Shown: piece after piece, positions 1 through 64,000 of the stretch
Position numbering within the stretch: the stretch's first letter is position 1
How the letters are laid out: each line of letters starts with the position of its first letter
Assembly (NCBI GenBank): GCA_973895155.1
Contig: OZ316896.1
Location: 17,844,754-17,908,753 of the forward strand
Origin: Marsupella aquatica
Lineage: Eukaryota > Plantae > Marchantiophyta
Direction: 5' to 3'
DNA length: 64,000 nt
Notes under the pieces: model-generated
Database searches by the model: none
What the model saw: the letters and a program-made list of their open reading frames with translations, nothing else
Told to the model about the DNA's origin: nothing
Program-made: the position numbers and the translations under genes

Positions 1-440
1 GATTGACCTGACGCAGACATGGACCACGCTATCCAGGCCAAGTCAAACCAGCTTATATTACTGTACAGAGCACATGAAGCTACTGTACTTACTTCCTGAA
101 AAGCGGACTATTTTGATTGAATCTCTCGTCAATCATACAGCTTGTATTCAATCTCTGCCACCTAAATCAGACAGCGCCGATACAATCTCTACCTCGTCAT
201 TCAGACGGGTGCGATTCAACAATCTTTCTTCAATCAGGCAATCAGGCTGACATACTACCAAGGTCTGTCCAAGAATTGGGATGCACTTCTCTAGCAAGTA
301 ATATGCCCTCTGACTCAATGTGCACACGTTCTTGCGGGGCCAAGCAAAACTATCTTTTATTATCGTCGTAGGAGAATTGTAGTTTGTGGGTCCATAGCAC
401 GGTAGGCTATCTCGTTGCTACCACAGTGAACCAATATTAA
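1..440 (+). repeat. Upstream module repeated in front of HNL copies (probable promoter-side sequence)
   Basis: gattgacctg..catggacca, tgaatctctcgtcaat, tgtgggtcca motifs recur at 10890-11225, 20010-20745 (partial), 47490-47960 and inverted at 43232-43690. Confidence 0.6.
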
Positions 441-1545
441 AACAATTGGAAATGAAAACCACATTCACGGTTTGGGGTAGCTGCATATCTGCAGACCTTG
501 GTCAGCTTCCGCTCCCGCAGGGAGAGTTTGTACTAGTGGACTCCGCAAAGTGCTGTGGATCGCCTCGTCTCTCAGTAGGTTCGAGCAGTGTCATCCGTCA
601 CTCGGTCCCGTCTAATTTCACTGGGTGATGGCGACATTTGTCAACCAGGGTTACAAAACGGAGCTCTTTCTGAGTAGATTGGCCCATGAACAACGCGATT
701 CGACACCGGCAGTGTCGATGTGGACTTCGATCTGCCGGTTGAAGTTTTCAAGGATGAGGTGCTGGACCTTCTAGTCTTTGGATCTGGACAGCTTTTCTAG
801 GACTAATTGGGCTGGGAGCTATTTCGATGACCTCAGACGAATGGGAGGAAACTTAAACTAGTTGAATACTTCTCTGTCCGTCTGCCCCCCGGACAGATTC
901 ATCAACGTCAGTTGCATAGGAAAGAATGTGCTGTCTGAACATGATCTCAAACAAACAGACTCAAATTCTGAAATTGTCATAGCGTGATTACATTTGGTAC
1001 AAGCAAGCTGTTTTTACTCGTAATTCTCACATTAGACTGGATCTAAACCTGAAGTTTGAACCCGCTTTAGTAGCATTCCGTCTTTGCGAAATCGGGATCA
1101 TTCAAGGATCTTTTGTGCGATGACATGTGTATATGAATGCCTGTAGATACTCATGTCCCCAATTGTCCTACGCGCGAGCGGGACGACTGCAAACTGCTCA
1201 CTTGCATTAAATGAATCAGCGTTTCCGTAGGTTACGATCTTTCTAGGGTTAGATCCGGGCTTCTCTTCGCGTTATCCAAACATTGATCAAAACTTCGGAC
1301 AAACACAAGCAAGTTCTGTTTAAACCTGTGTCATTTGGTTCCTACCGCGGGCTCTCTGCAAGCTGATGCGGAGTCTACAATTGGTTTTGTACGGTCATCA
1401 CTTTCGTTCTTTCCATGATTAATTGGTGATTGATGTTTGTAGACTCGAGTTTTGAGGCTCGACAGAGCAAGTCCACTCTGGAGGTAGCTGCAAAATTGAT
1501 GTCTGACCAGAACACGTTTTTCGGGCGTACTAATAAGCCATCGCT

Positions 1546-4500
1546 ATGGGTCAGGGGGGCTCTTCTAGTCTCACACAATCTGCACAGCCCTGCAATACTA
1601 ATATTCAATTCAAGCAGGTACTATCTTTCCTTGAAACTTTTTTATTTTAATCAGGTACTATCTTTGATCAGTACTTCTTTGGAAATACCCGTTTTGTTTT
1701 GAGATGGCTACTTGCGACAATATGCTACCGAACAATCGATCTCCATCATTACTATTTTGAATTGATCTATCCGTAAGTGTTCTGTTTCTGTGCTGTATCC
1801 AATTTGAGCTCTGAACAGGAATTTTGTATGCTTACTGTACGTTGGCGTGCTTGGGTTTTACAGCTTAATGAATCTCTCTTTGAACTCCACAAACCGAGAG
1901 GGCAACCTAGTATCGTGATCTTATTCTTTCACGGCTTTCAGCATGGAAACTATGAAATGCCCATTTATCAACATGGAAAACTGAGGATGGATCATCCACA
2001 TGGCTCCAGACTTGGCTGGTTGAAGACGACCAGTACCCCGACGCTCACACCCTTTCTGTTGCGTGTAATGCCAGCTTGATGAAAAGCAAGCAAGGAGGAA
2101 GCTTTGACCTATACATCATTGGAGAAAATATTTTGTCAGACTTGCTACAAGCAGATGTCGGGCAACAGCCACTCTGTCCCATAGTATTGGTAGGACACAG
2201 TTTTGGGGGCCTAGTGCTGAAGGAATTGTGTATTCAAGCAAATAAGAGGGGAAGCAGGGGTAGCTCTAAGCACAAAACATTTCTGGAAAATGTAAAGGGA
2301 GTCTTTTTCTATTCCACTCCTCATCACGGGATTTCAAGAGAGATTTCTGAGTATTTTTTGAGCAGAATAAATCAACCGTTATTGGAATATGTAGAAATTC
2401 TTAGCACATCCGCAGCAAGGTTGCATGAAGACTTTGAGATGCTTCGGAAGCAGTGGGCTTGGAAGACGGCAGGAATAGGAGAAGGTTCTGGCACCGAATT
2501 GGTAGGGACATTCTCCTTAGCTTGAGCAATCATATGTAATGGAAATGTATTATTTTTGTCACAATGCTTATGGCGAAATTTCCGACTGCTAAACCAAAGA
2601 AGTGATCAGCAGATACTAGTCATGCTAAAACATTTCTCGACCGTTTTCTGAGTATGTTACTTCAATTCGTCTTATACTAGAATACAATGTGCTGTACGAA
2701 TTTGGTCATTGTTAAGTTCAATTGTATGGTTGCAATCCGGTTCCGAAGGTATTTACAGAAGTGGCATCTTCGAGATTCGATAAAGAATGGATCCTTCGAA
2801 GGATATGATAGATACTTGAGTGGATCGTCACTTGGTTGTGTGTGTGCAGAGCACGTCTAATACAAAGATAGTCGTACCAGAGGGATCGTCAAGATATGGT
2901 GACGCTTTTGTTATCGCGCCAAAGGCTGATCATATATCAATCTGTAGGCCAATATCAAAAATCTCAACCACATTCAACTCCTTGTCCACCTTCCTACATG
3001 GAGTTTCCAGTACTTGGAAGGTGAAGTCAAAATCTTGCTTCTATATCTTGGCATATTTATTGCACAAGATCATGGTGTGGATGGCATATTTATTGCACAA
3101 GATCATGGTGTGGAGGATTTTAGAGTGTTATAATGTGGACCGGTACTTATTTAATTTTCCGTTGCCTTATTGTGGTACAGAGACCAGTCCGTCCACAGAA
3201 CCATCAATCTTTGCCTAAGTTAAGGATTGGTATTGATAATGTCATGAAGGAACTCAAACAGCAGCTTGAGACGGTCACTAGTTTGGGCTTGGCAGGCATG
3301 GGAGGGATTGGAAAGACCACCATGGCCAAGGCGTTATTCAATGATATGGAGCATCTTTATGAGTACACCTGTTTCGTTGGGGATGTGAAGAATTTTCCAC
3401 AGGAGGTTGAGAATATCGTCTTAAAGGAAATGCATTGTATGGGAAGGAGACTAGCAAAGAAGCATGGTGGGTTAGAGTTCTTGGAGGGGAAACAATTATT
3501 GTTGGTACTGGATGATGTTGCTGCAAAAAAACACACTGCAATATTGTCTACCTTGATTCGTGACATTGGTGTCCATGTAGATAGTCGCTTTGTTGTAACA
3601 TCGAGAGATTGCGAACTTCTAGATCAATGCTTGGAGGCAGTGCACAACATGCCCTTTCTAAGCCAAGGAGACGCGAGGAAACTTTTCTTGGCCCATGCTT
3701 TCAGGCAAGAAGCTTCTCCGTTATTTGAGGTACACATAGACATTGTTGTGAAAAAGTGTGGCGGGCTGGCTTTGACTCTGGAAGTCATAGGGGAGCATCT
3801 GTATAAAAAACCTCTGGCTATATGGAAGGAAGCTGTTACTATACTGGAGAGGGCAGATGCTGTGCGCGGATTTGATGAAAAATTGTGGAGTAAGCTTCAG
3901 ATAAGTTTTGATGGTTTGGATCTTGAGGAGAAACACGTGTTCTTGGATTGTGCGACAGTATTCTATTTGCAACCTCTAGATAGGGCAAAGGTAGCATGGA
4001 GCGTCACCACAAATGGGCTTCAAGAAACACTGTGGCAACATCTCGTTGACTTATCGTTGGTCTGCGAAGTTCCTTGGGGAGGTTATCAAAGTTGTGGCAT
4101 GCATGACCAGCTTTTGAGCCTTGGGAGGAAAACTGCATCAAATGAAGTGGAATATGGCCTCAGGATGTGGGATCACCCAAGAAGGGCCTTCCTTTTGTTA
4201 TCATCAGATAATTGCATTGACAATGATGTGAAGGTGAGTTTGAAGAGTATGGTCTTTATCTGACAATTTCCATGCACTGTATCCAAGAATTGCCCAGGGG
4301 TTTGTATCTTGGCCATTTTTGAATGCTGCATGCTGTAGACCAAGGAAGGTCTCCCATGCTGTTGAATTTTCTCAAGACGTCACTGATATTGAGGAATATT
4401 CCACTTTGATCATGGACAGGGCTACCTGTAGCAATTGGGTTTTGAAACTAAGAATGACTTGTGAGTTGAGATTTGTAGGACATTGCGGCTATCAATGTGG

Positions 4501-7426
4501 ATGGACGAGGACAAGGACATTTAAGTAATGACAAGGTTTGTTGGTGGCATTTTGAAAAAGTTATTAAGACAAGATTTCTATAGATGAATCCTTAGAACGA
4601 AATGGATACTTGTGATTTCCTTTTTGATAGGAAGGTACTTAATGAAGAGCCCATTTGGTGTGAATGTATAAATCCTTGTTTTATTGGAATTGTTTTATGA
4701 GAGAGTTCTAGTCTTAGCCACAAACTGAAATGGTTTTTCTCAAACTGAATACTTTTAGAAATGTGTGGACTCATGAGGTTCTGTCAGTAGTATTAGTGCT
4801 TGTTTTTGAATTTTTTTGAAGAAAGTTTCTATGCAAATCTTTTCTTTCACGACCTGCTTTCTTCATTCAATCCAATTTTTGTCAAAAATCAGCCATAGGT
4901 CATGCCTGGTTAAGTAAGTTTGCGGATAGGTTCATTTTGAAAACGTTTTGTTAAAACTGCACGAAAACAGCTATGAGCTTTGCAAAATATCTATTGTGAC
5001 CAATGTTAGAAAGTTTGTGCAAACCGGGAGAGAGATATCGAATGGTAATTCTGTGTTGTCTGGTTTTAATTTTCTTTAGTTTAACTACATTCTAAGTCTA
5101 GGAAATCACCTGTATGCTAGAGGCAATTTGCTGGAGCAGATGCAACTTCAGAAGGTCAGAATGTTTAAAACATGTTTCATAGCTGGTCAGCTGTAACTCT
5201 TAACCTTGAATTTTTCTACTTTGTTCAGGAAAGCGTCACTCCCGTTAATACTGGGGACACCAAAAACAGACCTCTACCAGAAAACTCAACAGCAGAGACT
5301 TCCACCAGGGTCGTCCACAAGTATATACGTTGTGACAAGTGTTCAATGGAACCCATAAAAGGCCCAAGATTCAAGTCTATGGTACAATATGACTATGATT
5401 TGTGTGTCGGATGTTTCGAGAAGGGCGGTCACAGATATGACCAGTATGTTCGTATTGATCTACCTACTGTAAGTAACCGCAAGCGACTGATAGACCTCTT
5501 GAAAGAATTAAAGACATTTTTAATTCATCTGCTCACACACAACTTTTACTATGGAAGGTTTGGCTGGACGCAAACACAGCATTCCCGTTGGAATATTAGA
5601 GTGTATTGAAACAGAGTGCATGATCCAGCTTCTGGAACACATGCCATAAGTGAGCTAGATGTAGATGAACAAATGTTGTAGAAAGTATACAAGTCAGTAA
5701 AGTGATTTAGTCAAAAGAGGTTGAAGGAAGATCAGATAGCTCTAGCACAAACATATCAGACCTCTGACATGCCTGCACTGGATGTTTTGAAATGAATCTG
5801 CGTACAATGGTGGAAAGTTTGATCCATAGTAGCCCATAGTAACCTTTGCTACTGTAGCGTGCTCTTCCGAGACATCTGGAGTGTTGAGGCTGTCCTACTG
5901 TCCCAAGGATATATTACTGAAGAGGAGATGAAAGTGAGTACATTAAGAAACAAATTCTAAGGCGCTTGTAGAGGACTGAGCATAGGAATATTTTCTATTG
6001 GATTATTTTGATTATATGGGGATGAAATAAAAATTGACTTTTGAGTTGGGATTTGTAGGATCATCGGGCTATTTATGAGGGCGGAGGAGCACATGTACAA
6101 TCACATTCTAATGAGGTTTGTTTGATTCCTTGTCTTGACGAAGGAAAAACCCTGTGGCATGATGAGGTTTTGGTGAGATTTGGAAAAATTATTGTGGAAA
6201 AGCACTCTAACCCAGACCTTAGTATAAATGAGTATATAGAACTAGATGTGTATTTGAGTTTTTCTTCTCAGACGGTCCAACATGAAGAGCTACAGTAGTT
6301 TGGTGCAAATGGTTAAAACCTCTTCCTTTAAGCTAAAACTAATAATAAAATCTTCTGAAGAGATGGAACTGATCAGGATAATGAAAGTGTTTTCTTGGAA
6401 TTTCTGGAAATTATTTGTGGATTTATAGTATGACGGAATGCTAAAAAGCTTGTACTGTCGGAGGACATATCTGTAGTTTTGAGGTTGTCCACGTGTCTCC
6501 CAAAGGTACACTCTAAACAAAGTCTTAGAGGATAGATTATTTTCTATTCTATAGTTTCAAATCTGATTTTTCAAGGCAATCTAAGACGGTAGTAGAGGAA
6601 CAAGTACAAGCAAATTCGCACTGAACCATCATTAGAATAAATTCAAAGCTGTGGCCTTCATTACTTAAGCTGACAGTAGTCAAGCCCGTTGCAGACTAGA
6701 AGAGAAACTGACCTGATGTTTGGTGCCGTCAATGGTATTTGGTAGGACTTTCAAACCCTTGAAGGAAGCACATTGTGCAAAATGCGAAATCTGAGATATT
6801 TGCAGATGGCCAACTTGGCCATTGATCAAAGTCATGGTGCAACACTGCCGTCGACACTCGTCGTCCTTAAAATGGTTCGGGTGCAGTTTTCTGATTTCCC
6901 TTTCCGCCCAAGCGACCATGAGCGGATGGCCTTTCTGCACATGTCGGATTGTCCTGAACTTCGTACCCTTCCCACTACTTTTGGCCGACTCTCATCCCTT
7001 CAAGTGTTACATATTTGGAGTGCTCCTCATTTGAAGACCTTGCCTGACTCGCTTGGGAGTTTGCAAAAGCTGGCAGCTCTATGGCTGGTGGATTGTGAGA
7101 ATCTAGCGGAGTTACCGCAAACATTTGGCCAACTGGGAGCTTTGGAAACCGTAGACATTTTTCACTGCGATTCTCTATCAGCCTTGCCAAAGTCGTTTGG
7201 ATATTTACCAAATCTCAAAACTCTGGCTATTTTGGGCTGTCGTCGTCTTCACAACCTGCCCGATACATTCCTGGAGCTTCAAGGATTGGAGACGCTAGTC
7301 CTAGATAGGACATATTTGCAGAGCATTCCCAAATTCGAGAATCTTAGGTTATTGAAAGTCCGTGCATCTCAGGAAGCTCCTCATTTCCGAATCGAGTATA
7401 TCCTACGGCCTCGTCGTACAGTTTAG
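1546..7426 (+). pseudogene. HNL copy 1: alpha/beta-hydrolase-NB-ARC-ZZ-LRR immune receptor with a 1-nt frameshift in exon 2 (pseudogene or assembly error)
   Basis: Predicted phase-0 exons: 1546-1617 (MGQGGSSS..FKQ), 1864-2501 (FFHG, GHSFGG nucleophile elbow, YSTPH), 2850-3020 (ADHISICRP), 3181-4233 (P-loop GMGGIGKTT, kinase-2 LLVLDDV, SRFVVTSR, GGLALTL, MHD), 4479-4535, 5080-5154, 5229-5468 (ZZ), possibly 6059-6115, and 6746-7426 (LRRs LPTTFGRL/LPDSLGSL/LPQTFGQL). TATGAAATG at ~1951-1959 has one A fewer than the paralogs (TATGAAAATG). Confidence 0.88.
5229..5468 (+). CDS. ZZ-type zinc-finger exon (NBR1-like) of HNL copy 1
   Basis: ttgttcag|GAA acceptor and ACT|gtaagt donor, 240 nt, phase 0/0. 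Encodes HKYIRCDKCSMEPIKGPRFKSMVQYDYDLCVGCF..YVRIDLP, which has the CxxC..GPRFKS..DYDLCxxC pattern of plant NBR1 ZZ domains. Confidence 0.85.
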
Positions 7427-7429
7427 AAC

Positions 7430-8400
7430 GAAACTCGCGAGGCTGAGGAGGAAACTGGTGATGAAGAAAGTTGGCTTCTCTTGCAGACAAATACTTGTCA
7501 AATGGCCATTTCTCTACAGTCGATTGACTCAAGGGGGGAGGGTAATCATCGGCAAGTAATCTCGACGAGAGAACATGACTCTGTCTAGTCTTACACGGAG
7601 AACTGGCAAGTCCCACTCGGATTGGGAAGTCTCACAACTGAAACACCTGCGAGAGAGAACCGTCTGGTCTCTGGAGTATGGTGACAATGTATCGACTCCT
7701 TCCTAGACTGTATATTGGTCAGTGGATCTAGACATGGGAGATGCAGCACAGTAGAGTTGGAATTGTCGCGGAGCAGTGTACAGCTACATCCTGATTGCGC
7801 GTGATCCCCTGAATCCATCGGCTAGGGTACGATTTATATGGAGAGATACGTCCAGATAAATGTGCAATCTCGCCATACTCAACCTACCTGATACATTTCT
7901 GTACCACCAGAGACTCGCCGCCCAGGCCTAGTAAGCACACATTTGCAGAGTATTCTTGACTTGGAGAATTTTCCGCTATTGAATGATCGCTGGTTATCTC
8001 GGGCTGACGAAAGTGGAGGAGAATGTAGCTCTTGCAGGCTGTGAATAGTCGAACAGCCATTTCTCTGTAACATCTCCCAATCCATCGCGATCTGAGGGGG
8101 GAGGGGCATCATCTGCAAGTAATCTTCGAGCAATATACATCACTCTGGCGAGTCCAAAGATTGGAACTTCTGGAATGTGTTCGGAACAGATTGATTATGT
8201 CCTCTGCGAACCCCAAATTCTTGAAAGATTGGCCTCTCTGAGTCAACTGGTTATTCCTATCTTGACCCTGGTGTGATCCATGTGGTTAGGAAATTAGTCT
8301 CACCCGGATCGGAAACTAAACAACTGAAACGCCTGCAAGTGAAATACGGTTGGTCATGGAGTAAGGCGATCCAGACAAGGGACATGAAGCAGAGCAAAAT
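7430..8400 (+). pseudogene. Decayed LRR repeats downstream of the copy 1 stop codon
   Basis: Broken LRR-like peptides on + strand: SQLKHLR (~7630), IPESIG (~7805), CNLAILNLPDTF (~7863), LQSILDLENF (~7942). Homologous segments follow copies 2 and 3. Confidence 0.6.
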
Positions 8401-10137
8401 TTGCCTTTCCCAGGAGCAGTGCACAGGTGCGTTTTGATCCCCGATCTCAGCCTGAATGAGTTTTGCCGTTCAGTAGCGCTTGACTCTACTTCGTAATTCT
8501 TTTTTCTAAATATGATAACGTTTGTGTTGTGCTTCACACTATATCATCAGGACACATACCTCGGCAAATTAAGGCTGCAACGGATGCACAGTTTCCATGA
8601 TCGATCATAAGCAGAACCAAAAGTTACCCCCAAGATTCATTTCAAAATATTTAATGGATGCACGTTGCAGTTCTTAGCACATAAACTCGGCAGACTACTC
8701 ATACTTTGTATTGGTAGCAGCCTAGGTCGGTAATAGAAGGTGGATCTTGAGTTCTGATTATTGACTTTATATACAAATGGGAATATGGTGGTTGAAAGTG
8801 CTTAAGACAAACTTTCCATCTAGACTTCGGTGCGATCAGGTCAAATGATCATTAAAAATTTTGGAATGTTTTCCAGAAGGTTGCTTCGTAGGGGTTACTA
8901 ACACAACGTAGATCGAAATGAAAGTAGTGATTACTCCCGAGCAGTTGCTCCGAACTCTGACCGCTGGGTTGAGAAAACATAAAACATTATTGCTGGATAA
9001 TGATACATGTTAGTATCCATTGGAGTGGAATGTGGTATTAATGCTGACTACGTATACTCCCAGGTATACGAAGTGCAGATATAAGCGATGGAGACGGCTT
9101 CTGATGAGAATGTTTACCTCAATTGCTGTGGATTTAGCATCAGACAATTTTGACTCGGCTGCTCAATGAACATTGTCTGCTTCACACTCAGAAGGCCCAT
9201 ATTTGGAGCAAAAAGCCGTTCAGTCAGCTTGGATACTCTCGGACTGCACCTCTTTCCACTTGTGCCCCGACAAGTCACTGAAATCTGCAGCCTAGAATTC
9301 TCCAATCAACGCAGCTCGCAGGGGATGGTCATCAGAATACCTGTGCATGCAAGCTTCCCCCAGTATGAGGAGAAAGAACTGTGGAATTAACTCAAGCTCT
9401 AGCATGTGCTGTTTTGCGCTAAGGGTCGCAACACTTAACTAATTTCGATTACTGCTGTCAGAGGAGGCCCTAAGTACTGAAGTTTTAGCCAGAATATTCT
9501 GAAATCCTCTCGAATATGCGTTTTCATTGTGGAAGGTATTGTGTACTTTCGTGACTACTTCAATGCAGGGAAGATTCTCGAACAGGCAAGCTCTGCATTG
9601 GTTGTGAGGGTGAAGCGCTTTAGAACTTGGAAGTGTATGATTTCGCTACACCTCCACTTCACCACCAGCTGTTGAAAGGAGCACATCATGAGCTCCACTG
9701 ACTGATAATGATACCGAGGAAATTGGTGACATCTGTAGTGAGCAATTGTAGGATTAAATGTTTTTAATACCATACCCTAAGGGAAGGCAGCTGATGTAAG
9801 ATTGAATTCCCTCCCCATGTGGAAAGCTGAAGAGGACTTATTGATGGCTGTAAATTACTCAGGACTGTACATGTTATTTCTGAGACTTGGATGTCACAAA
9901 GCCTTCGAAGGATTTTGGTTTCAGAGTTTACTCCGGGTTGTGACGATGGACGATCACAAAGTTACCATTATTCAACTGAAATTTAGGAGTAACATCAATA
10001 TTACTGAGGAATCATGTTGTGGTATTGAATAACTTTTCGAGTTAACCAGACTTTTTACTGTTGTATACCAATCAAGTGCGGTTTGCAAGCTTTCAAAGAA
10101 ACTGCCTGTTGTTTGCTGCTTTGATGCGATTTGGTAG

Positions 10138-10741
10138 GTCTGATTTCAAGGAAGCACATTGTATAAAATGCGAAAACTGAGATATTGGGAGATCATGGAT
10201 CATTGATCAAAGTCACGGTGTAACACTGCTGTCGACACTCGTCGCCCCTGAGATGTCAACGGTGTTTTTCTCTGATTCCCTTTCAGCCCAAGGGATCACG
10301 AGAGGATGGCCGTTCTGAAAAAGTTGTTATGTCGAGGACTTCACACCCTCCCCGCTTCTTTTGGCCAACTCTCATTCACTCGGGTTATGCATTGACTGGT
10401 ATCCTTTGAAGAGATTGCCTGACTCTGCTGGGAGTTCACCAAAACTGACTTATCTGACTAGCATTGTTGCGTTGCAGTGGTTCAGCTGAGTTACCTAATT
10501 AAGTCATCTGGCCAATTCGTAGCTTTAGAAAGATTGGAAAGTTGATACAGCATTGCTGTATCAACTTTCCCAAAGTCATTTGGATGTTTATCAAGGCTTT
10601 GATATCTGCTTATGAGAGGCTGTTGTAGTCTTCACGACGTGCCAGATACATTCCTACAACTTCAAGGACTGGAGCGCCTTTACCTATAGTCAAATATTTG
10701 CAGATCGTGAGAATACCAGAATTGGAGAATTTAAGATCATA
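10138..10741 (+). pseudogene. Degenerate HNL LRR exon
   Basis: ttggtag acceptor then ggaagcacattgtataaaatgcgaaaactgagatat..., colinear with the LRR exon 6746-7350 through ..ttggagaatttaagatc, with many indels and stops. Confidence 0.8.
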
Positions 10742-12045
10742 GGGCCTATACAAAATATTCAGAAAAATACAACCTATGACAGGTTGAATAATTTATGCAT
10801 AATAAATTTCCCAGAGTTTGTCCTAAAAGTAGAGAAAAATATAAATCCTATGGCTATTGCCCAAACGAGTCAGAGTGGTCGGCGCTGTTAGCACACAAGT
10901 ACAGCAACTTACTCTCTGAAATCGGACTATTTTGATTGAATCTCTCGTCAATTAGACAACTTCGATTCAATCTCTGCCACTTAAATCCGACACGGTCCAT
11001 TCAATCTCTCCCACGTACTTCATTCAAACAGCTTCAATTCAATCTCTGCCTCGTCATTCAGACAGCTCCAAGCCAACGGTTCAATTTATTCCTCTTGCAA
11101 GTGAAATCTAGCGTTTACCACACAAAAAGGTCTGCCTGTGACACTCTGCACACTTTCTTGCTGGTCAAGCAGAAGTAAGTGTTATTACCGTCACAGGAGA
11201 ACTGTAGTTTGTGGGTCTGCAAAGGCTGACCCTTCCAGACGTCTATTATTCTACATGTAAATTTGATACAAAAGAAATTGTGACTGTTAGATTTAGATAT
11301 AGCATATTCATCCTGGAACATGAAAAGTTATTTTGTCCTCTAGCAAAAAGTTTAAGTTTTTTAGTGAAATACAGGTGATCTAATTCTTTTGTGACAAATA
11401 TAAATAGGACATTGATTAGGAAGCATGACATTGAAAAGTTGTGCACATAAGGTACAAGAATAAAAGTACACATGTAAAGAAAAATAATAATGTACAGGAA
11501 AAATTTAAGTCTATGGTATTGGGTTCTACACATACTATACACCAATGAAGATACTTATGTACTTATCTTAGCTAATGACACTCAAATGAATTAAAACCAT
11601 AAATTTAGGACACAAAACTATGAGTAGAACTTAAAGACATGAGGAGTGCACTTAAATAGATCATTTCTTCTTCACTCATCTGAATAAGGGCTAGACCTTC
11701 CGTGAGCTGGTGGATGATCAAAAGTATAGCAAGGATTGAAAAATTTAGAGGGGTGCCAGATTAAATTCAAAATCTAAAATATACAAGGGATGCACCTTGG
11801 TAAGATACATTGAATAAAATACACAAGAAAAGAAGTTTGAATAAGACAAAATACTAGAAGATGGATTCACCATATTATAATTGATTGTGGAGAGAAAATC
11901 TGGTCCTCCACCCCACTACTCTCATAATATTGTGGAAAACATCTGCTTGGACAATAATTACACATGAAAACAGCATGGGAGCTCTTTCAAACACCCTAGA
12001 CATTGGGTTATAGATGGTACTATGCCCAAGTATCGTCACTCTATC

Positions 12046-14167
12046 CTATGTCTCCACCCTTGCGTTAGCCTGCTTGAGTGCATCCCTCAATGTGTGGCAT
12101 AGCTTGAGACCCTCATGGACTCCTTCACGGAAATCCCGTAATTCCGCAAAATATACCTCGGGAATGTTGTAGGCAAGGGGCTCCTCTAGGTTCCCCACAA
12201 GAGATTCAAGCCACTCCAATGTGTAATCCTCATCCTGGATGTCTTCCTCAATCTGACTATCTCCCGTTCCTGCTGACAATGCTGACACCTTTGTTAGTTT
12301 CCCCAAGATGGTAGTGGCAATGCTTCGGATCTCGGTGGTAAGAGGTGGCCTAGCTTCTTCGGGTCCCGGGGCAGCAGTCGATCCTTCTCACTGGCCAACA
12401 AGAATGATCCCATCAAATGTAAAGCTCCGCCCAGTTTTAGACTCTTGGGCTCAACGGCCAATACCTTTGTCAATCCGTAGTACCACCATCCGTAAACATG
12501 GGCTGGATGTTTCTTAATATCCATGGCAATTATGAAATGTTCTCCATTCACTACTCCGGATTGCCCATTACCAAGGACCCGTTGATGAACCTTGGCCAGA
12601 AATCCCTTGTGCACTGCATCTTTGACGGCCGAGAGGATGAATGGCCGTGGTGGAGGTGGGATTTTTCACCCAACAGGCCACCATTGCCAACGCGAGATTC
12701 CCTACTATGTTTCGGGGGGTGAATGAGAACTGCTGGTTCTCAAGAAACAAGAGCTTAGCTAATTCAGCATGAGGCACCAACCGCTGAATATGTGCAAAAT
12801 AGATCCCTTTCGTACGCAATTCCATTCCAGCCTCAAGGTCCCAGCTCCTCCCTGGAATCCTAATCTCATGAATTTGGTGAATCCGGTGGCTTGAAAGATA
12901 GCCTTGCAATCCTCCATCACCCTGGCAGAGGTCTTGGGGTAAATTCGACGGAAAACTTTCCTCATAACCGGTGCGGCGCTTGCTGCCCTTCTTTCTTCCC
13001 TCTCCTTCTCAGTTAGTGTCGCAATGTAGTCCCGGGTAAGCAGCCTGTATCTATGAACGCGAGCTGCATTGAACTTCGGCTGATCAAGCATCCATACTCC
13101 CACAAAATCGCTTGATCGCAAAATCCCGTCACCCGTATCTCGTAGCAAATTTCAAATCCTGGCCCGAAATGGCCCCCGTAACTCGATTAAACACCAGCAA
13201 TCAAACCCCAGGAAAAACCCATCGCAAAGAGCCCGTGATCACATCACAAAAGCATTGGATGAGTTCAAGGTGACCGGGTAACCGAGAGGGGGTCACCCAA
13301 GAGCTCACAAAAATAATGGAGGAAGAAAAGAGGTGGAATGCTTTTGCCATGTGGGAAGTCGTGAAGTGGCTTCTGAAATGCGCGGAGGAAAAAAAAAGGA
13401 AACCCCTGAAAGAAAGGAGAACCCCGAAACCTCCCCTCACTCTCTCCCTCGCGCGCGTCCCTATGGACGCCCTTAATTGACGGCGCCAGATGCTCCCCTC
13501 TCACTCCCTCGCGGGCGCCTTCCTATGGGCTCCCCTCTCACTCCCAGCTCGCAGGAGCCTTTGGGCTTGCGGCCTCCTGCCTTGCTCGGTACCTGCCTCC
13601 CAAGGTCGGGGAGCATTTACTCCCCCCCGTACCTGCTCCCGGAAGTCGGGGCATTAAGCCGCCTTGGCCCTCCTCACTTCCATCCCCCTCCTCGCTCCTG
13701 CAGCAGGTCTCTCCACCTGCCCCGGCTCTCTCTCGCAGCTCTAGCGCCTCCCGGAACACGTACTGCCCCCCGGCTCCCTCCTGCACCCGGCACGCCCTCC
13801 TGCACCCGGCACGCGGCTGCTGCGCCCTGCACGCAGCTGCCGCGCCCTATGGGCCTGGTGCCCCATGTTGGGGCTCACTTGCTCTTGGGGCTCCCTCCTC
13901 CCTTCTTCCCCCAGGCTCCCACCCTCTGCCGGGCTCGCGCCTCCAGTCGGGCTCCGGCTCGCCTCCCTATGTAGGGGGGCTCGTCCTTATGCGCCCCTCC
14001 TCGCACCTCAGCCTGCCACGTGGGTGGGGAGCATTAATTGCCCCCTGGCTCGCGGCCTTCTCCTCGTGCTTTTGCTGCCGGGCCCAAAAAAAACTCCCCC
14101 CTGTAGGCCTCGTTGTTTACAAGGGGTTTCTCTTTTTTTTTTTTTTTTTAACCGGTCCCCCACTACA
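12046..14167 (-). mobile_element. GC-rich retroelement-like fragment with broken unknown ORFs
   Basis: Abrupt GC rise, overlapping frameshifted minus-strand ORFs 13148-12046 with no recognised domain, poly-T and CCCCACTACA (reverse complement TGTAGTGGGG, LTR-edge-like) at ~14158-14167. Confidence 0.35.
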
Positions 14168-14490
14168 AGTTGAGGTGTTAGACTTTTAGTCCTTAGTTAA
14201 ATCCCCTAGCTTAGTGGTTGGACGGGGAAAAAATCAAAGTATTAAGGTGGACCCTCAACAAGCTTGAATCCATAGCTAGAAGGGACCCCCTTAATTTTCC
14301 ACTCCATCTCCCGCAAACGGAGAGGGTAGAATAAATTTAAAAAAATAAAAAATCTGTGGGCAGCACAAGCTTGCAACGACGGAATTAACCTCCAAAGTTT
14401 TTTAAAAAACTTATCTACAATTGCTATTTACACTGCCCACCACTCCGCAACCAATTATTCGTGATTCCAGTGACGGGGACCCCGTCACAG

Positions 14491-15038
14491 TGTTGAGGCC
14501 CAAGTGCATTTTTCCCTTAGACTCTTGGTTGAGTTAGAGCCGTAGAGATGGTTCCCAGAGTCAGGGTTGAACTGGTCATGGTGTTTGGGACAAGCTTCGG
14601 GACAAGCTAGCTATTTGACCCATGGCATGTCCTAGAGGCCGGGTGGTCAACCATGCAGTGAGTGGGGAAGCTTGGGCAGTACCTGATAGAGGGGCTGTTA
14701 TGGACAAACAATGGGTGCAGACCTTAGCTTCAGCTTATGGCAATGTCATGCGGGCCGGGAGGTTTTATCCGTTGACCTACTTACTAATGACCATTGAGCT
14801 TGAGGCAAGACAATGGTCTTGGGATTCGAGATCATAACGTGTTGGTTGTTTGTGCAGACAATAAGAGCTTTGAGCAACGGTCGTGCTTAGGAGCGAGTGT
14901 GACTTCGTATGTGGGTTGTCACGTACTAGCGGTGATAGAGGTATCAAGTTGCTTGCTCGTGGAGTTCTGTGGAGATGTTCAGGCACCAAGAGTACTTAGG
15001 CAAGAGTATTGGGTTTGGTGAGTCAAGGTGTTGGGTGG
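14491..15038. mobile_element. Fragment of the same repeat family as the 50171-51678 insertion
   Basis: ggacaagctt..ggacaagcta..gcatgtcct..ggcttatggca..gctgacctat..ttgagcttgag..ttggttgtttgtgcaga..gttgggtgg is colinear with ~51170-51672. Confidence 0.6.
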
Positions 15039-17689
15039 AAAAAGACAGTGCCCATGAGGAAGCTACATGACTAGTTTTCTACACTTTTTAACAAAACAAA
15101 ACATGTTATGAGCGGGGTTATGAGCATTATTGACTAATTATGAGGACCTGGATCCAACAGGTTTTGAAATGGACATGGGCCGTTTAAGGTAAAGTGCCCA
15201 TGAGCAAGCTCCATAACTAGTTTCCTACAGTTTTCAAACGAAACAAAATTGGCATATACTTTTTGTTTTTCAAGCTTGACAAGAACATTCATAACATTAT
15301 AAAATCAGCTTGTTACAGGAGAATCACCACTTAGCCTTTGTGTGGTTGATATTATCAATAGAGACCTGTCAATCTAAGGTAATATTATTTGACTGTGAGA
15401 TTGGAGCACTGAGGCCAGAATGGGCGGAATACTAAGCAGAGCCCGGCTAAGGGCTCTCCGCTCTCCCTGTTTCCTGGTTTTCATTGGGCACACTCTGCAA
15501 CTTCTGGGGACTTTCCTCTCCTTTCTACTATTCTCGCCTGCTTGGCCTTCACTCGAGGAATAAAGATGATTTGTTCCTTTTCCATTGCCTAGGACTACTT
15601 TTTGGCTCTTTGGCTTCTTGGGCTTTTATTCCCTTTATTGGATTTACTACCTTTGGGATCTTGTTGCCAGATTTGGCGTCCTTTGTTTTTGGGCAATGTG
15701 ATATATATCTAAGGCATGGTTACTTTACAAGAGCTAGGTCCACCTTTCCCTCCAGAAGGCAATAGATAATGAATAGGCAGCGGCAGTAGCTCCATGACGA
15801 TATGTTGATGTAGTGTCATGTTTGTTTGCCTTTGCTTATTCAGCAAAAGTTGATTTTGAATAGGATAATGTCATGGTTAGAGGGCATTGTGGGATATAAT
15901 GCCCTGAAAGATTTTAACTTTGCAATTTGGGATGGTGTAGCGATGCGTGTTAGTTCGCAAGTGCCGGAATTCTGTTTATCGGGCCTTTGTTGATTGCGAT
16001 GTGTATGGGTTCGCAAAAGGGGCCGATAGTGTAGTAGTGTTGAGTGACTTTTTGATAACAAACAAGAAAAAGTGAATCCCTGAAATAGAAAATTCAGATT
16101 AAAAGGTCATCCAAGAAGTGGTTGCTATGGAATTGGCCAAAAAATACGTTCTTGAGTTATATTAGATTCAATTGATAGATATTTTGTTCATATCACCATA
16201 TAAGATTTGGTTATCATCTTGAGATCTTGACTAAATTTTAATTTTTTTGGTGTATGGTAAAACTATATTTAATTTTTAAAAATTCCCGCCTCAAAAAAAG
16301 GGGTGCATTATGGAGAATTAATGCACTCAAATATACAAAGAGAAAAGTCATGAAAGGCTTTACGATTCTGAAAGGAGATTCATCATTTCCGGGATCACGT
16401 CACCTTCCTATGGTTAATATCATTAATAGAGCCTTAGTTGTCAATCTAAGGTACAGGCAGTCTACAATAGCTACAGGCCCACCTTTTGCGCCCGAGAATA
16501 GAGTGACTATGTAGTGTGGCGGTTGCTCTGAGACCATCCATCCCAGGTGTTGTCAGATTGGCTAATATGTGGAGTAAACCCAATCTGACAACACCGTTCT
16601 TTTAGTTTACTCTATTGTAAGTAACACCCATGGTCAAATGAAAGTCAACCCAACTCTTTATTGGATTATTTTCCTCCACACAAGAATCAGCTTCACACCA
16701 CCTTAGATTAAAATCTGGAAACCCCTCAACGACCCAAAAATCAGCGTCACACCGCCAAGCTTGAAACGGGGCTTGAAACCGCAGTAGAAAGTCAAACCTG
16801 TACATTTCTTCTCAACACAAGTCAAGAACAAATAAACTAAATGCATGAAAATTCTTAGCGTGAATGGATTGGACATCACTTTTTGCATTTTAGTCAGTGG
16901 GTTTGGTCAACAGCCACTTAAAGTAAGGCTTTCCAGTAACGGTCCCAGATGCTTGAACACTATATGCTGACGTTCCGTCATATTGTTTTGCTTTGCTTAG
17001 TAAGCAAAATGATGACTTAGATTCCGAAGGTTCTAGCCATATGTTTTAGCTATCCACCTGGGTCATAAAGTACAGTACCGCCCAAGTTGCTTCTTTCCCG
17101 GTAAAACACCGTGGTGCTTTTTACCCTAGAGGGCAGCAATAAGGTACAGTCTTGTAATTCCCATTTCCATCTTAGTTCCCACAGGGAGAGGCTAGCCCAG
17201 GCACTTTGGGCAGGCCAGTATAGGATGACGCAACGAAGTACTCCAAGTTTTTTATCTCTGAGTTATTAGCCCAAATACAGGTGCATAAGTATGAGTTGGA
17301 AGGAATCCCTGTAACTCGGAGTCACTCACAAGCATGGTGTCTAAATATCAAATTTTACTCTTAACGTATTCATGATGGCTTCTGGTGTGATTCTACTGGT
17401 AGGTCATGAATGGTAAACTTTGATTACAAATTAGAGTACAAATTTGTTTTCTTGGTCCAACGCCTTGCCTGTCCCACCATTTTCGTGTACAATCTTCCAC
17501 CAAAATCAGGGCCAGAGCCTTGTATTCAAACACCATCTATTCAAATAGAAAGCCTTGGATCTTTTACTTGAGTTTTGAAGAGTAAGTCACTATTCTTACA
17601 ACAATCCAATAGGGCTTGTGTCTGAGACATTACAAATTGAATTCAAACACCAGGCCCTTCAATCCAATAAATTAATATCTGTTAAATTG

Positions 17690-19275
17690 AGAGTGACATA
17701 ACACACAAAACAATAAATACATGCAAAAAAAAGTGCATTATGACCAAGAAAATACAAAGGTACTAAAGAGACAAAAGAGTTATGCACATACAGTACAGAT
17801 TTTTAATTGCTTCTAGGTAATGAACTCAATTAAAACCATAAATTTTTGTAAAGGAAGCCAAGAGGGGAACTTAGTACACCAGATGTGCACATTGTTTAAA
17901 TTCATGTCTCTCACTCTCATGAGAAAAAAGAGAATTCACTAAGGATTGATTCAAAATGAAAAATTAAACATTTATGAGGGGAGCCAAATACATTCGAAAT
18001 ACTTAAAAATCACTAAAATTAAAAGGGGTCCAAAAGTTAATTCAAAATAAACTTAATACAAATGATTCACCTTGTTAAAGCACATTAAAATAAAAATAAT
18101 GGACACAAAATCTGAATAAGACAAAATCTGAAATGTGGATTCACCATGTAGCAACTGCTCCTGATGAAGACTGCTCCCGATGTGCTATGCCTGTTAGGAT
18201 AACTACTGTAGTGTCGAGCAGATGGGGCATTTTTGCAGATCCGTGCACCATAGGTGGCATTTGGGAAATGACGACATATATACACCCATAGCGAATGGCA
18301 GCAAGCCAGACTGGGCAGCAATAAACTAGTTTTCCAATGAAGGCTCATCAAGAATCTGGCTTTGGGATTGTTAACCCAAAAGGTCATTGTGGGCCATGGA
18401 GAAGTTGGCCTATCCAGTTTCCCATGTCTCACATGGGGACTGGACATGAAACTGCTATGTGATGAATCCACCTTTCAAATTTTGTCTTATTCAGATTTTG
18501 TGTTTAGTATTTTGATTTTAATGTGCCAACAAGGTGAATCATTTATATTAATTTAATTTTGAATTAACTTTTGGACTGTTTTTAATTTTAGTGAACTTAG
18601 AGTATTTTTAATGTATTTAGCTCCCCTCATAAATGTTTAGTTTTTCATTTTCAATCACTACTTAGTAAATTATTATTTTTCTCATGAGAGTGAGAGAAAT
18701 GAATTTGAACAATGTGCACATCTGGTGCACTAAGTTCCCCTCATGGTTAATTTACAAAATTTATGATTTGAATTGAGTTTATTGTTGTTAGATATTGCTC
18801 TAGTCTTGTGACTCATGAGCTAACCATAGTTAGGCTAACTTGGGTTAGGACCTAGCTAATGTTAGCGGTAGTGTTGTTGTGCATATAGCCAGGGCTGATG
18901 CCAGACCCTGGGTGGAACTTAGACTCATTGTTACGGAGCTAGTTGAGAGATAGGGAGAGCTTGTGCTATGGATGTTTGGTATGACCGGTCGACCTAGAGT
19001 GCAGTAAAGCTCTTGTGTGTTCCCGTGGACGTAGCCTCAAGTGGAGGTGAACCACGTATCTCTCTGTGTCGACTATTGTGCGTTGGATGGTTCATAGGCT
19101 TGTTGTTACGAATGTCGTCTATGCTCAACAATTGTCATTACCTAGAAGCGAGTGAAAATCTATATTGTATGTGCATAACTTTTTAATACCCTTGTACTTT
19201 TTTGGTTATAATGTGTTTATCTTTGCATGTACTATGTCACTCACTCTTTGCATGTACTATATATGTCACTCACTC
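17690..19275. mobile_element. Inner foldback element related to the outer TIRs
   Basis: ~17690-18157 is inverted relative to 18447-18780 plus 19136-19275 (ctcactctcatgagaaaaa vs tttttctcatgagagtgag). It shares gaataagacaaaat..ggattcaccat with the outer TIR and has a ~290-bp GC-richer core. Confidence 0.7.
18786..19130. mobile_element. Solo LTR (copia-like)
   Basis: Starts TGTT and ends AACA, flanked by a 5-bp direct repeat ATTGT (18781-18785, 19131-19135). Contains a GGACGTAG..GAACCACGTA U5-like motif and interrupts the foldback arm. Confidence 0.75.
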
Positions 19276-21979
19276 TTTGCATGTATGGCATCCAATGAAA
19301 CTACTATATGGTGAATCCATCTTCCAGTATTTTGTCTTATTGAAACTTCTTTTCTTGTATATTTTAATTCAATGTGTCTTACCAAGGTGCATCCCTTGTA
19401 TACTTTAGATTTTGAATTTAATTAATCTGGTACCCCTCTAAATTTTTCAATCTTTGCTATACTTTTGATCATCCACCCTTTAACATAGCTCACCAAAGTT
19501 CTAGCCCTTAGTGAAGAAGAAATGATCTAATTAAAGTGCACTCCTCATGTCTTTAAGTTCTACTCATGATTTTGTGTTCTAAATTTATGGTTTTAATTCA
19601 TTTGAGTGTTATTACCTAAGATAAATACATAGATATCTTTACTAGTGTATAATATGTGCAGAACCCAATAACATTAAATGTTTTCTATTCATTATTACTT
19701 TTCTGTATGTGTGTACTTTTATTCTTGTATCTTATATGCACAACTTTTCAATGTCACGATTCCTAATCAATGTCCTATTTAAATTTGCCACAAAAAATTA
19801 GATCACTTATATTTCATTAAAAAACTTAATCTTTTTGCTAGAGGACAAAATAACTTTTCATGTTCCTGGATGAGTATGCTATATCACTCACTCTTAAATA
19901 ACATATATTAATTTATTGACATATACTTTACATGTACCTACTTCTTTTATCATAAAATAAATAAAATAAATTAGATATCACTACAAGATATCTAATTTAT
20001 TTGATATCCCTTTCAACACACAAACAAAAATCTGACCAAGACTCGACATACTTTCGTGCATGTCACACAAAATTATTTACGGACCCCACTAGAGGTCCCT
20101 TCCAAACTTCCTGGCACCATAGCCCGCCACGTCAATAACAACCACAACAAACAAGACTCATCATTCAGTTTTGTGAATCAAACTTATAATTTTCATTCGT
20201 GTTTGTGTCAATTTGGGTGTAAATTTTGGGACGCCATGTCGTAAAAAGAAAAGTAAAAAATTAGAAATGCAAAGAGCAAGATGATTAAAACTGTCACTAT
20301 ATAACCGTTTTAGTTACATTTTCAATTTTAAAACTTAAATTCAAAGATTTAAAAAATATATTTTATATAACAAATAATGACTAATAACTTCCTTATTAAA
20401 GGGTAATTGGCACCTGGTCTAAGAATTTTGGCTCTTTGCAATTAAGTTACACTGTTAACCATGGTCTAAACTTGAATTCAACAAACTGATAGAATTCATT
20501 TGATCAGACATTTATTTAATTGCAAATGGACTTGTCACGGATTGATGACTCTCATAGTTTGAGAATTTGGTTGCATGTAACCAAAAGGACTAATTTTGAC
20601 AACAGCTTGTGATAACCATATTATCAATTAACCAAGTGGTCCACTAACTAATTTTTATTATTGTATCGTCACACACTTATTGTACTATGTGGGTCCATTG
20701 CATGGCAGGCCATGAACTCGTCAGCGTACGAATCTTGGGGAAAATAATTGGAAATGAAAAAATAATATTGGGTAGGTTGGCCACGAGCACCTGCGGGCTA
20801 GAGGCCACCATATCGGTTTGGATAGCCGCAGATGTGCAGAGCTTGTTCAGTGGATACACTCCCGCGGAGAGAGTTTATATATAGCAGCGGAGTTCGCAAA
20901 ATCCCGAAGCAAAGTCCAGTGGATCGCCTCTTCTCTCAGCAGGTTCAGCGCTGTTCATCCGTCCGTCACCTCCATTTGTCAATGAGTGAGTGTTCCTGGG
21001 ATGGGCGCGTTTCTACCTAAGTGATGGTTTGATGCTAATGACCCTCATTGATGCTCTATCGAATCACACCCTTGTTTCGTCTCTTACCTATTTAGCAAAA
21101 TTTAGCTCATTAGCATCTGTCTTTATTAAGATCATGTAACTTTAATTTCCTTCGCTTATGTTTTGGTTTTTTCGGCTCTATTACGTATATATCTATTACG
21201 GTCTCCGCATGATTTCCCCTCCACCGAATCCTTGCTCCCGCCATAACTCATTGATTGCTCTGAAATCAACTTTTGTTTCGTCACTTCTCTATTTAGAAAA
21301 ATCTAGCTCATTTAATACTCTTTAGCCTCGTTGAGACGTTACTTACGTATCTGCACTTACGGAGTCGTTTCGTCCGGCTTATGTTCGTTCCGTGACTTCC
21401 CTCGACCGAATCCTTGCTCCACCCGCGACAATGATGAAGTATAGCAGTTATGTGGTGTTCTAGATCATGGCCGGCGAATTTGTAGCCATTCTTGAAAGCA
21501 GAATGTACAAGGACAGATTAGGAAGGCATCGCTAGCTTTCTTGCCCATGCCACAAATCCGCCCGTCCTGCTATTGTTTCCAGGAAGTTCTACACACTATT
21601 CCCAATCAGAGGCATCGAAATAGAAAAAGGACAATTAGCCACCACAATTAAATTCCAATACGATTTCGTCTTTAGTTTGGAAGCTGTTACCCACATCTCC
21701 CGATTTGGGGGTGTCAATATATGCGCAGGTCTGAGCACTCGGGCGAATTCTCTCACATCAGACGTGCTCAAGTCATGCAAGCTGATGCGGAGCCTACTAT
21801 TGGTTTCTATCTGGGCATCCCTTTCGTTCTTTTCGGCCATGATTAATTTGTGGAATTGAATGTTTGTAGCTACCTAAGCATTTTGAGGCTCGGCACAGCA
21901 CGTACGTCCACTCTGGAGATAACTGCAAAATTGACGTCTAGTTACCAGAACAAGTTTCCAGCAATTCTAAGCCATCGCT

Positions 21980-24900
21980 ATGGCTCAAAGGGCCTCTTCT
22001 AGTCGCACCAATAACACAATTACTCAGGTATCTTACGGCACTGACCTCGACCTGAACCTGTTTGGAAAATGCCCGTTCCGTTTAGAGATTGATACTTTGG
22101 ACAGTATGCAATCTGAAGATCCATCTCAATGATCATGAGTATTTTAGTTTTTGGAGTTTTTAGGTTTTATCCAATCTATACAGCTAATTTCTATGCCTAC
22201 GGTACGTTGGCGTGCTTGGGTTTTACAGCTTAATGAATCTCTCTTTGAACTTTACAAACCGAAAGGCCGTGCTAGCATGGTGGTCTTGTTTTTTCACGGC
22301 TTTCAGCATGGAAATTATGAAAATGCCTATTTGTCAACATGGACAACTGACGATGGACGAGAGGATGGATCATCCACATGGCTCCAGACTTGGTTGGTTG
22401 ATGACGACCAGTACCCCGATGCTCACATCCTTTCTGTTGAGTATAATGCGAGCTTGATGAAAAGTAAGCAAGAAGGAAGCTTTGACCTCTACGTCATAGG
22501 GGAAAATATTATTTCTGATTTGTTAGAGGCAAATATTGCGCAAGATCCCCACTGTCCGATAGTATTGGTAGGACACAGTTTTGGGGGCCTTGTAGTGAAG
22601 GAACTGTGTGTTCAAGCACATAAGAGAGGCAGCATGGGTAGCTCCAAGCACAAAACCTTTCTGGAAAATATCAAGGGGGCATTTTTCTACTCCACCCCTC
22701 ATCATGGGATTTCAGGAGAAATTTCCGAGTATTTTGTGAGCAAAACAAATGAACACTTGTTGAAATATGTGAAAGTCCTGAGTACTTCTGCAGCGAGATT
22801 GCATGAAGATTTTGAAAAGCTACGAAAGCAGTGCGCTTGGCAGACGGCAGGAGTAGGAGAAGGTTTACCTACCCATCTGGTACGGGGCATTCACTCTCAA
22901 TCTTATGAAATGAAAATATATTGAAGATTTCTGACAGCTTCCAATTATTTCTAAAGCAAATCAATGATCAGATATTACTTATAGACGGTATAACGTTTTC
23001 TCGATTGTTGACCAATTTGTTTCAGTTCATTCCATCGAACTGATAGAAGAAGGCAATGCGCAGTAACAGTTTCATTTCTATGAATATCACCTAGTTTAGT
23101 ACTACTAAGTCATCTAAGTAGCCCGCATATAAGGAAGTTGATCAAGAGTAATTTGTGTGAAGGATATTGTAGATGCTTCATTCATTGGACCGTCACTTGC
23201 TTGTTTGCTTGTATGTGCGCAGAGCACATTTAAAACAGCGGTAATTGTACCGGAGGGATCGTCAAGATATGGAGACACCTTTGTTATCGTGCCAGAGGCT
23301 GATCACATATCAATCTGTCGGCCAAAATCAAAAATCTCAAGAACATTCAAGTCCTTGTCCAGCTTCTTGCGTGGAGTTTCTATTACTTGGAAGGTGAAGT
23401 CAAATTGTCGCTCATATTTTTGGTGTACTTAATACAGAAGGTAGTGCTATGTCGCTTTGTGTCCACCGGTGCTTATTTTAGATTTGCTTTGTATTCATTG
23501 TTGGATTACAGAGATCAGTCAGGCCTCAGAACCGTCAATCTTTACCCAAATCAACGATTGGTATTGATAATGTCATGAAAGAACTGAAACACCAGCTTGA
23601 GACGGTCACTAGTTTGGGCTTGACGGGTATGGGAGGGATTGGAAAGACCACCATGGCCAAGGCGTTATTCAATGATATCGAGCATCTTTACGAGTACACC
23701 TGTTTCGTTGGGGAGGTGAAGAATTACAGTGAGCACGAGGTTGAGGGTATGGTTTTAAGGAACATGCATCATATGGGAAGGAGGTTCACAGAGAAGGATG
23801 GTGGGTTAGAAATCTTGGAGGGGAAACAGTTACTGTTGGTTCTCGATGATGTGGCCTCGGAAAAACACATTACGCTACTGTCAACCTTGATTGGTGACAT
23901 TGGTATCCATGAAGATAGTCGCTTTGTGGTAACATCCAGAGATAGGGAACTTCTAGATCAATACTTGGAGGCAGTGCACCCTATGACGTTTCTAAGCGAA
24001 GGAGATTCTAGTAAACTTTTCTTGTCCCATGCTGTTAGGGGAGAAGCTTCTCCTTCCTTTGAGGAACACGTAGACATTATTGTGAAAAAGTGCGGTGGGC
24101 TGGCTTTGACACTAGAAGTCATCGGGAAGCACCTGTATAAAAAGAAGGTGGCGATTTGGAGGGAAGCGATTTCTATACTGGACAGGGCAGAGACTGTGCG
24201 TGGATTTGATGAGAAGTTGTGGAGTAAGCTTCGGATAAGTTTTGATGGTTTAGATCTCGAGGAAAAACAGATGTTCCTTGATTGTGCAACAGTGTTCCAT
24301 CGGGACTCTCTAGATACGGCAAAGGCAGCATGGAGCATCACCACAAACGGGCTTGAAGAGACACTGTGGCAACATCTTCTCGACTTATCGTTGGTCTGGG
24401 AAATCGAGGAAAGTTATGTAATTTGTGGTATGCATGAGCAGCTTTTGAGCCTTGGGAGGAAGATAGCATCAAATGAAGTGGAACATGGCGTCAGGATGTG
24501 GCATGCCCCACGGAGGAATTTCTGCTTGTTGTCAGCTACGAATTGCACTGAAAATGATGTGAAGGTGAGTTTGAAGAGTATGGTCTTGATCTGAACTTCC
24601 ATGCACCGCACCCACGAATTGCCTAGCGGTTTGCATGTTGGCCATTATTGAATGCTGCATGGTGTAGACCAAGGAAGGTCTCCGATGTTGAACTTTCTGA
24701 ACATATTACTCCTATTGAGGAGTATGCCAGTTTGATCATGTACAGGGATGTTATATGTAGAAACTGGTTTTCGCGAAAAAGCATGACTTGTGAGTCGGCA
24801 TTTGCAGGACATTGTTGCTATCAATGTGTATGGAGGAGGAGTCCTACATTTAAATTATGAGGTTTGTTGGTGGCGTTTTTGCTGAGATTGATATTTCGCA

Positions 24901-27781
24901 TTGTTGATGGCTTTTTCTGGAGAATGGTTTTGCGGATTGTTGGTGGCTTTCTCCGGAGAATGGGTTTTCGCATTGTTGGTGGCTTTGTGAAAAGTTATTG
25001 TGGAAAAGTTATATTGCAAACCTTCTCGAGATGAATGCTTAGAATTAAATGGATAATTGGGGTTACCTTGTTGAAAGGTATTAGATAAAAGCTCACTTGG
25101 TGTGAATGGATAAATCCTTGTTTTTTGAATTTTTTTAAGTAATAGATATGTAAGCATAGATTACAGTAAAAAAAATTCTCTCAAAGTAATTTGATATTTT
25201 TTGAAGGGCATGGACTCTTTACCCCTATCCGTGAACGCATGACTTATGTATATGTTGGTGCCCCTTTTGGAAATTGTTTGAAACCAGTTCTTACATTGAT
25301 TTGGATTCCAAAAATGGTTTCATGCAAATCTTTTCTTTCTTGCTAGTTCTTGCCACTTCTTTCCCCCAAAAAGGAGCCACTGGTCGTGCCTTGGTAAGTA
25401 AGTTGGCAGATATGTCTGGTTTTTAAACATAGACTAGTAATTCAGTTTTTGGTTCCAATCCCCATCAGCCCACATACATTCAATGAATTATCTACATGCT
25501 AGTCAGGGGTAATTTACTGGAGCAGCTGCAACTCAGAGGGTGAGAATACTTTAAGTAGGTTCATAGTCAATTTAAAGCTCTTAACCTTGAAACTAACAGC
25601 TTGAATTTCTGTACTGTCATAGCTTTCGACCAAGGCCTTCCACGTGGGTGTTCAGCAAAGAGCGGAATGTTCAATTCCGCCCATAGAGGGCCCGAGATTC
25701 AAGTCTAGGGCACAAGTCGACTTTGACTTGCGTCTCCGGTATTTCGATAAAGGGGGGCAACAAAAAAACGAGTATTTTTGTCTCGATCTACCTTCTGTAA
25801 GTAACCCCAAAGCGAAAAATCTCTTGCAACAATTTAAATGCTTGTTAATCAGCATGCCATCAGGTCACACGAAACTCTTACAGTGGAGGGTTACAGTGGA
25901 GGGTTTTGCAGCTTGGCAGAAATACAACATCCCCATTTTGAATCTTAGATTGTTTTTAAAACAAAACGTGTGCGGAACCTTCAGTAACAAATGTCCTAAG
26001 CTGCTTTCAGTGGAGAATGTATAAAAAGTCAGTAAATCGATGATTAAAACATGTTGAAGGAATATAAGTGAGCACAAGCACAACCAGGTCAGATTTTGAC
26101 ATGTCTGCATTAGATGTTTTGAAATGAATCTTGCAGGTAACTTTTTAAAGAAGATTTGCAACTATAGCAGCCTTTGCTATTATCGTGTGCTTCCCCCATG
26201 CATGTGAAGTTCTGAGGCTGACCTATTCTCGCAAGGATATACTACTAATGAGGAGATGAAAGTGAATACATTAAGAATTAAACGAAGATGGTAGTAGAGG
26301 AGGGAGCAAAAGAATATGTTCTAATGAAATATCTTCATTTTATGGGGATTAACTATAAAACTGACTTTTTACTATGGGATATATAAGAGATATTGGGTTA
26401 TGAATGTGGGAGGAGGAGCAAGTGTCGATCCTATTCTCATGACCCTTGTTCTTTTTTGATGTTGCGACAAAGGAGTTTGCCGTATCATTGGTTTGATGAT
26501 GGGATTTGAAGAGCTTTGTATAGTCTAGATACATAGAGCTAAATGTGTAATTGGGTTATTCTTGTTGAAAAAGAACCCAATTAATATCAAACCCTAAAAA
26601 ATAAAAGATCTGATGAAGAGATGGAAAGTTTCACTCTAACAAAACTGGTTTCTGAAAATTTTGGGAAATGTATGTGGGGCGGACTTATAATTGGCCAAAT
26701 GATAGAAAGTTTGTAATCTGAGGAGATGTGTTTGTAGTTTCGAGGTTGTCCATGTGTAGCCCAAGGATATCTTCTAAAAGAGAAGATGAATGTGATTCCA
26801 TTTAGAAACAAAGTCTAAGGTGGCAGGTTATATCCTATCATTTTTAATATTGTTAATCTGGTTTTCAAGGTGCAGTCTAAGACGGAAGTAGAGGACCACG
26901 TACAAGCAAATTTAAAACTGAATCATGCTCAGGAAATATTAATTCAAAGCTGCAGCCTTCATTACTTACTCTGACAGTAGTTAAGCCAAGTGCAAATTAT
27001 GAGAGAAACTAACCTGTTGTTTGGTGCCGTCGATGCCATTTGGTAGGACTTTCCCACCCTGGAAGCAAGCACATTCTGCAAAATGCGAAATCTTAGATAT
27101 CTGGGGTTGTCCAACTTAACCGTTGATCTAACCCATGGTGCAACACTGCCGTCGACACTCGTCTGCCTTCGGATGTATTGGGTGCAGTTTTCTGATTTTC
27201 CTTTCCGCCCAAGCGACCATGAGCGGATGGCCATTCTGCTGATATGGAATTGTCCTGGACTTCGTGCCCTTCCCACTGCTTTTGGCCGACTCTCATCCCT
27301 TCAAGAGTTACGGATTGCTTGGGCTCCTAATTTGAAGAGCTTGCCTGACTCGCTTGGGAGTTTACGAAGGCTGGTATTCCTAGCGTTGGTAGGATGTCCT
27401 AGTCTAGCGGAGTTACCGCAAACATTTCGCCAACTGGTAGCTTTGGAAAATTTACACATACGTGACTGCGATGCTCTTGAGGCCTTGCCAAAGTCGTTTG
27501 GATGTTTACCGAAACTCAAAACTCTGCGTATCATTGGCTGTCGTCGTCTTCACATCCTGCCCGATACATTCCTGGAGCTTCAAAGATTGGAGTCGCTAAA
27601 ACTAGTCTGGACATATTTGCAGAGCATTCCCAACTTGGAGAATCTTAGGTCATTGAAATATCTCCATGTATCTCAGCATGCTCCTCGTATCGAAATCAGT
27701 AGTCTATCAGATTTGATGCGTTGGAAGGCTGAGCGCGAAGCTCGTGAGGTTGAGGAGGAAACTGGTCATGAAGAAAGTTGA
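21980..27781 (+). CDS. HNL copy 2: alpha/beta-hydrolase-NB-ARC-(degenerate ZZ)-LRR, apparently intact
   Basis: Phase-0 exons: 21980-22027 (MAQRASSS..TQ), 22229-22879 (hydrolase, GHSFGG), 23223-23393 (ADHISICRP), 23512-24564 (NB-ARC, MHE), 24808-24861 (DIVAINV..), optional 25623-25796, and 27047-27781 (LRR plus acidic tail). All of these exons are open with GT-AG borders. Confidence 0.88.
25623..25796 (+). CDS. Degenerate ZZ exon of HNL copy 2
   Basis: tgtcatag| acceptor and |gtaagt donor, 174 nt, open frame. FHVGVQQRAECSIPPIEGPRFKSRAQVDFDLRLRYFDKGG..DLPS aligns to the ZZ exon but has RAEC and RLRY in place of the two CxxC pairs. Confidence 0.6.
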
Positions 27782-28180
27782 GCTCTTGCAGACAAATATT
27801 TGTTCAACGCCCATTTCTCTACAGCCGCACCGTGTCGGTTGACGCAAGAAGGGAGGGAAATCGTCGACAAGTAATCTTCTGCGAGCAAGCATGACTCTGG
27901 CTAGTCTCACCCTAATTGAAAGTGCCACAACTGAAACACCTGCGAGGGAGAACCGTCTGGTCTCTGGAGTACGGTGACAATTTGTCGACTCCTTCCTAGA
28001 CAATATATTGTTCAGTATATCTAGACAGGGGAGATGAAGCACATTAGAATTAGAATAATAGTCGCGGAGTAGTGTACAGCTACATCCGCATTGCACATGA
28101 TCACCTGAATCCATGGGCTTGGGAAAGAATTACATGGAGGGATACGTCCAGGTAAATGTGCAATCTCGCCATACTCAAGC
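27782..28180 (+). pseudogene. Decayed LRR repeats after copy 2
   Basis: Colinear with 7480-7880 (caactgaaacacctgcgag, tgaatccat, aaatgtgcaatctcgccatactcaa). Confidence 0.55.
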
Positions 28181-30367
28181 TTAAGTACTGTAAATTTGAT
28201 TTCATCGTAGTGTGCCCAAGCCACATGGTTATGCTTTGGATCTTATTCACATTTGGAATGTTCTGTGCATCCAAGGTCTGACTTCAATGTGCTCTGTACA
28301 CTGGGCGCAGATCTCCGCCTGAGTAGGTACTGGCAGATGCTGATCCCAAATGCGTACTCGATGGAGGAAACATCTGGCAGGGAGTCATGGGAACTTTACA
28401 ATTTTCTCCACTGGTCCGAGGAGGCTCGGGTGCTTCGGGACGAGCTTTAGGTTACCGTTCAATTCGGGGCGACGATGGACGGACGGGAAACGTGACTAGC
28501 AGTGCTAGGGTAGTAAGTTAGCTAGCTTCAGTGTAATTTGCACACCAGATCATCCTGATCGAATTAGATGGCTGGCTCAGTTGAAGGGACATTCTGTAGA
28601 CTACTTGTTTTCTTTTCCAAGGGCTTTCTGAAGGTTGCACTATTCTTCATCGAAATTTGCATGACATGCTGCACCAAGGTCTTCAAGAAGATCGGAATTG
28701 TTCAAAGACACGTTTACAGATTCTGGCCATTCATGAACAAGTTTCTTTCGTGCAATGACCTGTGTAAATGAATGCCTGTAGATAGTCATTCTCCCAATAA
28801 GCATATGCGATCTGAATTACTGCCAATTGGTTACTTGAATCTATAAGCTTGTCCGAGGTATAGGATCAGGACACCTCTTCTCGTTCATCCGAGCACTGAA
28901 GACTTCCAACGAAAGTAAGCGAATTCTCTGTAATCTGTCATTCTGCTCATTGATTACTTAGTGTTTATCCCAGCGAACGATCCGGAACAGAGTCGGTTAG
29001 ATTTGGATCCACAAATTCTCTGACCTTTTTGCTGTCTCACTCCTTGGGATGAACATCCTCGCGAATTTGAAAAGCGTCTGGACCTCTCATTAATTTTGTG
29101 CGCATCGACGATGGATTTTAATCTCAACAATAACAAGCTTTTCGCTTAGTCTGGGGTAGACAACATTCTACATAAGTGTCGATTTGATGCAAGAGTTCAA
29201 GGATTGGAAATGATTTGAACCTCATTGATTGCTCTACAAGAGTTTGGATCAAGCTCCTGTTTCCTCACATATCCATTCACATATCTATTACTGAAATAAA
29301 CTCTAGGTCAGATTCATTCGCAGCATATCAATTTAAATGTCCCTCACGTATATTGTCCAATATTGAGCTAATTTTCGTCCCTATTGTCCTTCAAGCGAAT
29401 CCTTGCTCCAGTTGTAACCTTGATCCACTCTAGCGATATGCAATTCTAGATGATGGATCTGTTCCATACTTTGAAGACAGAATGGACATGGACAGATCAG
29501 TAAAGCATCGCTAGCTTGCACACGAATCCCTCTGTTCTTCCATTCTTCGATCTAAGTATACACTGGCATTCGTGAGCCTATGAGATGGACACAGCCATTT
29601 GGCTAGTATTTATAAGGTCATTCAAATACATTGAAATTGATGCGGCTTTAAAGTACCACGAGGGTCCAGTTACACAACGACACACACACACTAGCAAACT
29701 CCCTAGAATGAATGGATCCACGGATGGCAATGGGAATCCAGGTATTTTTGAGAATTAGGAAGAAATGGATAGGGGATCCCAGGGAAGGCGAATGGATATA
29801 CCAGAGCAGACAACCTCGTTTTAGTTCATTTTAGACGAAGCGTTAGTGGCTATATGCCATCCAAATTGTCGGCTGCTTTTAATAATAAGTATTTCCAAGA
29901 TGCTTTGCAATTTTCCAGAGTCTGTAGATTGTCTGGTACTTCAACTTTTGAAAAAGTTATCACAAACGCTTCTTGTTGCATGTTGTCGTGAGATTGAATG
30001 GTTGAACAGTCATTGATGAGGCAGCAGAGGACCACTATATGGCTCTGGGCAGTGAACCAAACAAGAAAATCAAGTCATAGACGTCTTGGATCAACTTCTA
30101 CATTAAGGTATGGTTCGACAGCTCTTGGAATTGTATTCTTTTGAAACTACACTTTCTCTTTTGACACTCGTGCACGTTATGAATTTTGGAGCATTTAGCT
30201 TAAAAAAATTTAAAATGCATTTGATGTAGTTGGAACGCTGAATAAGAATTTTGCAACGGCTGACATTAATGCTGGATAATACCAACAATTTTTGAAGATC
30301 TGGCTAACCTTTGAATTTCATCTGTGAACAGTTAATGTCAGCGTCAATCTTCTTGAACACCCACTAA

Positions 30368-31782
30368 GGAGGAAGCTTTCACCTCTACGTTATAGGGGAA
30401 AATATCATTTCACAGCCCTGCAATACCAATATTCAATTCAAGCAGGTACTATCTTTCCTTGAAACTTTTTTATTTTAATCAGGTACTATCTTTGATCAGT
30501 ACTTCTTTGGAAATACCCGTTTTGTTTTGAGGTACTTGCGACAATATGCTGCCGGACAATCGATCTCCATCATCAGTATTTGAATTGATCTATCCGGAAG
30601 TGTTCTGATTTTGTGCTGTATCCAATTTGAGCTCTGTACAGAAATTTTGTATGCTTACAGTACGTTGGCGTGCTTCGGTTTTACAGCTTAATGAATCTCT
30701 CTTTGAACTCCACAAACCGAGAGGGCAACCTAGTCTCGTGGTCTTATTCTTTCACGACTTTCAGCATGGAAGCTATGAAAATGCCCATTTATCAACATGG
30801 AAAACTGAGGATGGATCATCCACATGGCTCCAGACTTGGCTGGTTGAAGACGACCAGTACCCCGACGCTCACATCCTTTCTGTTGCGTATAATGCTAGCT
30901 TGATGAAAAGCCAGCAAGGAGGAAGTTTGACCTATACATCATTGGAGAAAATATTTTGTCAGATTTGCTACAAGCAGATGTCGGGCAACTGCCACTCTGT
31001 CCTATAGTATTGGTAGGACACAGTTTTGGGGGCCTAGTGCTGAAGGAATTGTGTATTCAAGCAAATAAGAGGGGAAGCAGGGGTAGCTCTAAGCACAAAA
31101 CATTTCTGGAAAGTGTAAAGGGGGTCTTTTTCTATTCCACTCCTCATCATGGGATTTCAAGAGAGATTTCTGAGTATTTTTTGAGCAGAATAAATCAACC
31201 GTTATTGGAATATGTAGAAATTCTCAGCACATCCGCAGCAAGATTCCATGAAGACTTTGAGATGCTTCGGAAGCAGTGGGCTTGGAAGACGGCAGGAATA
31301 GGAGAAGGTTCTGGCACCGAATTGGTAGGGACATTCTCCCTAGCTTGAGCAATCATATGTAATGGAAATGTATTATCTTTATCACACTGCTTATGGAGAA
31401 ATCTCCGATTGCTAAAACAAAAAGTGATCAGCAGATACTAGTTATGCTAAAACATTTCTGGACCGTTTGCTGAGTATGTTACTTCAATTCCTGTTATACT
31501 AGAATACAATGTGCTGTACGAATTTGGTCTATGCTCACTGTTAAGTTCAATTGTATGGACAGGTTGTAATCCGGTTCCGAAGTTACTTACAGAAGTGGTA
31601 TCTTCGAGATTCGATAAAGAGTAATTTCTTTGAAGGATATGATAGATACTTGAGTGGATCGTCACTTGGTTGTCTGTGTGCAGAGCACGTCTAATACAAA
31701 GATAGTCGTACCAGAGGGATCGTCAAGGTATGGTGACACTTTTGTTATCGCGCCAAAGGCTGATCATATATCAATCTGTCGG
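30368..31782 (+). pseudogene. HNL copy 4: truncated hydrolase-only relic (copy 1 type)
   Basis: Near-identical to 1583-2948. Lacks the exon 1 start, has a frameshift at ~30925 (ggaagtttg vs ggaagctttg) and an FHG->FHD change, and breaks off after ICR at ~31782. Preceded by a stray 43-bp hydrolase fragment (30368-30410). Confidence 0.85.
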
Positions 31783-32759
31783 CTAATGTTGGCCAATCTG
31801 TCGGTTAATATTAATGTCCCAAATGGTTTTTAATATCATCCAATTTAATATTTAATTTTCCCAAATTTTCATTTTTTGTCCCCAAATTTACATTTAATGA
31901 TGCTTAAATTTTCATTTTTCATCTTCAAAATATATTTACAATTTTCATGCCTAAAACTATGTTTTTAAATCTCCAAATTTCATTATATTCTTTTATCATT
32001 TCAGTTTTAATGATAAAGTGTGTATAGATCTAGATTAATCGTCTCAAAGCTCTGGGTCTCGTTAATCCACACGAGTAGGAAATTCAATTGAAAGTGAGAG
32101 GGTAGGAGACCAGGCAAGAGGGTCAGACACCGGAACCCCCCAGGCAGCACCAGTAGCTCCAAATGAGCACCGGGCCATGAACACAAAATTGCCGATGCTC
32201 GAGGCTTTTCGCAAGTCAGAGGGTGAGCCCTCCAGGGAAGACTATATCACTAAACCACCACCTGAACGTCTCGTAGCAAAACTCCACCTATAATGTCGTT
32301 ACTCTCGCTCGAATTGAGAATGAAATCACTTGTTGTCAATTGAAATCAAATTAAAGTGTACAAACATCTTTCGAGAACCAACGTCAACAAAACTCGCTCG
32401 TTTCTGGTAGATACTTTATAATCTACATGCTGAGAAGAGAACATGGCGACGCACATAAGGTATCTTTCCTCTCGTAGAGAAGTATAAAGAGGGCATCTAA
32501 AAGCGCGCCCCCTCCCCCCCCCCCCCCCCGCCCCTGCTGTGATGTAGGTTCTCTTGTCGGTGACGCAGGTGAAGGCTATCAGTGTAATTGCCTTGAGTAT
32601 CCTCGTAATCGATGCTGAAATCCTGCGCGCAAATTCAATTCAAAGCTCGTGAATCCATTCTGGTTCAAATGGATGTTTGCGACCTTTCAGTAGATCATGC
32701 TAGCAACGACTAAGCGACTACTCCTCAGTCTGCAGTCAAGCACGTACTACCCAACGGCA

Positions 32760-33764
32760 AAAGTCATTCAGGCTGAGATCTGAGTTTAAAACTCACCTGT
32801 AGACTGTTCCTAGGAAACGCAAATTTTGCTCTGCTTTCATGTCCCTTGTCTGGATCACCGTACTCCATGACCAACAGTGTTTCACTAACAGGCGTTTCAG
32901 TTGTGCAATTCCCGATCCCGGTGGAACTAATCTACTAGCCAGATGGATCACACCAGAATCAAGATAGGAAGAACCTGTTGCCTCCAAAAGTCAATCTATC
33001 AAGAATTTGGGGTTGGCAGAGGACATAACCAATCTGTTCCGAACGTAAACGTTCCAGAAGTTCTAATCTTTGGACTCGCCAGAGTGATGTTAATGCTGGA
33101 AGATTACTTGCCGATGATGCCCCTTCCTTTCTCCAGATTGAGATGGACTGCCAGGAGATGTGGCAGACAAATGGCCGTTCGACAATTCACAGCCTGCAAG
33201 TGCTCCATTCTCGTTGCGACCACTTTCCACAGCCCAAGACAACCAGGATTCTTTCAACAGCGGAAAACTCTTTTTAAGCCAGGAATGCTCTCCAAATATG
33301 TCCTTAGTAAGCCTAAGGGCTCGAGTCTCTGAAGGTACAGGAATGCATTAGGTAGGTGGAGAATAGCGAGATTGCACATTTATCTGGACCTTTCTTTCCA
33401 CGTAAATCTTTCCCAAGCCGATGGATTCAAGGGATCACGTGCAATCCGGATGTAGCTGTAGACTGCTCCCGACAATTATTCCAATGCTACTGTGCTTCAT
33501 CTCCCATGTCTTGCTCCACTGAACAATATAGTAGGAATGAGCTCGGGAAGGAGTCGATAAATTGTCGCCGTTCTCAGATACCAGACGTGTTTTACTCGCC
33601 GGTGTTTCAGTTGTTCACTTTCCAAGCCGGACGAGACTAGCCAGAGTGATGTTTACTGGTACAACATTACTTGCAGATGATTGCCCTTCCCCCGTCAGTC
33701 AGCCGATACGGTGTGCGAGTAGAGAATGGCCGTTGGATAAATATTTGTCTGCAAGAGCTCAACT
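32760..33764 (-). pseudogene. Decayed LRR repeats after copy 3
   Basis: Reverse complement is colinear with 7480-8470. Confidence 0.55.
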
Positions 33765-36700
33765 TTATTCATGACGAGTTTCCTCCTCAACCTCACGAGC
33801 TTCACTCTCAGCCTTCCAACGAATAAAATCGGATAGACTATCGATTCCGATACGAGGAGCATCCTGATGTACATCGAGATCTTTCAATGACCTAAGATTC
33901 CCCAAGTTGGGAATGCTCTGCAAATATGTCCCGTCTAGATTTAACGACTCCAATCCTTGAAGCTCCAGGAATGTATCGGGCAGGGTGTGAAGACCACGAC
34001 AGCCTCCGATAGACAGAATTTTGAGTTTTGGTAAAAATCCAAACGACTTTGGCAAGGCTGATAGACCATCACAGTAAATTATTCTTAACTTTTTCAAAGA
34101 TACCAATTGGCCAAATGTTTGCGGTAACTCCGCTAGACTAAGACAATCGGATAGCCGTAGATTTGAGAGCTTTCGTAAATTCCCAATCGAGTCAGGCAAG
34201 GTCTTCAAATAAGGAGCCCCAGCAATATTTAACACTTGCAGGGAAGAGAGTCGGCCCAAAGTAGTGGGAAGGGTACGAAGTCCAGGACAATCCCTTATCC
34301 TCAGAATGGCCATCCGCTCATGGTCGCTTGGACGGAAAGGAAAATCAGAAAACTGCACTCGACGCATCCTAAGGGAGACGAGTGTCGACGGCAGTGTTGC
34401 ACCATGAGTTTGATCAATGCTTAAGGCGCGCATCTCCAGATATCTCAGATTTCGCATTTCGCACAATGTGCTTCCTTCAAGAGGGGGGAAGTCCTACCAA
34501 ATACCATCGACGGCACCAGACAACAGGTTAGTTTTTCTAACTACTGTAAGCGGACCTAATGAAGGCCGCAGCTTTGAATTACTCCTAAATAGTGATGATT
34601 CACGAAATTTGCTGGTACTTGGTCCTCTACTACCGTCATAGACTTTACCTTGAAAATCAGAATTAAAACAATAAAACAGATTACAACCTACCTTCTTAGA
34701 CTTTGTTTATGAATGTCATCACATTTATTCTTTACCTTTTCGAACGAATCTTTGGGAGACACGTGGACAACCTCAAAACTACAGATATATCCGAGCAGAC
34801 AGTCAAAGCTTTCTAGCATTTGGTCATCTTAGAAATCCACAGACAATTTCTATAAATTTTGAGAAAAATCTTTCGTTATCCTGATAAGTTCCATCGCTTC
34901 AGAAGATTTTATTATTATTACTACCTTAAAGTAAGAAGTTTTAACCATTCACACCAAACTACAGTAGCTCTTCATGTTGGACCATCTGAGAAGAAAAACT
35001 CAAATACACCTTTAGTTTCATTTACTCATCTAATCTATACTAAGGCCTGGGTTAGAGTGCTTTTCCACAATAACTTTTCCAAAATCTCACCAACAAACTC
35101 ATCATGCCCCAGGGTTTTCCCTTCGTCAAGAAAAGGTAACAACAAACCTCATCAGAATGTGATTGTACATTTCCTCTGCGGCCCTCACCGAAAGCTCGAT
35201 AATCCTACAAATCCCAACTCAAAAGGTCAGTTTTTATTTCATCCCCATAGAATCAAAACAATCCAATAGAAAATATTCCTGTGCTCATTCCTCTACAAGC
35301 GTCTGAGAATTTGCTTCTAAATGTAACCACTTTCATCTCCTCTTTATGAGTATATCCTTGGGGGAGTAGGACAGCCTCAACACTCCTGATGCCTCGGGAG
35401 AGCACGCCATATTAGCAAAGACACTATGGGTCAAAAGTTTCACCATTGTACGCAGATTCGTTTCAAAACATCAGGTGCAGGCATGTCAGAGGTTTGACAT
35501 GTTTGTGCTAGAGCTATCTGATCTTCCTTCAACCTCTTTTAATGAAATCACTTCACTGACTTGTATACTTTCTACATCATTTGAAAGTAGCTCAATTAGG
35601 ACATCTGTTCCAGAAGGTGGATCATGCACTCTGTTTCAATACATTCTAATATTCCAACGGGAATGCTGTGTTTGCTTCCAGCCAAACCTTCAATAGTAAA
35701 AGTTTTGTGTGAGCAGATGAAATACTCATTAAAAATATCTTTAATTCTTTTAAGAGGTCGGTCAGTCGCTTGCGGTTACTTACAATAGGTACATCAATAC
35801 GAACATACTGGTCTTTTCTGTGACCGCCCTTCTCAAAACACCCGACACACAAATCATAGTCATATTGTACCATAGACTTGAATCTCGGGCCCTGTATGGG
35901 TTTTATTCTACACTCGTCACAATGTATATACTTGTGGACGACCCTGGTGGAAGTCTCTGCTGTTGAGTTTTCTGGTAGAGTTCTGTTTTTGGTGTCCCCA
36001 GTATTAACGGGAGTGACGCTTTCCTGAACAAAGTAGAAAAATTCAAGGTTAAGAGTTACAGCTGACCAGCTATGAAACAGTTTTTAAATATTCTGACCTT
36101 CTGAAGTTGCATCTGCTCCAGCAAATTGCCTCTAGCATACAGATGATTTCCTAGACTTGGAATGTAGTGAAACTAATGGAAATTAAAACCAAACAACACA
36201 GAATTACCATTCAATATCTCTCATCCGGTTTTCTAACATTGGTCAAAATAGATCTTCTCGCAATTGAAAGGTCATGACTGTGTTTGTGCAGTTCAGCAAA
36301 ACAAATTCAAAAAGAACCTATCTGCTTAACCAGGGATGTGTAGTTTGCTTGACCAGACATGACCTATGGCTCATTTTTGACAAAAAAGTGGCCTGAATGA
36401 AGAAAGCAGGTAGTGAAAGAAAAGATTTGCATGGAAACTTTTTTCAGAAAAATTCAAAAACAAGCACCAACACATACTGACAGAACCTCACGAGTCCACG
36501 CATTTTTAAAAATATTCACTTCGAGAAAAACCATTTCAGTTTGTGGCTAAGATCAGACCTCTCTCGTAAAACAATTCCAAGTAAACAAGGATTTATACAT
36601 TCACACCAAATGGACTCTTCATTGAGTACCTTACTATCAAAAAGAAGATCACAAGTATCCATTTTAATTAGTTCTAAATATTCATTTAGAGAAGTCTTGT

Positions 36701-39669
36701 CTTATAACTTTTCCACTGACCACCAACAAACCTCGTCATTAGTTAACTTTTTCAAAATGCCACCAACAAACCTCGTCATTAGTTAAATGACCTTGTGCTC
36801 GTCCATCCACATTGATAGCAGCAATGTCCTACAAATCCCAACTCACAAGTCATTCTTAGTTTCAAAACCCAATTTCTACATGTAGCCCTGTCCATGATCA
36901 AAGTGGAATATTACTCAATATCAGTGACGTCTTGAGAAAATTCAACAGCATGGGAGACCTCCTTGGTCTACAGCATGCAGCATTCAATAATGGTCATCAT
37001 ACAAAACCCTGGGCAATTCGATGATGCAGTGCATGAAAACTCTCAGATAAAGACCATACTTTTCAAACTCACCTTCACATCATTGTCAATGCAGTTATCT
37101 GATGATAGCAAAAGGAAGGCCCTTCTTGGGTGATCCCACATCCTGAGGCCGTATTCCACTTCATTTGATGCTATTTTCCTCCCAAGGCTCAAAAGCTGCT
37201 CATGCATGCCGCAAGTTAGAGTATCAGCGAACTGAGTATCTTCCCAGACCAACGATAAGTCAAGAAGATGTTGCCACAGAGTCTCCTGCAGCCCATTTGT
37301 CGTGATGCTCCATGCTGCCTTTGCCGTAGCTAGAGGTTCCCGATGGAACACTGTCGCACAATCAAGGAACATGTGTTTTTCCTCGAGATCTAAACCATCA
37401 AAACTTATCCGAAGCTTACTCCACAACTTCTCATCAAATCCACGGACAGAATCTGCCCTGTCCAGTATAGAGATCGCTTCCATCCAAATCGCCACAGGTT
37501 TTTTATACAGATGCTTCCCGATGACTTCCAGAGTCAAAGCCAGCCCACTGCACTTTCTCACAACAATGTCTATGTGTTCCTCAAACGAAGGAGAAGCTTC
37601 TTGCCTAACAGCATGGGCCAAGAAAAGTTTCCTTGCATCTTCTTGGCTTAGAAAGGGCATAGGGTGCACTGCCTCCAAGCATTGATCTAGAAATTCCCTA
37701 TCTCTGGATGTTACCACAAAGCGACTGTCTTCATGGATACCAATGTTTCCAATCAAGGTTGACAGTAGCGTAATGTGTTTTTCCGAAGCCACATCATCGA
37801 GAACCAACAATAACTGTTTCCCCTCCAAGAACTCTAACCCACCATCCTTCTCTGTGAACCTCCTTCCTATATGATGCATGTTCCTTAAAACCATACCCTC
37901 AACATCGTGCTCACTATAATTCTTCACCTCCCCAACGAAACAGGTGTACTCGTAAAGATGCTGGATATCATTGAATAACGCCTTGGCCATGGTGGTCTTT
38001 CCAATCCCTCCCATACCGGTCAAGCCCAAACTAGTGACCGTCTCAAGCTTGTGTTTCAGTTCTTTCATGACATTATCAATACCAATCGTTGATTTGGGTA
38101 AAGATTGACGGTTCTGAGGCCTGACTGGTCTCTGTAATCCAACAATGAATACAAAGAAAATCTAAAATAAGCACCGGTGGACACAAAGCGACATAGCACT
38201 ACCTTCTGTATTAAGTACACCAAAAATATGAGAGATAATTTGACTTCACGTACCTTCCAAGTAATGGAAACTCCACGCAGGAAGCTGGACAAGGACTTGC
38301 ATGTTCTTGAGATTTTTTATTTTGGCCGACAGATTGATATGTGATCAGCCTCTGGCACGATAACAAAGGTGTCTCCATATCTTGACGATCCCTCCGGTAC
38401 AATTACCGGTGTTTTAAATGTGCTCTGCGCACATACAAGCAAAGAAGCAAGTGACGATCCAATGAATGAAGCATCTACAATATCCTTCACACAAATTACT
38501 CTTGATCAACTCCCTTATATGCTACTTAGATGACTTAGTACTAAACTAGGTGGTATCCATAGAAACGAAACTGTTACTGCGCATTGCCTTCTTCTATCAG
38601 TTCTATGGAATGAACTGAAACAAATTAGTCAACAATCGAGAAAATGTTTTACCGTCTATAAGTAATATCTGATCATTGATTTGCTTTAGAAATAATTGGA
38701 AGCTGTCAGAAATCTTCAATATATTTCCATTTCATAAGATTGAGAGTGAATGCCCCGTACCAGATGGGTAGGTAAACCTTCTCCTACTCCTGCCGTCTGC
38801 CAAGCGCACTGCTTTCGTAGCTTTTCAAAATCTTCATGCAATCTTGCTGCGGAAGTACTCAGGACTTTCACATATTTCAACAAGGGTTCATTTGTTTTGC
38901 TCACAAAATACTCGGAAATTTGTCCTGAAATCCCATGATGAGGGGTGGAGTAGAAAAATGCCCCCTTGATATTTTCCAGAAAGGTTTTGTGCTTGGAGCT
39001 ACCCATGCTGCCTCTCTTATGTGCTTGAACACACACTTCCTTCACTACAAGGCCCCCAAAACTGTGTCCTACCAATACTATGGGACAGTGGGGATCTTGC
39101 GCAATATTTGCCTCTAGCAAATCAGAAATAATATTTTCCCCTATGACGTAGAGGTCAAAGCTTCCTTCTTGGTTGCTTTTCATCAAGCTCGCATTATACT
39201 CAACAGAAAGGATGTGAGCATCGGGGTACTGGTCGTCATCAACCAACCAAGTCTGGAGCCATGTGGATGATCCATCCTCTCGTCCATCGTCAGTTGTCCA
39301 TGTTGACAAATGGGCATTTTCATAATTTCCATGCTGAAAGCCGTGAAAAAACAAGACCACCATGCTAGTACGGCCATTCGGTTTGTAAAGTTCAAAGAGA
39401 GATTCATTCAGCTGTAAAACCCAAGCACGCCAACGTACCGTAGGCATAGAAATTAGCTGTATAGATTGGATAAAACAAAAAAAAACTGAAACCTCGGAAA
39501 AACTAAAATACTCATGATCATTGAGATAGATCTTCAGATTGCATACTGTCCAAAGTATCAATCTCTAAACAGAACGGGCATTTCCAAACAGGTTCAGGTC
39601 GAGGTCAGTGCCGTAAGATACCTGACTAATTGTGTTATTGGTGCGACTAGAAGAGCCCCTTTGAGCCAT
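33765..39669 (-). pseudogene. HNL copy 3: alpha/beta-hydrolase-NB-ARC-ZZ-LRR with an in-frame TAA in exon 3
   Basis: Exons on the minus strand: 39669-39622, 39411-38761, 38424-38254 (TAA at 38319-38317 where copy 2 has TCA), 38131-37073 (NB-ARC, MHE), 36828-36772, 36172-36098, 36023-35784 (ZZ), possibly 35204-35148, and 34493-33765 (LRR). Confidence 0.87.
35784..36023 (-). CDS. ZZ-type zinc-finger exon (NBR1-like) of HNL copy 3
   Basis: 240 nt, phase 0/0. Encodes HKYIHCDECRIKPIQGPRFKSMVQYDYDLCVGCFEKGGHRKDQYVRIDVPI with all four Cys retained. Confidence 0.85.
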
Positions 39670-39936
39670 AGCGGTTGCTTAGAATTTTTGGAAACTTGTT
39701 CTGGTAACTAGACATCAATTTTGCAGTTATCTCCAGAGTGGACGTACGTGCTGTGCCGAGCCTCAAAATGCTTAGGTAGCTACAAAACATTCAATTCCAC
39801 AAATTAATCATGGCCGGCAAGAACGAAAGGGATCCCAGACAGAAACCAATAGTAGGCTCCGCATCAGCTTGCATTGACTTGAGCACGTCTGATGTGAGAG
39901 AATTCGCCCGAGTTCTCAGACCTGCGGGAGATGTGG

Positions 39937-40176
39937 AGCCACTGTCAGGTACCCCACCGGTCCTTGTTCACGGCCGGTCAGAAGGAGTGTGCCACTCCCT
40001 GCGCTGCAGTAGGTAAATCGTTGGTTTGGTACTTGTTCCGGCACTTCGACCTTTGGTCCCCCCAGGTGACGCCCCCCTTTTGTGGACCACCCTTGTCCCT
40101 TTTGTGGGCCACCGCCCACCAATGTTGTAAGCTGGATTTTTGAATTAAATTCAATTGATTTTTTTAAGGAAAAAAA
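39937..40176 (+). mobile_element. 5'-truncated LINE 3' end inserted ~270 bp upstream of the copy 3 start codon
   Basis: Similar to the reverse complement of 43690-43935 (ccttgttcac.ggccggtc, tttgtgggccacc, tttttgaat.aaattcaattg), ends in an A-tail, flanked by direct repeat GGGAGATGTGG (39926-39936, 40179-40189). Absent at the paralogous site of copy 2 (~21690). Confidence 0.8.
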
Positions 40177-41107
40177 TGGGGAGATGTGGGTAACATTTTC
40201 CAAACTAAAGATGTAATTATATTGGAATTTAATTGTGGTGGCTAATTGTCCTTTTGCTATTTGGATGCCTCTAATTGGGGATAGTGTGTAGAACTTCCTG
40301 GAAACAATAGCAGCACAGGCGGATTTGTGGCGTGGGCAAGAAAGCTAGCGATGCCTTCCTAATCTGTCCTTGTAGATTCTGCTTTCAAGAATGGCTACAA
40401 ATTCCCAACTCCACATAACTGCTATATTCATCACTGTCGTGGGTGGAGCAAGGATTCGGTCGAGGGAAGTCACGGAAAGAACATAAGCCGGAAGAAATGA
40501 CACCTTAAGTGCAGATATGCAAGTAAGTTACGTCTCAACGAAGCTAAAGAATATGAAATGAGCTAGATTTTGCTAAATAGAGAAGTGACGAAACAAGGGT
40601 TGAGCTATTGATTTCAGAGCAATCAATGAGTTATGGCGGGAGCAAGGATTCGGTGGAGGGGAAGTCGATCATGCGGAGAACGTTATAGGTATATACGTAA
40701 TAGAGCCCAAAAAAACCAAAACATAAGCGAAGGGAACTAAAGTTACATGATCTTAACAAAGACAGATGCTAATGAGCTAAATTTTGCTAAATAGGTAAGA
40801 GACGAAACAAGGACGTGTGATTTGATAGAGCCATCAATGAGGGTTATTAGCATGAAACCATCACTTAGGTAGAAAGGCGCCCTTACCAGGAGCACTCACT
40901 CATTGACAAATGACAGCGCTGAACCTGCTGAGAGAAGAGGCGATCCACTGGACCTTGCTTCAGGATTTTGCAAAGTCCATTGCTATATATGAACTCTCTC
41001 CGCAGGAGTGGATCAACTGAACAAGCTCTGCAGATCTGCGGCTATCCAAATCGATGATGGTGGCCTCTAGCCCACTCGTGGCCAACCTACCCAATTTTAT
41101 TTTTTCA

Positions 41108-43231
41108 CTTGCTCAATACCCGTGTGTTGCACAAAAGATGTGGTGAAGAAAAACGATATTGTATAGCCCAAGATGTCCTTAAAAGAAAGATGTCATGACG
41201 CTCAAGATGTTGTTAAGAAAATAGATGTCATGGCGCCCAAGTTATCGTTAAGAGAAAAAATGTTGTGTTTCCCAAGATGTTGTTATGTGAAAGATATCAT
41301 AAAATAAAAAGCAGGATAAAAAGATCTTGTGTTACCCAAGATGTCATCATGTAAATAGATGTCGTGTCGTCAATGATGTCATTATGCCAAAGATGTTGAA
41401 TGTTAAGTATAAAGATGACATTCATTGTTGTCAAGTACAAAATGGTCAGTAAATAAAGTATGTCATTAGTCAAAAATGTTGTTAAGTAAAAGATATAATT
41501 ATGTTGTTAAGTACATCTTGGGCCCAATACCTATGATTTGCACAAAAGATGTTGAGGTGAGAAAAATATGTCAATGTGAGAAAAATATGTTGAGGGGAGA
41601 AAGAATGTCTAGGGTGAGATAAAGATGGCAAGGCTGGTGAGAAAAAATGATAAAATGAGAAAACAAAAAATATATGTCGAGGTGAAAAAAGATCTAGAGG
41701 TGAGGAATATATCAAGATGAAAAAGATCTTGAGGTGAAAAAAGATCTCAAGGCTAGGTGAAAAAAAATGTCAAGATGAGAAAAAGATGCCAAGATGAGAA
41801 AAAGATCTTGAAGTGAGAAAAAATATCTTCATTGGTGAAATCAAGATGTCAACGTAGGAAAAAGATGGTGAAATGAGAAAAAGATGTCAAGGCAAAGAAA
41901 ATTTGTTGAGGGGACATCTATCTGTAAATAAAGATGTCAAGGCACTGCAAAAAATAATAAACTTTATGTTGTAGTTGTTTAGACATGTTATATGTGATTG
42001 TGAGCAATCCATACAATAGTTGTGGATGTGTTATTTCACATGTGCGTTGCATATAGAAATTGGAGACGCGAGATAATGACCACCACATCATAGAGACCAA
42101 GCGTATTTGAGTGGTCACATGAAAACCTGTGTTTTTTTAAAAAGTTTTTAGAAAAAGACATATTTTCAATATATTTTATTTATATTCAAATATATTTATA
42201 TATTAATAAATTGAATTAGTTTTTAATTAGGAATTTCATTGTGACAGGTATGGGAAGGCTAAAGGGTAGCTTGGGCGAGAACTTATTTAGAAAAGGTGTA
42301 TAGATAGATCTGATGGTGTGAAGAAATTACAATTTTGATGAACAGTCAAGATTGATTCACATTTTTTTTTAGGTTTGTAAAGGGTTTCCATCCATATTAA
42401 AATGGTAAAGGGAGGTCTCCTTGATACTGGTGCATTGCTAAAGTCTCTCTCTCCATTCACTTTGTATTATTAGATTCTTTTTTGATTGGAAACAGTGCAC
42501 TACAATTCATTCACACTATATTCATTTTTCTTTCTCTTTTATTCCTTCTTGTTGCTTACATTCTTTCCTGCTTTTTGGGGGGCCCACTATAAATTTGAAA
42601 GGCAACCACGATATAAAAACGTGCAACTGAAGTTTATTTTATTTATGTTCAAATAAATTCAAATATATTTTTATATGAATAAATTGAATTAGTTTTCAAT
42701 TAAGTATTTCATTATGACAAGTATGGGAAGACTAAAGGGTAGCTTGGGCAAGAACTTATTTAGATAGGGTGCATGGATAGATTCAGGTGTGAAGAAATTA
42801 ATATTTTGATGAGCAGTCAAGATTGACTCACACTTTTTTTTTATTTGTAAAGGGATTCGATCTTTATTATAGTGGTAGATGGTAAAGGGAGGTCTCCTTG
42901 ATACTGGTGCATTGCTAAAGTCTCTCTCCATTCACTTTGTATTATTTATTAGATTCCTTTTTGCTTGGAAATAGTGCACTCCATTTCATTCATATATTCA
43001 TTTTTATTTTTTTTATTCCTTCTTATTGGTTGCATTCTTTCTTGTTTTTTACTTTGTATTATTGGATTTCTTTTAGCTTGGAAATAGTGCACTCCATATT
43101 CATTCACATTATATTTTTGTTTTATTCCTTCTTGTTGGTTACATTCTTGCTTGTTTTTTTGGGGGCCCACTGCAAAATTGAAACACGACCACGCTGTAAA
43201 AAGGCGCAACTGTGTTTATTATAGAAGTTAA
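41108..43231 (-). mobile_element. Non-autonomous Helitron
   Basis: Inserted between A and T with no TSD relative to the empty site in copy 2 (ggaaa|tgaaaaaa, ~20755). The minus strand starts TTAACTTCTATAATAA and ends gtgcaacacacgggtattgagCAAG (hairpin plus CTAG-like end). Internal AAGATGTC sub-repeats (41137-41945) and a ~480-bp direct repeat (42175-43220). Confidence 0.75.
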
Positions 43232-43689
43232 TTTCCAATTCTTTTCCCCAAGATTCGTCCACTGACGAGTTCATGGCCTGCCATGCAATGTACCCACATA
43301 CTACAGTACGTGTGTGACGATACAATAATAAAAAATAATTTTGCTTGACATGCACGAAAGTATGCCGACTTGTGGGCAGATTTTCGTTTGTGTGTTGAAA
43401 GGAGTGTTTTGTTTGAAAGAGTAATAAACCTGAATTGATATATTAGTATACAGTGTAAATTGACTCGAGTTGTGTGATTGACGAGGTTGAGATTGAATCG
43501 AACCTGTCCAATTGACGAGAGATTCAGTCTAAGCAGTCTGATGTCGACAAAGAGTGAGTTGCTTTATTTGTTTGCAAACACCACCTACGACTGATAAGTT
43601 ATGTTTGGGCTCTGTAGTAGGCTAGTGTGTGCTCGGTTGACTTGGCCTGGCACCGTGGTCCATGGCCATCCAGGTCAATCTGCTTTCTT

Positions 43690-46600
43690 TCTTTTTTTGC
43701 CTCGAAAAAACCAATTGAATTTCATTCAAAAAGCCAACATACAATGGGGGTGGCCCACAAAGGGGGTCGGCACCCAGGTGGACCCGGAGGTCATTAAGCC
43801 ACACAAGCCGGGGGGGCCGGCACCAGGGAAGAAGCAATCCCAGAATGGGAGCTAAACAAGAAATTTAACAACTGCAGAAGGAGCGGCAAAACCCCCAAAG
43901 ACCGGCCAGTGAACAAGGAACCGGCAGGGTACCCATCAGTGGATCCGTGATAGAGTCGCAAAAAAAAACTATCGGCCTAACCTGCAGCAAAGCTCCCCAA
44001 CCTGAACACATAGGTGATTCATGGCGGGCGTGGGGGAACTGGTGGCACTTGGAGTATCTCCTCGTGGATATCCCACAGCCCAACCCAGGTCCCATAGTTG
44101 ACAGACATGTCATTGAACGCAGCTACAAAAGAGGACTTGCCAGACTGAATTCTGGACTTGTGATTAGACCAATTTCGACGGAGGTACACACTGAGGCGGT
44201 GCCAAGACATCTGAATTACTGTCCTCGCCTTCGATCTAGTAAGTTCGATGCAATGTGAGTTGCGATCCTTCCAAATGTACCAGCAAGTAATGGCCCGTAG
44301 GGTATGCCATAATTTCTCTGGTACATCCCAGAAATCAGGCAGAGGAGCCCCAACAAAAATGTGAGCCGGTTGGAGTTGAATGCTACTTTTGCTGGTGGTT
44401 GCCGCCTTCTGTAGAACGTACTGGACCCATGACCAGACTGATTCTGAGACTGGGCAACTCCATATGCAATGAACCAGGTCTTCGTGCTGATTAAGAGTAC
44501 ATCTAGTGCACCATGTGTTGGGATCTGTCGGTGGAAGAGTCGGTAGGCGCCAGTGATGTGTAGCTGGTATCCTGTAGATTAATTGCCATAAGAAACAATT
44601 CTCATTCGCAACCCTGTAAGGAATCCAAGTATTAGCCCACAACATCTTCAGGTTGGGGGTCCAATTCAGTTGAATTGCCTACTTCCTTACCGCCTTGTGA
44701 GTTGTTGTCTGAGTGGGCCCTGGATCTCCCTGAGATGAGCAGTGTTAGTCTCCAGGAATGGAGTTCCGTCCTTCCATTCATATTGGAGTAGCATAGCCAA
44801 TAGATTGGTTGGTCGCCCAATGCGCAAGTGATGGGGGCCAGTGGTCCTGTGGGATCTGGTCACCACACAATGTAAGGTTGTGTCTGATGGGGGGGCTAAT
44901 GTAGCAATCTTATGCAGGACCCCATTCATGACCTTGAAGGTTCTGACTGGTGTGGAAATGTCACAAAACTGTTGCCACCATGATGTGATGTGATTGCGTT
45001 GTACCTTGAATTCCCAAATGAATAGGGTTCCACAAGGAAGCTTAGCTTCCATGAACACTGGGATCCTCTGCCTAGGGTTCCGGTGGAGTTCGGGTACACT
45101 GACCAAATTCCCAATCAATTTCCTATACGCATGGGCGCAGTTGCCCGGTAGCAACCTGCTTGGACCATCCTCCCACCTTAGGAACACGCCACCAACTCCT
45201 AGCACGTCCTTCATGTGTACAAACCCTGCCCTGGATATCCTTCTTTGAGGGTTTCGCGAACACTTAGCTTGGCTGGGTTGGATATGATTGAGGTGGGGTC
45301 TCCAGAGGGGGAGGTGCAGCCACCCCTCCAAGTGGCCAGGAGCCGTATGTCTGAGATTCTTCTTGATCACATTCCAACCGTTACAGATGTTGCGCCAGAC
45401 CTGTGATCCATCCTTAGGTAGCGTATGGCACTGTGAGACCACCCAGGAGAAGTCCGCAGTTCCCCACTTCTGCTTCGACAGCATCTTGATTTTGTACTGA
45501 AGTATACGCCGTAGCGGGTGGTCTTCCTCGGCTAGGGCCCAAAGAATGAAATTTCCAGTGAGCGCCCGAACCTGTGCAGCAAGGGAGATCAAACCGAGTC
45601 CACCAAATTTCTTTGGTCTAGTTATGGTAGCAAAATTAACCCTGGGCCTAGCCTTCTCATTCTGCCCTGCCCATATGAAGGCGGTAATCTTCTTCTGAAG
45701 GGTATCAATAGTGCGTTGTTGCCCTGCCCATACTGTTAGCATAAACCAGAGAGAACTCACAACAAGGTGATTGACAACGGTGACTCTGGCAGCAAGGGAC
45801 CCTGCACTCTTCCTCATTTTATCTAGCCGCGACTCCAATTTTTCCGAGAGGGAGAGGATCATTTGTTGCTCCGATATGCCTCTAGCAAAGGGGATTCCAA
45901 GGAGCTTGGTGGCAGTAGTCGTATCCTCCCATTGCCAAGGCAGTCATCGAAACTCTATGGGCATCCTTCTAGGAGAAATAAAGGCAGCCTTGGTCTTTTC
46001 CGAAACACAGAACAGGCCTGAAGCCATACCAAACAAATCCAAGATTCTGCAACTTGCTTCAACAAATTCAATTACAGCCTGGATGATCATAGCTAGGTCG
46101 TCGGCAAAGAGATTATGGACGCAGTGTACACCAACCGCTTCAAAAATTACACCCTAGATGCATCCTCTATTGGTCTCCCATAATATCATCCTGCTAAGAG
46201 CGTCGATGGCAATAAGGAATAACAGTGGTGACAGGGGGCATCCTTGGCGAACAGATCTGGCTAGGCTGAAGGGGGCAGTCATTTTACCATTCAGGAGGAT
46301 GGACGAAGTTGCCGAAGCCTGCGTGGCCTGCAAAAATTGGAGAAGTAACCCATCAAAGCCCACCTTCTGTAGCAGCGCCAACAGAAAACTCCACTCCAAC
46401 TTGTCAAATGCTTTAGTCACGTCCAACTTCATGAGGATGAAGTCCATTCCCGTGGATTCCGCCTGGTGTATGGCCTCATTAAGAAGGAGAAGTGAGTGAT
46501 GTATATTCCTCCCTGGGAGGAATCCCTGGGAGGAAAGCAAATTGTTGGGGTGTGATGAATCTTTGGAGAATCGGGGTGAGACGCAATTGAAAAGCCTTGG

Positions 46601-46840
46601 CGCCAATTTTATAAATCACATTGAGCAAAGTAATGGGCCGCTTGTTGGTAAGGAGTCGTTGGTCGTCCTTCTTACACAGGAGGACAATGAGGCCCTTGGT
46701 GAAATCGGGTAAAAAATGGCCCTCCGCAATCCCAAGGAGCAACGCCCTGTGCAAAGTGGTACCAACTGATTGCCAATTGGCCACAAAAAATTCAACGGGA
46801 ACCCCGTCGGGGCCCGGACACTTATTTTTGGCCAAAGCAG
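43690..46840 (-). mobile_element. 5'-truncated, inactivated L1-like LINE (reverse transcriptase plus zf-RVT)
   Basis: Minus-strand peptides KCPGPDG, RPITLLNVIYKI, KLDVTKAFDKLEW, VRQGCPLSPLLF, GGLGL and CTRC..EDLVHCIWSC, with an A-rich tail at ~43690. Frameshifts include a ccctgggagga duplication at ~46510-46535, and there is a stop at 46154-46156. Confidence 0.93.
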
Positions 46841-47483
46841 ATGCAGTTTATTGATGTACTCTATTTGGCCTTTTCCTGTAAAAAGTATGTGTATATTTTC
46901 TTTTCATTTGTGCATTTCCATACTTGGTTGTTAATTGGCCTGGGAAAATGTCAAATTACCAAGAGATTCTCCTACCTGGGTGGGACCATTCTGCCTTGTG
47001 TATATAGACGTGAGACTACAGTATCTAACTGCACCATGTATAAGTGCAATCCTGGGTATGTGGCAGGCCAGCTCTCCTTTCCCACCCTTTCTTTTGTAAA
47101 ATTGCAATTTTCTTGCACTTTTTTACACGTGTTTCCCTAACTGCACTAAACTAAAAAGCACCTAAGTAAAAGATCCCTCTATAATTGTATATATGCAGTT
47201 AGCGATAACCACTACATAGATATTACCCATTGATAAGCACCGTAGGTTTCACATAGTAGTTATGCGGCAAAGTAATGTGCCAAAGAATAGAGGAAGGACA
47301 GCATGGACTGGACACATACAAAACTTTGAATGGCTGGCCAGCAGGAATCGAAGGTGCACATAGCACTGGAAATGTGAGGTGCAGTTGTCGATGACTGCAA
47401 ACTTTTCAGAATTGGCACAATGGCCTAGTGCAGTACACAAAGTCGGCTGTAGATGGTGGCCTGCACTCCCAAGTTGCAAACAT

Positions 47484-48113
47484 AGAAAAGCAGATTGACC
47501 TGGATGGGCATGGACCACAGTGCCAGGCCCAGTCAATCGAGCACACACAAGCCTACTACAGAGCCCAAACTTAACTTATGAGAGTCGTAGGTGGTGTTTG
47601 CAAACAAATAAAGCAACTCACTCTTTGTCTACATCAGACTGTTTAGACGTACTGAATCTCTCGTCAATTGGACAGCTTCGATTCAATCTCAACCTTGTCA
47701 ATCAGACAACTCGAGTCAATTACCCTGTATACTAATATATCAATTCTGGTTTACTTAAAATCTTGGATTTATTACTCTTTCAAACAAAACACTCCTTCAA
47801 CACACAAACGAAAATCTGCCCACAAGTCGGCATACTTTCGTGAATGTCAAGCAAAATTATTTTTTATTATTGTATCGTCACACACGTACTGTAGTATGTG
47901 GGTCCATTGCATGGCAGGCCATGAACTCGTCAGCGGACGAATTGGGGAAAAGAATTCGAAATTAACTTCTATAATAAACATAGTTGCGCCTTTTTACAGC
48001 GTGGTCGTGTTTCAAATTTGCAGTGGGCCCCCCAAAAAACAAGCAGGAATGTAACCAACAAGAAGGAATAAAACAAAAATATAATGTGAATGAAAATGGA
48101 GTGCACTATTTCC
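47484..48113 (+). repeat. Inverted duplicate of ~43080-43690 (HNL upstream module plus Helitron 5' end)
   Basis: High-identity reverse complement that includes the same Helitron junction gaaa|ttaacttctataataa at 47962. Confidence 0.8.
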
Positions 48114-49972
48114 ATAAAAAATTGGGGCGCATTGTCGCAGCGCCTGGAAGGAAAGAGCGGCGAGGTCGGGGAGGGCAGTTGGAGACGATGAGTATTACCT
48201 GGACACATGGCGAGCGGAGTGCCGAGACTACCCGCTCCTAATGAAGGACTTATGAATCAGATCTTGTTCAAATATTATTTTATGTGCACTAATGACCGGA
48301 CAGCCTGGACGGCTCTATTGGTTATGTCACACACTCGCAGTCGGGAAGGCCTAGGATCAAACTTTGTCGGCGCCGTAAAACAAGTGTTGTTGCTTTTGCA
48401 AATTGTGGGGTGCATGAAGATGAAGGCAAGGTAGAGGAGGGGCTCGTCGTCGCAGCCCCGAAGGAAAGAGCGGCGAGGTGAGGAGGTGCGAAGTAGAGGC
48501 GGTACGGTGCAAGAGTCGAACGGAGGCGCGGGAGTCAAACGGAGGTGCAAGAGTCTATGCTTTTCACTTGCTTTTTACTGTACATGTTTCACTCTATATG
48601 TCCCGGTATATGTACTCGTAAGAAGGAGGCTAGGGGAGTACCGGAAGCTCTCTACAATCTGTGTTTTTCCAAAAAATATGTGCACACTAATTCATTAGAA
48701 CCTGGAAGGGAGTAGCCGGTACTTTTGACAATCTGTATGTTTACAAAGAATGTGTGCTCGGTGTATGAAAGGAGAGCTTAGACAAAGCATTGTGAGGAGC
48801 CCATAAAATGAAGAGAAGAGTACATTGGCCGTGAGGTGAACCATGCATAAAGAGGCATAAAGCCACCTTGTACATTATTAATGCACCACTATGTGGTCAT
48901 TGTTGTTTGTTATCTGTTTTAAAATGATATTTTGCTAGTACTTCTAAGTGTTTGACATCCAACTTTTTTCCAGCTCATGATTTGAGTCAAATGCAGTAGA
49001 GACTATATTTTGTCACCATGAGTACAGAGGATGACCCACGTCATCATCCCTCACACCAGCGGAAGCGCCCTCCTCAACGTGGTGGCCCTCCGAGAAAAAA
49101 GTACCCTAGTGATGACATAGACTATAAAAGGGTTCAGAGACCGGATGCAAGGCCTGCAATCTGAGTCCCTCTTCACTTGTGGAATGAATGGGAGGAATTG
49201 AGAGTCTTACTTGGTGATGAACATACTACACACTCAGCTGTCATTGAGTGGTTGTTTCATGAAGTGCGAGATAGGGTTGAGCATTTGAGGAGATGGCAAG
49301 TAGCGCAAGTTGCTAGAATGCTACAAGATGAACTTGCATCAGTGACCGACATTGGAGCTTCATCGAGTTTTATGGATCCTAGCAGCAGTTAGGGCCAGCT
49401 TACGGATTTACGTGATGTATGTTTGTAAATAATTCTGTTATGTCTTCTACATTATTTCTGTATTTATGCAATGTAAAAAGAAATTTATTTCTATGTGGTA
49501 CATAATTTTTTCTTTGTTTTGCTTGTGTTGTCTTGGGATAATTTTTTCTTTAGGGTTGTTGATGTGGACATTTGCAAGTCCTATTGTCCAAAACCATAAC
49601 CAGTCCATAATTTTGTTACATCTTTGGTTATTTTTTACAGAGTCAACAGTCTATAACAAGTGATGCATTGACGGAAGAGCAGAGGAATGCAGGATCATAT
49701 TGTTGAGCAATACCCATCAGATGCAGAGGATGAAGCCATGTTTCAAGATGAAGACACAACGGTTCTTCATGCTTTAGGAGCTCCTTTACACAAGAAGGTT
49801 GTGGAGGAGGTGCAACAATTTACATTCCATACACATTAAGTTTTTCCAACCATACTCTGTTTTTACACATGTGACACTTTGTGTTTTATTTGCATTTCTT
49901 TTAATAATATAAATATTTGTATTGAATTAGGAGGTGGTAAACTTGGATTCCCAATCATCGGAATGATCTGCC

Positions 49973-52900
49973 TTGCAACCATCCTTAGTCCCAAACTCGC
50001 AATCGGAACCACCTACCTTTGACCCACCCATTACACGTAGGTCTCCACCTCGTCGATCGGCTACAGTAACATTTTTTGAACGACAATTAGTTCATACTTT
50101 TGTTCAGAGACTACTTCTTACGTGTCATATACCTGGATGTGCATTGACTCCTACAGTGGAGCGTATTGGTGAGTTGCAACAAGTTTGGTCTAAGTCATGG
50201 AACTCGACTACCTAACACTTAGCTCCGGCGTCGTTGACTCCGACGCCGAGCTCCCTTATGGTCCAGGCCCGGATAGGCCATCCGGGGAGGACTTAGCATG
50301 GGGAGACTTGTGGGCAATGAGACGTGGCACTAGCGAGGCAAAGGGCCAAGTCGGGGACACACACTAAGGACTTGGACTAGCCTATGGTTGGTTGGGTCAA
50401 GGGGAAATGGGCCGGGCTCAAGGATGGCCGTCCGGACCATCGGATGGGCTTTGAGTTCTGAGGGCTTGGGAGTGAGCTCCTCTTGGGCCCAAGGCCAATG
50501 GAGTTGATGCCATTGGCAACGGACGCTTGTGGCGCAAGTTGTGGCCCGAGCCGGGTTGGGCCGGCCGGGGGCCCCAAGCGGCGGTCAGACCTGAGGGCCT
50601 AGGCACGAGCACTGGGTCGGCCCGGTCACAACGGGCTAAGGCACTCCGCTTGCGGATGCCTAAGTATCAAGAAAGTTAGGGCGTTGCAGTTGGTGGCGCG
50701 CCCATTATGCGCGATGGGATCCGGGTTGGGGGCCAAATGTTTAGAGACCAAAGCTGGTCCGGGGGTGGCAGGTCTCCAGAAGCATATATGAGGGGAGTGG
50801 TGTCTCCCTGGGGGCTAAGGGTGAGCCGAAGTCGTGAGCCACGGCGGTCGCGACACTAAGGGAAACCGCCAAACGGAAATGACGATATCTTTCCAACGAG
50901 AAGTCCGTTGGAGGACTTCTTAGGTGCGTTGGAAAGCTCCTGAGGAGGGCTACGCCTCTTGAGCTCAGCTGGGTCTGGGGGTGCCATGGGTTCTCGTGGT
51001 TTGCGGGTGTTAGCTCGCCCGTGTACCAAATCCTGCCGAACAGCAACCAAGCCACGTTCAGTCTCCCAAGGGAGCTTGCGTTGGGGAGGCAAGGCCAAGT
51101 AGGTATGGAGGTTGAGTCCCAAGAGCGCTCGGTCCCTAGACCATCAGTGGGGCAAACTAAGAGTCGGTGTTAGAGTCGGGGCTGTTCTGGTCCCGACGTG
51201 TTGAGACAAGCTTGGGACAAGATTTAGGACAAGCTACGCTAATTGGGTCATGAGCATGTCCTGAGGTCAGGGCGGTCAGTAGGTGATGGATAGGTACGAG
51301 GGGGAACCCGGGCCGCGCCCAAGGAAGGAGCTGTCCTGGACGGACAGTGGGCGTGGGTTCTGGTTCGGGCTTATGGCATCGGGAGGACCTATCGCTGACC
51401 TATTTACCAACGTCTGTTGAGCTTGAGTTAGGATGCTAGACTTGGCGAGTCCTAGATCCGGCGGGGTTACTTACCGAGGTGCTTGGTTGTTTGTGCAGAT
51501 AGTGAGGACCGTTGAGTAGCGGTCATGTAGGTGAGCAGGTGCGGCTTTGTATGGGAGTGGCCGCTGGTGGTGCTAGAGGTACTTGGATGCTTGCTCGAGG
51601 TATTCCGTGGAGGCGTTCGGGCACCAAGGGCACTTAGGCACAAGTGCTGGGATTGGTGAGGGCGTTGGGTGGCTAGGTCCACCACTGTCTATTAGGATCA
51701 GCTGTGGGCAACATGGACATGGGTGGACGTTTGTCACTGGTGAGAATGAGTCTGGAAGGAACTCACCATTGATTACTCCTATGCTGTATCATTCCACTCT
51801 ATGTGCTGGTCTTATATTTATAGCTCTAGCTGCATTGACATCGCATTTAGGTTTACATGTTCCTTCTACAACCCATTGGCATGATTTTCAAAGTGGAAGA
51901 CGACGACCTCAAGTAGGATGGATAGATACTGTAAAGCAGCAATGGGAGGTAAACAAAAGCAAGGTGTGGGAGGATGTAAAAACCCGACTTGAGTAGCAAC
52001 GTGCAGTACATGAAGGTTTTCAAATTAAACTACTAATTTAAGTTATTATAATATGTATAACTTAGTTGAGGTTTATAAGTTTTGTACCACAAAATCAATT
52101 TTTTTATCGTCATTATAGAGGTTTTGATCAAACATGAAAGACATGTATGCATTATACTATGATTGAATGATTTTTGAGAATAACTTTTTCCAAGCATAAT
52201 ATATTCTTGGTTTTCTTGCAGATCCTGGACTAGTTGTGTATCTAGATTGTCGTTGGGATTCTTCTCAAAGTGGGTATCATGGTACTTTCTCTATCATTGA
52301 TAGTTACGATAATAGGGTTCTTGAGATGATCACTGTGAGCAGAAGGGAAGAGAATAATTCTTGGTACATGGAGGAGATAGGAGCAAGAAGGGTACTAGAT
52401 ACTCTTACGGATGTAGGAGTGGTCATTACAGAGGTTATCCATGATGATAAAAGTACCATTGATAGAATTATTGAGGACATGGGATTTACAAACCAGAAGG
52501 ATTTATAACACAAGGAAAAAAATCTGGTAAGGAAATTTGTGGACAAGTTGTCAAGTGTCACATTTACCCTTACCATTGACATAGACACTGTGACATCTCG
52601 TTCTAATTTGCAAGCCGTTACAAATAAAAAACTGAAAGACTGGTTGAAGGATCGGGGTATTAGAGGCTACTCTAACCTGAGGAAGGAGGAGTTAGTTCAT
52701 CGAGTTGCTGATTTGCTTGGGTTGCCTAAGGAGGACCTTGTACATATTGCTACGCGTGGTCTCAAGTTTCCAGAGTTAACGGAACACAATTTGACAAGCA
52801 AATTTAAGACCTGGTTCTATGTGTGTTCCCGAACATGTAAAAACACTCAGGTATGCCAATACTAAAGTCTTGCATATTGCTTGTAATGCTAGCTTCATAA

Positions 52901-53581
52901 ATATTTGGTACATGAAGTTCAATATGTACTTTGTTTATAATTATTTCTCACTACTTTGCAATGCAGAGGTGGAGATAGTGAATCCCTAGCTTTTGAGTTA
53001 GGAAATTGCGCGGATAATTGGGCTGGTGATCATGAAAGGTGCATGACACTATCTGATCGCCCTTGTCATCATCTTGGAGAACCTAATGCATTACAACTGG
53101 ACTTGTACTATGAGAGAGGTAACTTATACACTTCACCATGACTATTCATGAATTTTTAGACAAAATGTTATTTTGGATGTTGGATGATATAGTAATTAGG
53201 ATTTAACTAACCCTTTTTGTTGTTGGAAATGCAGGTGGGGAAACTCATAAGGCCATGAAAGCTTTTATGGCCAAGTACATAAGGCCAGAAAAAATGCGCT
53301 TTTATACTATGGCCCGTGAGAACTTCATGTCTGAAACATTTCATTCTGTAATGGGCAAGTATATCATAAAGCGTATCCATTTTCCAGCTACTCATGACGC
53401 GCGTTTATGTTGTACTGCTATGGACTGGAATGAAAATATTAAGAGACATGTTTGGAAGGTTCGTAATCGTCGAGTAGTGAACACAGTTGTTCGCGATAGA
53501 CCTTCCCATTCACAAGTATTAGTGGATCGTACCACAAGTTGGAAGGAGCAGACCAGTGCACATATCTATGGACTACCTTAG
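49973..53581 (+). pseudogene. Kolobok-like DDE transposase, intron-containing, inactivated
   Basis: Peptides CHIPGC..ISCGQHGH, YLDCRWDS, NSWYMEEIG, IHDD, DL*HKEKN, a SAP/HeH-like LKDWLKDRGIRGYSNLRKEELV and SETFHS..KRIHF..AR..AMDWNEN. Stops at 51994 and 52506, GT-AG introns (e.g. 52851-52966), and interruption by a 1.5-kb insertion. Confidence 0.7.
50171..51678. mobile_element. GC-rich 1.5-kb insertion of unknown class inside the transposase
   Basis: Removing it restores the frame VERIG|PPLSIRISC. GGT is present at both junctions. Related to 14491-15038. Confidence 0.7.
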
Positions 53582-54439
53582 ACCTAAACCAACATTCATC
53601 AGGTAATTATTTTTTGCCCTCAAAGTCACATTTATTTTTGTTCAGACACATTGCATTGAGGATGGATATGACCAAATACCTTATTTTAAAATTATGTTCA
53701 CAATTAGTCTAATTGTTCTATGAATTGATTGCATAATGTTATCATTGCAGAGGGTTGTTTCTTTGAAGAGATCAAGCTACGACCTATGAGCATTTTACTT
53801 CCATATATTATAGAGCGGGTTATAGAAGCACTTTGGTATTTTTAGTGTTGAGGATGTAAAACATTATATACATTATTTATTATTGATTTATTTTCTTGTG
53901 TCATGTATGAGTTATAATACATTGGTGCAACTTTTGTCTCATTCTCTAAAATGTTTTTTTACGTTTTGTACAATTGGTTTCTTATTTGATTATAATCATT
54001 TTGGACCTAGATATTGTGTTTAATATAATCAGGGTACTGTATATAAAGTATTAATTTGTGACCCTGCAATTTGGTAAACCATCAACCCATACACACAATT
54101 GAACATTTGATAACGTGACACAAATCTTCTATGGAGAAATGAAACACAATGTCATATCATAATAACACAAACTATTACTTGACCCATACATGGGGCATAG
54201 TTTAGGGTGGCTCATAGTTGGCCCATACCGTGCCCATACTTTTGACATGGAAAAGGAATAATGCTTATTATATTTAGGGACCAGAAGAGGTGAGTGGATT
54301 TTTTTATCACATGTATGACCAAATTACTCCCAAGGGGATTTGAACCCCTTGTGCTGCCGACCAGCGAGAGTTCCATCCCAAGTAAGGGATTTTATTTAGA
54401 TTATAAGTTAGTATGCAAAGGACATTACAAGATAAAATA

Positions 54440-54883
54440 CTAATATGGGCGAAATCCTACAAATTCCTCATGTGGGTCATGCCATGTTGCTTTGATGACT
54501 GCTTCCACTGCATCTGGGAACTTTGTTCGCTCCGCATAACCACATACCCAAGCCAAGTGTGTGTACACTTGGTAACGTTTCCGCTTGTTCACATTGTCCA
54601 CATAACTATATGCAGCACAAATCAAAATTTGGTCCAAAGGTACAACAAGATTGAGGGCATCGTGACATTCTGTGACCACACGACAAAACTCAGGGAAATC
54701 AGATTGGATCTTGTCTAAGGTTGTCCTCCGTTGGATGGAAGGAGCCTCTTGTCCAGCTTGGGCATCTTGCCAAAGCAGCATGAAGGACCCATCGTCGTAT
54801 TCACTCAATCTAACCTTGGTCCTTTGCCTGCTAGCCATTCTTCTGGGACTGCCATAAGAAACATACATGTTAGTCAAATCCAA
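54440..54883 (-). CDS. KolX-like (P2X7 C-terminal-like) accessory protein, last exon
   Basis: NKRKRYQVYTHLAWVCGYAERTKFPDAVEAVIKATWHDPHEEFVGFR fits the R..Y..W..G..R..P..V...I...P....GF pattern. Convergent with the transposase, as in Kolobok elements. Confidence 0.6.
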   Translation of the reverse strand: MDLTNMYVSYGSPRRMASRQRTKVRLSEYDDGSFMLLWQDAQAGQEAPSIQRRTTLDKIQSDFPEFCRVVTECHDALNLVVPLDQILICAAYSYVDNVNKRKRYQVYTHLAWVCGYAERTKFPDAVEAVIKATWHDPHEEFVGFRPY

Positions 54884-55479
54884 TGAGTGGAATGCATAAG
54901 AACATTGGAGAGTGAAAACATATACCTCAAAACATCAACTCTTATGTCGGTTGCCAACTATCCTCAATTGTTGTGAAGGCTTCATAAAAGGAACTGTCCA
55001 ATAATGCCAATCTTTTTTGACATGATGACTGCAAGCCATGACCAAAGCAATGATCCTGGTTCCATCTTCATCCATTTGCAAGTAAACAAGTCTGACAAAA
55101 GCAAAGAACTATGAAGAAAGTAACATTTGAATTGGAATAGGTCACAATGATACTCTCAATACTAGACTCAAAGTGCATTATGATAAATGGAGACCAGTGC
55201 AGGGAGTGACTTGGGTGAAGAACCTGAAATATTCGTGGCGGATATGGGCAGACTGTCCTTCCTCCTCCTCCCTTCTCTAGCTCGACGTCAGTACTTGAAA
55301 GTAAACACCTTTGGAGAAATCAGTATGATCCATGTGAGAATGATATCCAACAAAAAGGGCTCGGCATCCAACATGATGTTGACCCCGCATACTGTCTACA
55401 AGGTCAATTTGTGGCACACTAATAGACTCCCGGACTAATGACACCCGTACTATTTTACATGGAGTTGCGTAGATACTGG

Positions 55480-55740
55480 AAGAAGCCTTTGACCTTTGTA
55501 AGATAAACTAGATGAAGCCTTCGACCTTTTATGAAGGTTCGACATTGTTGACCTTTTATGAAGGTTCGACATTGTTATAAAGACAAAGGAATCAGAGAAT
55601 CATGACAAAGGAATCAGGGAATCAATCAGTGACGTCAAAGCTGCCTTCGACCTTCATAAGGGATAGTAGATAAAGCCTTTGACCTTCTCATGAAGTTTCG
55701 ACAATCGTTATCGACACAAAGGAATCAGGGAATCAATGAA
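55480..55740. repeat. Cluster of short direct repeats (possible subterminal repeats)
   Basis: gaccttttatgaaggttcgacattgtt occurs twice; aagcctt(t/c)gacctt and acaaaggaatcag are reiterated. Confidence 0.55.
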
Positions 55741-56532
55741 GAGTCTGCGATCGAGTCAACTAAGGTTTATGGCTTCCTACCTCGTCTGCCTGGATCGCTC
55801 GATCCAGGACGAGGCCGCAAACGGATCAGTTCTTGAAGGAGGTAGAAGTCGATCACTCACTCACTCATCAACAACTAAGCCGTGACAAAGGCAGTCTTAT
55901 CACTAGGATTTCCACCTTCGCACAGATTATTGAGCAGCTTCTGGCCATGATCTGCACTGCAAATAATTAGAGCTCAAACTTCACGGTCGGAAGAACTGCC
56001 TGATTCTATGATGCGTTCACGATGTGGTCTTACGGGACCTGCAGCTTCCTAATGATTAGAGCCCATACTCCACGGTCGTGAGAATCTCCTAGCCTGACTC
56101 CTTATGAGTTCACGACGATAACAATAGGGTCTTTTAAATTCAATTTTGAGACTTATAAGAACATTAGGGTCTTTTTAATCTAATTTTTGGAATATTCTTG
56201 GAATATTCCAACTTTATAGGGGTTAAAAAATAAATTTGTTTCTTACATTTTAGGGGGTCCGAGGCCTAAAAACGTCGCAGGTGATGGGGAGGTCCCCATA
56301 TAGTGAGACCCCCGAGATCGTCACCGACTACTGAAAGAGGTCCTTTCAACAATTACACTACGAGTTACCATGATTCTGCCCAACATCGATCGAGAGAAAA
56401 ACATGACAAACGTAACAGAAAAAGTTGGAAATGTCTGGGGATCAGATATGGACTACCGCCTCTTACCCTGACTCAATTGAGGACTCAAAGGAGATCGAGG
56501 CAGACTACAGATTGGAGGCGACACATAGCACG

Positions 56533-56945
56533 CACTAGTAGAAAATGGGGCCTTTTATGACTTGGGCACATATGACTTATGTGCCTAAATGACAAAATAT
56601 TTCAATGACAGGACATGAATGACAATTAAATGACTGTCTAAAATGACAGAGTGAAAAAAATGACTAATAATTGCAAGAGAGTCATTTTCACCAATGAGTC
56701 AAATGACTTTGACTGCTATAATGACAACACTAATGAATTATGGTCATTTTGGATAGTCTCTGTGAATGACACAATGGACAAAAACCCTGTCATATCAATG
56801 TTTTACTTCTGGAAAGTCATTTTGGACGACGGTGACTAATGACTAGGAAAACAAATATGCAAATATCAGTGTTTAAAAATGTTAGTAGTCATTTCAACCA
56901 CAAGTGATAAAATGACATGATAAAAAAATATGACTAAATATTTTG
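56533..56945 (+). mobile_element. CACTA (En/Spm) element left terminus with subterminal repeats
   Basis: CACTAGTAGAAAA at 56533 followed by dense ATGAC/GTCAT motifs in both orientations. No matching right TIR found. Confidence 0.7.
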
Positions 56946-57833
56946 AGGTTTAGCGTTTAGGGTATGATTAGACATCTAACATGTATGGTAGTATAAAGAT
57001 TGGTGGCACTCACATATTAGATTTGAAATACACTTCTAGAGACTTAAAAAATATTGCTTTTATTTTGAGTTGCATCCTTGATGTACAACTCAAAGGCTCG
57101 ATCATCTCTAATATGTATTTATACTTGCACCCATTTTTTATATATCTCCTATATATGCCAGGGACTCCAAAAATGTAATTAATTACCATTGATTTCCTTA
57201 AGTTGTATTCACATTCACATATTGGCGTACGGGGGTATGCAAGGTTGCCAAATAACACTTTGTGGCATAAAATAGGGTTTAGGGTCTAGATGCCTATATT
57301 TGCTCATGATGTCATTTTTTCCAGTCAATCGTGTTATTTGCAACCCTAGGGAATCAATTAGTGTAAACAACCCCTAAAACATGTGAGAATAAACCAATAA
57401 AATTTGGGAAAATATATTTAATAATAAATTTAATTAAAAACACCCTTATAACCTTTATTATAAGACTTTGGCAAATTTTTAAATACATTGATGAATATAA
57501 AAAAACAAATTTTACCAAAATTGGATTTTTAAATGCCTTTAGTAGAAGTGTTATATTATAATTATTATCCCTACAAGATTGAAAATTAACCTTCATTAAT
57601 TTGGTTGCAGCCCGTTCTAATAATCCAACAAGTGATTCCCCAGGGATTTGCAAAGGCTTCCAAGTCATTTTTGCTTTCACTCAACTTTCTAGTCATTTGA
57701 CAAGTGCTGCTAGACATCATTTATGCATCATTTGGGCAGTCAATGTTGTGGTCATGTATGCCATGCACAATATGACTACTAAGAGCTTTAGGTGGCTGAT
57801 TGCCTATATTGGTGATAAGGGCCGGCCATTAAG

Positions 57834-59360
57834 GATGCTATCCACCCCACATGGTGCAAGATAGGGTACTTGTCAACCCTGTGCCACTAATCATGTCACT
57901 TTGCCTCCTGAAGGTTTTTGTAGCCAACTTTTTGCACCAAGCAAGGGCATCACCCAACTTTGGGCAAAACACTCCCAAGTTGTATGACTTTGGAGTGATT
58001 TGCCCAAAGGGCTACAAACAACTCCCATTTAGTCATTCACAAGGGATTTAGAGTCATTTGTGCGAGTGACTAAGGGTTTTGGTCATTTATGTAGTGTTGG
58101 AAGACGTCAATTATGCAAATGACACAAAAATATGTCATTGATGATGTCAATGTTGCAGTCATGCATGCTATGGGTAATATGACTCATTGAGGCTTCCCGG
58201 GGCTGGTTGGCCATATGCGTGATTGTAGCCCACCAGTAGGGATGCTACCCACCCCCACATGGTGCGGGATAGTGTAGTTGTCAACCCTGGGCCACTAGTC
58301 ATGTCACTTTGCCTCCAGAAAGGTTTTTGTAGTCAACTTTTTGCACCAAGCAAGGGCATCACCCAACTTTGGGCAAAACACTCCCAAGTTGTATGACTTT
58401 GGAGTGATTTGTCCAAAGGGCTGCAAACAACTCCCATTTAGTCATTCACAAGGGATTTAGAGTCATTTATGCGAGTGACTAAGGGTTTTGGTCATTTATG
58501 TAGTGTTGGAAGACGTCATTTATGCAAATGACACAAAAATATGTCATTGATGATGTCAATGTTGCAATCATGCATGCCATGGGTAATATGACTCATTGGG
58601 GCTTCCCGGGGCTGGTTGACCATATGCGTGATTGTAGCCCTCCAGTAGGGATGCTACCCACCCCCACATGGTGCGGGATAGTGTAGTTGTCAACCCTGGG
58701 CCACTAGTCATGCCACTTTGCCTCCTGAAGGTTTTTTGTAGCCAACTTTTTGCACCAAGCAAGGGCATCACCCAACTTTGGGCAAAACACTCCCAAGTTG
58801 TATGACTTTGGAGTGATTTGCCCAAAGGGCTGCAAACAACTCCCATTTAGTCATTCACAAGGGATTTAGAGTCATTTGTGCGAGTGACTAAGGGTTTTGG
58901 TCATTTATGTAGTGTTGGAAGACGTCAATTATGCAAATGACACAAAAATATGTCATTGATGATGTCAATGTTGCAGTCATGCATGCTATGGGTAATATGA
59001 CTCATTGAGGCTTCCCGGGGCTGGTTGGCCATATATGCGTGATTGTAGCCCACCAGTAGGGATGCTACCCACCCCCACATGGTGCGGGATAGTGTAGTTG
59101 TCAACCCTGGGCCACTAGTCATGCCACTTTGCCTCCTGAAGGGTTTTTGTAGTCAACTTTTTGCACCAAGCAAGGGCATCACCCAACTTTGGGCAAAACA
59201 CTTCCAAGTTGTATGACTTTAATGTAATTTACCCAAAGGGGTCCAAATCATTGGCATTTTGTCATTTGCAAGGATTTAGAGTCATTTGTGAGTGTGACTC
59301 AATATTTTGGTCAATTTCGGAGTGCAAAGAGACGTCATTTATGCAATTGACATGACAACA
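57834..59360. repeat. Tandem array, ~409-bp unit, ~3.7 high-identity copies with degenerate flanks (~57640-60120)
   Basis: gatgcta..cacccc(c)acatggtgc recurs at 57834, 58241, 58650 and 59061. Units are rich in the same GTCAT motif as the CACTA end. Confidence 0.9.
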
Positions 59361-62300
59361 CGTCATTTGGGATGTCAATGTCATGGTGATGTATTTCATG
59401 CTGAATATGACTCATAAGGGTCTGGAGGGGATGATTGGCAATATTGGTGGTAGGAGGCGGCCATTAAGGATATTGCATAGCCAACTTTGCCTCCACAACC
59501 ATTTTTGAAGCCCAGTTTCTGCCACATGGAATAGAATCACTCTACTTTTGGAAAAACACTCCCAAGTTGTATCACTTTGGAGTGACTTGCCCAAAGTGGT
59601 ACAAAACACTCTCATTTTGTCATTTGCAGGGGATGCAAAGTCATTTGTGCATTTGACTCAATTTTGTCATTTGTTGAGTGCTGCAAGAAGTAATTGGAGC
59701 AAATGATTATCATAATGGCAAGAGTCATTTACCGTGTTAACCCCCAGGTCAATGCTGTCAAGAAAAGAAGACTGGACTTTGGGGAGATTTTCACAAGGTG
59801 GTGCCAGGTGCTTTTATTTGGTCATTTGTAAGAATTTTTGAGTCATTTGTGCATGTGACTCAATTTTGTAGTCATTTATCAAGTCTCCTGAGACGTCATT
59901 TTTGTGAATGACTGCAAAAGGAGTCATTTGATAAGTCAATGCCTTTGTCATTTATGCACATCACAATATGGCTTTGCCCCTGACTGCATAATTATTGGCG
60001 ATAAGGGGGTACGCCAGGGTGGGTGCAAGCCCTACATTAAGGAGGGTGCAAGCCCTACATTAAGGATGCCACTCACCCCACATGGTGTGGGATAGGGTTA
60101 CATTGTCTATTCACCCTGGTCCCCTCCCACCTTGCATTTATTTTGGAGGGTTGGGGGGTATTTAATTTAATATATTCTTTTGAAGGTGGGTTGAATCTTA
60201 TCTGGTTGGGGCAAATTTGATATATTTAACTTAGCTACAATTGTGGGAATGTCATCTAACTGAAGCTAAGAGTTCAACTTGAAGTTATGGGTTTATCTAC
60301 AGTCGGATTGGGAAGGGGGTTCAGAGTTTGGCCTCTAGTGAACGGCCCACAAAGGTTTTGTATGTTGATTAAAATTGTTCTGATAGAACTTCAATCTTAG
60401 GTTTTAGATGCTTCAGTAGCACGTTGTTTTGACAAGTACCCTAAATCCACAAACAAAGCCTGAGCCTGGAGGAATTCAAGTTACTAGTTCAACATTTGCA
60501 CAGTCAACTTGCCCATTTACATGCTCAAGACCTGTAAGTGACCTGTAAGTCAAGACTTACACTTGTCTAAATTTCCTTTTCTAGCTCAGCTCGTGCATCC
60601 AACTCTTCACACTACAAAGGTCATTCAAATTTGACTTAATTAGGTATCAACAGGGGTCTAAAACATGCCTTTACACTAGATTACACTCTGTCTTACAGGT
60701 CTGTAAAGTTGGGTTTCATGGTGTAACCCTTACTTCCCGCCTCTTATTTCAAACTCTACTCTCTCCACAAACTTGACGCACTCTCACGCGCATCAACTTT
60801 GTTAGCTCTCTAGCTATGGCTGCCCGTCAAAAATTATGGAGCTCTTCCACTGATCGGGTTCCTCTCGATTCAAATACTCCCGATGGCCCGCTCGATGGAA
60901 TGTACTAAGAACTCTACTAAAAAATCTTTTGATTTGCAATGTTTGTTTCCTCCCTGTCGGCCTTCCTCATTTCTTGAATTTGAATGCCTTGCTAGTAGAT
61001 TTGGGAGCGGTGTGACCAATGTCCGCACACTTTATTCTAATTACCAGCTGCGCTTTCGCTCTCTAATTTAATCTTCAAATAGACCCAAGCATGTTGCCAT
61101 CTACGCCCACGATACTCAGTCTTTTTTAGTTTGACTTGAACATGGATGCTGCCAAACAGTTCTTGCACGAGGCTCAATCCTCGACCAATTCTTTCCATCT
61201 CCATGACTGAGTGCCCCAAAAGCTTTACCTCTTGCTGTCGCTCCGCTGCGCCCGAAGCTCAATGATATTGTAATCCCGATTGTAATGTGCCAGGGCTCGG
61301 CCTCCAGCCTTTCCTCCACTGCATTTACTCTGCGGCCAAAGCTCCTTTGATGTTGAAATGTGCCAGTGTGACTGAAGTCTGTGATTCACGTCGCTGGCCA
61401 GTGGAGTCTGCGTTTTGCCCTTCCAAAGGTCTGTTTTTAACCTCTCTAATTCGTGGAAGTAGCATTCTTTGAACTTGGAGGAAGGGACCTTCAATGTGTG
61501 TTGAAGACTGGAGATCGAAAGTGGAGACTGGAACATAGCTTGCTTGCTTTGATCTTTCTGAGGTGATCTGTTAACATTAATGCGTTGAGCTCTGTGAGCA
61601 GTTGAAGACCTCAAAGTTGACGCCCAAGATGTTCCCAGTGTTATGATTGTTTTGCAGTTTGATTCCCCCGGGCAAATTTTGGGGAGACGATGAAAGAATT
61701 TCTCTTTCAATAAGCTTTTTAGTGCCGTTCTAGATATTGTAGGGTTTTGTCTGGCTTTGTCCTATGGAATATACAGGATGATAGACGGGGTAGGTCCTGG
61801 TGTCAATTTTCAACATTAATGCTTGAAATTGCCGTTCGAAGATTTATATATCCTGGTTCAATGACAATGTTTATGTGGAATCTAGAGTCTTGTTGTTGAT
61901 GCTAGACAACGTACACTGCCAACTCGCTCTTCTCCCTGGCGATTCCTACTTGTTTTTTGTAGGTGGCTTTTGGTTTGATAAAGCAAGATAGGTGGAACCC
62001 TCTCTCCCTATCGGTTATGGTGAGGGGATAGGAATCTTTGAAACTTTTTGTTGGCAGCTTTTTGTTCAGTAATTTTTGTTGGCACTTGTCTCAATGATTA
62101 GGTTTTCTTGAAACTGCTCCACGTTAACATCTCCAAGGAATCAAGAGTCTACTTCAGAATCAGATTTTGTTCTTATCAATGCACATTCTAACCCAAGTGG
62201 AGGTAAACAATGGATGCTCAGGATCTCCAAAGCACTCTAGGCTGCTGTGCATCGAAGATAGAGAAAAGGGGAATGAAGGCTGGCGATGGGAGATATAGTG

Positions 62301-63487
62301 GAATGCAGCACAGGCCGTGGAATTGTTTTGCTGCCAAGTTTTGAGATCCGAACAAAAAGGAGAGGAAAGGGCTGCGCATGTTGCTTCAATTCAATGCCCA
62401 AAAATCCTGCTTTGCCTTGATTTGTCAATGCATTCTCCCTGGTATGCAGTCCGGTACGTGCACCATCTGCAGAATATTTTTAAAATGTGGACACTCGTTT
62501 CTTGATTGTATTTAGACCTGGAATGGCTTCTTTTATTTGGCAGAATGGATGCCAGGCTGCTGCAACTAGTCGTTGTGTGCAAGAAAAGAGGATGCATGAA
62601 ATTACTTTCACATTGTAACTGGTCATGATTAATTTGAAGCTTTCAGTAGCTGGGAAATGTATCAAAAATGCAAAGGCATCTAGGCTGGATGAAAAATTTT
62701 GTTTGGAAATATTCTAATTAATACTAGTTCACGGCCTCTTGAATGACAGATGCTGTGATGTAAATAATGTTCTTTGTACATTGCACTCAAAATGAGCGTC
62801 TTTGTAGTTAATTTTGACCGTATGAATATTTGGGGTAGGATGAGACTAGGGTTAGTGCTGCTCATAGAGTTCGTCAAAAGGCCGTTGAATCATTTTTAAT
62901 TTCTGTTTCAAAGTTCAATGGAGGACAGGAAGCACTGTTGACGATAGACTTTGTTGCACATGCATACTTCTAAGTGGAAATCTCTATAATTAGCAGGAGA
63001 AATGAAATGGCTTTCCTGCTTTAGTTGTTCTTTGCTCTTATTTTCCTACTTTCAAGAGGAGATGCTTCTGAATGTCTGGAGAGTGGAGAGAGATCTAGCC
63101 ACTTGCCTATGTTAGACAAACTTACAGTGCCAAGTCGCTCTTATCCTGGCTATTTCTACAGTAGTTGTTTTTTGTAGGTGGCTTTTGGTCTGATAGGACA
63201 AGATAGTTGGAACCCAACTGCCTTGCCTTCAGTTACAATTTTGGAAGTCATGATGTCATCTTTTGGCTTTGGGATCTTTCATTCTGAGCCTGCACAAAAT
63301 TATCTTACAAGTGTCGGTTGCGGTGAGGTGATAGGCTAGGAATCTTTGAAGCTTTTTGTTTGCAGCTATTTGTTCAGTGCCTTGTGTTGGCAGCTTTTTG
63401 TTTAGTATACAGGTATTTTTCTAATGTTATAATGTGCACTTTATTATGCATCATTCTCATGCGTGACAAAAATTTCCTATGTTGCAG

Positions 63488-63956
63488 GCTGATGCTAAGG
63501 ATGAGTACACAGACCCAGCCAGAATTCAAAATGTAATGAAAAATTATTCTCATTTCATTTCAATCCCAATCTACACCTATCAAGAAAATTCAAGGACAAA
63601 AGAGGTAACAAGAGCAGTGCCATATTGTGCTTGCGCTCTGTGTATCCTCCATGGGCTGCTACTCATCCTTGTACATGATTACTTGCTTGGATAGCTTGAA
63701 GATTAAGAATCGGCTTCTCCTGAAGGTGCCTCCAAGGAAGCTACTAAGGTAGGGTCTGAATGAATGTTTTGTCCCCATGGAATTTTACGTCCACATATGA
63801 TTGGATCAAATCATTTGTAATATGATTGTCATATTGTTCTACTTTTCTTTTGGAATTCTTACGAAAGAATGATGTGGCCTGTGCATAAGAAGACGAAGAA
63901 AGTCAGAGAAATATTGGGATTGGGAGCTGCTGACAAATGAGACAAAACACCTTTGG
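63488..63956 (+). pseudogene. HSP90: Organellar-type (plastid/mitochondrial) HSP90 gene fragment, disabled
   Basis: Exon 63488-63604 encodes ADAKDEYTDPARIQNVMKNYSHFISIPIYTYQENSRTKE. Exon 63695-63748 has an in-frame TAA. Exon ~63888-63956 encodes KKTKKV..EKYWDWEL..NETKHLW with a frameshift. Runs off the window end. Confidence 0.75.
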
Positions 63957-64000
63957 GTGAGTCAGTTTACTGTTCAAGATACCTGGTTTTACTAACTGTA

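Follow-up and report, generated by a model that had tools for sequence, protein, structure and literature searches.

What is a ZZ zinc finger doing inside the immune-receptor genes of a leafy liverwort, and where did it come from? A first-pass annotation of a 64-kb stretch of Marsupella aquatica DNA (the window) had described genes of the order hydrolase-NB-ARC-ZZ-LRR. We observed that this order held. Pfam scans of the copy 2 exons matched DUF676 at E 1.6e-6 (above the cut-off) and NB-ARC (PF00931) at E 4.5e-27, and LRR families (LRR_14, LRR_8 and others) were matched on the LRR exons of copies 1, 2 and 3. The NB-ARC has GMGGIGKT, LLVLDDV and MHE/MHD motifs, with GLAL replacing GLPL. The hydrolase has the nucleophile motif GHSFGG, and the His motif DHISIC of copy 2 lies in the exon after the hydrolase exon. 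Judged by our own patterns, 26 of the 39 homologues from liverworts retain the Ser, Glu and His motifs, and a Ser-Glu-His triad is predicted; among PDB sequences, the hydrolase exon had no match below E 0.26. On these predicted domains the locus is a tandem cluster of liverwort-type, enzyme-headed receptor genes. All exons are predictions from sequence, and the copies were counted within the M. aquatica window only (Table 1).

Table 1. Predicted features of the hydrolase-NLR cluster, in positions of the window
Feature	Position	Strand	Remarks
Copy 1, hydrolase-NB-ARC-ZZ-LRR gene, probable pseudogene	1546..7426	+	frameshift, early LRR end
Copy 1 exons	1546-1617, 1864-2501, 2850-3020, 3181-4233, 4479-4535, 5229-5468, 6059-6115, 6746-7426	+	
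Copy 1 ZZ exon	5229..5468	+	240 nt, phase 0/0, four Cys and D/D/D intact
Copy 1 second 57-nt mini-exon, 3' of ZZ exon	6059..6115	+	duplicate of the mini-exon preceding ZZ
Decayed LRR-exon remnant, same family	10105..10704	+	8 stops in tblastn match
Copy 2, sole open model among window copies	21980..27781	+	961 aa
Copy 2 exons	21980-22027, 22229-22879, 23223-23393, 23512-24564, 24808-24861, 25623-25796, 27047-27781	+	
Copy 2 alpha/beta-hydrolase exon	22229..22879	+	DUF676-like, GHSFGG nucleophile motif
Copy 2 NB-ARC exon	23512..24564	+	GMGGIGKT, LLVLDDV, GLAL, MHE
Copy 2 decayed ZZ exon	25623..25796	+	174 nt, open, AG/GT; PIEGPRFKS core retained, zinc Cys gone
Copy 4, truncated	30411..31830	+	frameshifted hydrolase exon and beginning of exon 3 only
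Copy 3, probable pseudogene	33765..39669	-	in-frame TAA 38319-38317
Copy 3 exons	39669-39622, 39411-38761, 38424-38254, 38131-37073, 36828-36772, 36023-35784, 35204-35148, 34493-33765	-	
Copy 3 ZZ exon	35784..36023	-	240 nt, phase 0/0, four Cys and D/D/D intact

The ZZ exons of copies 1 and 3 were present as first annotated; the damage to the genes had been overlooked, both of these copies being broken and the open copy 2 having a decayed ZZ. In copy 1, a base missing from an A-run near 1955 shifts the frame of the 638-nt hydrolase exon, and the LRR exon (6746-7426) stops early. In copy 3, the stop is codon 269 of the model, in exon 3. These two lesions were read from the assembly, and no X1 piece shown covers either; seven of the eight X1 pieces shown were identical to the window (2,333 nt), and X1 may be the source sample. 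The mini-exon duplicates of copy 1 aligned with a local score of 190 (shuffle maximum 155). Copy 3 is a mosaic, copy-2-like in its 5' half and copy-1-like in its ZZ cassette. The four runs aligned to copy 1 are contigs that continue through introns; of their 20 joints 15 were listed, and not one of these matches a predicted intron. These runs have no bearing on expression. Downstream of the ZZ, 72 nt similar to the end of the NB-ARC exon were rejected as an exon: there is a stop in copy 2 and, by inspection, neither copy 1 nor copy 3 offers an in-frame acceptor.

The claim of a clean phase-0 exon between the NB-ARC and LRR exons was confirmed for copies 1 and 3. Both ZZ exons are free of stops and bounded by AG/GT (5' flank TTTGTTCAG, 3' flank GTAAGT), and encode HKYIRCDKC..PIKGPRFKS..YDYDLCVGCF..YVRIDLP in copy 1 and HKYIHCDEC..PIQGPRFKS..YDYDLCVGCF..YVRIDVP in copy 3. 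Both pass the Pfam gathering cut-off for ZZ (E 2.1e-10 and 4.6e-10, respectively). The copy 1 ZZ modelled alone reached a pLDDT of 91, and its best structure matches were ZZ domains, HERC2 among them (Z 9.4, rmsd 2.1, 53 aligned); against the p62 ZZ the values were Z 6.8, rmsd 2.3 and 48 aligned. The finger is the 4-Cys, single-zinc form with PIxGPRFKS and D[YF]DLC, the second zinc site (C142/C145 equivalents) being missing. In the full-length model the insert sits between strands 645-649 and 743-747, the first two LRR strands. The pLDDT of the ZZ is below 50 in that model, so no contact with the NB-ARC or LRR is predicted.

The arrangement is not local, as it recurs in gene models of Calypogeia fissa. 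Of the 25 C. fissa homologues, five have a ZZ, or what is left of one, in this position: P0005 and P0007 have the hydrolase-NB-ARC-ZZ-LRR architecture, P0003 has it with a tandemly doubled front, and P0006 and P0010 have remnants. Judged from gene models here and, independently, in C. fissa, the ZZ is a non-canonical domain lying in frame within the receptor. The insert was absent from all 14 Marchantia and Riccia homologues, and from P0075, the single Physcomitrium patens homologue examined; when only the ZZ of copy 3 was used as query, a word search, which is a weak method, gave no match. In the NB-ARC tree the window copies are sister to P0005-7 (support 100) inside an 18-row C. fissa clade, which implies that the insert is older than that split. 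This grouping and the liverwort-type setting also bear out the placing of these genes in a hydrolase-NLR class of non-seed plants. A single ZZ origin for both C. fissa subclades was neither supported nor rejected (AU p 0.42, in a set from which a motif cut dropped 4 of 18 database proteins and to which P0003 was added separately). In P0009 the same LRR loop holds an acidic non-ZZ insert, indicating that the loop tolerates insertions. Apparent long loops in P0011 and P0012 were pattern mis-hits; these loops are short.

We further examined the source of the finger. Among 162 ZZ proteins, the best non-NLR BLAST match for six of the seven NLR ZZs was ZZ2, the second of the two ZZs in an NBR1 paralogue of C. 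fissa with the form PB1-ZZ-ZZ-UBA-UBA; the exception, P0007, matched another NBR1 best (61.6 vs 61.2 bits). In the ZZ tree (54 columns, 75 rows, canonical liverwort NBR1 absent from the set), the NLR ZZs and this ZZ2 formed one clade (SH-aLRT 89, unstarred), nested in a larger NBR1-type clade of green plants (94), in agreement with the first-pass grouping. The linker upstream of the ZZ ranked first and second of 404 linkers. By plain identity the copy 1 and 3 ZZs were nearest to an angiosperm NBR1 ZZ (58-60% vs 53%). The HMMER search covered the best 150 matches ranked by whole-protein score, which favours multi-ZZ proteins, so that single-ZZ NBR1s, the canonical liverwort NBR1 included, were under-sampled. 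Because of the BLAST matches and the tree support, the NLR ZZ was likely captured from an NBR1-family autophagy receptor.

The ZZ of plant NBR1 contributes to the binding of non-ubiquitinated cargo (PMC11587852), and angiosperm data describe NBR1 as capturing pathogen proteins or being their target (PMC13164681, PMC7760648) and as needing PB1 and ZZ to accumulate at haustoria (PMC6029844). With these published links and its likely NBR1-family origin, the finger probably derives from a host protein that pathogens engage. In the literature seen, no pathogen protein was mapped to the NBR1 ZZ, the passage of PMC13140610 describing tests of the UBA domain. The reading that we favour, with somewhat better than an even chance of being right, is that the ZZ of this cluster, which was likely taken from an NBR1 paralogue and lies in the loop that follows the first predicted LRR strand, is an integrated bait for pathogen proteins that attach to NBR1 or that NBR1 itself binds. 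Ligand binding to the ZZ would loosen the clamp in which the LRR and WHD keep the NB-ARC; ADP would be swapped for ATP and the receptor would oligomerise. The clustered hydrolase domains would then set off defence or kill the cell, either unaided or together with a partner NLR; in N. benthamiana, two Marchantia Hyd domains are reported to elicit HR-like cell death (PMC11218826). On this view, copies 1 and 3 would be recently dead alleles of ZZ sensors, and copy 2 a receptor whose bait has decayed or whose specificity has changed.

A tolerated passenger, that is, an NBR1 exon in a permissive phase-0 intron and a flexible LRR loop, sensing nothing and now decaying or skipped, is rather unlikely in our judgement, yet it fits two observations equally well: the only intact ZZs of the window lie in broken copies, and the zinc ligands are lost in three of the six open models (copy 2, P0006 and P0010; P0007 is without the DxD acids). 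The exon can be skipped in frame, and the loop accepts other inserts, as in P0009. The dN/dS of the ZZ was 0.69-0.81 (compared with 0.19-0.31 for the hydrolase, 0.31-0.38 for the NB-ARC and 0.89-1.07 for the LRR), a value based on 16 changes, from which relaxed and diversifying selection are not separable. Against a passenger, the PIxGPRFxS core is retained in all eight NLR ZZs and the four Cys in five of them, in two lineages whose NB-ARCs are ~35-50% different. The copy 1 and 3 ZZ exons differ by 10 amino-acid changes, none at a Cys or Asp. In favour of the bait reading, five of these changes are clustered in a stretch of 8 residues at the CDxC knuckle (p 0.02 after scan correction, with the width of the scanned stretch picked after inspection of the data). 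The copy 2 remnant gave no Pfam match but has kept its frame and splice sites, although 15% of such remnants would do so by chance. On our best reading, the ZZ is an integrated bait or sensor under birth-and-death turnover, its cassette shuffled between paralogues.

The integrated-bait reading has a more far-reaching form, which we regard as unlikely: the cargo-binding finger of a xenophagy receptor, grafted into a leafy-liverwort NLR, would read free N-termini or NBR1-captured pathogen proteins, its specificity loop diversifying between paralogues and binding activating an oligomeric hydrolase. If true, autophagy-type cargo recognition would be coupled directly to a non-TIR, non-CC catalytic immune output.

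The first-pass annotation had also proposed an Arg/N-degron reader. The ZZ would then work like that of p62, KCMF1 or PRT1, and a neo-N-terminus from a pathogen protease or from host processing would activate the NLR. The top sequence and fold matches are indeed ZZ domains solved with N-terminal peptides, and variation is concentrated at the side-chain-specificity loop. The equivalents of the three p62 acids D129, D147 and D149 (PMC6098011) are all present in copies 1, 3 and P0003. Retention of the Asp residues of CDxC and DYDLC thus stood for copies 1 and 3, while the set is incomplete in the other five of the eight NLR ZZs, and in ZZ2, the likely donor, Asn takes the place of D147. In place of Asn132 the window copies have S or R, and the NLR ZZs as a whole S, R or Q. 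The missing second zinc site is said to position D149, and the mammalian NBR1 ZZ may itself not be an N-recognin (both from passages of PMC6098011). With the acids complete in so few copies and the Asn132 position variable, an N-degron role is doubtful, and we consider it quite improbable.

Least probable of all, and very unlikely, is a regulatory or trafficking module that connects the NLR with partners in host proteostasis or autophagy, such as NBR1 cargo or chaperones, setting its turnover or location without pathogen sensing: the AtNBR1 ZZ/FW binds the host proteins ROF1 and EXO70E2 (PMC11587852), and purifying selection on the hydrolase and NB-ARC makes a housekeeping control element plausible, but such a module should be conserved, whereas the ZZ decays repeatedly in open genes, is missing from 20 of 25 C. 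fissa homologues, and in Pfam scans has no PB1, ATG8-binding or UBA part alongside.

For now, the ZZ-NLR is an architecture with a well-supported origin, as read from sequence. We know of no ligand or activation route for any bryophyte hydrolase-NLR; the 50-residue ZZ would offer a handle, usable as bait to find the activator of the receptor and hence liverwort pathogen targets. An NBR1-derived domain would indicate that pathogens contest selective autophagy in liverworts as well as in angiosperms, with the ZZ as one contact surface, and NLRs may be able to take up sensor modules in the loop that follows the first LRR strand. According to a passage of PMC11218826, pathogen-induced NLR immunity is yet to be demonstrated in non-flowering plants.

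The architecture had been thought undescribed, and we found no paper describing it; "ZZ" is too short a term to search, and the supplement of Chia et al. 2024 may list ZZ among its Hyd-NLR integrated domains. No papers on Calypogeia and NLRs were found, the one supplementary file of PMC7145615 held no ZZ term, the supplement of PMC12787737 held no ZZ match, and additional file 3 of Sarris et al. 2016 (PMC4759884) held no ZZ row among its six zinc-finger rows. ZZ (PF00569) has been reported with NB among the NLR-like proteins of the moss P. patens (PMC7145615). That is a likeness in a bryophyte, in a passage that gives no architecture, position or origin.

The bryophyte Hyd-NLRs, for example those of Marchantia polymorpha (Chia et al. 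2024, PMC11218826; Andolfo et al. 2019, PMC7145615), share with the window genes the DUF676/PGAP1-like hydrolase with GHS[FY]GG, the TNL-like NB-ARC and the LRR. The Marchantia members are ~37-41% identical over the NB-ARC, and the best solved-structure match of a C. fissa model was the TNL RPP1. The difference is the ZZ insert in the first LRR loop, found in none of 12 Marchantia and neither of two Riccia members. The p62/SQSTM1 ZZ N-recognin (PMC6098011) is alike in fold and in the acids of copies 1 and 3; unlike it, the NLR ZZs are without the second zinc site and Asn132, and the acids are gone in most relatives. The C. fissa paralogue (CAM6119610.1 / CAM6104089.1) and plant NBR1/Joka2 share the 4-Cys single-zinc ZZ, PIxGPRFKS and [DN][YF]DLC. 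With the second ZZ of the paralogue the NLR ZZs are 44-57% identical, and the upstream linker is similar. From such proteins the NLRs would have taken only the ZZ and a short linker; FW (N_BRCA1_IG) had no Pfam match in the paralogue itself. Familiar NLR-IDs are RRS1-WRKY and RGA5/Pik-1-HMA. Like NLR-IDs generally (Sarris et al. 2016, PMC4759884), the ZZ is a host-derived domain of a pathogen-engaged protein, has an exon to itself and shows turnover and decay. It differs from other NLR-IDs in its probable donor, an autophagy cargo receptor, in its site within the first LRR turn, and in the enzyme head of the NLR.

We observed three full-length hydrolase-NB-ARC-LRR gene copies in the 64-kb window using six-frame motif scans and self-comparison, along with a truncated copy and an LRR remnant. 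The exons, as predicted, had AG/GT ends and were in phase 0, and the Pfam domain order was DUF676 (the hydrolase), NB-ARC, ZZ (a 4-Cys zinc finger) and LRR. In copies 1 and 3, the ZZ exons of 240 nt agreed with the first-pass annotation. Among protein relatives, those of Calypogeia fissa, a leafy liverwort, were closest (up to 66% across the NB-ARC), and Marchantia came next (about 40%). Among the other elements in the window, the LINE-like reverse transcriptase lies as if within a DNA element, and the ORF fragments are possibly, as a guess, a decayed DNA transposon.

Gene copies and other features of the window
Feature	Position	Strand	Basis or remarks
Copy 1, hydrolase-NB-ARC-LRR gene	1546-7426	+	motif scans, self-comparison
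Copy 2, hydrolase-NB-ARC-LRR gene	21980-27781	+	motif scans, self-comparison
Copy 3, hydrolase-NB-ARC-LRR gene	39669-33765	-	motif scans, self-comparison
Copy 4, truncated	about 30.4-31.8 kb		motif scans, self-comparison
LRR remnant	10.1-10.7 kb		motif scans, self-comparison
Decayed LRR-like repeats past stop codons, all three copies	about 7500-8350, 27800-28180, 33700-33200		
Conserved 72-nt stretch after ZZ exon	5862-5933, 26190-26261, 35402-35331		ends ...GAGATGAAA, then GT
Broken LINE-like reverse transcriptase	44022-46847	-	RVT_1 E 8e-15
Inverted-repeat arms enclosing the reverse transcriptase	43079-43399 / 47796-48114		97-98% complementary
MITE-like element	17858-18746		219-nt inverted arms, 89% complementary, spacing 451 nt
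Fragments of protein-like ORFs	52200-54934		one with weak Ish1 match (E 0.0017)
Tandem array	57826-59381		3.8 copies, period 409 nt, 92% matches

As assembled, an A-run near 1955 is one base shorter in copy 1 than in copies 2-4, which puts the hydrolase out of frame; the LRR exon of copy 1 also ends prematurely. Exon 3 of copy 3 carries a TAA in place of the TCA of copy 2; skipping this exon would keep the frame and lose the conserved His motif. The reading frame of copy 2 is open (961 residues), but of its ZZ exon only 174 nt remain, and these no longer encode the zinc cysteines. Since copies 1 and 3 are broken and the ZZ of copy 2 is decayed, no gene of the window combines an open frame with an intact ZZ, and the ZZ-intact copies are probably dead genes. 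Contigs under a second organism label (X3, X4) skip 149 nt in 5422-5572, including the 3' end of the ZZ exon and its donor site, which suggests a further paralogue with a damaged ZZ exon.

When we examined 107 NB-ARC homologues (619-2000 aa), a ZZ or its remnant was seen in five, all from C. fissa (5 of 25, as against 0 of 12 in Marchantia and 0 of 2 in Riccia). As gene models rather than transcripts, P0005 and P0007 were DUF676-NB-ARC-ZZ-LRR, the fingers of P0006 and P0010 were decayed, and P0003 was a ZZ carrier whose front is doubled. A quick tree of the NB-ARC placed the window copies (99) as sister (100) to P0005-7 (99), so the ZZ insert is older than the split of these lineages. P0003/P0010 formed a separate ZZ-bearing clade within an unresolved group, and a single ZZ origin was not rejected (AU p 0.42). 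We conclude that hydrolase-NB-ARC-ZZ-LRR is a real architecture, found across species and with a traceable donor. Five C. fissa models (P0001-P0004, P0008) had two NB-ARC domains, which may reflect tandem fusion or the merging of gene models; in P0003, part of the hydrolase and the NB-ARC are repeated ahead of the ZZ. Three other C. fissa hydrolase-NB-ARC-LRR proteins (P0038, P0039, P0041) carried TPR repeats at the C terminus, a further extra-domain type of Hyd-NLR.

A profile built from five NLR ZZs gave 3,267 matches among 1.84 billion representatives (E 0.001). When the 150 matches listed were rescored domain by domain, the top score outside the NLRs (79.8 bits) went to the second ZZ (ZZ2) of a PB1-ZZ-ZZ-UBA-UBA protein from C. 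fissa; next in the same list, at 76-54 bits, came NBR1-type ZZs of land plants and Closterium together with one ZZ from an alpha-kinase. This protein ranked first of 11 in a second search, whose query already included its ZZ2. ZZ2 was also the top BLAST match for six of seven NLR ZZ regions, and the linker upstream of it ranked first (copy 3) and second (copy 1) of 404. In a tree of 75 rows and 54 columns, all seven NLR ZZs grouped with ZZ2 (SH-aLRT 89), nested in a green-plant NBR1-type clade (94); P0006, with its CDxC deleted, was omitted, and canonical liverwort NBR1 was absent from the set. However, the plain identity of the copy 1 and 3 ZZs peaked with the ZZ of one angiosperm NBR1. The NBR1-type assignment made earlier is thus borne out by profile scores, BLAST, linker rank and tree clade: an NBR1-family origin is well supported, and the C. 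fissa paralogue is the likely donor, although not settled. The NBR1-like proteins P0117/P0255 of C. fissa (PB1-ZZ-ZZ-UBA-UBA, which for a plant is a p62-like layout) and P0148 of Riccia fluitans (PB1-ZZ-ZZ) have two ZZ domains and gave no Pfam match to FW (N_BRCA1_IG). In P0145, two 4-Cys-like ZZ domains are joined to an alpha-kinase.

The ZZ had been placed between NB-ARC and LRR, which holds for the domain order but not for the exact site. In homologues without ZZ (P0014, P0015, P0008, P0001), 29-40 residues separate the DIVAL strand, past the MHD-type motif, from the LRYL strand; in ZZ carriers the gap was 90-158 residues. An AlphaFold prediction for P0005 (mean pLDDT 78; best PDB match, the TNL RPP1) puts the insert, itself modelled at low confidence, between one strand at 645-649 and another at 743-747. 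From these gaps and this model, the ZZ lies within the first LRR turn. P0009 has a long acidic non-ZZ insert in the same loop (residues about 640-720). Two related 57-nt mini-exons flank the ZZ in the window (scores 190 and 226 versus shuffle maxima of 155 and 150; the likeness in copy 2 was not significant by this test), and the pair suggests a local duplication around the cassette. The 72-nt stretch past the ZZ exon resembles the end of the NB-ARC exon and is probably a leftover of that duplication.

Copy 3 shared 95-98% identity with copy 2 in the part that begins at exon 1 and ends within the NB-ARC, but across the ZZ cassette it was closer to copy 1 (86-96%) than to copy 2 (67-81%). The cassette has been exchanged between paralogues. 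Nei-Gojobori dN/dS, over pairs that are not independent, was 0.19-0.31 for the hydrolase, 0.31-0.38 for the NB-ARC, 0.69-0.81 for the ZZ and 0.89-1.07 for the LRR. That the ZZ is a decaying passenger, as its remnants might suggest, seems to us unlikely, while deserving some weight. Between the ZZ exons of copies 1 and 3 there are 16 nucleotide differences in 240 nt and 10 amino-acid differences. No Cys or Asp is changed, and five of the 10 fall in an 8-residue stretch around the CDxC knuckle (p 0.02, with the stretch chosen post hoc).

The domain had also been proposed as an N-degron reader, and a structure model with fold matches gave a ZZ fold. In p62, the alpha-amino group is gripped by D129 and D149; D147 holds the first peptide bond and N132 holds the side chain, and both zincs keep these residues in place (PMC6098011). 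The equivalents of D129/D147/D149 were complete in three of eight NLR ZZs (copies 1 and 3, P0003), incomplete in the other five, and not a full set in the likely donor ZZ2. Because so few keep these acids, the window copies have S or R at the N132 position and there is no second zinc site, a conserved Arg reader is unlikely; the ZZ may possibly bind a variable N-terminus or peptide. Overall we consider the N-degron role improbable, and a proteostasis tether slightly more doubtful still.

We lean, by a small margin over even, towards the ZZ being an integrated bait in the NLR. We infer each step of the chain by which an NBR1-derived ZZ would lead from ligand to output. ADP/ATP exchange and oligomerisation are established behaviour of NLRs. 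Angiosperm NBR1 ZZ and FW bind non-ubiquitinated cargo (PMC11587852); pathogen proteins captured by NBR1 include XopL, CaMV capsid and HCpro, and those that engage it include SDE4405 and PexRD54 (PMC13164681, PMC7760648); its accumulation at haustoria requires PB1 and ZZ (PMC6029844); and two Marchantia Hyd domains elicited HR-like death (PMC11218826).

In a literature search that reached few subscription papers and used terms other than 'ZZ' alone, we found neither a hydrolase-NB-ARC-ZZ-LRR protein nor an integrated domain derived from NBR1 described; one may still be in print. The six zinc-finger rows of the Sarris 2016 supplement include no ZZ, and P. patens has none there either; for P. 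patens NLR-like proteins, ZZ is mentioned once in PMC7145615. Hyd-NLRs, and integrated domains inside them, are already described in PMC11218826 and its preprint. The window genes and the C. fissa models are of the same kind as known NLRs with integrated domains, with the ZZ on a Hyd-NLR as the variant.

Follow-up and report, generated by a model that had tools for sequence, protein, structure and literature searches.

A predicted ZZ finger exon, likely of NBR1 origin, between the NB-ARC and LRR exons of hydrolase-type NLR genes in the liverwort Marsupella aquatica

In this work, we analysed a 64-kb window of the Marsupella aquatica genome (the whole stretch of 64,000 nucleotides), which holds three gene copies of hydrolase-NB-ARC-LRR (HNL) receptors, a liverwort class. 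These tandem HNLs have a predicted phase-0 exon encoding a ZZ finger, likely derived from NBR1/Joka2, just after a micro-exon named A here, and on balance we consider it likely that the finger is a built-in bait or sensor. The window genes are probably a new version of an NLR with an integrated domain, the ZZ acting as bait, and the linker between NB-ARC and LRR is best read as a phase-0 slot into which a foreign exon was taken. Since all predicted HNL introns are in phase 0, the intron after A could accept a symmetric exon without frame shift.

Results

Copies 1 and 2 are in tandem, copies 2 and 3 are convergent, and a ZZ exon is found in all three (Table 1). The Pfam domain order is DUF676, NB-ARC, ZZ and LRR. 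The N-terminal alpha/beta-hydrolase, DUF676, scored 29.6 bits in copy 3 and 20.8 bits in copy 1 (cut-off 20.3), and the GHSFGG motif is present in copies 1, 2 and 3. Copy 1 matched PF00931 (NB-ARC); each of the three copies matched LRR families and has the P-loop, kinase-2 and MHD motifs. The predicted junctions follow the published HNL intron pattern, with phase-0 introns within the hydrolase and before and after the NBS (PMC3352924). Copy 3 is a mosaic gene with a copy-2-like 5' half and a copy-1-like linker, and the LRR stop of copy 1 comes about 16-17 codons earlier than those of copies 2 and 3. As assembled, both copies with an intact ZZ are damaged upstream, copy 1 by the frameshift and copy 3 by the TAA; the reading frame of copy 2 is unbroken but its finger is decayed. 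An adjacent head-to-head helper NLR is common, not universal, for NLRs with integrated domains, and no such partner was seen within the 64-kb window.

Table 1. Predicted features of the HNL genes in the window
Feature	Positions	Strand	Remarks
Exon 1, copy 1 (predicted)	1546..1617	+	24 codons, MGQGGSS start, phase-0 donor; tblastn to P0005 residues 1-25
Hydrolase exon, copy 1 (predicted)	1864..2501	+	638 nt; 1-nt frameshift near 1955; DUF676
Exon 3, copy 1 (predicted)	2850..3020	+	171 nt, symmetric phase 0
NB-ARC exon, copy 1	3181..4233	+	P-loop GMGGIGKT, MHD
Micro-exon A	4479..4535	+	57 nt; first beta-strand of LRR region; C. fissa counterpart
75-nt candidate exon	5080..5154	+	good splice sites in copies 1 and 3; passes strict site filter
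ZZ exon (predicted)	5229..5468	+	240 nt; low-complexity linker and NBR1-type 4-Cys ZZ finger
Decayed duplicate of NB-ARC exon end	5859..5933	+	without conserved acceptor
Micro-exon B (candidate)	6059..6115	+	57 nt; duplicate of A
Third, decayed repeat unit	6447..6620	+	alignable part 6447-6517; no donor
LRR exon, copy 1	6746..7426	+	stop at 7424
Copy 2	21980..27781	+	sole unbroken model, 961 aa; uses A and a decayed in-frame ZZ exon
Copy 3	33765..39669	-	intact ZZ (36023-35784), A and B; TAA at 38319-38317 in exon 3

The closest single-NB-ARC relatives among the matches listed are the Calypogeia fissa proteins P0005 (CAM6114803.1), P0006 (CAM6100455.1) and P0007, with 63-66% identity. These models, which are predictions, read NB-ARC end, A-like segment, ZZ or decayed ZZ, and LRR, and the copy-2 model is built in the same way, being stop-free and aligning end to end at 59-62%. 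The earlier note regarded the linker as an exon-shuffling slot where other HNLs might carry different domains. The content of the slot does vary, from ZZ to decayed ZZ, an acidic insert or nothing, but no other domain was seen there among 120 listed homologs. PF00569 was detected in three of these 120 models, and the window ZZ is in frame by prediction. For the 13 rows from Marchantia or Riccia among the homologs listed, no ZZ is given, and a region search of low sensitivity with P0005 600-760 returned only four C. fissa proteins (189 candidates).

The ZZ exon matched Pfam ZZ with 40.7 bits (cut-off 21.4), and the comparison across species supports its prediction as an exon. In copies 1 and 3, the first-site Cys are kept and the second-site CxxC is replaced as in plant NBR1, which is not the case in copy 2, where the exon (25623-25796, 174 nt) is 66 nt shorter, in frame, and has lost three of the four Cys. 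The equivalents of p62 Asp129, Asp147 and Asp149, which form the acidic pocket of that ZZ domain according to the part of the source available (PMC6098011), are retained in the finger. The position equivalent to Asn132 is Ser in copy 1 and P0005, Arg in copy 3 and Gln in P0002. Among the 12 of 32 rows listed for related contigs, the ZZ exon has two indel events, net +3 and -3, and of the 9 indel rows listed outside it 8 have lengths that cannot be divided by 3. In one type of related contig 5423-5571 is skipped, and the ZZ donor would be lost with it. Structure prediction gave pLDDT below 50 for most of the insert in P0005, and the finger modelled alone from a single sequence (pLDDT 66, pTM 0.43) was not ZZ-like. 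A fold search returned the NLRs RPP1, NRC and Roq1, as expected.

Regarding the origin of the finger, JOKA2-like P0271 was the sole match of a named search (61%). The best non-NLR blastp matches among the proteins compared were P0271, P0141 (a C. fissa protein), P0127 and P0143, all with the architecture PB1-ZZ-(FW)-UBA. The pool for the ZZ trees and comparisons came from a ZZ-exon search of cluster representatives and was dominated by multi-ZZ proteins. A first, quick tree of 64 rows was mostly unresolved, with the NLR fingers in three places. In a 35-row tree, chosen after the former and omitting the ZZ rows of 15 non-NLR proteins, long branches included (P0121, P0124, P0126, P0131, P0133, P0161, P0164, P0168, P0206, P0207, P0210, P0217, P0259, P0264 and P0267), all seven NLR fingers fall together with the second ZZ of P0141/P0272 and one long branch (SH-aLRT 86). 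The tree did not reject a single origin of the NLR fingers (p-AU 0.43), and in an NB-ARC tree of 39 rows the genes with a ZZ make up one clade (support 88). These comparisons place the finger beside the second ZZ of an autophagy receptor of the NBR1 type from a liverwort, and it is likely a domain derived from a host gene.

Micro-exon A is in frame in all three copies, with 57, 54 (24808-24861) and 57 nt in copies 1, 2 and 3. An A-like segment is present in C. fissa HNL models, and in the predicted structure of P0005 it is a confident strand that aligns to AIEGLLL of Roq1. The cross-species comparison supports A as an exon, which is likely constitutive in the predicted mRNA. The paralogy between A and B claimed previously was borne out (4443-4542 versus 6023-6122, 73% over 101 nt, E 5e-8; z=16 versus 300 shuffles), and so was the position of the ZZ between the two copies of this duplicated micro-exon. 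In copies 1 and 3, B has kept its splice signals, matching A at 31-32 of 40 positions in the acceptor flank and 8-9 of 10 at the donor, as opposed to 30-34 of 57 in the exon body and a mean of 18.6 of 40, near baseline, in the farther intron. Signals better kept than the coding part would fit use as an exon. B is broken in copy 2, with its splice signals lost, and nothing corresponds to it in the nearest C. fissa gene models (P0005, P0006 and P0007); its exon status is uncertain.

The four proposed exons of the linker (A, the 75-nt piece, ZZ and B) do have AG/GT borders, lengths divisible by three and stop-free frames. However, the bare criteria (YAG, GT, multiple of three, no stop, 30-300 nt) yield 91 candidates in this linker, which is not above chance: 100 shuffles gave 66 on average, and the reverse strand gave 96. 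The four counterparts in copy 3 match where the earlier note placed them, but they are weak evidence for exons, because copies 1 and 3 are 82-98% identical across most of the linker, introns included. For the same reason, 35 of the 91 candidates are also conserved in copy 3, and we rejected this conservation as proof of exon status. Nor is symmetry special to the linker, as had been proposed: all predicted introns of all three copies are in phase 0, the pattern already published for HNL introns within the hydrolase and on both sides of the NB-ARC (PMC3352924). Any subset of exons keeps the frame, as claimed, but without A the first LRR strand would be missing. Symmetric phase together with usable splice sites is found for A and ZZ in three of three copies and for B and the 75-nt piece in two of three, and 5859-5933 is without a shared acceptor. 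In the four read runs X1-X4, introns were covered in a DNA-like manner and no GT-AG joint was found; they therefore say nothing on expression.

Other pieces of the linker are more dubious. The 75-nt piece is doubtful as an exon from its comparison among copies and relatives: it has 71 nt with a stop in copy 2, its acceptor is deleted or mutated in related contigs, and the P0005, P0006 and P0007 models contain no protein counterpart of it. An origin of this piece, or of the N-terminal spacer of the ZZ exon, from NBR1 or P0002/P0010 was also considered and rejected, no match rising above shuffles (in the best case, 11 of 200 were as high). The resemblance of 5859-5933 to the end of the NB-ARC exon held in part, being weak in DNA (z=1.9) and ranking first at the protein level among 143 GT-ended linker pieces, in a test designed after the piece had been named. 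Copy 1 offers no in-phase AG acceptor for it, copies 2 and 3 have no AG at the corresponding position, and it is likely intronic. The suspected third repeat is present, since 6447-6517 matches 5856-5921 (z=4.7, 13.8 and 11.6 in copies 1, 2 and 3), but 6577-6620 has no significant match to A (z=-1) and no GT donor. All three pieces are likely intronic debris of local duplications.

Discussion

We propose that a single ZZ capture may have taken place in a leafy-liverwort HNL clade before the split between the window species and C. fissa. The usual mRNA would read E1-E2-E3-NB-ARC-A-ZZ-LRR; in the protein, the ZZ would form a loop protruding from the first turn of the LRR, and in genes of the copy-1/3 type B may contribute a 19-residue polar spacer after the ZZ. 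The finger may keep the acidic pocket with which p62 binds protein N-termini, and binding of a microbial or cleaved host protein by the finger would free the NB-ARC from auto-inhibition. As a pattern in the sequences, the finger diverges at the pace of the LRR, three separate genes have lost its zinc ligands in frame, and paralogs swap linkers by recombination.

A rather unlikely alternative is that the linker is an alternatively spliced cassette, from which one gene would give isoforms with and without ZZ (A-LRR, A-ZZ-LRR, A-ZZ-B-LRR and A-B-LRR), possibly regulated by infection. Every exon subset is frame-neutral, but as phase 0 is family-wide it predicts nothing about skipping. In copies 1 and 3 the flanks of B resemble A better than its body does, and related contigs have a 292-nt deletion that spares the B acceptor, ending 30 nt short of it; against this, copy 2 has neither B nor the 75-nt piece in working form. 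ZZ-less relatives show that an A-LRR layout is viable, and the available part of one source describes integrated domains of wheat and barley that are included or excluded by splicing (PMC7422411). On the other hand, the ZZ donor is the consensus GTAAGT in copies 1, 2 and 3, and the decayed ZZ exons (copy 2 and models P0006 and P0010) retain frame and splice sites, as expected if they are always included. Also unlikely, taken as a whole, is the combined proposal that in a leafy-liverwort hydrolase-NLR clade an NBR1 ZZ captured at the first LRR turn senses protein N-termini or traps autophagy-aimed effectors while the duplicated micro-exons splice this sensor in or out.

We regard as improbable that the ZZ exon is a tolerated passenger, captured once in an insertion-tolerant loop and now decaying, with copies 1 and 3 as pseudogenes. 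Their lesions agree with it, as does the independent in-frame loss of zinc ligands in three separate genes (copy 2, P0006 and P0010), and unrelated low-complexity inserts share the loop in P0009, P0013 and P0014. The pN/pS of the ZZ exon (0.76-0.83) gives no clear purifying signal; however, that of the LRR exon is likewise near 1, and therefore a high ratio need not mean absence of function. Moreover, copies 1 and 3, P0002 and P0005 have preserved the four Cys and the three acidic residues of the pocket, despite NB-ARCs that are only about 50-66% identical. Very improbable, in our view, is a functional finger with a regulatory role, binding host cargo or N-terminal degrons and controlling receptor turnover, location or oligomer state with no pathogen sensing. 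The conserved pocket would suit it, and cargo selection is described for the ZZ domains of p62 and of Nbr1 in fission yeast, as far as the available parts of the sources go (PMC9582228, PMC6098011); fast divergence at the Asn132 equivalent and repeated loss would nevertheless fit recognition better than housekeeping.

Returning to the bait or sensor reading, NBR1 is bound or manipulated by several effectors, according to the available part of one report (PMC13164681). In one paper, effector binding was mapped to its UBA, not to the ZZ (PMC13315814), and nothing on pathogen targeting of the NBR1 ZZ was found in the literature examined. Integrated domains mark host proteins under pathogen attack, and the presence of an NBR1-derived ZZ within an NLR of a liverwort suggests a contest over selective autophagy, and especially over the ZZ surface, in non-flowering plants. 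If sensing of N-termini or effector trapping, together with splicing, were true, this would indicate the NBR1 ZZ as a pathogen target and provide a natural mid-LRR integration site. The loop of the first LRR turn is marked as tolerant of a whole domain. The gene family offers a natural series at one exon-bounded site, with the finger intact, decayed or absent, and thus the sensor function, the role of the hydrolase and any splicing switch are directly testable.

RRS1-WRKY and Pik-HMA are named NLRs with integrated domains. The window genes resemble the NLRs of this kind compiled by Sarris et al. 2016 (PMC4759884) in the predicted fusion of a host-protein domain, fast divergence and paralog turnover; 'ZZ type' does not occur in the supplementary files searched for that work (11 of 15). 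They share the alpha/beta-hydrolase, NB-ARC, LRR and phase-0 introns of the HNL or Hyd-NLR class (Xue et al. 2012, PMC3352924; Chia et al. 2024, PMC11218826), to which they add the ZZ exon and the duplicated micro-exons after the NB-ARC. The window ZZ is placed within the first turn of the LRR, whereas the inventory of Chia et al. covered integrations at the N- or C-terminus, and their supplement, which lists non-flowering NLRs with integrated domains, may already include a ZZ-HNL. In bryophytes, PF00569 ZZ has been noted for NLR-like proteins of Physcomitrella patens (Andolfo et al. 2019, PMC7145615); in the available part of that source, this is one sentence on a moss NB-domain protein with ZZ, giving no position, donor or class, and it is not a liverwort HNL. 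The nearest parallels are C. fissa P0005, P0007, P0006, P0002 and P0010, which have the same order of NB-ARC, A-like strand, ZZ or decayed ZZ, and LRR and belong to the same NB-ARC clade, although in P0002 and P0010 a longer, unrelated-looking spacer precedes the ZZ. Unlike plant NBR1/Joka2, the window finger is embedded in an NLR, without PB1, FW, AIM or UBA; it nevertheless resembles their ZZ in up to 61% identity, the four first-site Cys, Ser in place of the second-site CxxC, and the acidic pocket.

The ZZ finger in the HNL genes

The NBR1-type finger in the linker between NB-ARC and LRR is a real feature of the HNL (hydrolase-NB-ARC-LRR) genes. The borders of its exon, AG and GTAAGT, are retained in all three full-length copies (table), and the copy-2 exon, although 66 nt shorter and deprived of three of its four Cys, is free of stops. 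In related contigs, from sequencing runs that cover introns as DNA would, the indels listed within the ZZ exon amount to net +3 and -3, and frameshifts make up eight of the nine rows listed for the surrounding sequence (12 rows of 32 covered); one contig type skips the 3' end of the exon. The pN/pS of the ZZ and LRR exons is 0.76-1.07, whereas that of the NB-ARC exon is 0.37-0.41.

Coordinates of features in the window
Feature	Position	Strand	Remark
HNL copy 1, full-length	1546-7426	+	
NB-ARC-LRR linker, copy 1	4233-6746		
Micro-exon A	4479-4535		57 nt
75-nt piece	5080-5154		
ZZ exon	5229-5468		240 nt
Candidate exon B	6059-6115		57 nt
Short duplication of LRR 3' end, downstream of copy 1	7880-8369	+	
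Additional LRR exon, decayed, downstream of copy 1	about 10097-10704	+	
HNL copy 2, full-length	21980-27781	+	
Truncated fourth copy, hydrolase-only; from the end of exon 1 through exon 3	about 30411-31787	+	94% identity to copy 1
Short duplication of LRR 3' end, downstream of copy 3	about 33361-33281	-	
HNL copy 3, full-length	39669-33765	-	
LINE-like retroelement, frameshifted	44019-46847	-	RVT_1 matches at 46157-46615 and 46482-46847
Dispersed repeat family, about 130 nt, TTCAATCTCT-type units	87-219, 10872-11068, 43467-43592, 47581-47712		

Pfam finds DUF676/alpha-beta-hydrolase, NB-ARC, ZZ and LRR in the window genes, and their closest single-NB-ARC relatives among the best 120 of 1066 matches are Calypogeia fissa proteins (63-66% over the NB-ARC exon); this domain set and the C. 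fissa HNL relatives identify them as HNLs and make a leafy liverwort the most likely source. As assembled, the hydrolase exon of copy 1 is frameshifted (within 1945-1962) and its LRR stop comes slightly early, exon 3 of copy 3 contains a TAA (38319-38317), and copy 2 has an unbroken reading frame but a decayed finger, which weighs seriously on any functional reading. Intact ZZ-HNL frames were seen only in C. fissa models, which are predictions. The copy-2 model E1-E2-E3-NB-ARC-A-ZZ-LRR (961 residues, stop-free) aligns end to end with three of these, P0005 (CAM6114803.1), P0006 (CAM6100455.1) and P0007. The start MGQG(G/A)S, common to copy 1 (1546-1566) and the same three proteins, fits the N-myristoylation motif MGxxxS; copies 2 and 3 have lost it and begin MAQR.

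Copy 3 has a mosaic structure: its 5' part, reaching into NB-ARC, is 95-98% like copy 2, and most of its linker is 82-98% like copy 1, with the switch at about copy-1 position 3700-4150. Since copy 3 is recombinant, conversion or crossover carries the ZZ cassette from one paralog to another. Several of the liverwort HNL models P0001, P0002, P0003, P0004, P0008, P0011 and P0012 carry duplicated NB-ARC or hydrolase-NB-ARC blocks; the first block of P0002 ends directly after an A-like segment, and thus internal duplication near the NB-ARC/A junction recurs in the family. The truncated fourth copy has its own frameshift near 30926. Short ORFs at 52200-54934, with a weak Ish1 match at 52509-52862 and no confident Pfam family found, are possibly the remains of a DNA element.

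Other candidate exons in the linker

The earlier note had read the linker as a slot for exon shuffling or alternative splicing, built from duplicated symmetric phase-0 micro-exons. Its four candidate exons do occur in the sequence, each with the copy-3 counterpart that it named, and A and B are paralogs (identity 73% across 101 nt, E 5e-8; z=16 against shuffles). Its exon criteria alone, lengths in multiples of three and AG/GT borders, gave 91 linker candidates, where shuffles gave 66 and the opposite strand 96, and 35 of the 91 are also kept in copy 3. A stricter pyrimidine-tract filter left three candidates (shuffle mean 5.9); of the named pieces, just two passed, the ZZ exon and the 75-nt piece. 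As it misses A, the filter is a poor model of the acceptors of this species. Nor is symmetry a special property of the linker. Predicted introns of copies 1-3 are phase 0 throughout, and their internal exons are all multiples of three, bar the frameshifted one. According to Xue et al. (2012, PMC3352924), HNLs have phase-0 introns inside the hydrolase and flanking the NBS on both sides, and the NBS-LRR intron is phase 0 in HNL, PNL and TNL genes. Phase symmetry is therefore a background of the family, which says nothing for skipping; it does explain how a foreign exon could land in the linker.

Two further proposed repeats stood in part. The piece at 5859-5933, said to resemble the end of the NB-ARC exon, ranked first of 143 GT-ended linker pieces against 11 exon ends, but its DNA gave a z of only 1.9; no shared acceptor was found among the window copies, and in related contigs the piece has a 1-nt deletion or is wholly absent. 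A third repeat unit matching the second was found at 6447-6517, while the place suggested for it, 6577-6620, is without a donor.

Micro-exon A is in frame in all three copies (57, 54 and 57 nt), and most HNL models of C. fissa show its DIVAL-like start behind the NB-ARC. The structure model of P0005 places A as a confident strand (residues 645-649) before a low-confidence insert, and the A segment of the ZZ-less P0015 aligns to AIEGLLL of Roq1, about 20 residues before the LRYL repeat; by TNL structures, we take this strand to be the first of the LRR. The truncated model P0283 reads through into VWC directly after RYDE, as would be expected if it shared the position of A's GT donor.

The copy-2 version of B is one base short and lacks the donor; copies 1 and 3 differ in B at 12 of 57 sites (pN/pS 0.89). 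B no longer encodes a hydrophobic strand. Its 40-nt acceptor flank matches that of A at 31-32 positions and its donor at 8-9 of 10, the exon body and farther intron being much less alike, a pattern that would fit selection on splicing or short gene conversion; the chances that B is used in genes of the copy-1/3 type appear evenly balanced. Use of the 75-nt piece as an exon is rather doubtful. Copies 1 and 3 show three differences over its 75 sites, and three over 74 sites of the intron that follows; in copy 2 it is 71 nt long and contains a stop. Runs X3/X4 have a 96-nt skip that takes away its acceptor, and a loose end of X1/X2 has GG there.

Origin of the ZZ finger

The sole match in a search of named proteins was JOKA2-like, with 61% identity to the ZZ. 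Across the whole set of retrieved proteins, the best matches outside the NLRs were P0271 (this JOKA2-like protein), P0141 (from C. fissa), P0127 and P0143, each with PB1, ZZ and an NBR1-type UBA, and three of the four with the NBR1 Ig/FW domain, for which P0141 has no Pfam match. The HNL finger has the plant-NBR1 pattern RFKS..DYDLC where the second CxxC would stand. In a first ZZ tree (64 rows, quick method) NLR fingers fell at three places within one 35-row, mostly plant-type group. In a reduced tree of 35 rows, picked after the first and with 59 alignment columns, all seven NLR fingers, one long branch and the P0141/P0272 second ZZ came together in one group (SH-aLRT 86), and the data did not reject a single origin of the NLR fingers (p-AU 0.43). 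The grouping with an NBR1-like second ZZ may thus be regarded as suggestive, not as proof. P0141/P0272 are NBR1-like C. fissa proteins with PB1, two ZZ and UBA, a p62-like layout in a liverwort; in another protein, P0210, a pair of plant-type ZZ fingers is fused to an alpha-kinase.

In an NB-ARC tree of 39 rows, a single clade (88) unites the three window copies with the C. fissa HNLs P0005/6/7, P0002 and P0010 and with the truncated P0283, and this clade of ZZ-bearing NB-ARCs is nested in a leafy-liverwort group (98). Among the best 120 of 1066 homolog matches, PF00569 occurs in three, all from C. fissa, with a decayed finger in two more; it is found in none of the 13 from Marchantia/Riccia, and no Pfam domain other than ZZ was seen at the linker position.

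Possible function and comparison with known receptors

The p62 ZZ binds protein N-termini via Asp129, Asp147 and Asp149, and Asn132 reads the side chain (PMC6098011). Copies 1 and 3 retain the three pocket Asp, the Asn132 position being variable. XopL, PexRD54, SDE4405 and viral proteins are described as binding or subverting NBR1 (PMC13164681); a citrus study located effector binding to the UBA (PMC13315814). We infer from the kept pocket, the variable Asn132 position, the targeting of NBR1 and the pN/pS of ZZ and LRR relative to NB-ARC that the finger would act as an integrated bait or sensor, a reading that we favor by a modest lean and whose functional steps are all read from sequence. That the linker serves instead as an alternative-splicing slot is a hypothesis we consider unlikely: inclusion or exclusion of integrated domains (IDs) by splicing is reported in cereals (PMC7422411), but the phase symmetry of the linker does not show skipping. 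Less probable again is that the ZZ exon is a passenger, and least of all that the finger is a turnover handle.

The literature search, whose coverage leaves out most subscription papers, found no publication on a ZZ-type integrated domain in NB-ARC NLRs, no title on a ZZ-HNL receptor, and for NLRs with integrated PF00569 nothing beyond a single mention of ZZ for P. patens NLR-like proteins (PMC7145615). The term 'ZZ type' does not appear in 11 of the 15 supplementary files of PMC4759884 (domain list: part 2 of 2). HNLs and NLR-IDs are already known, IDs in Hyd-NLRs included (PMC11218826); the value of the present finding lies in an NBR1-type finger at an exon-bounded site within the first LRR turn.
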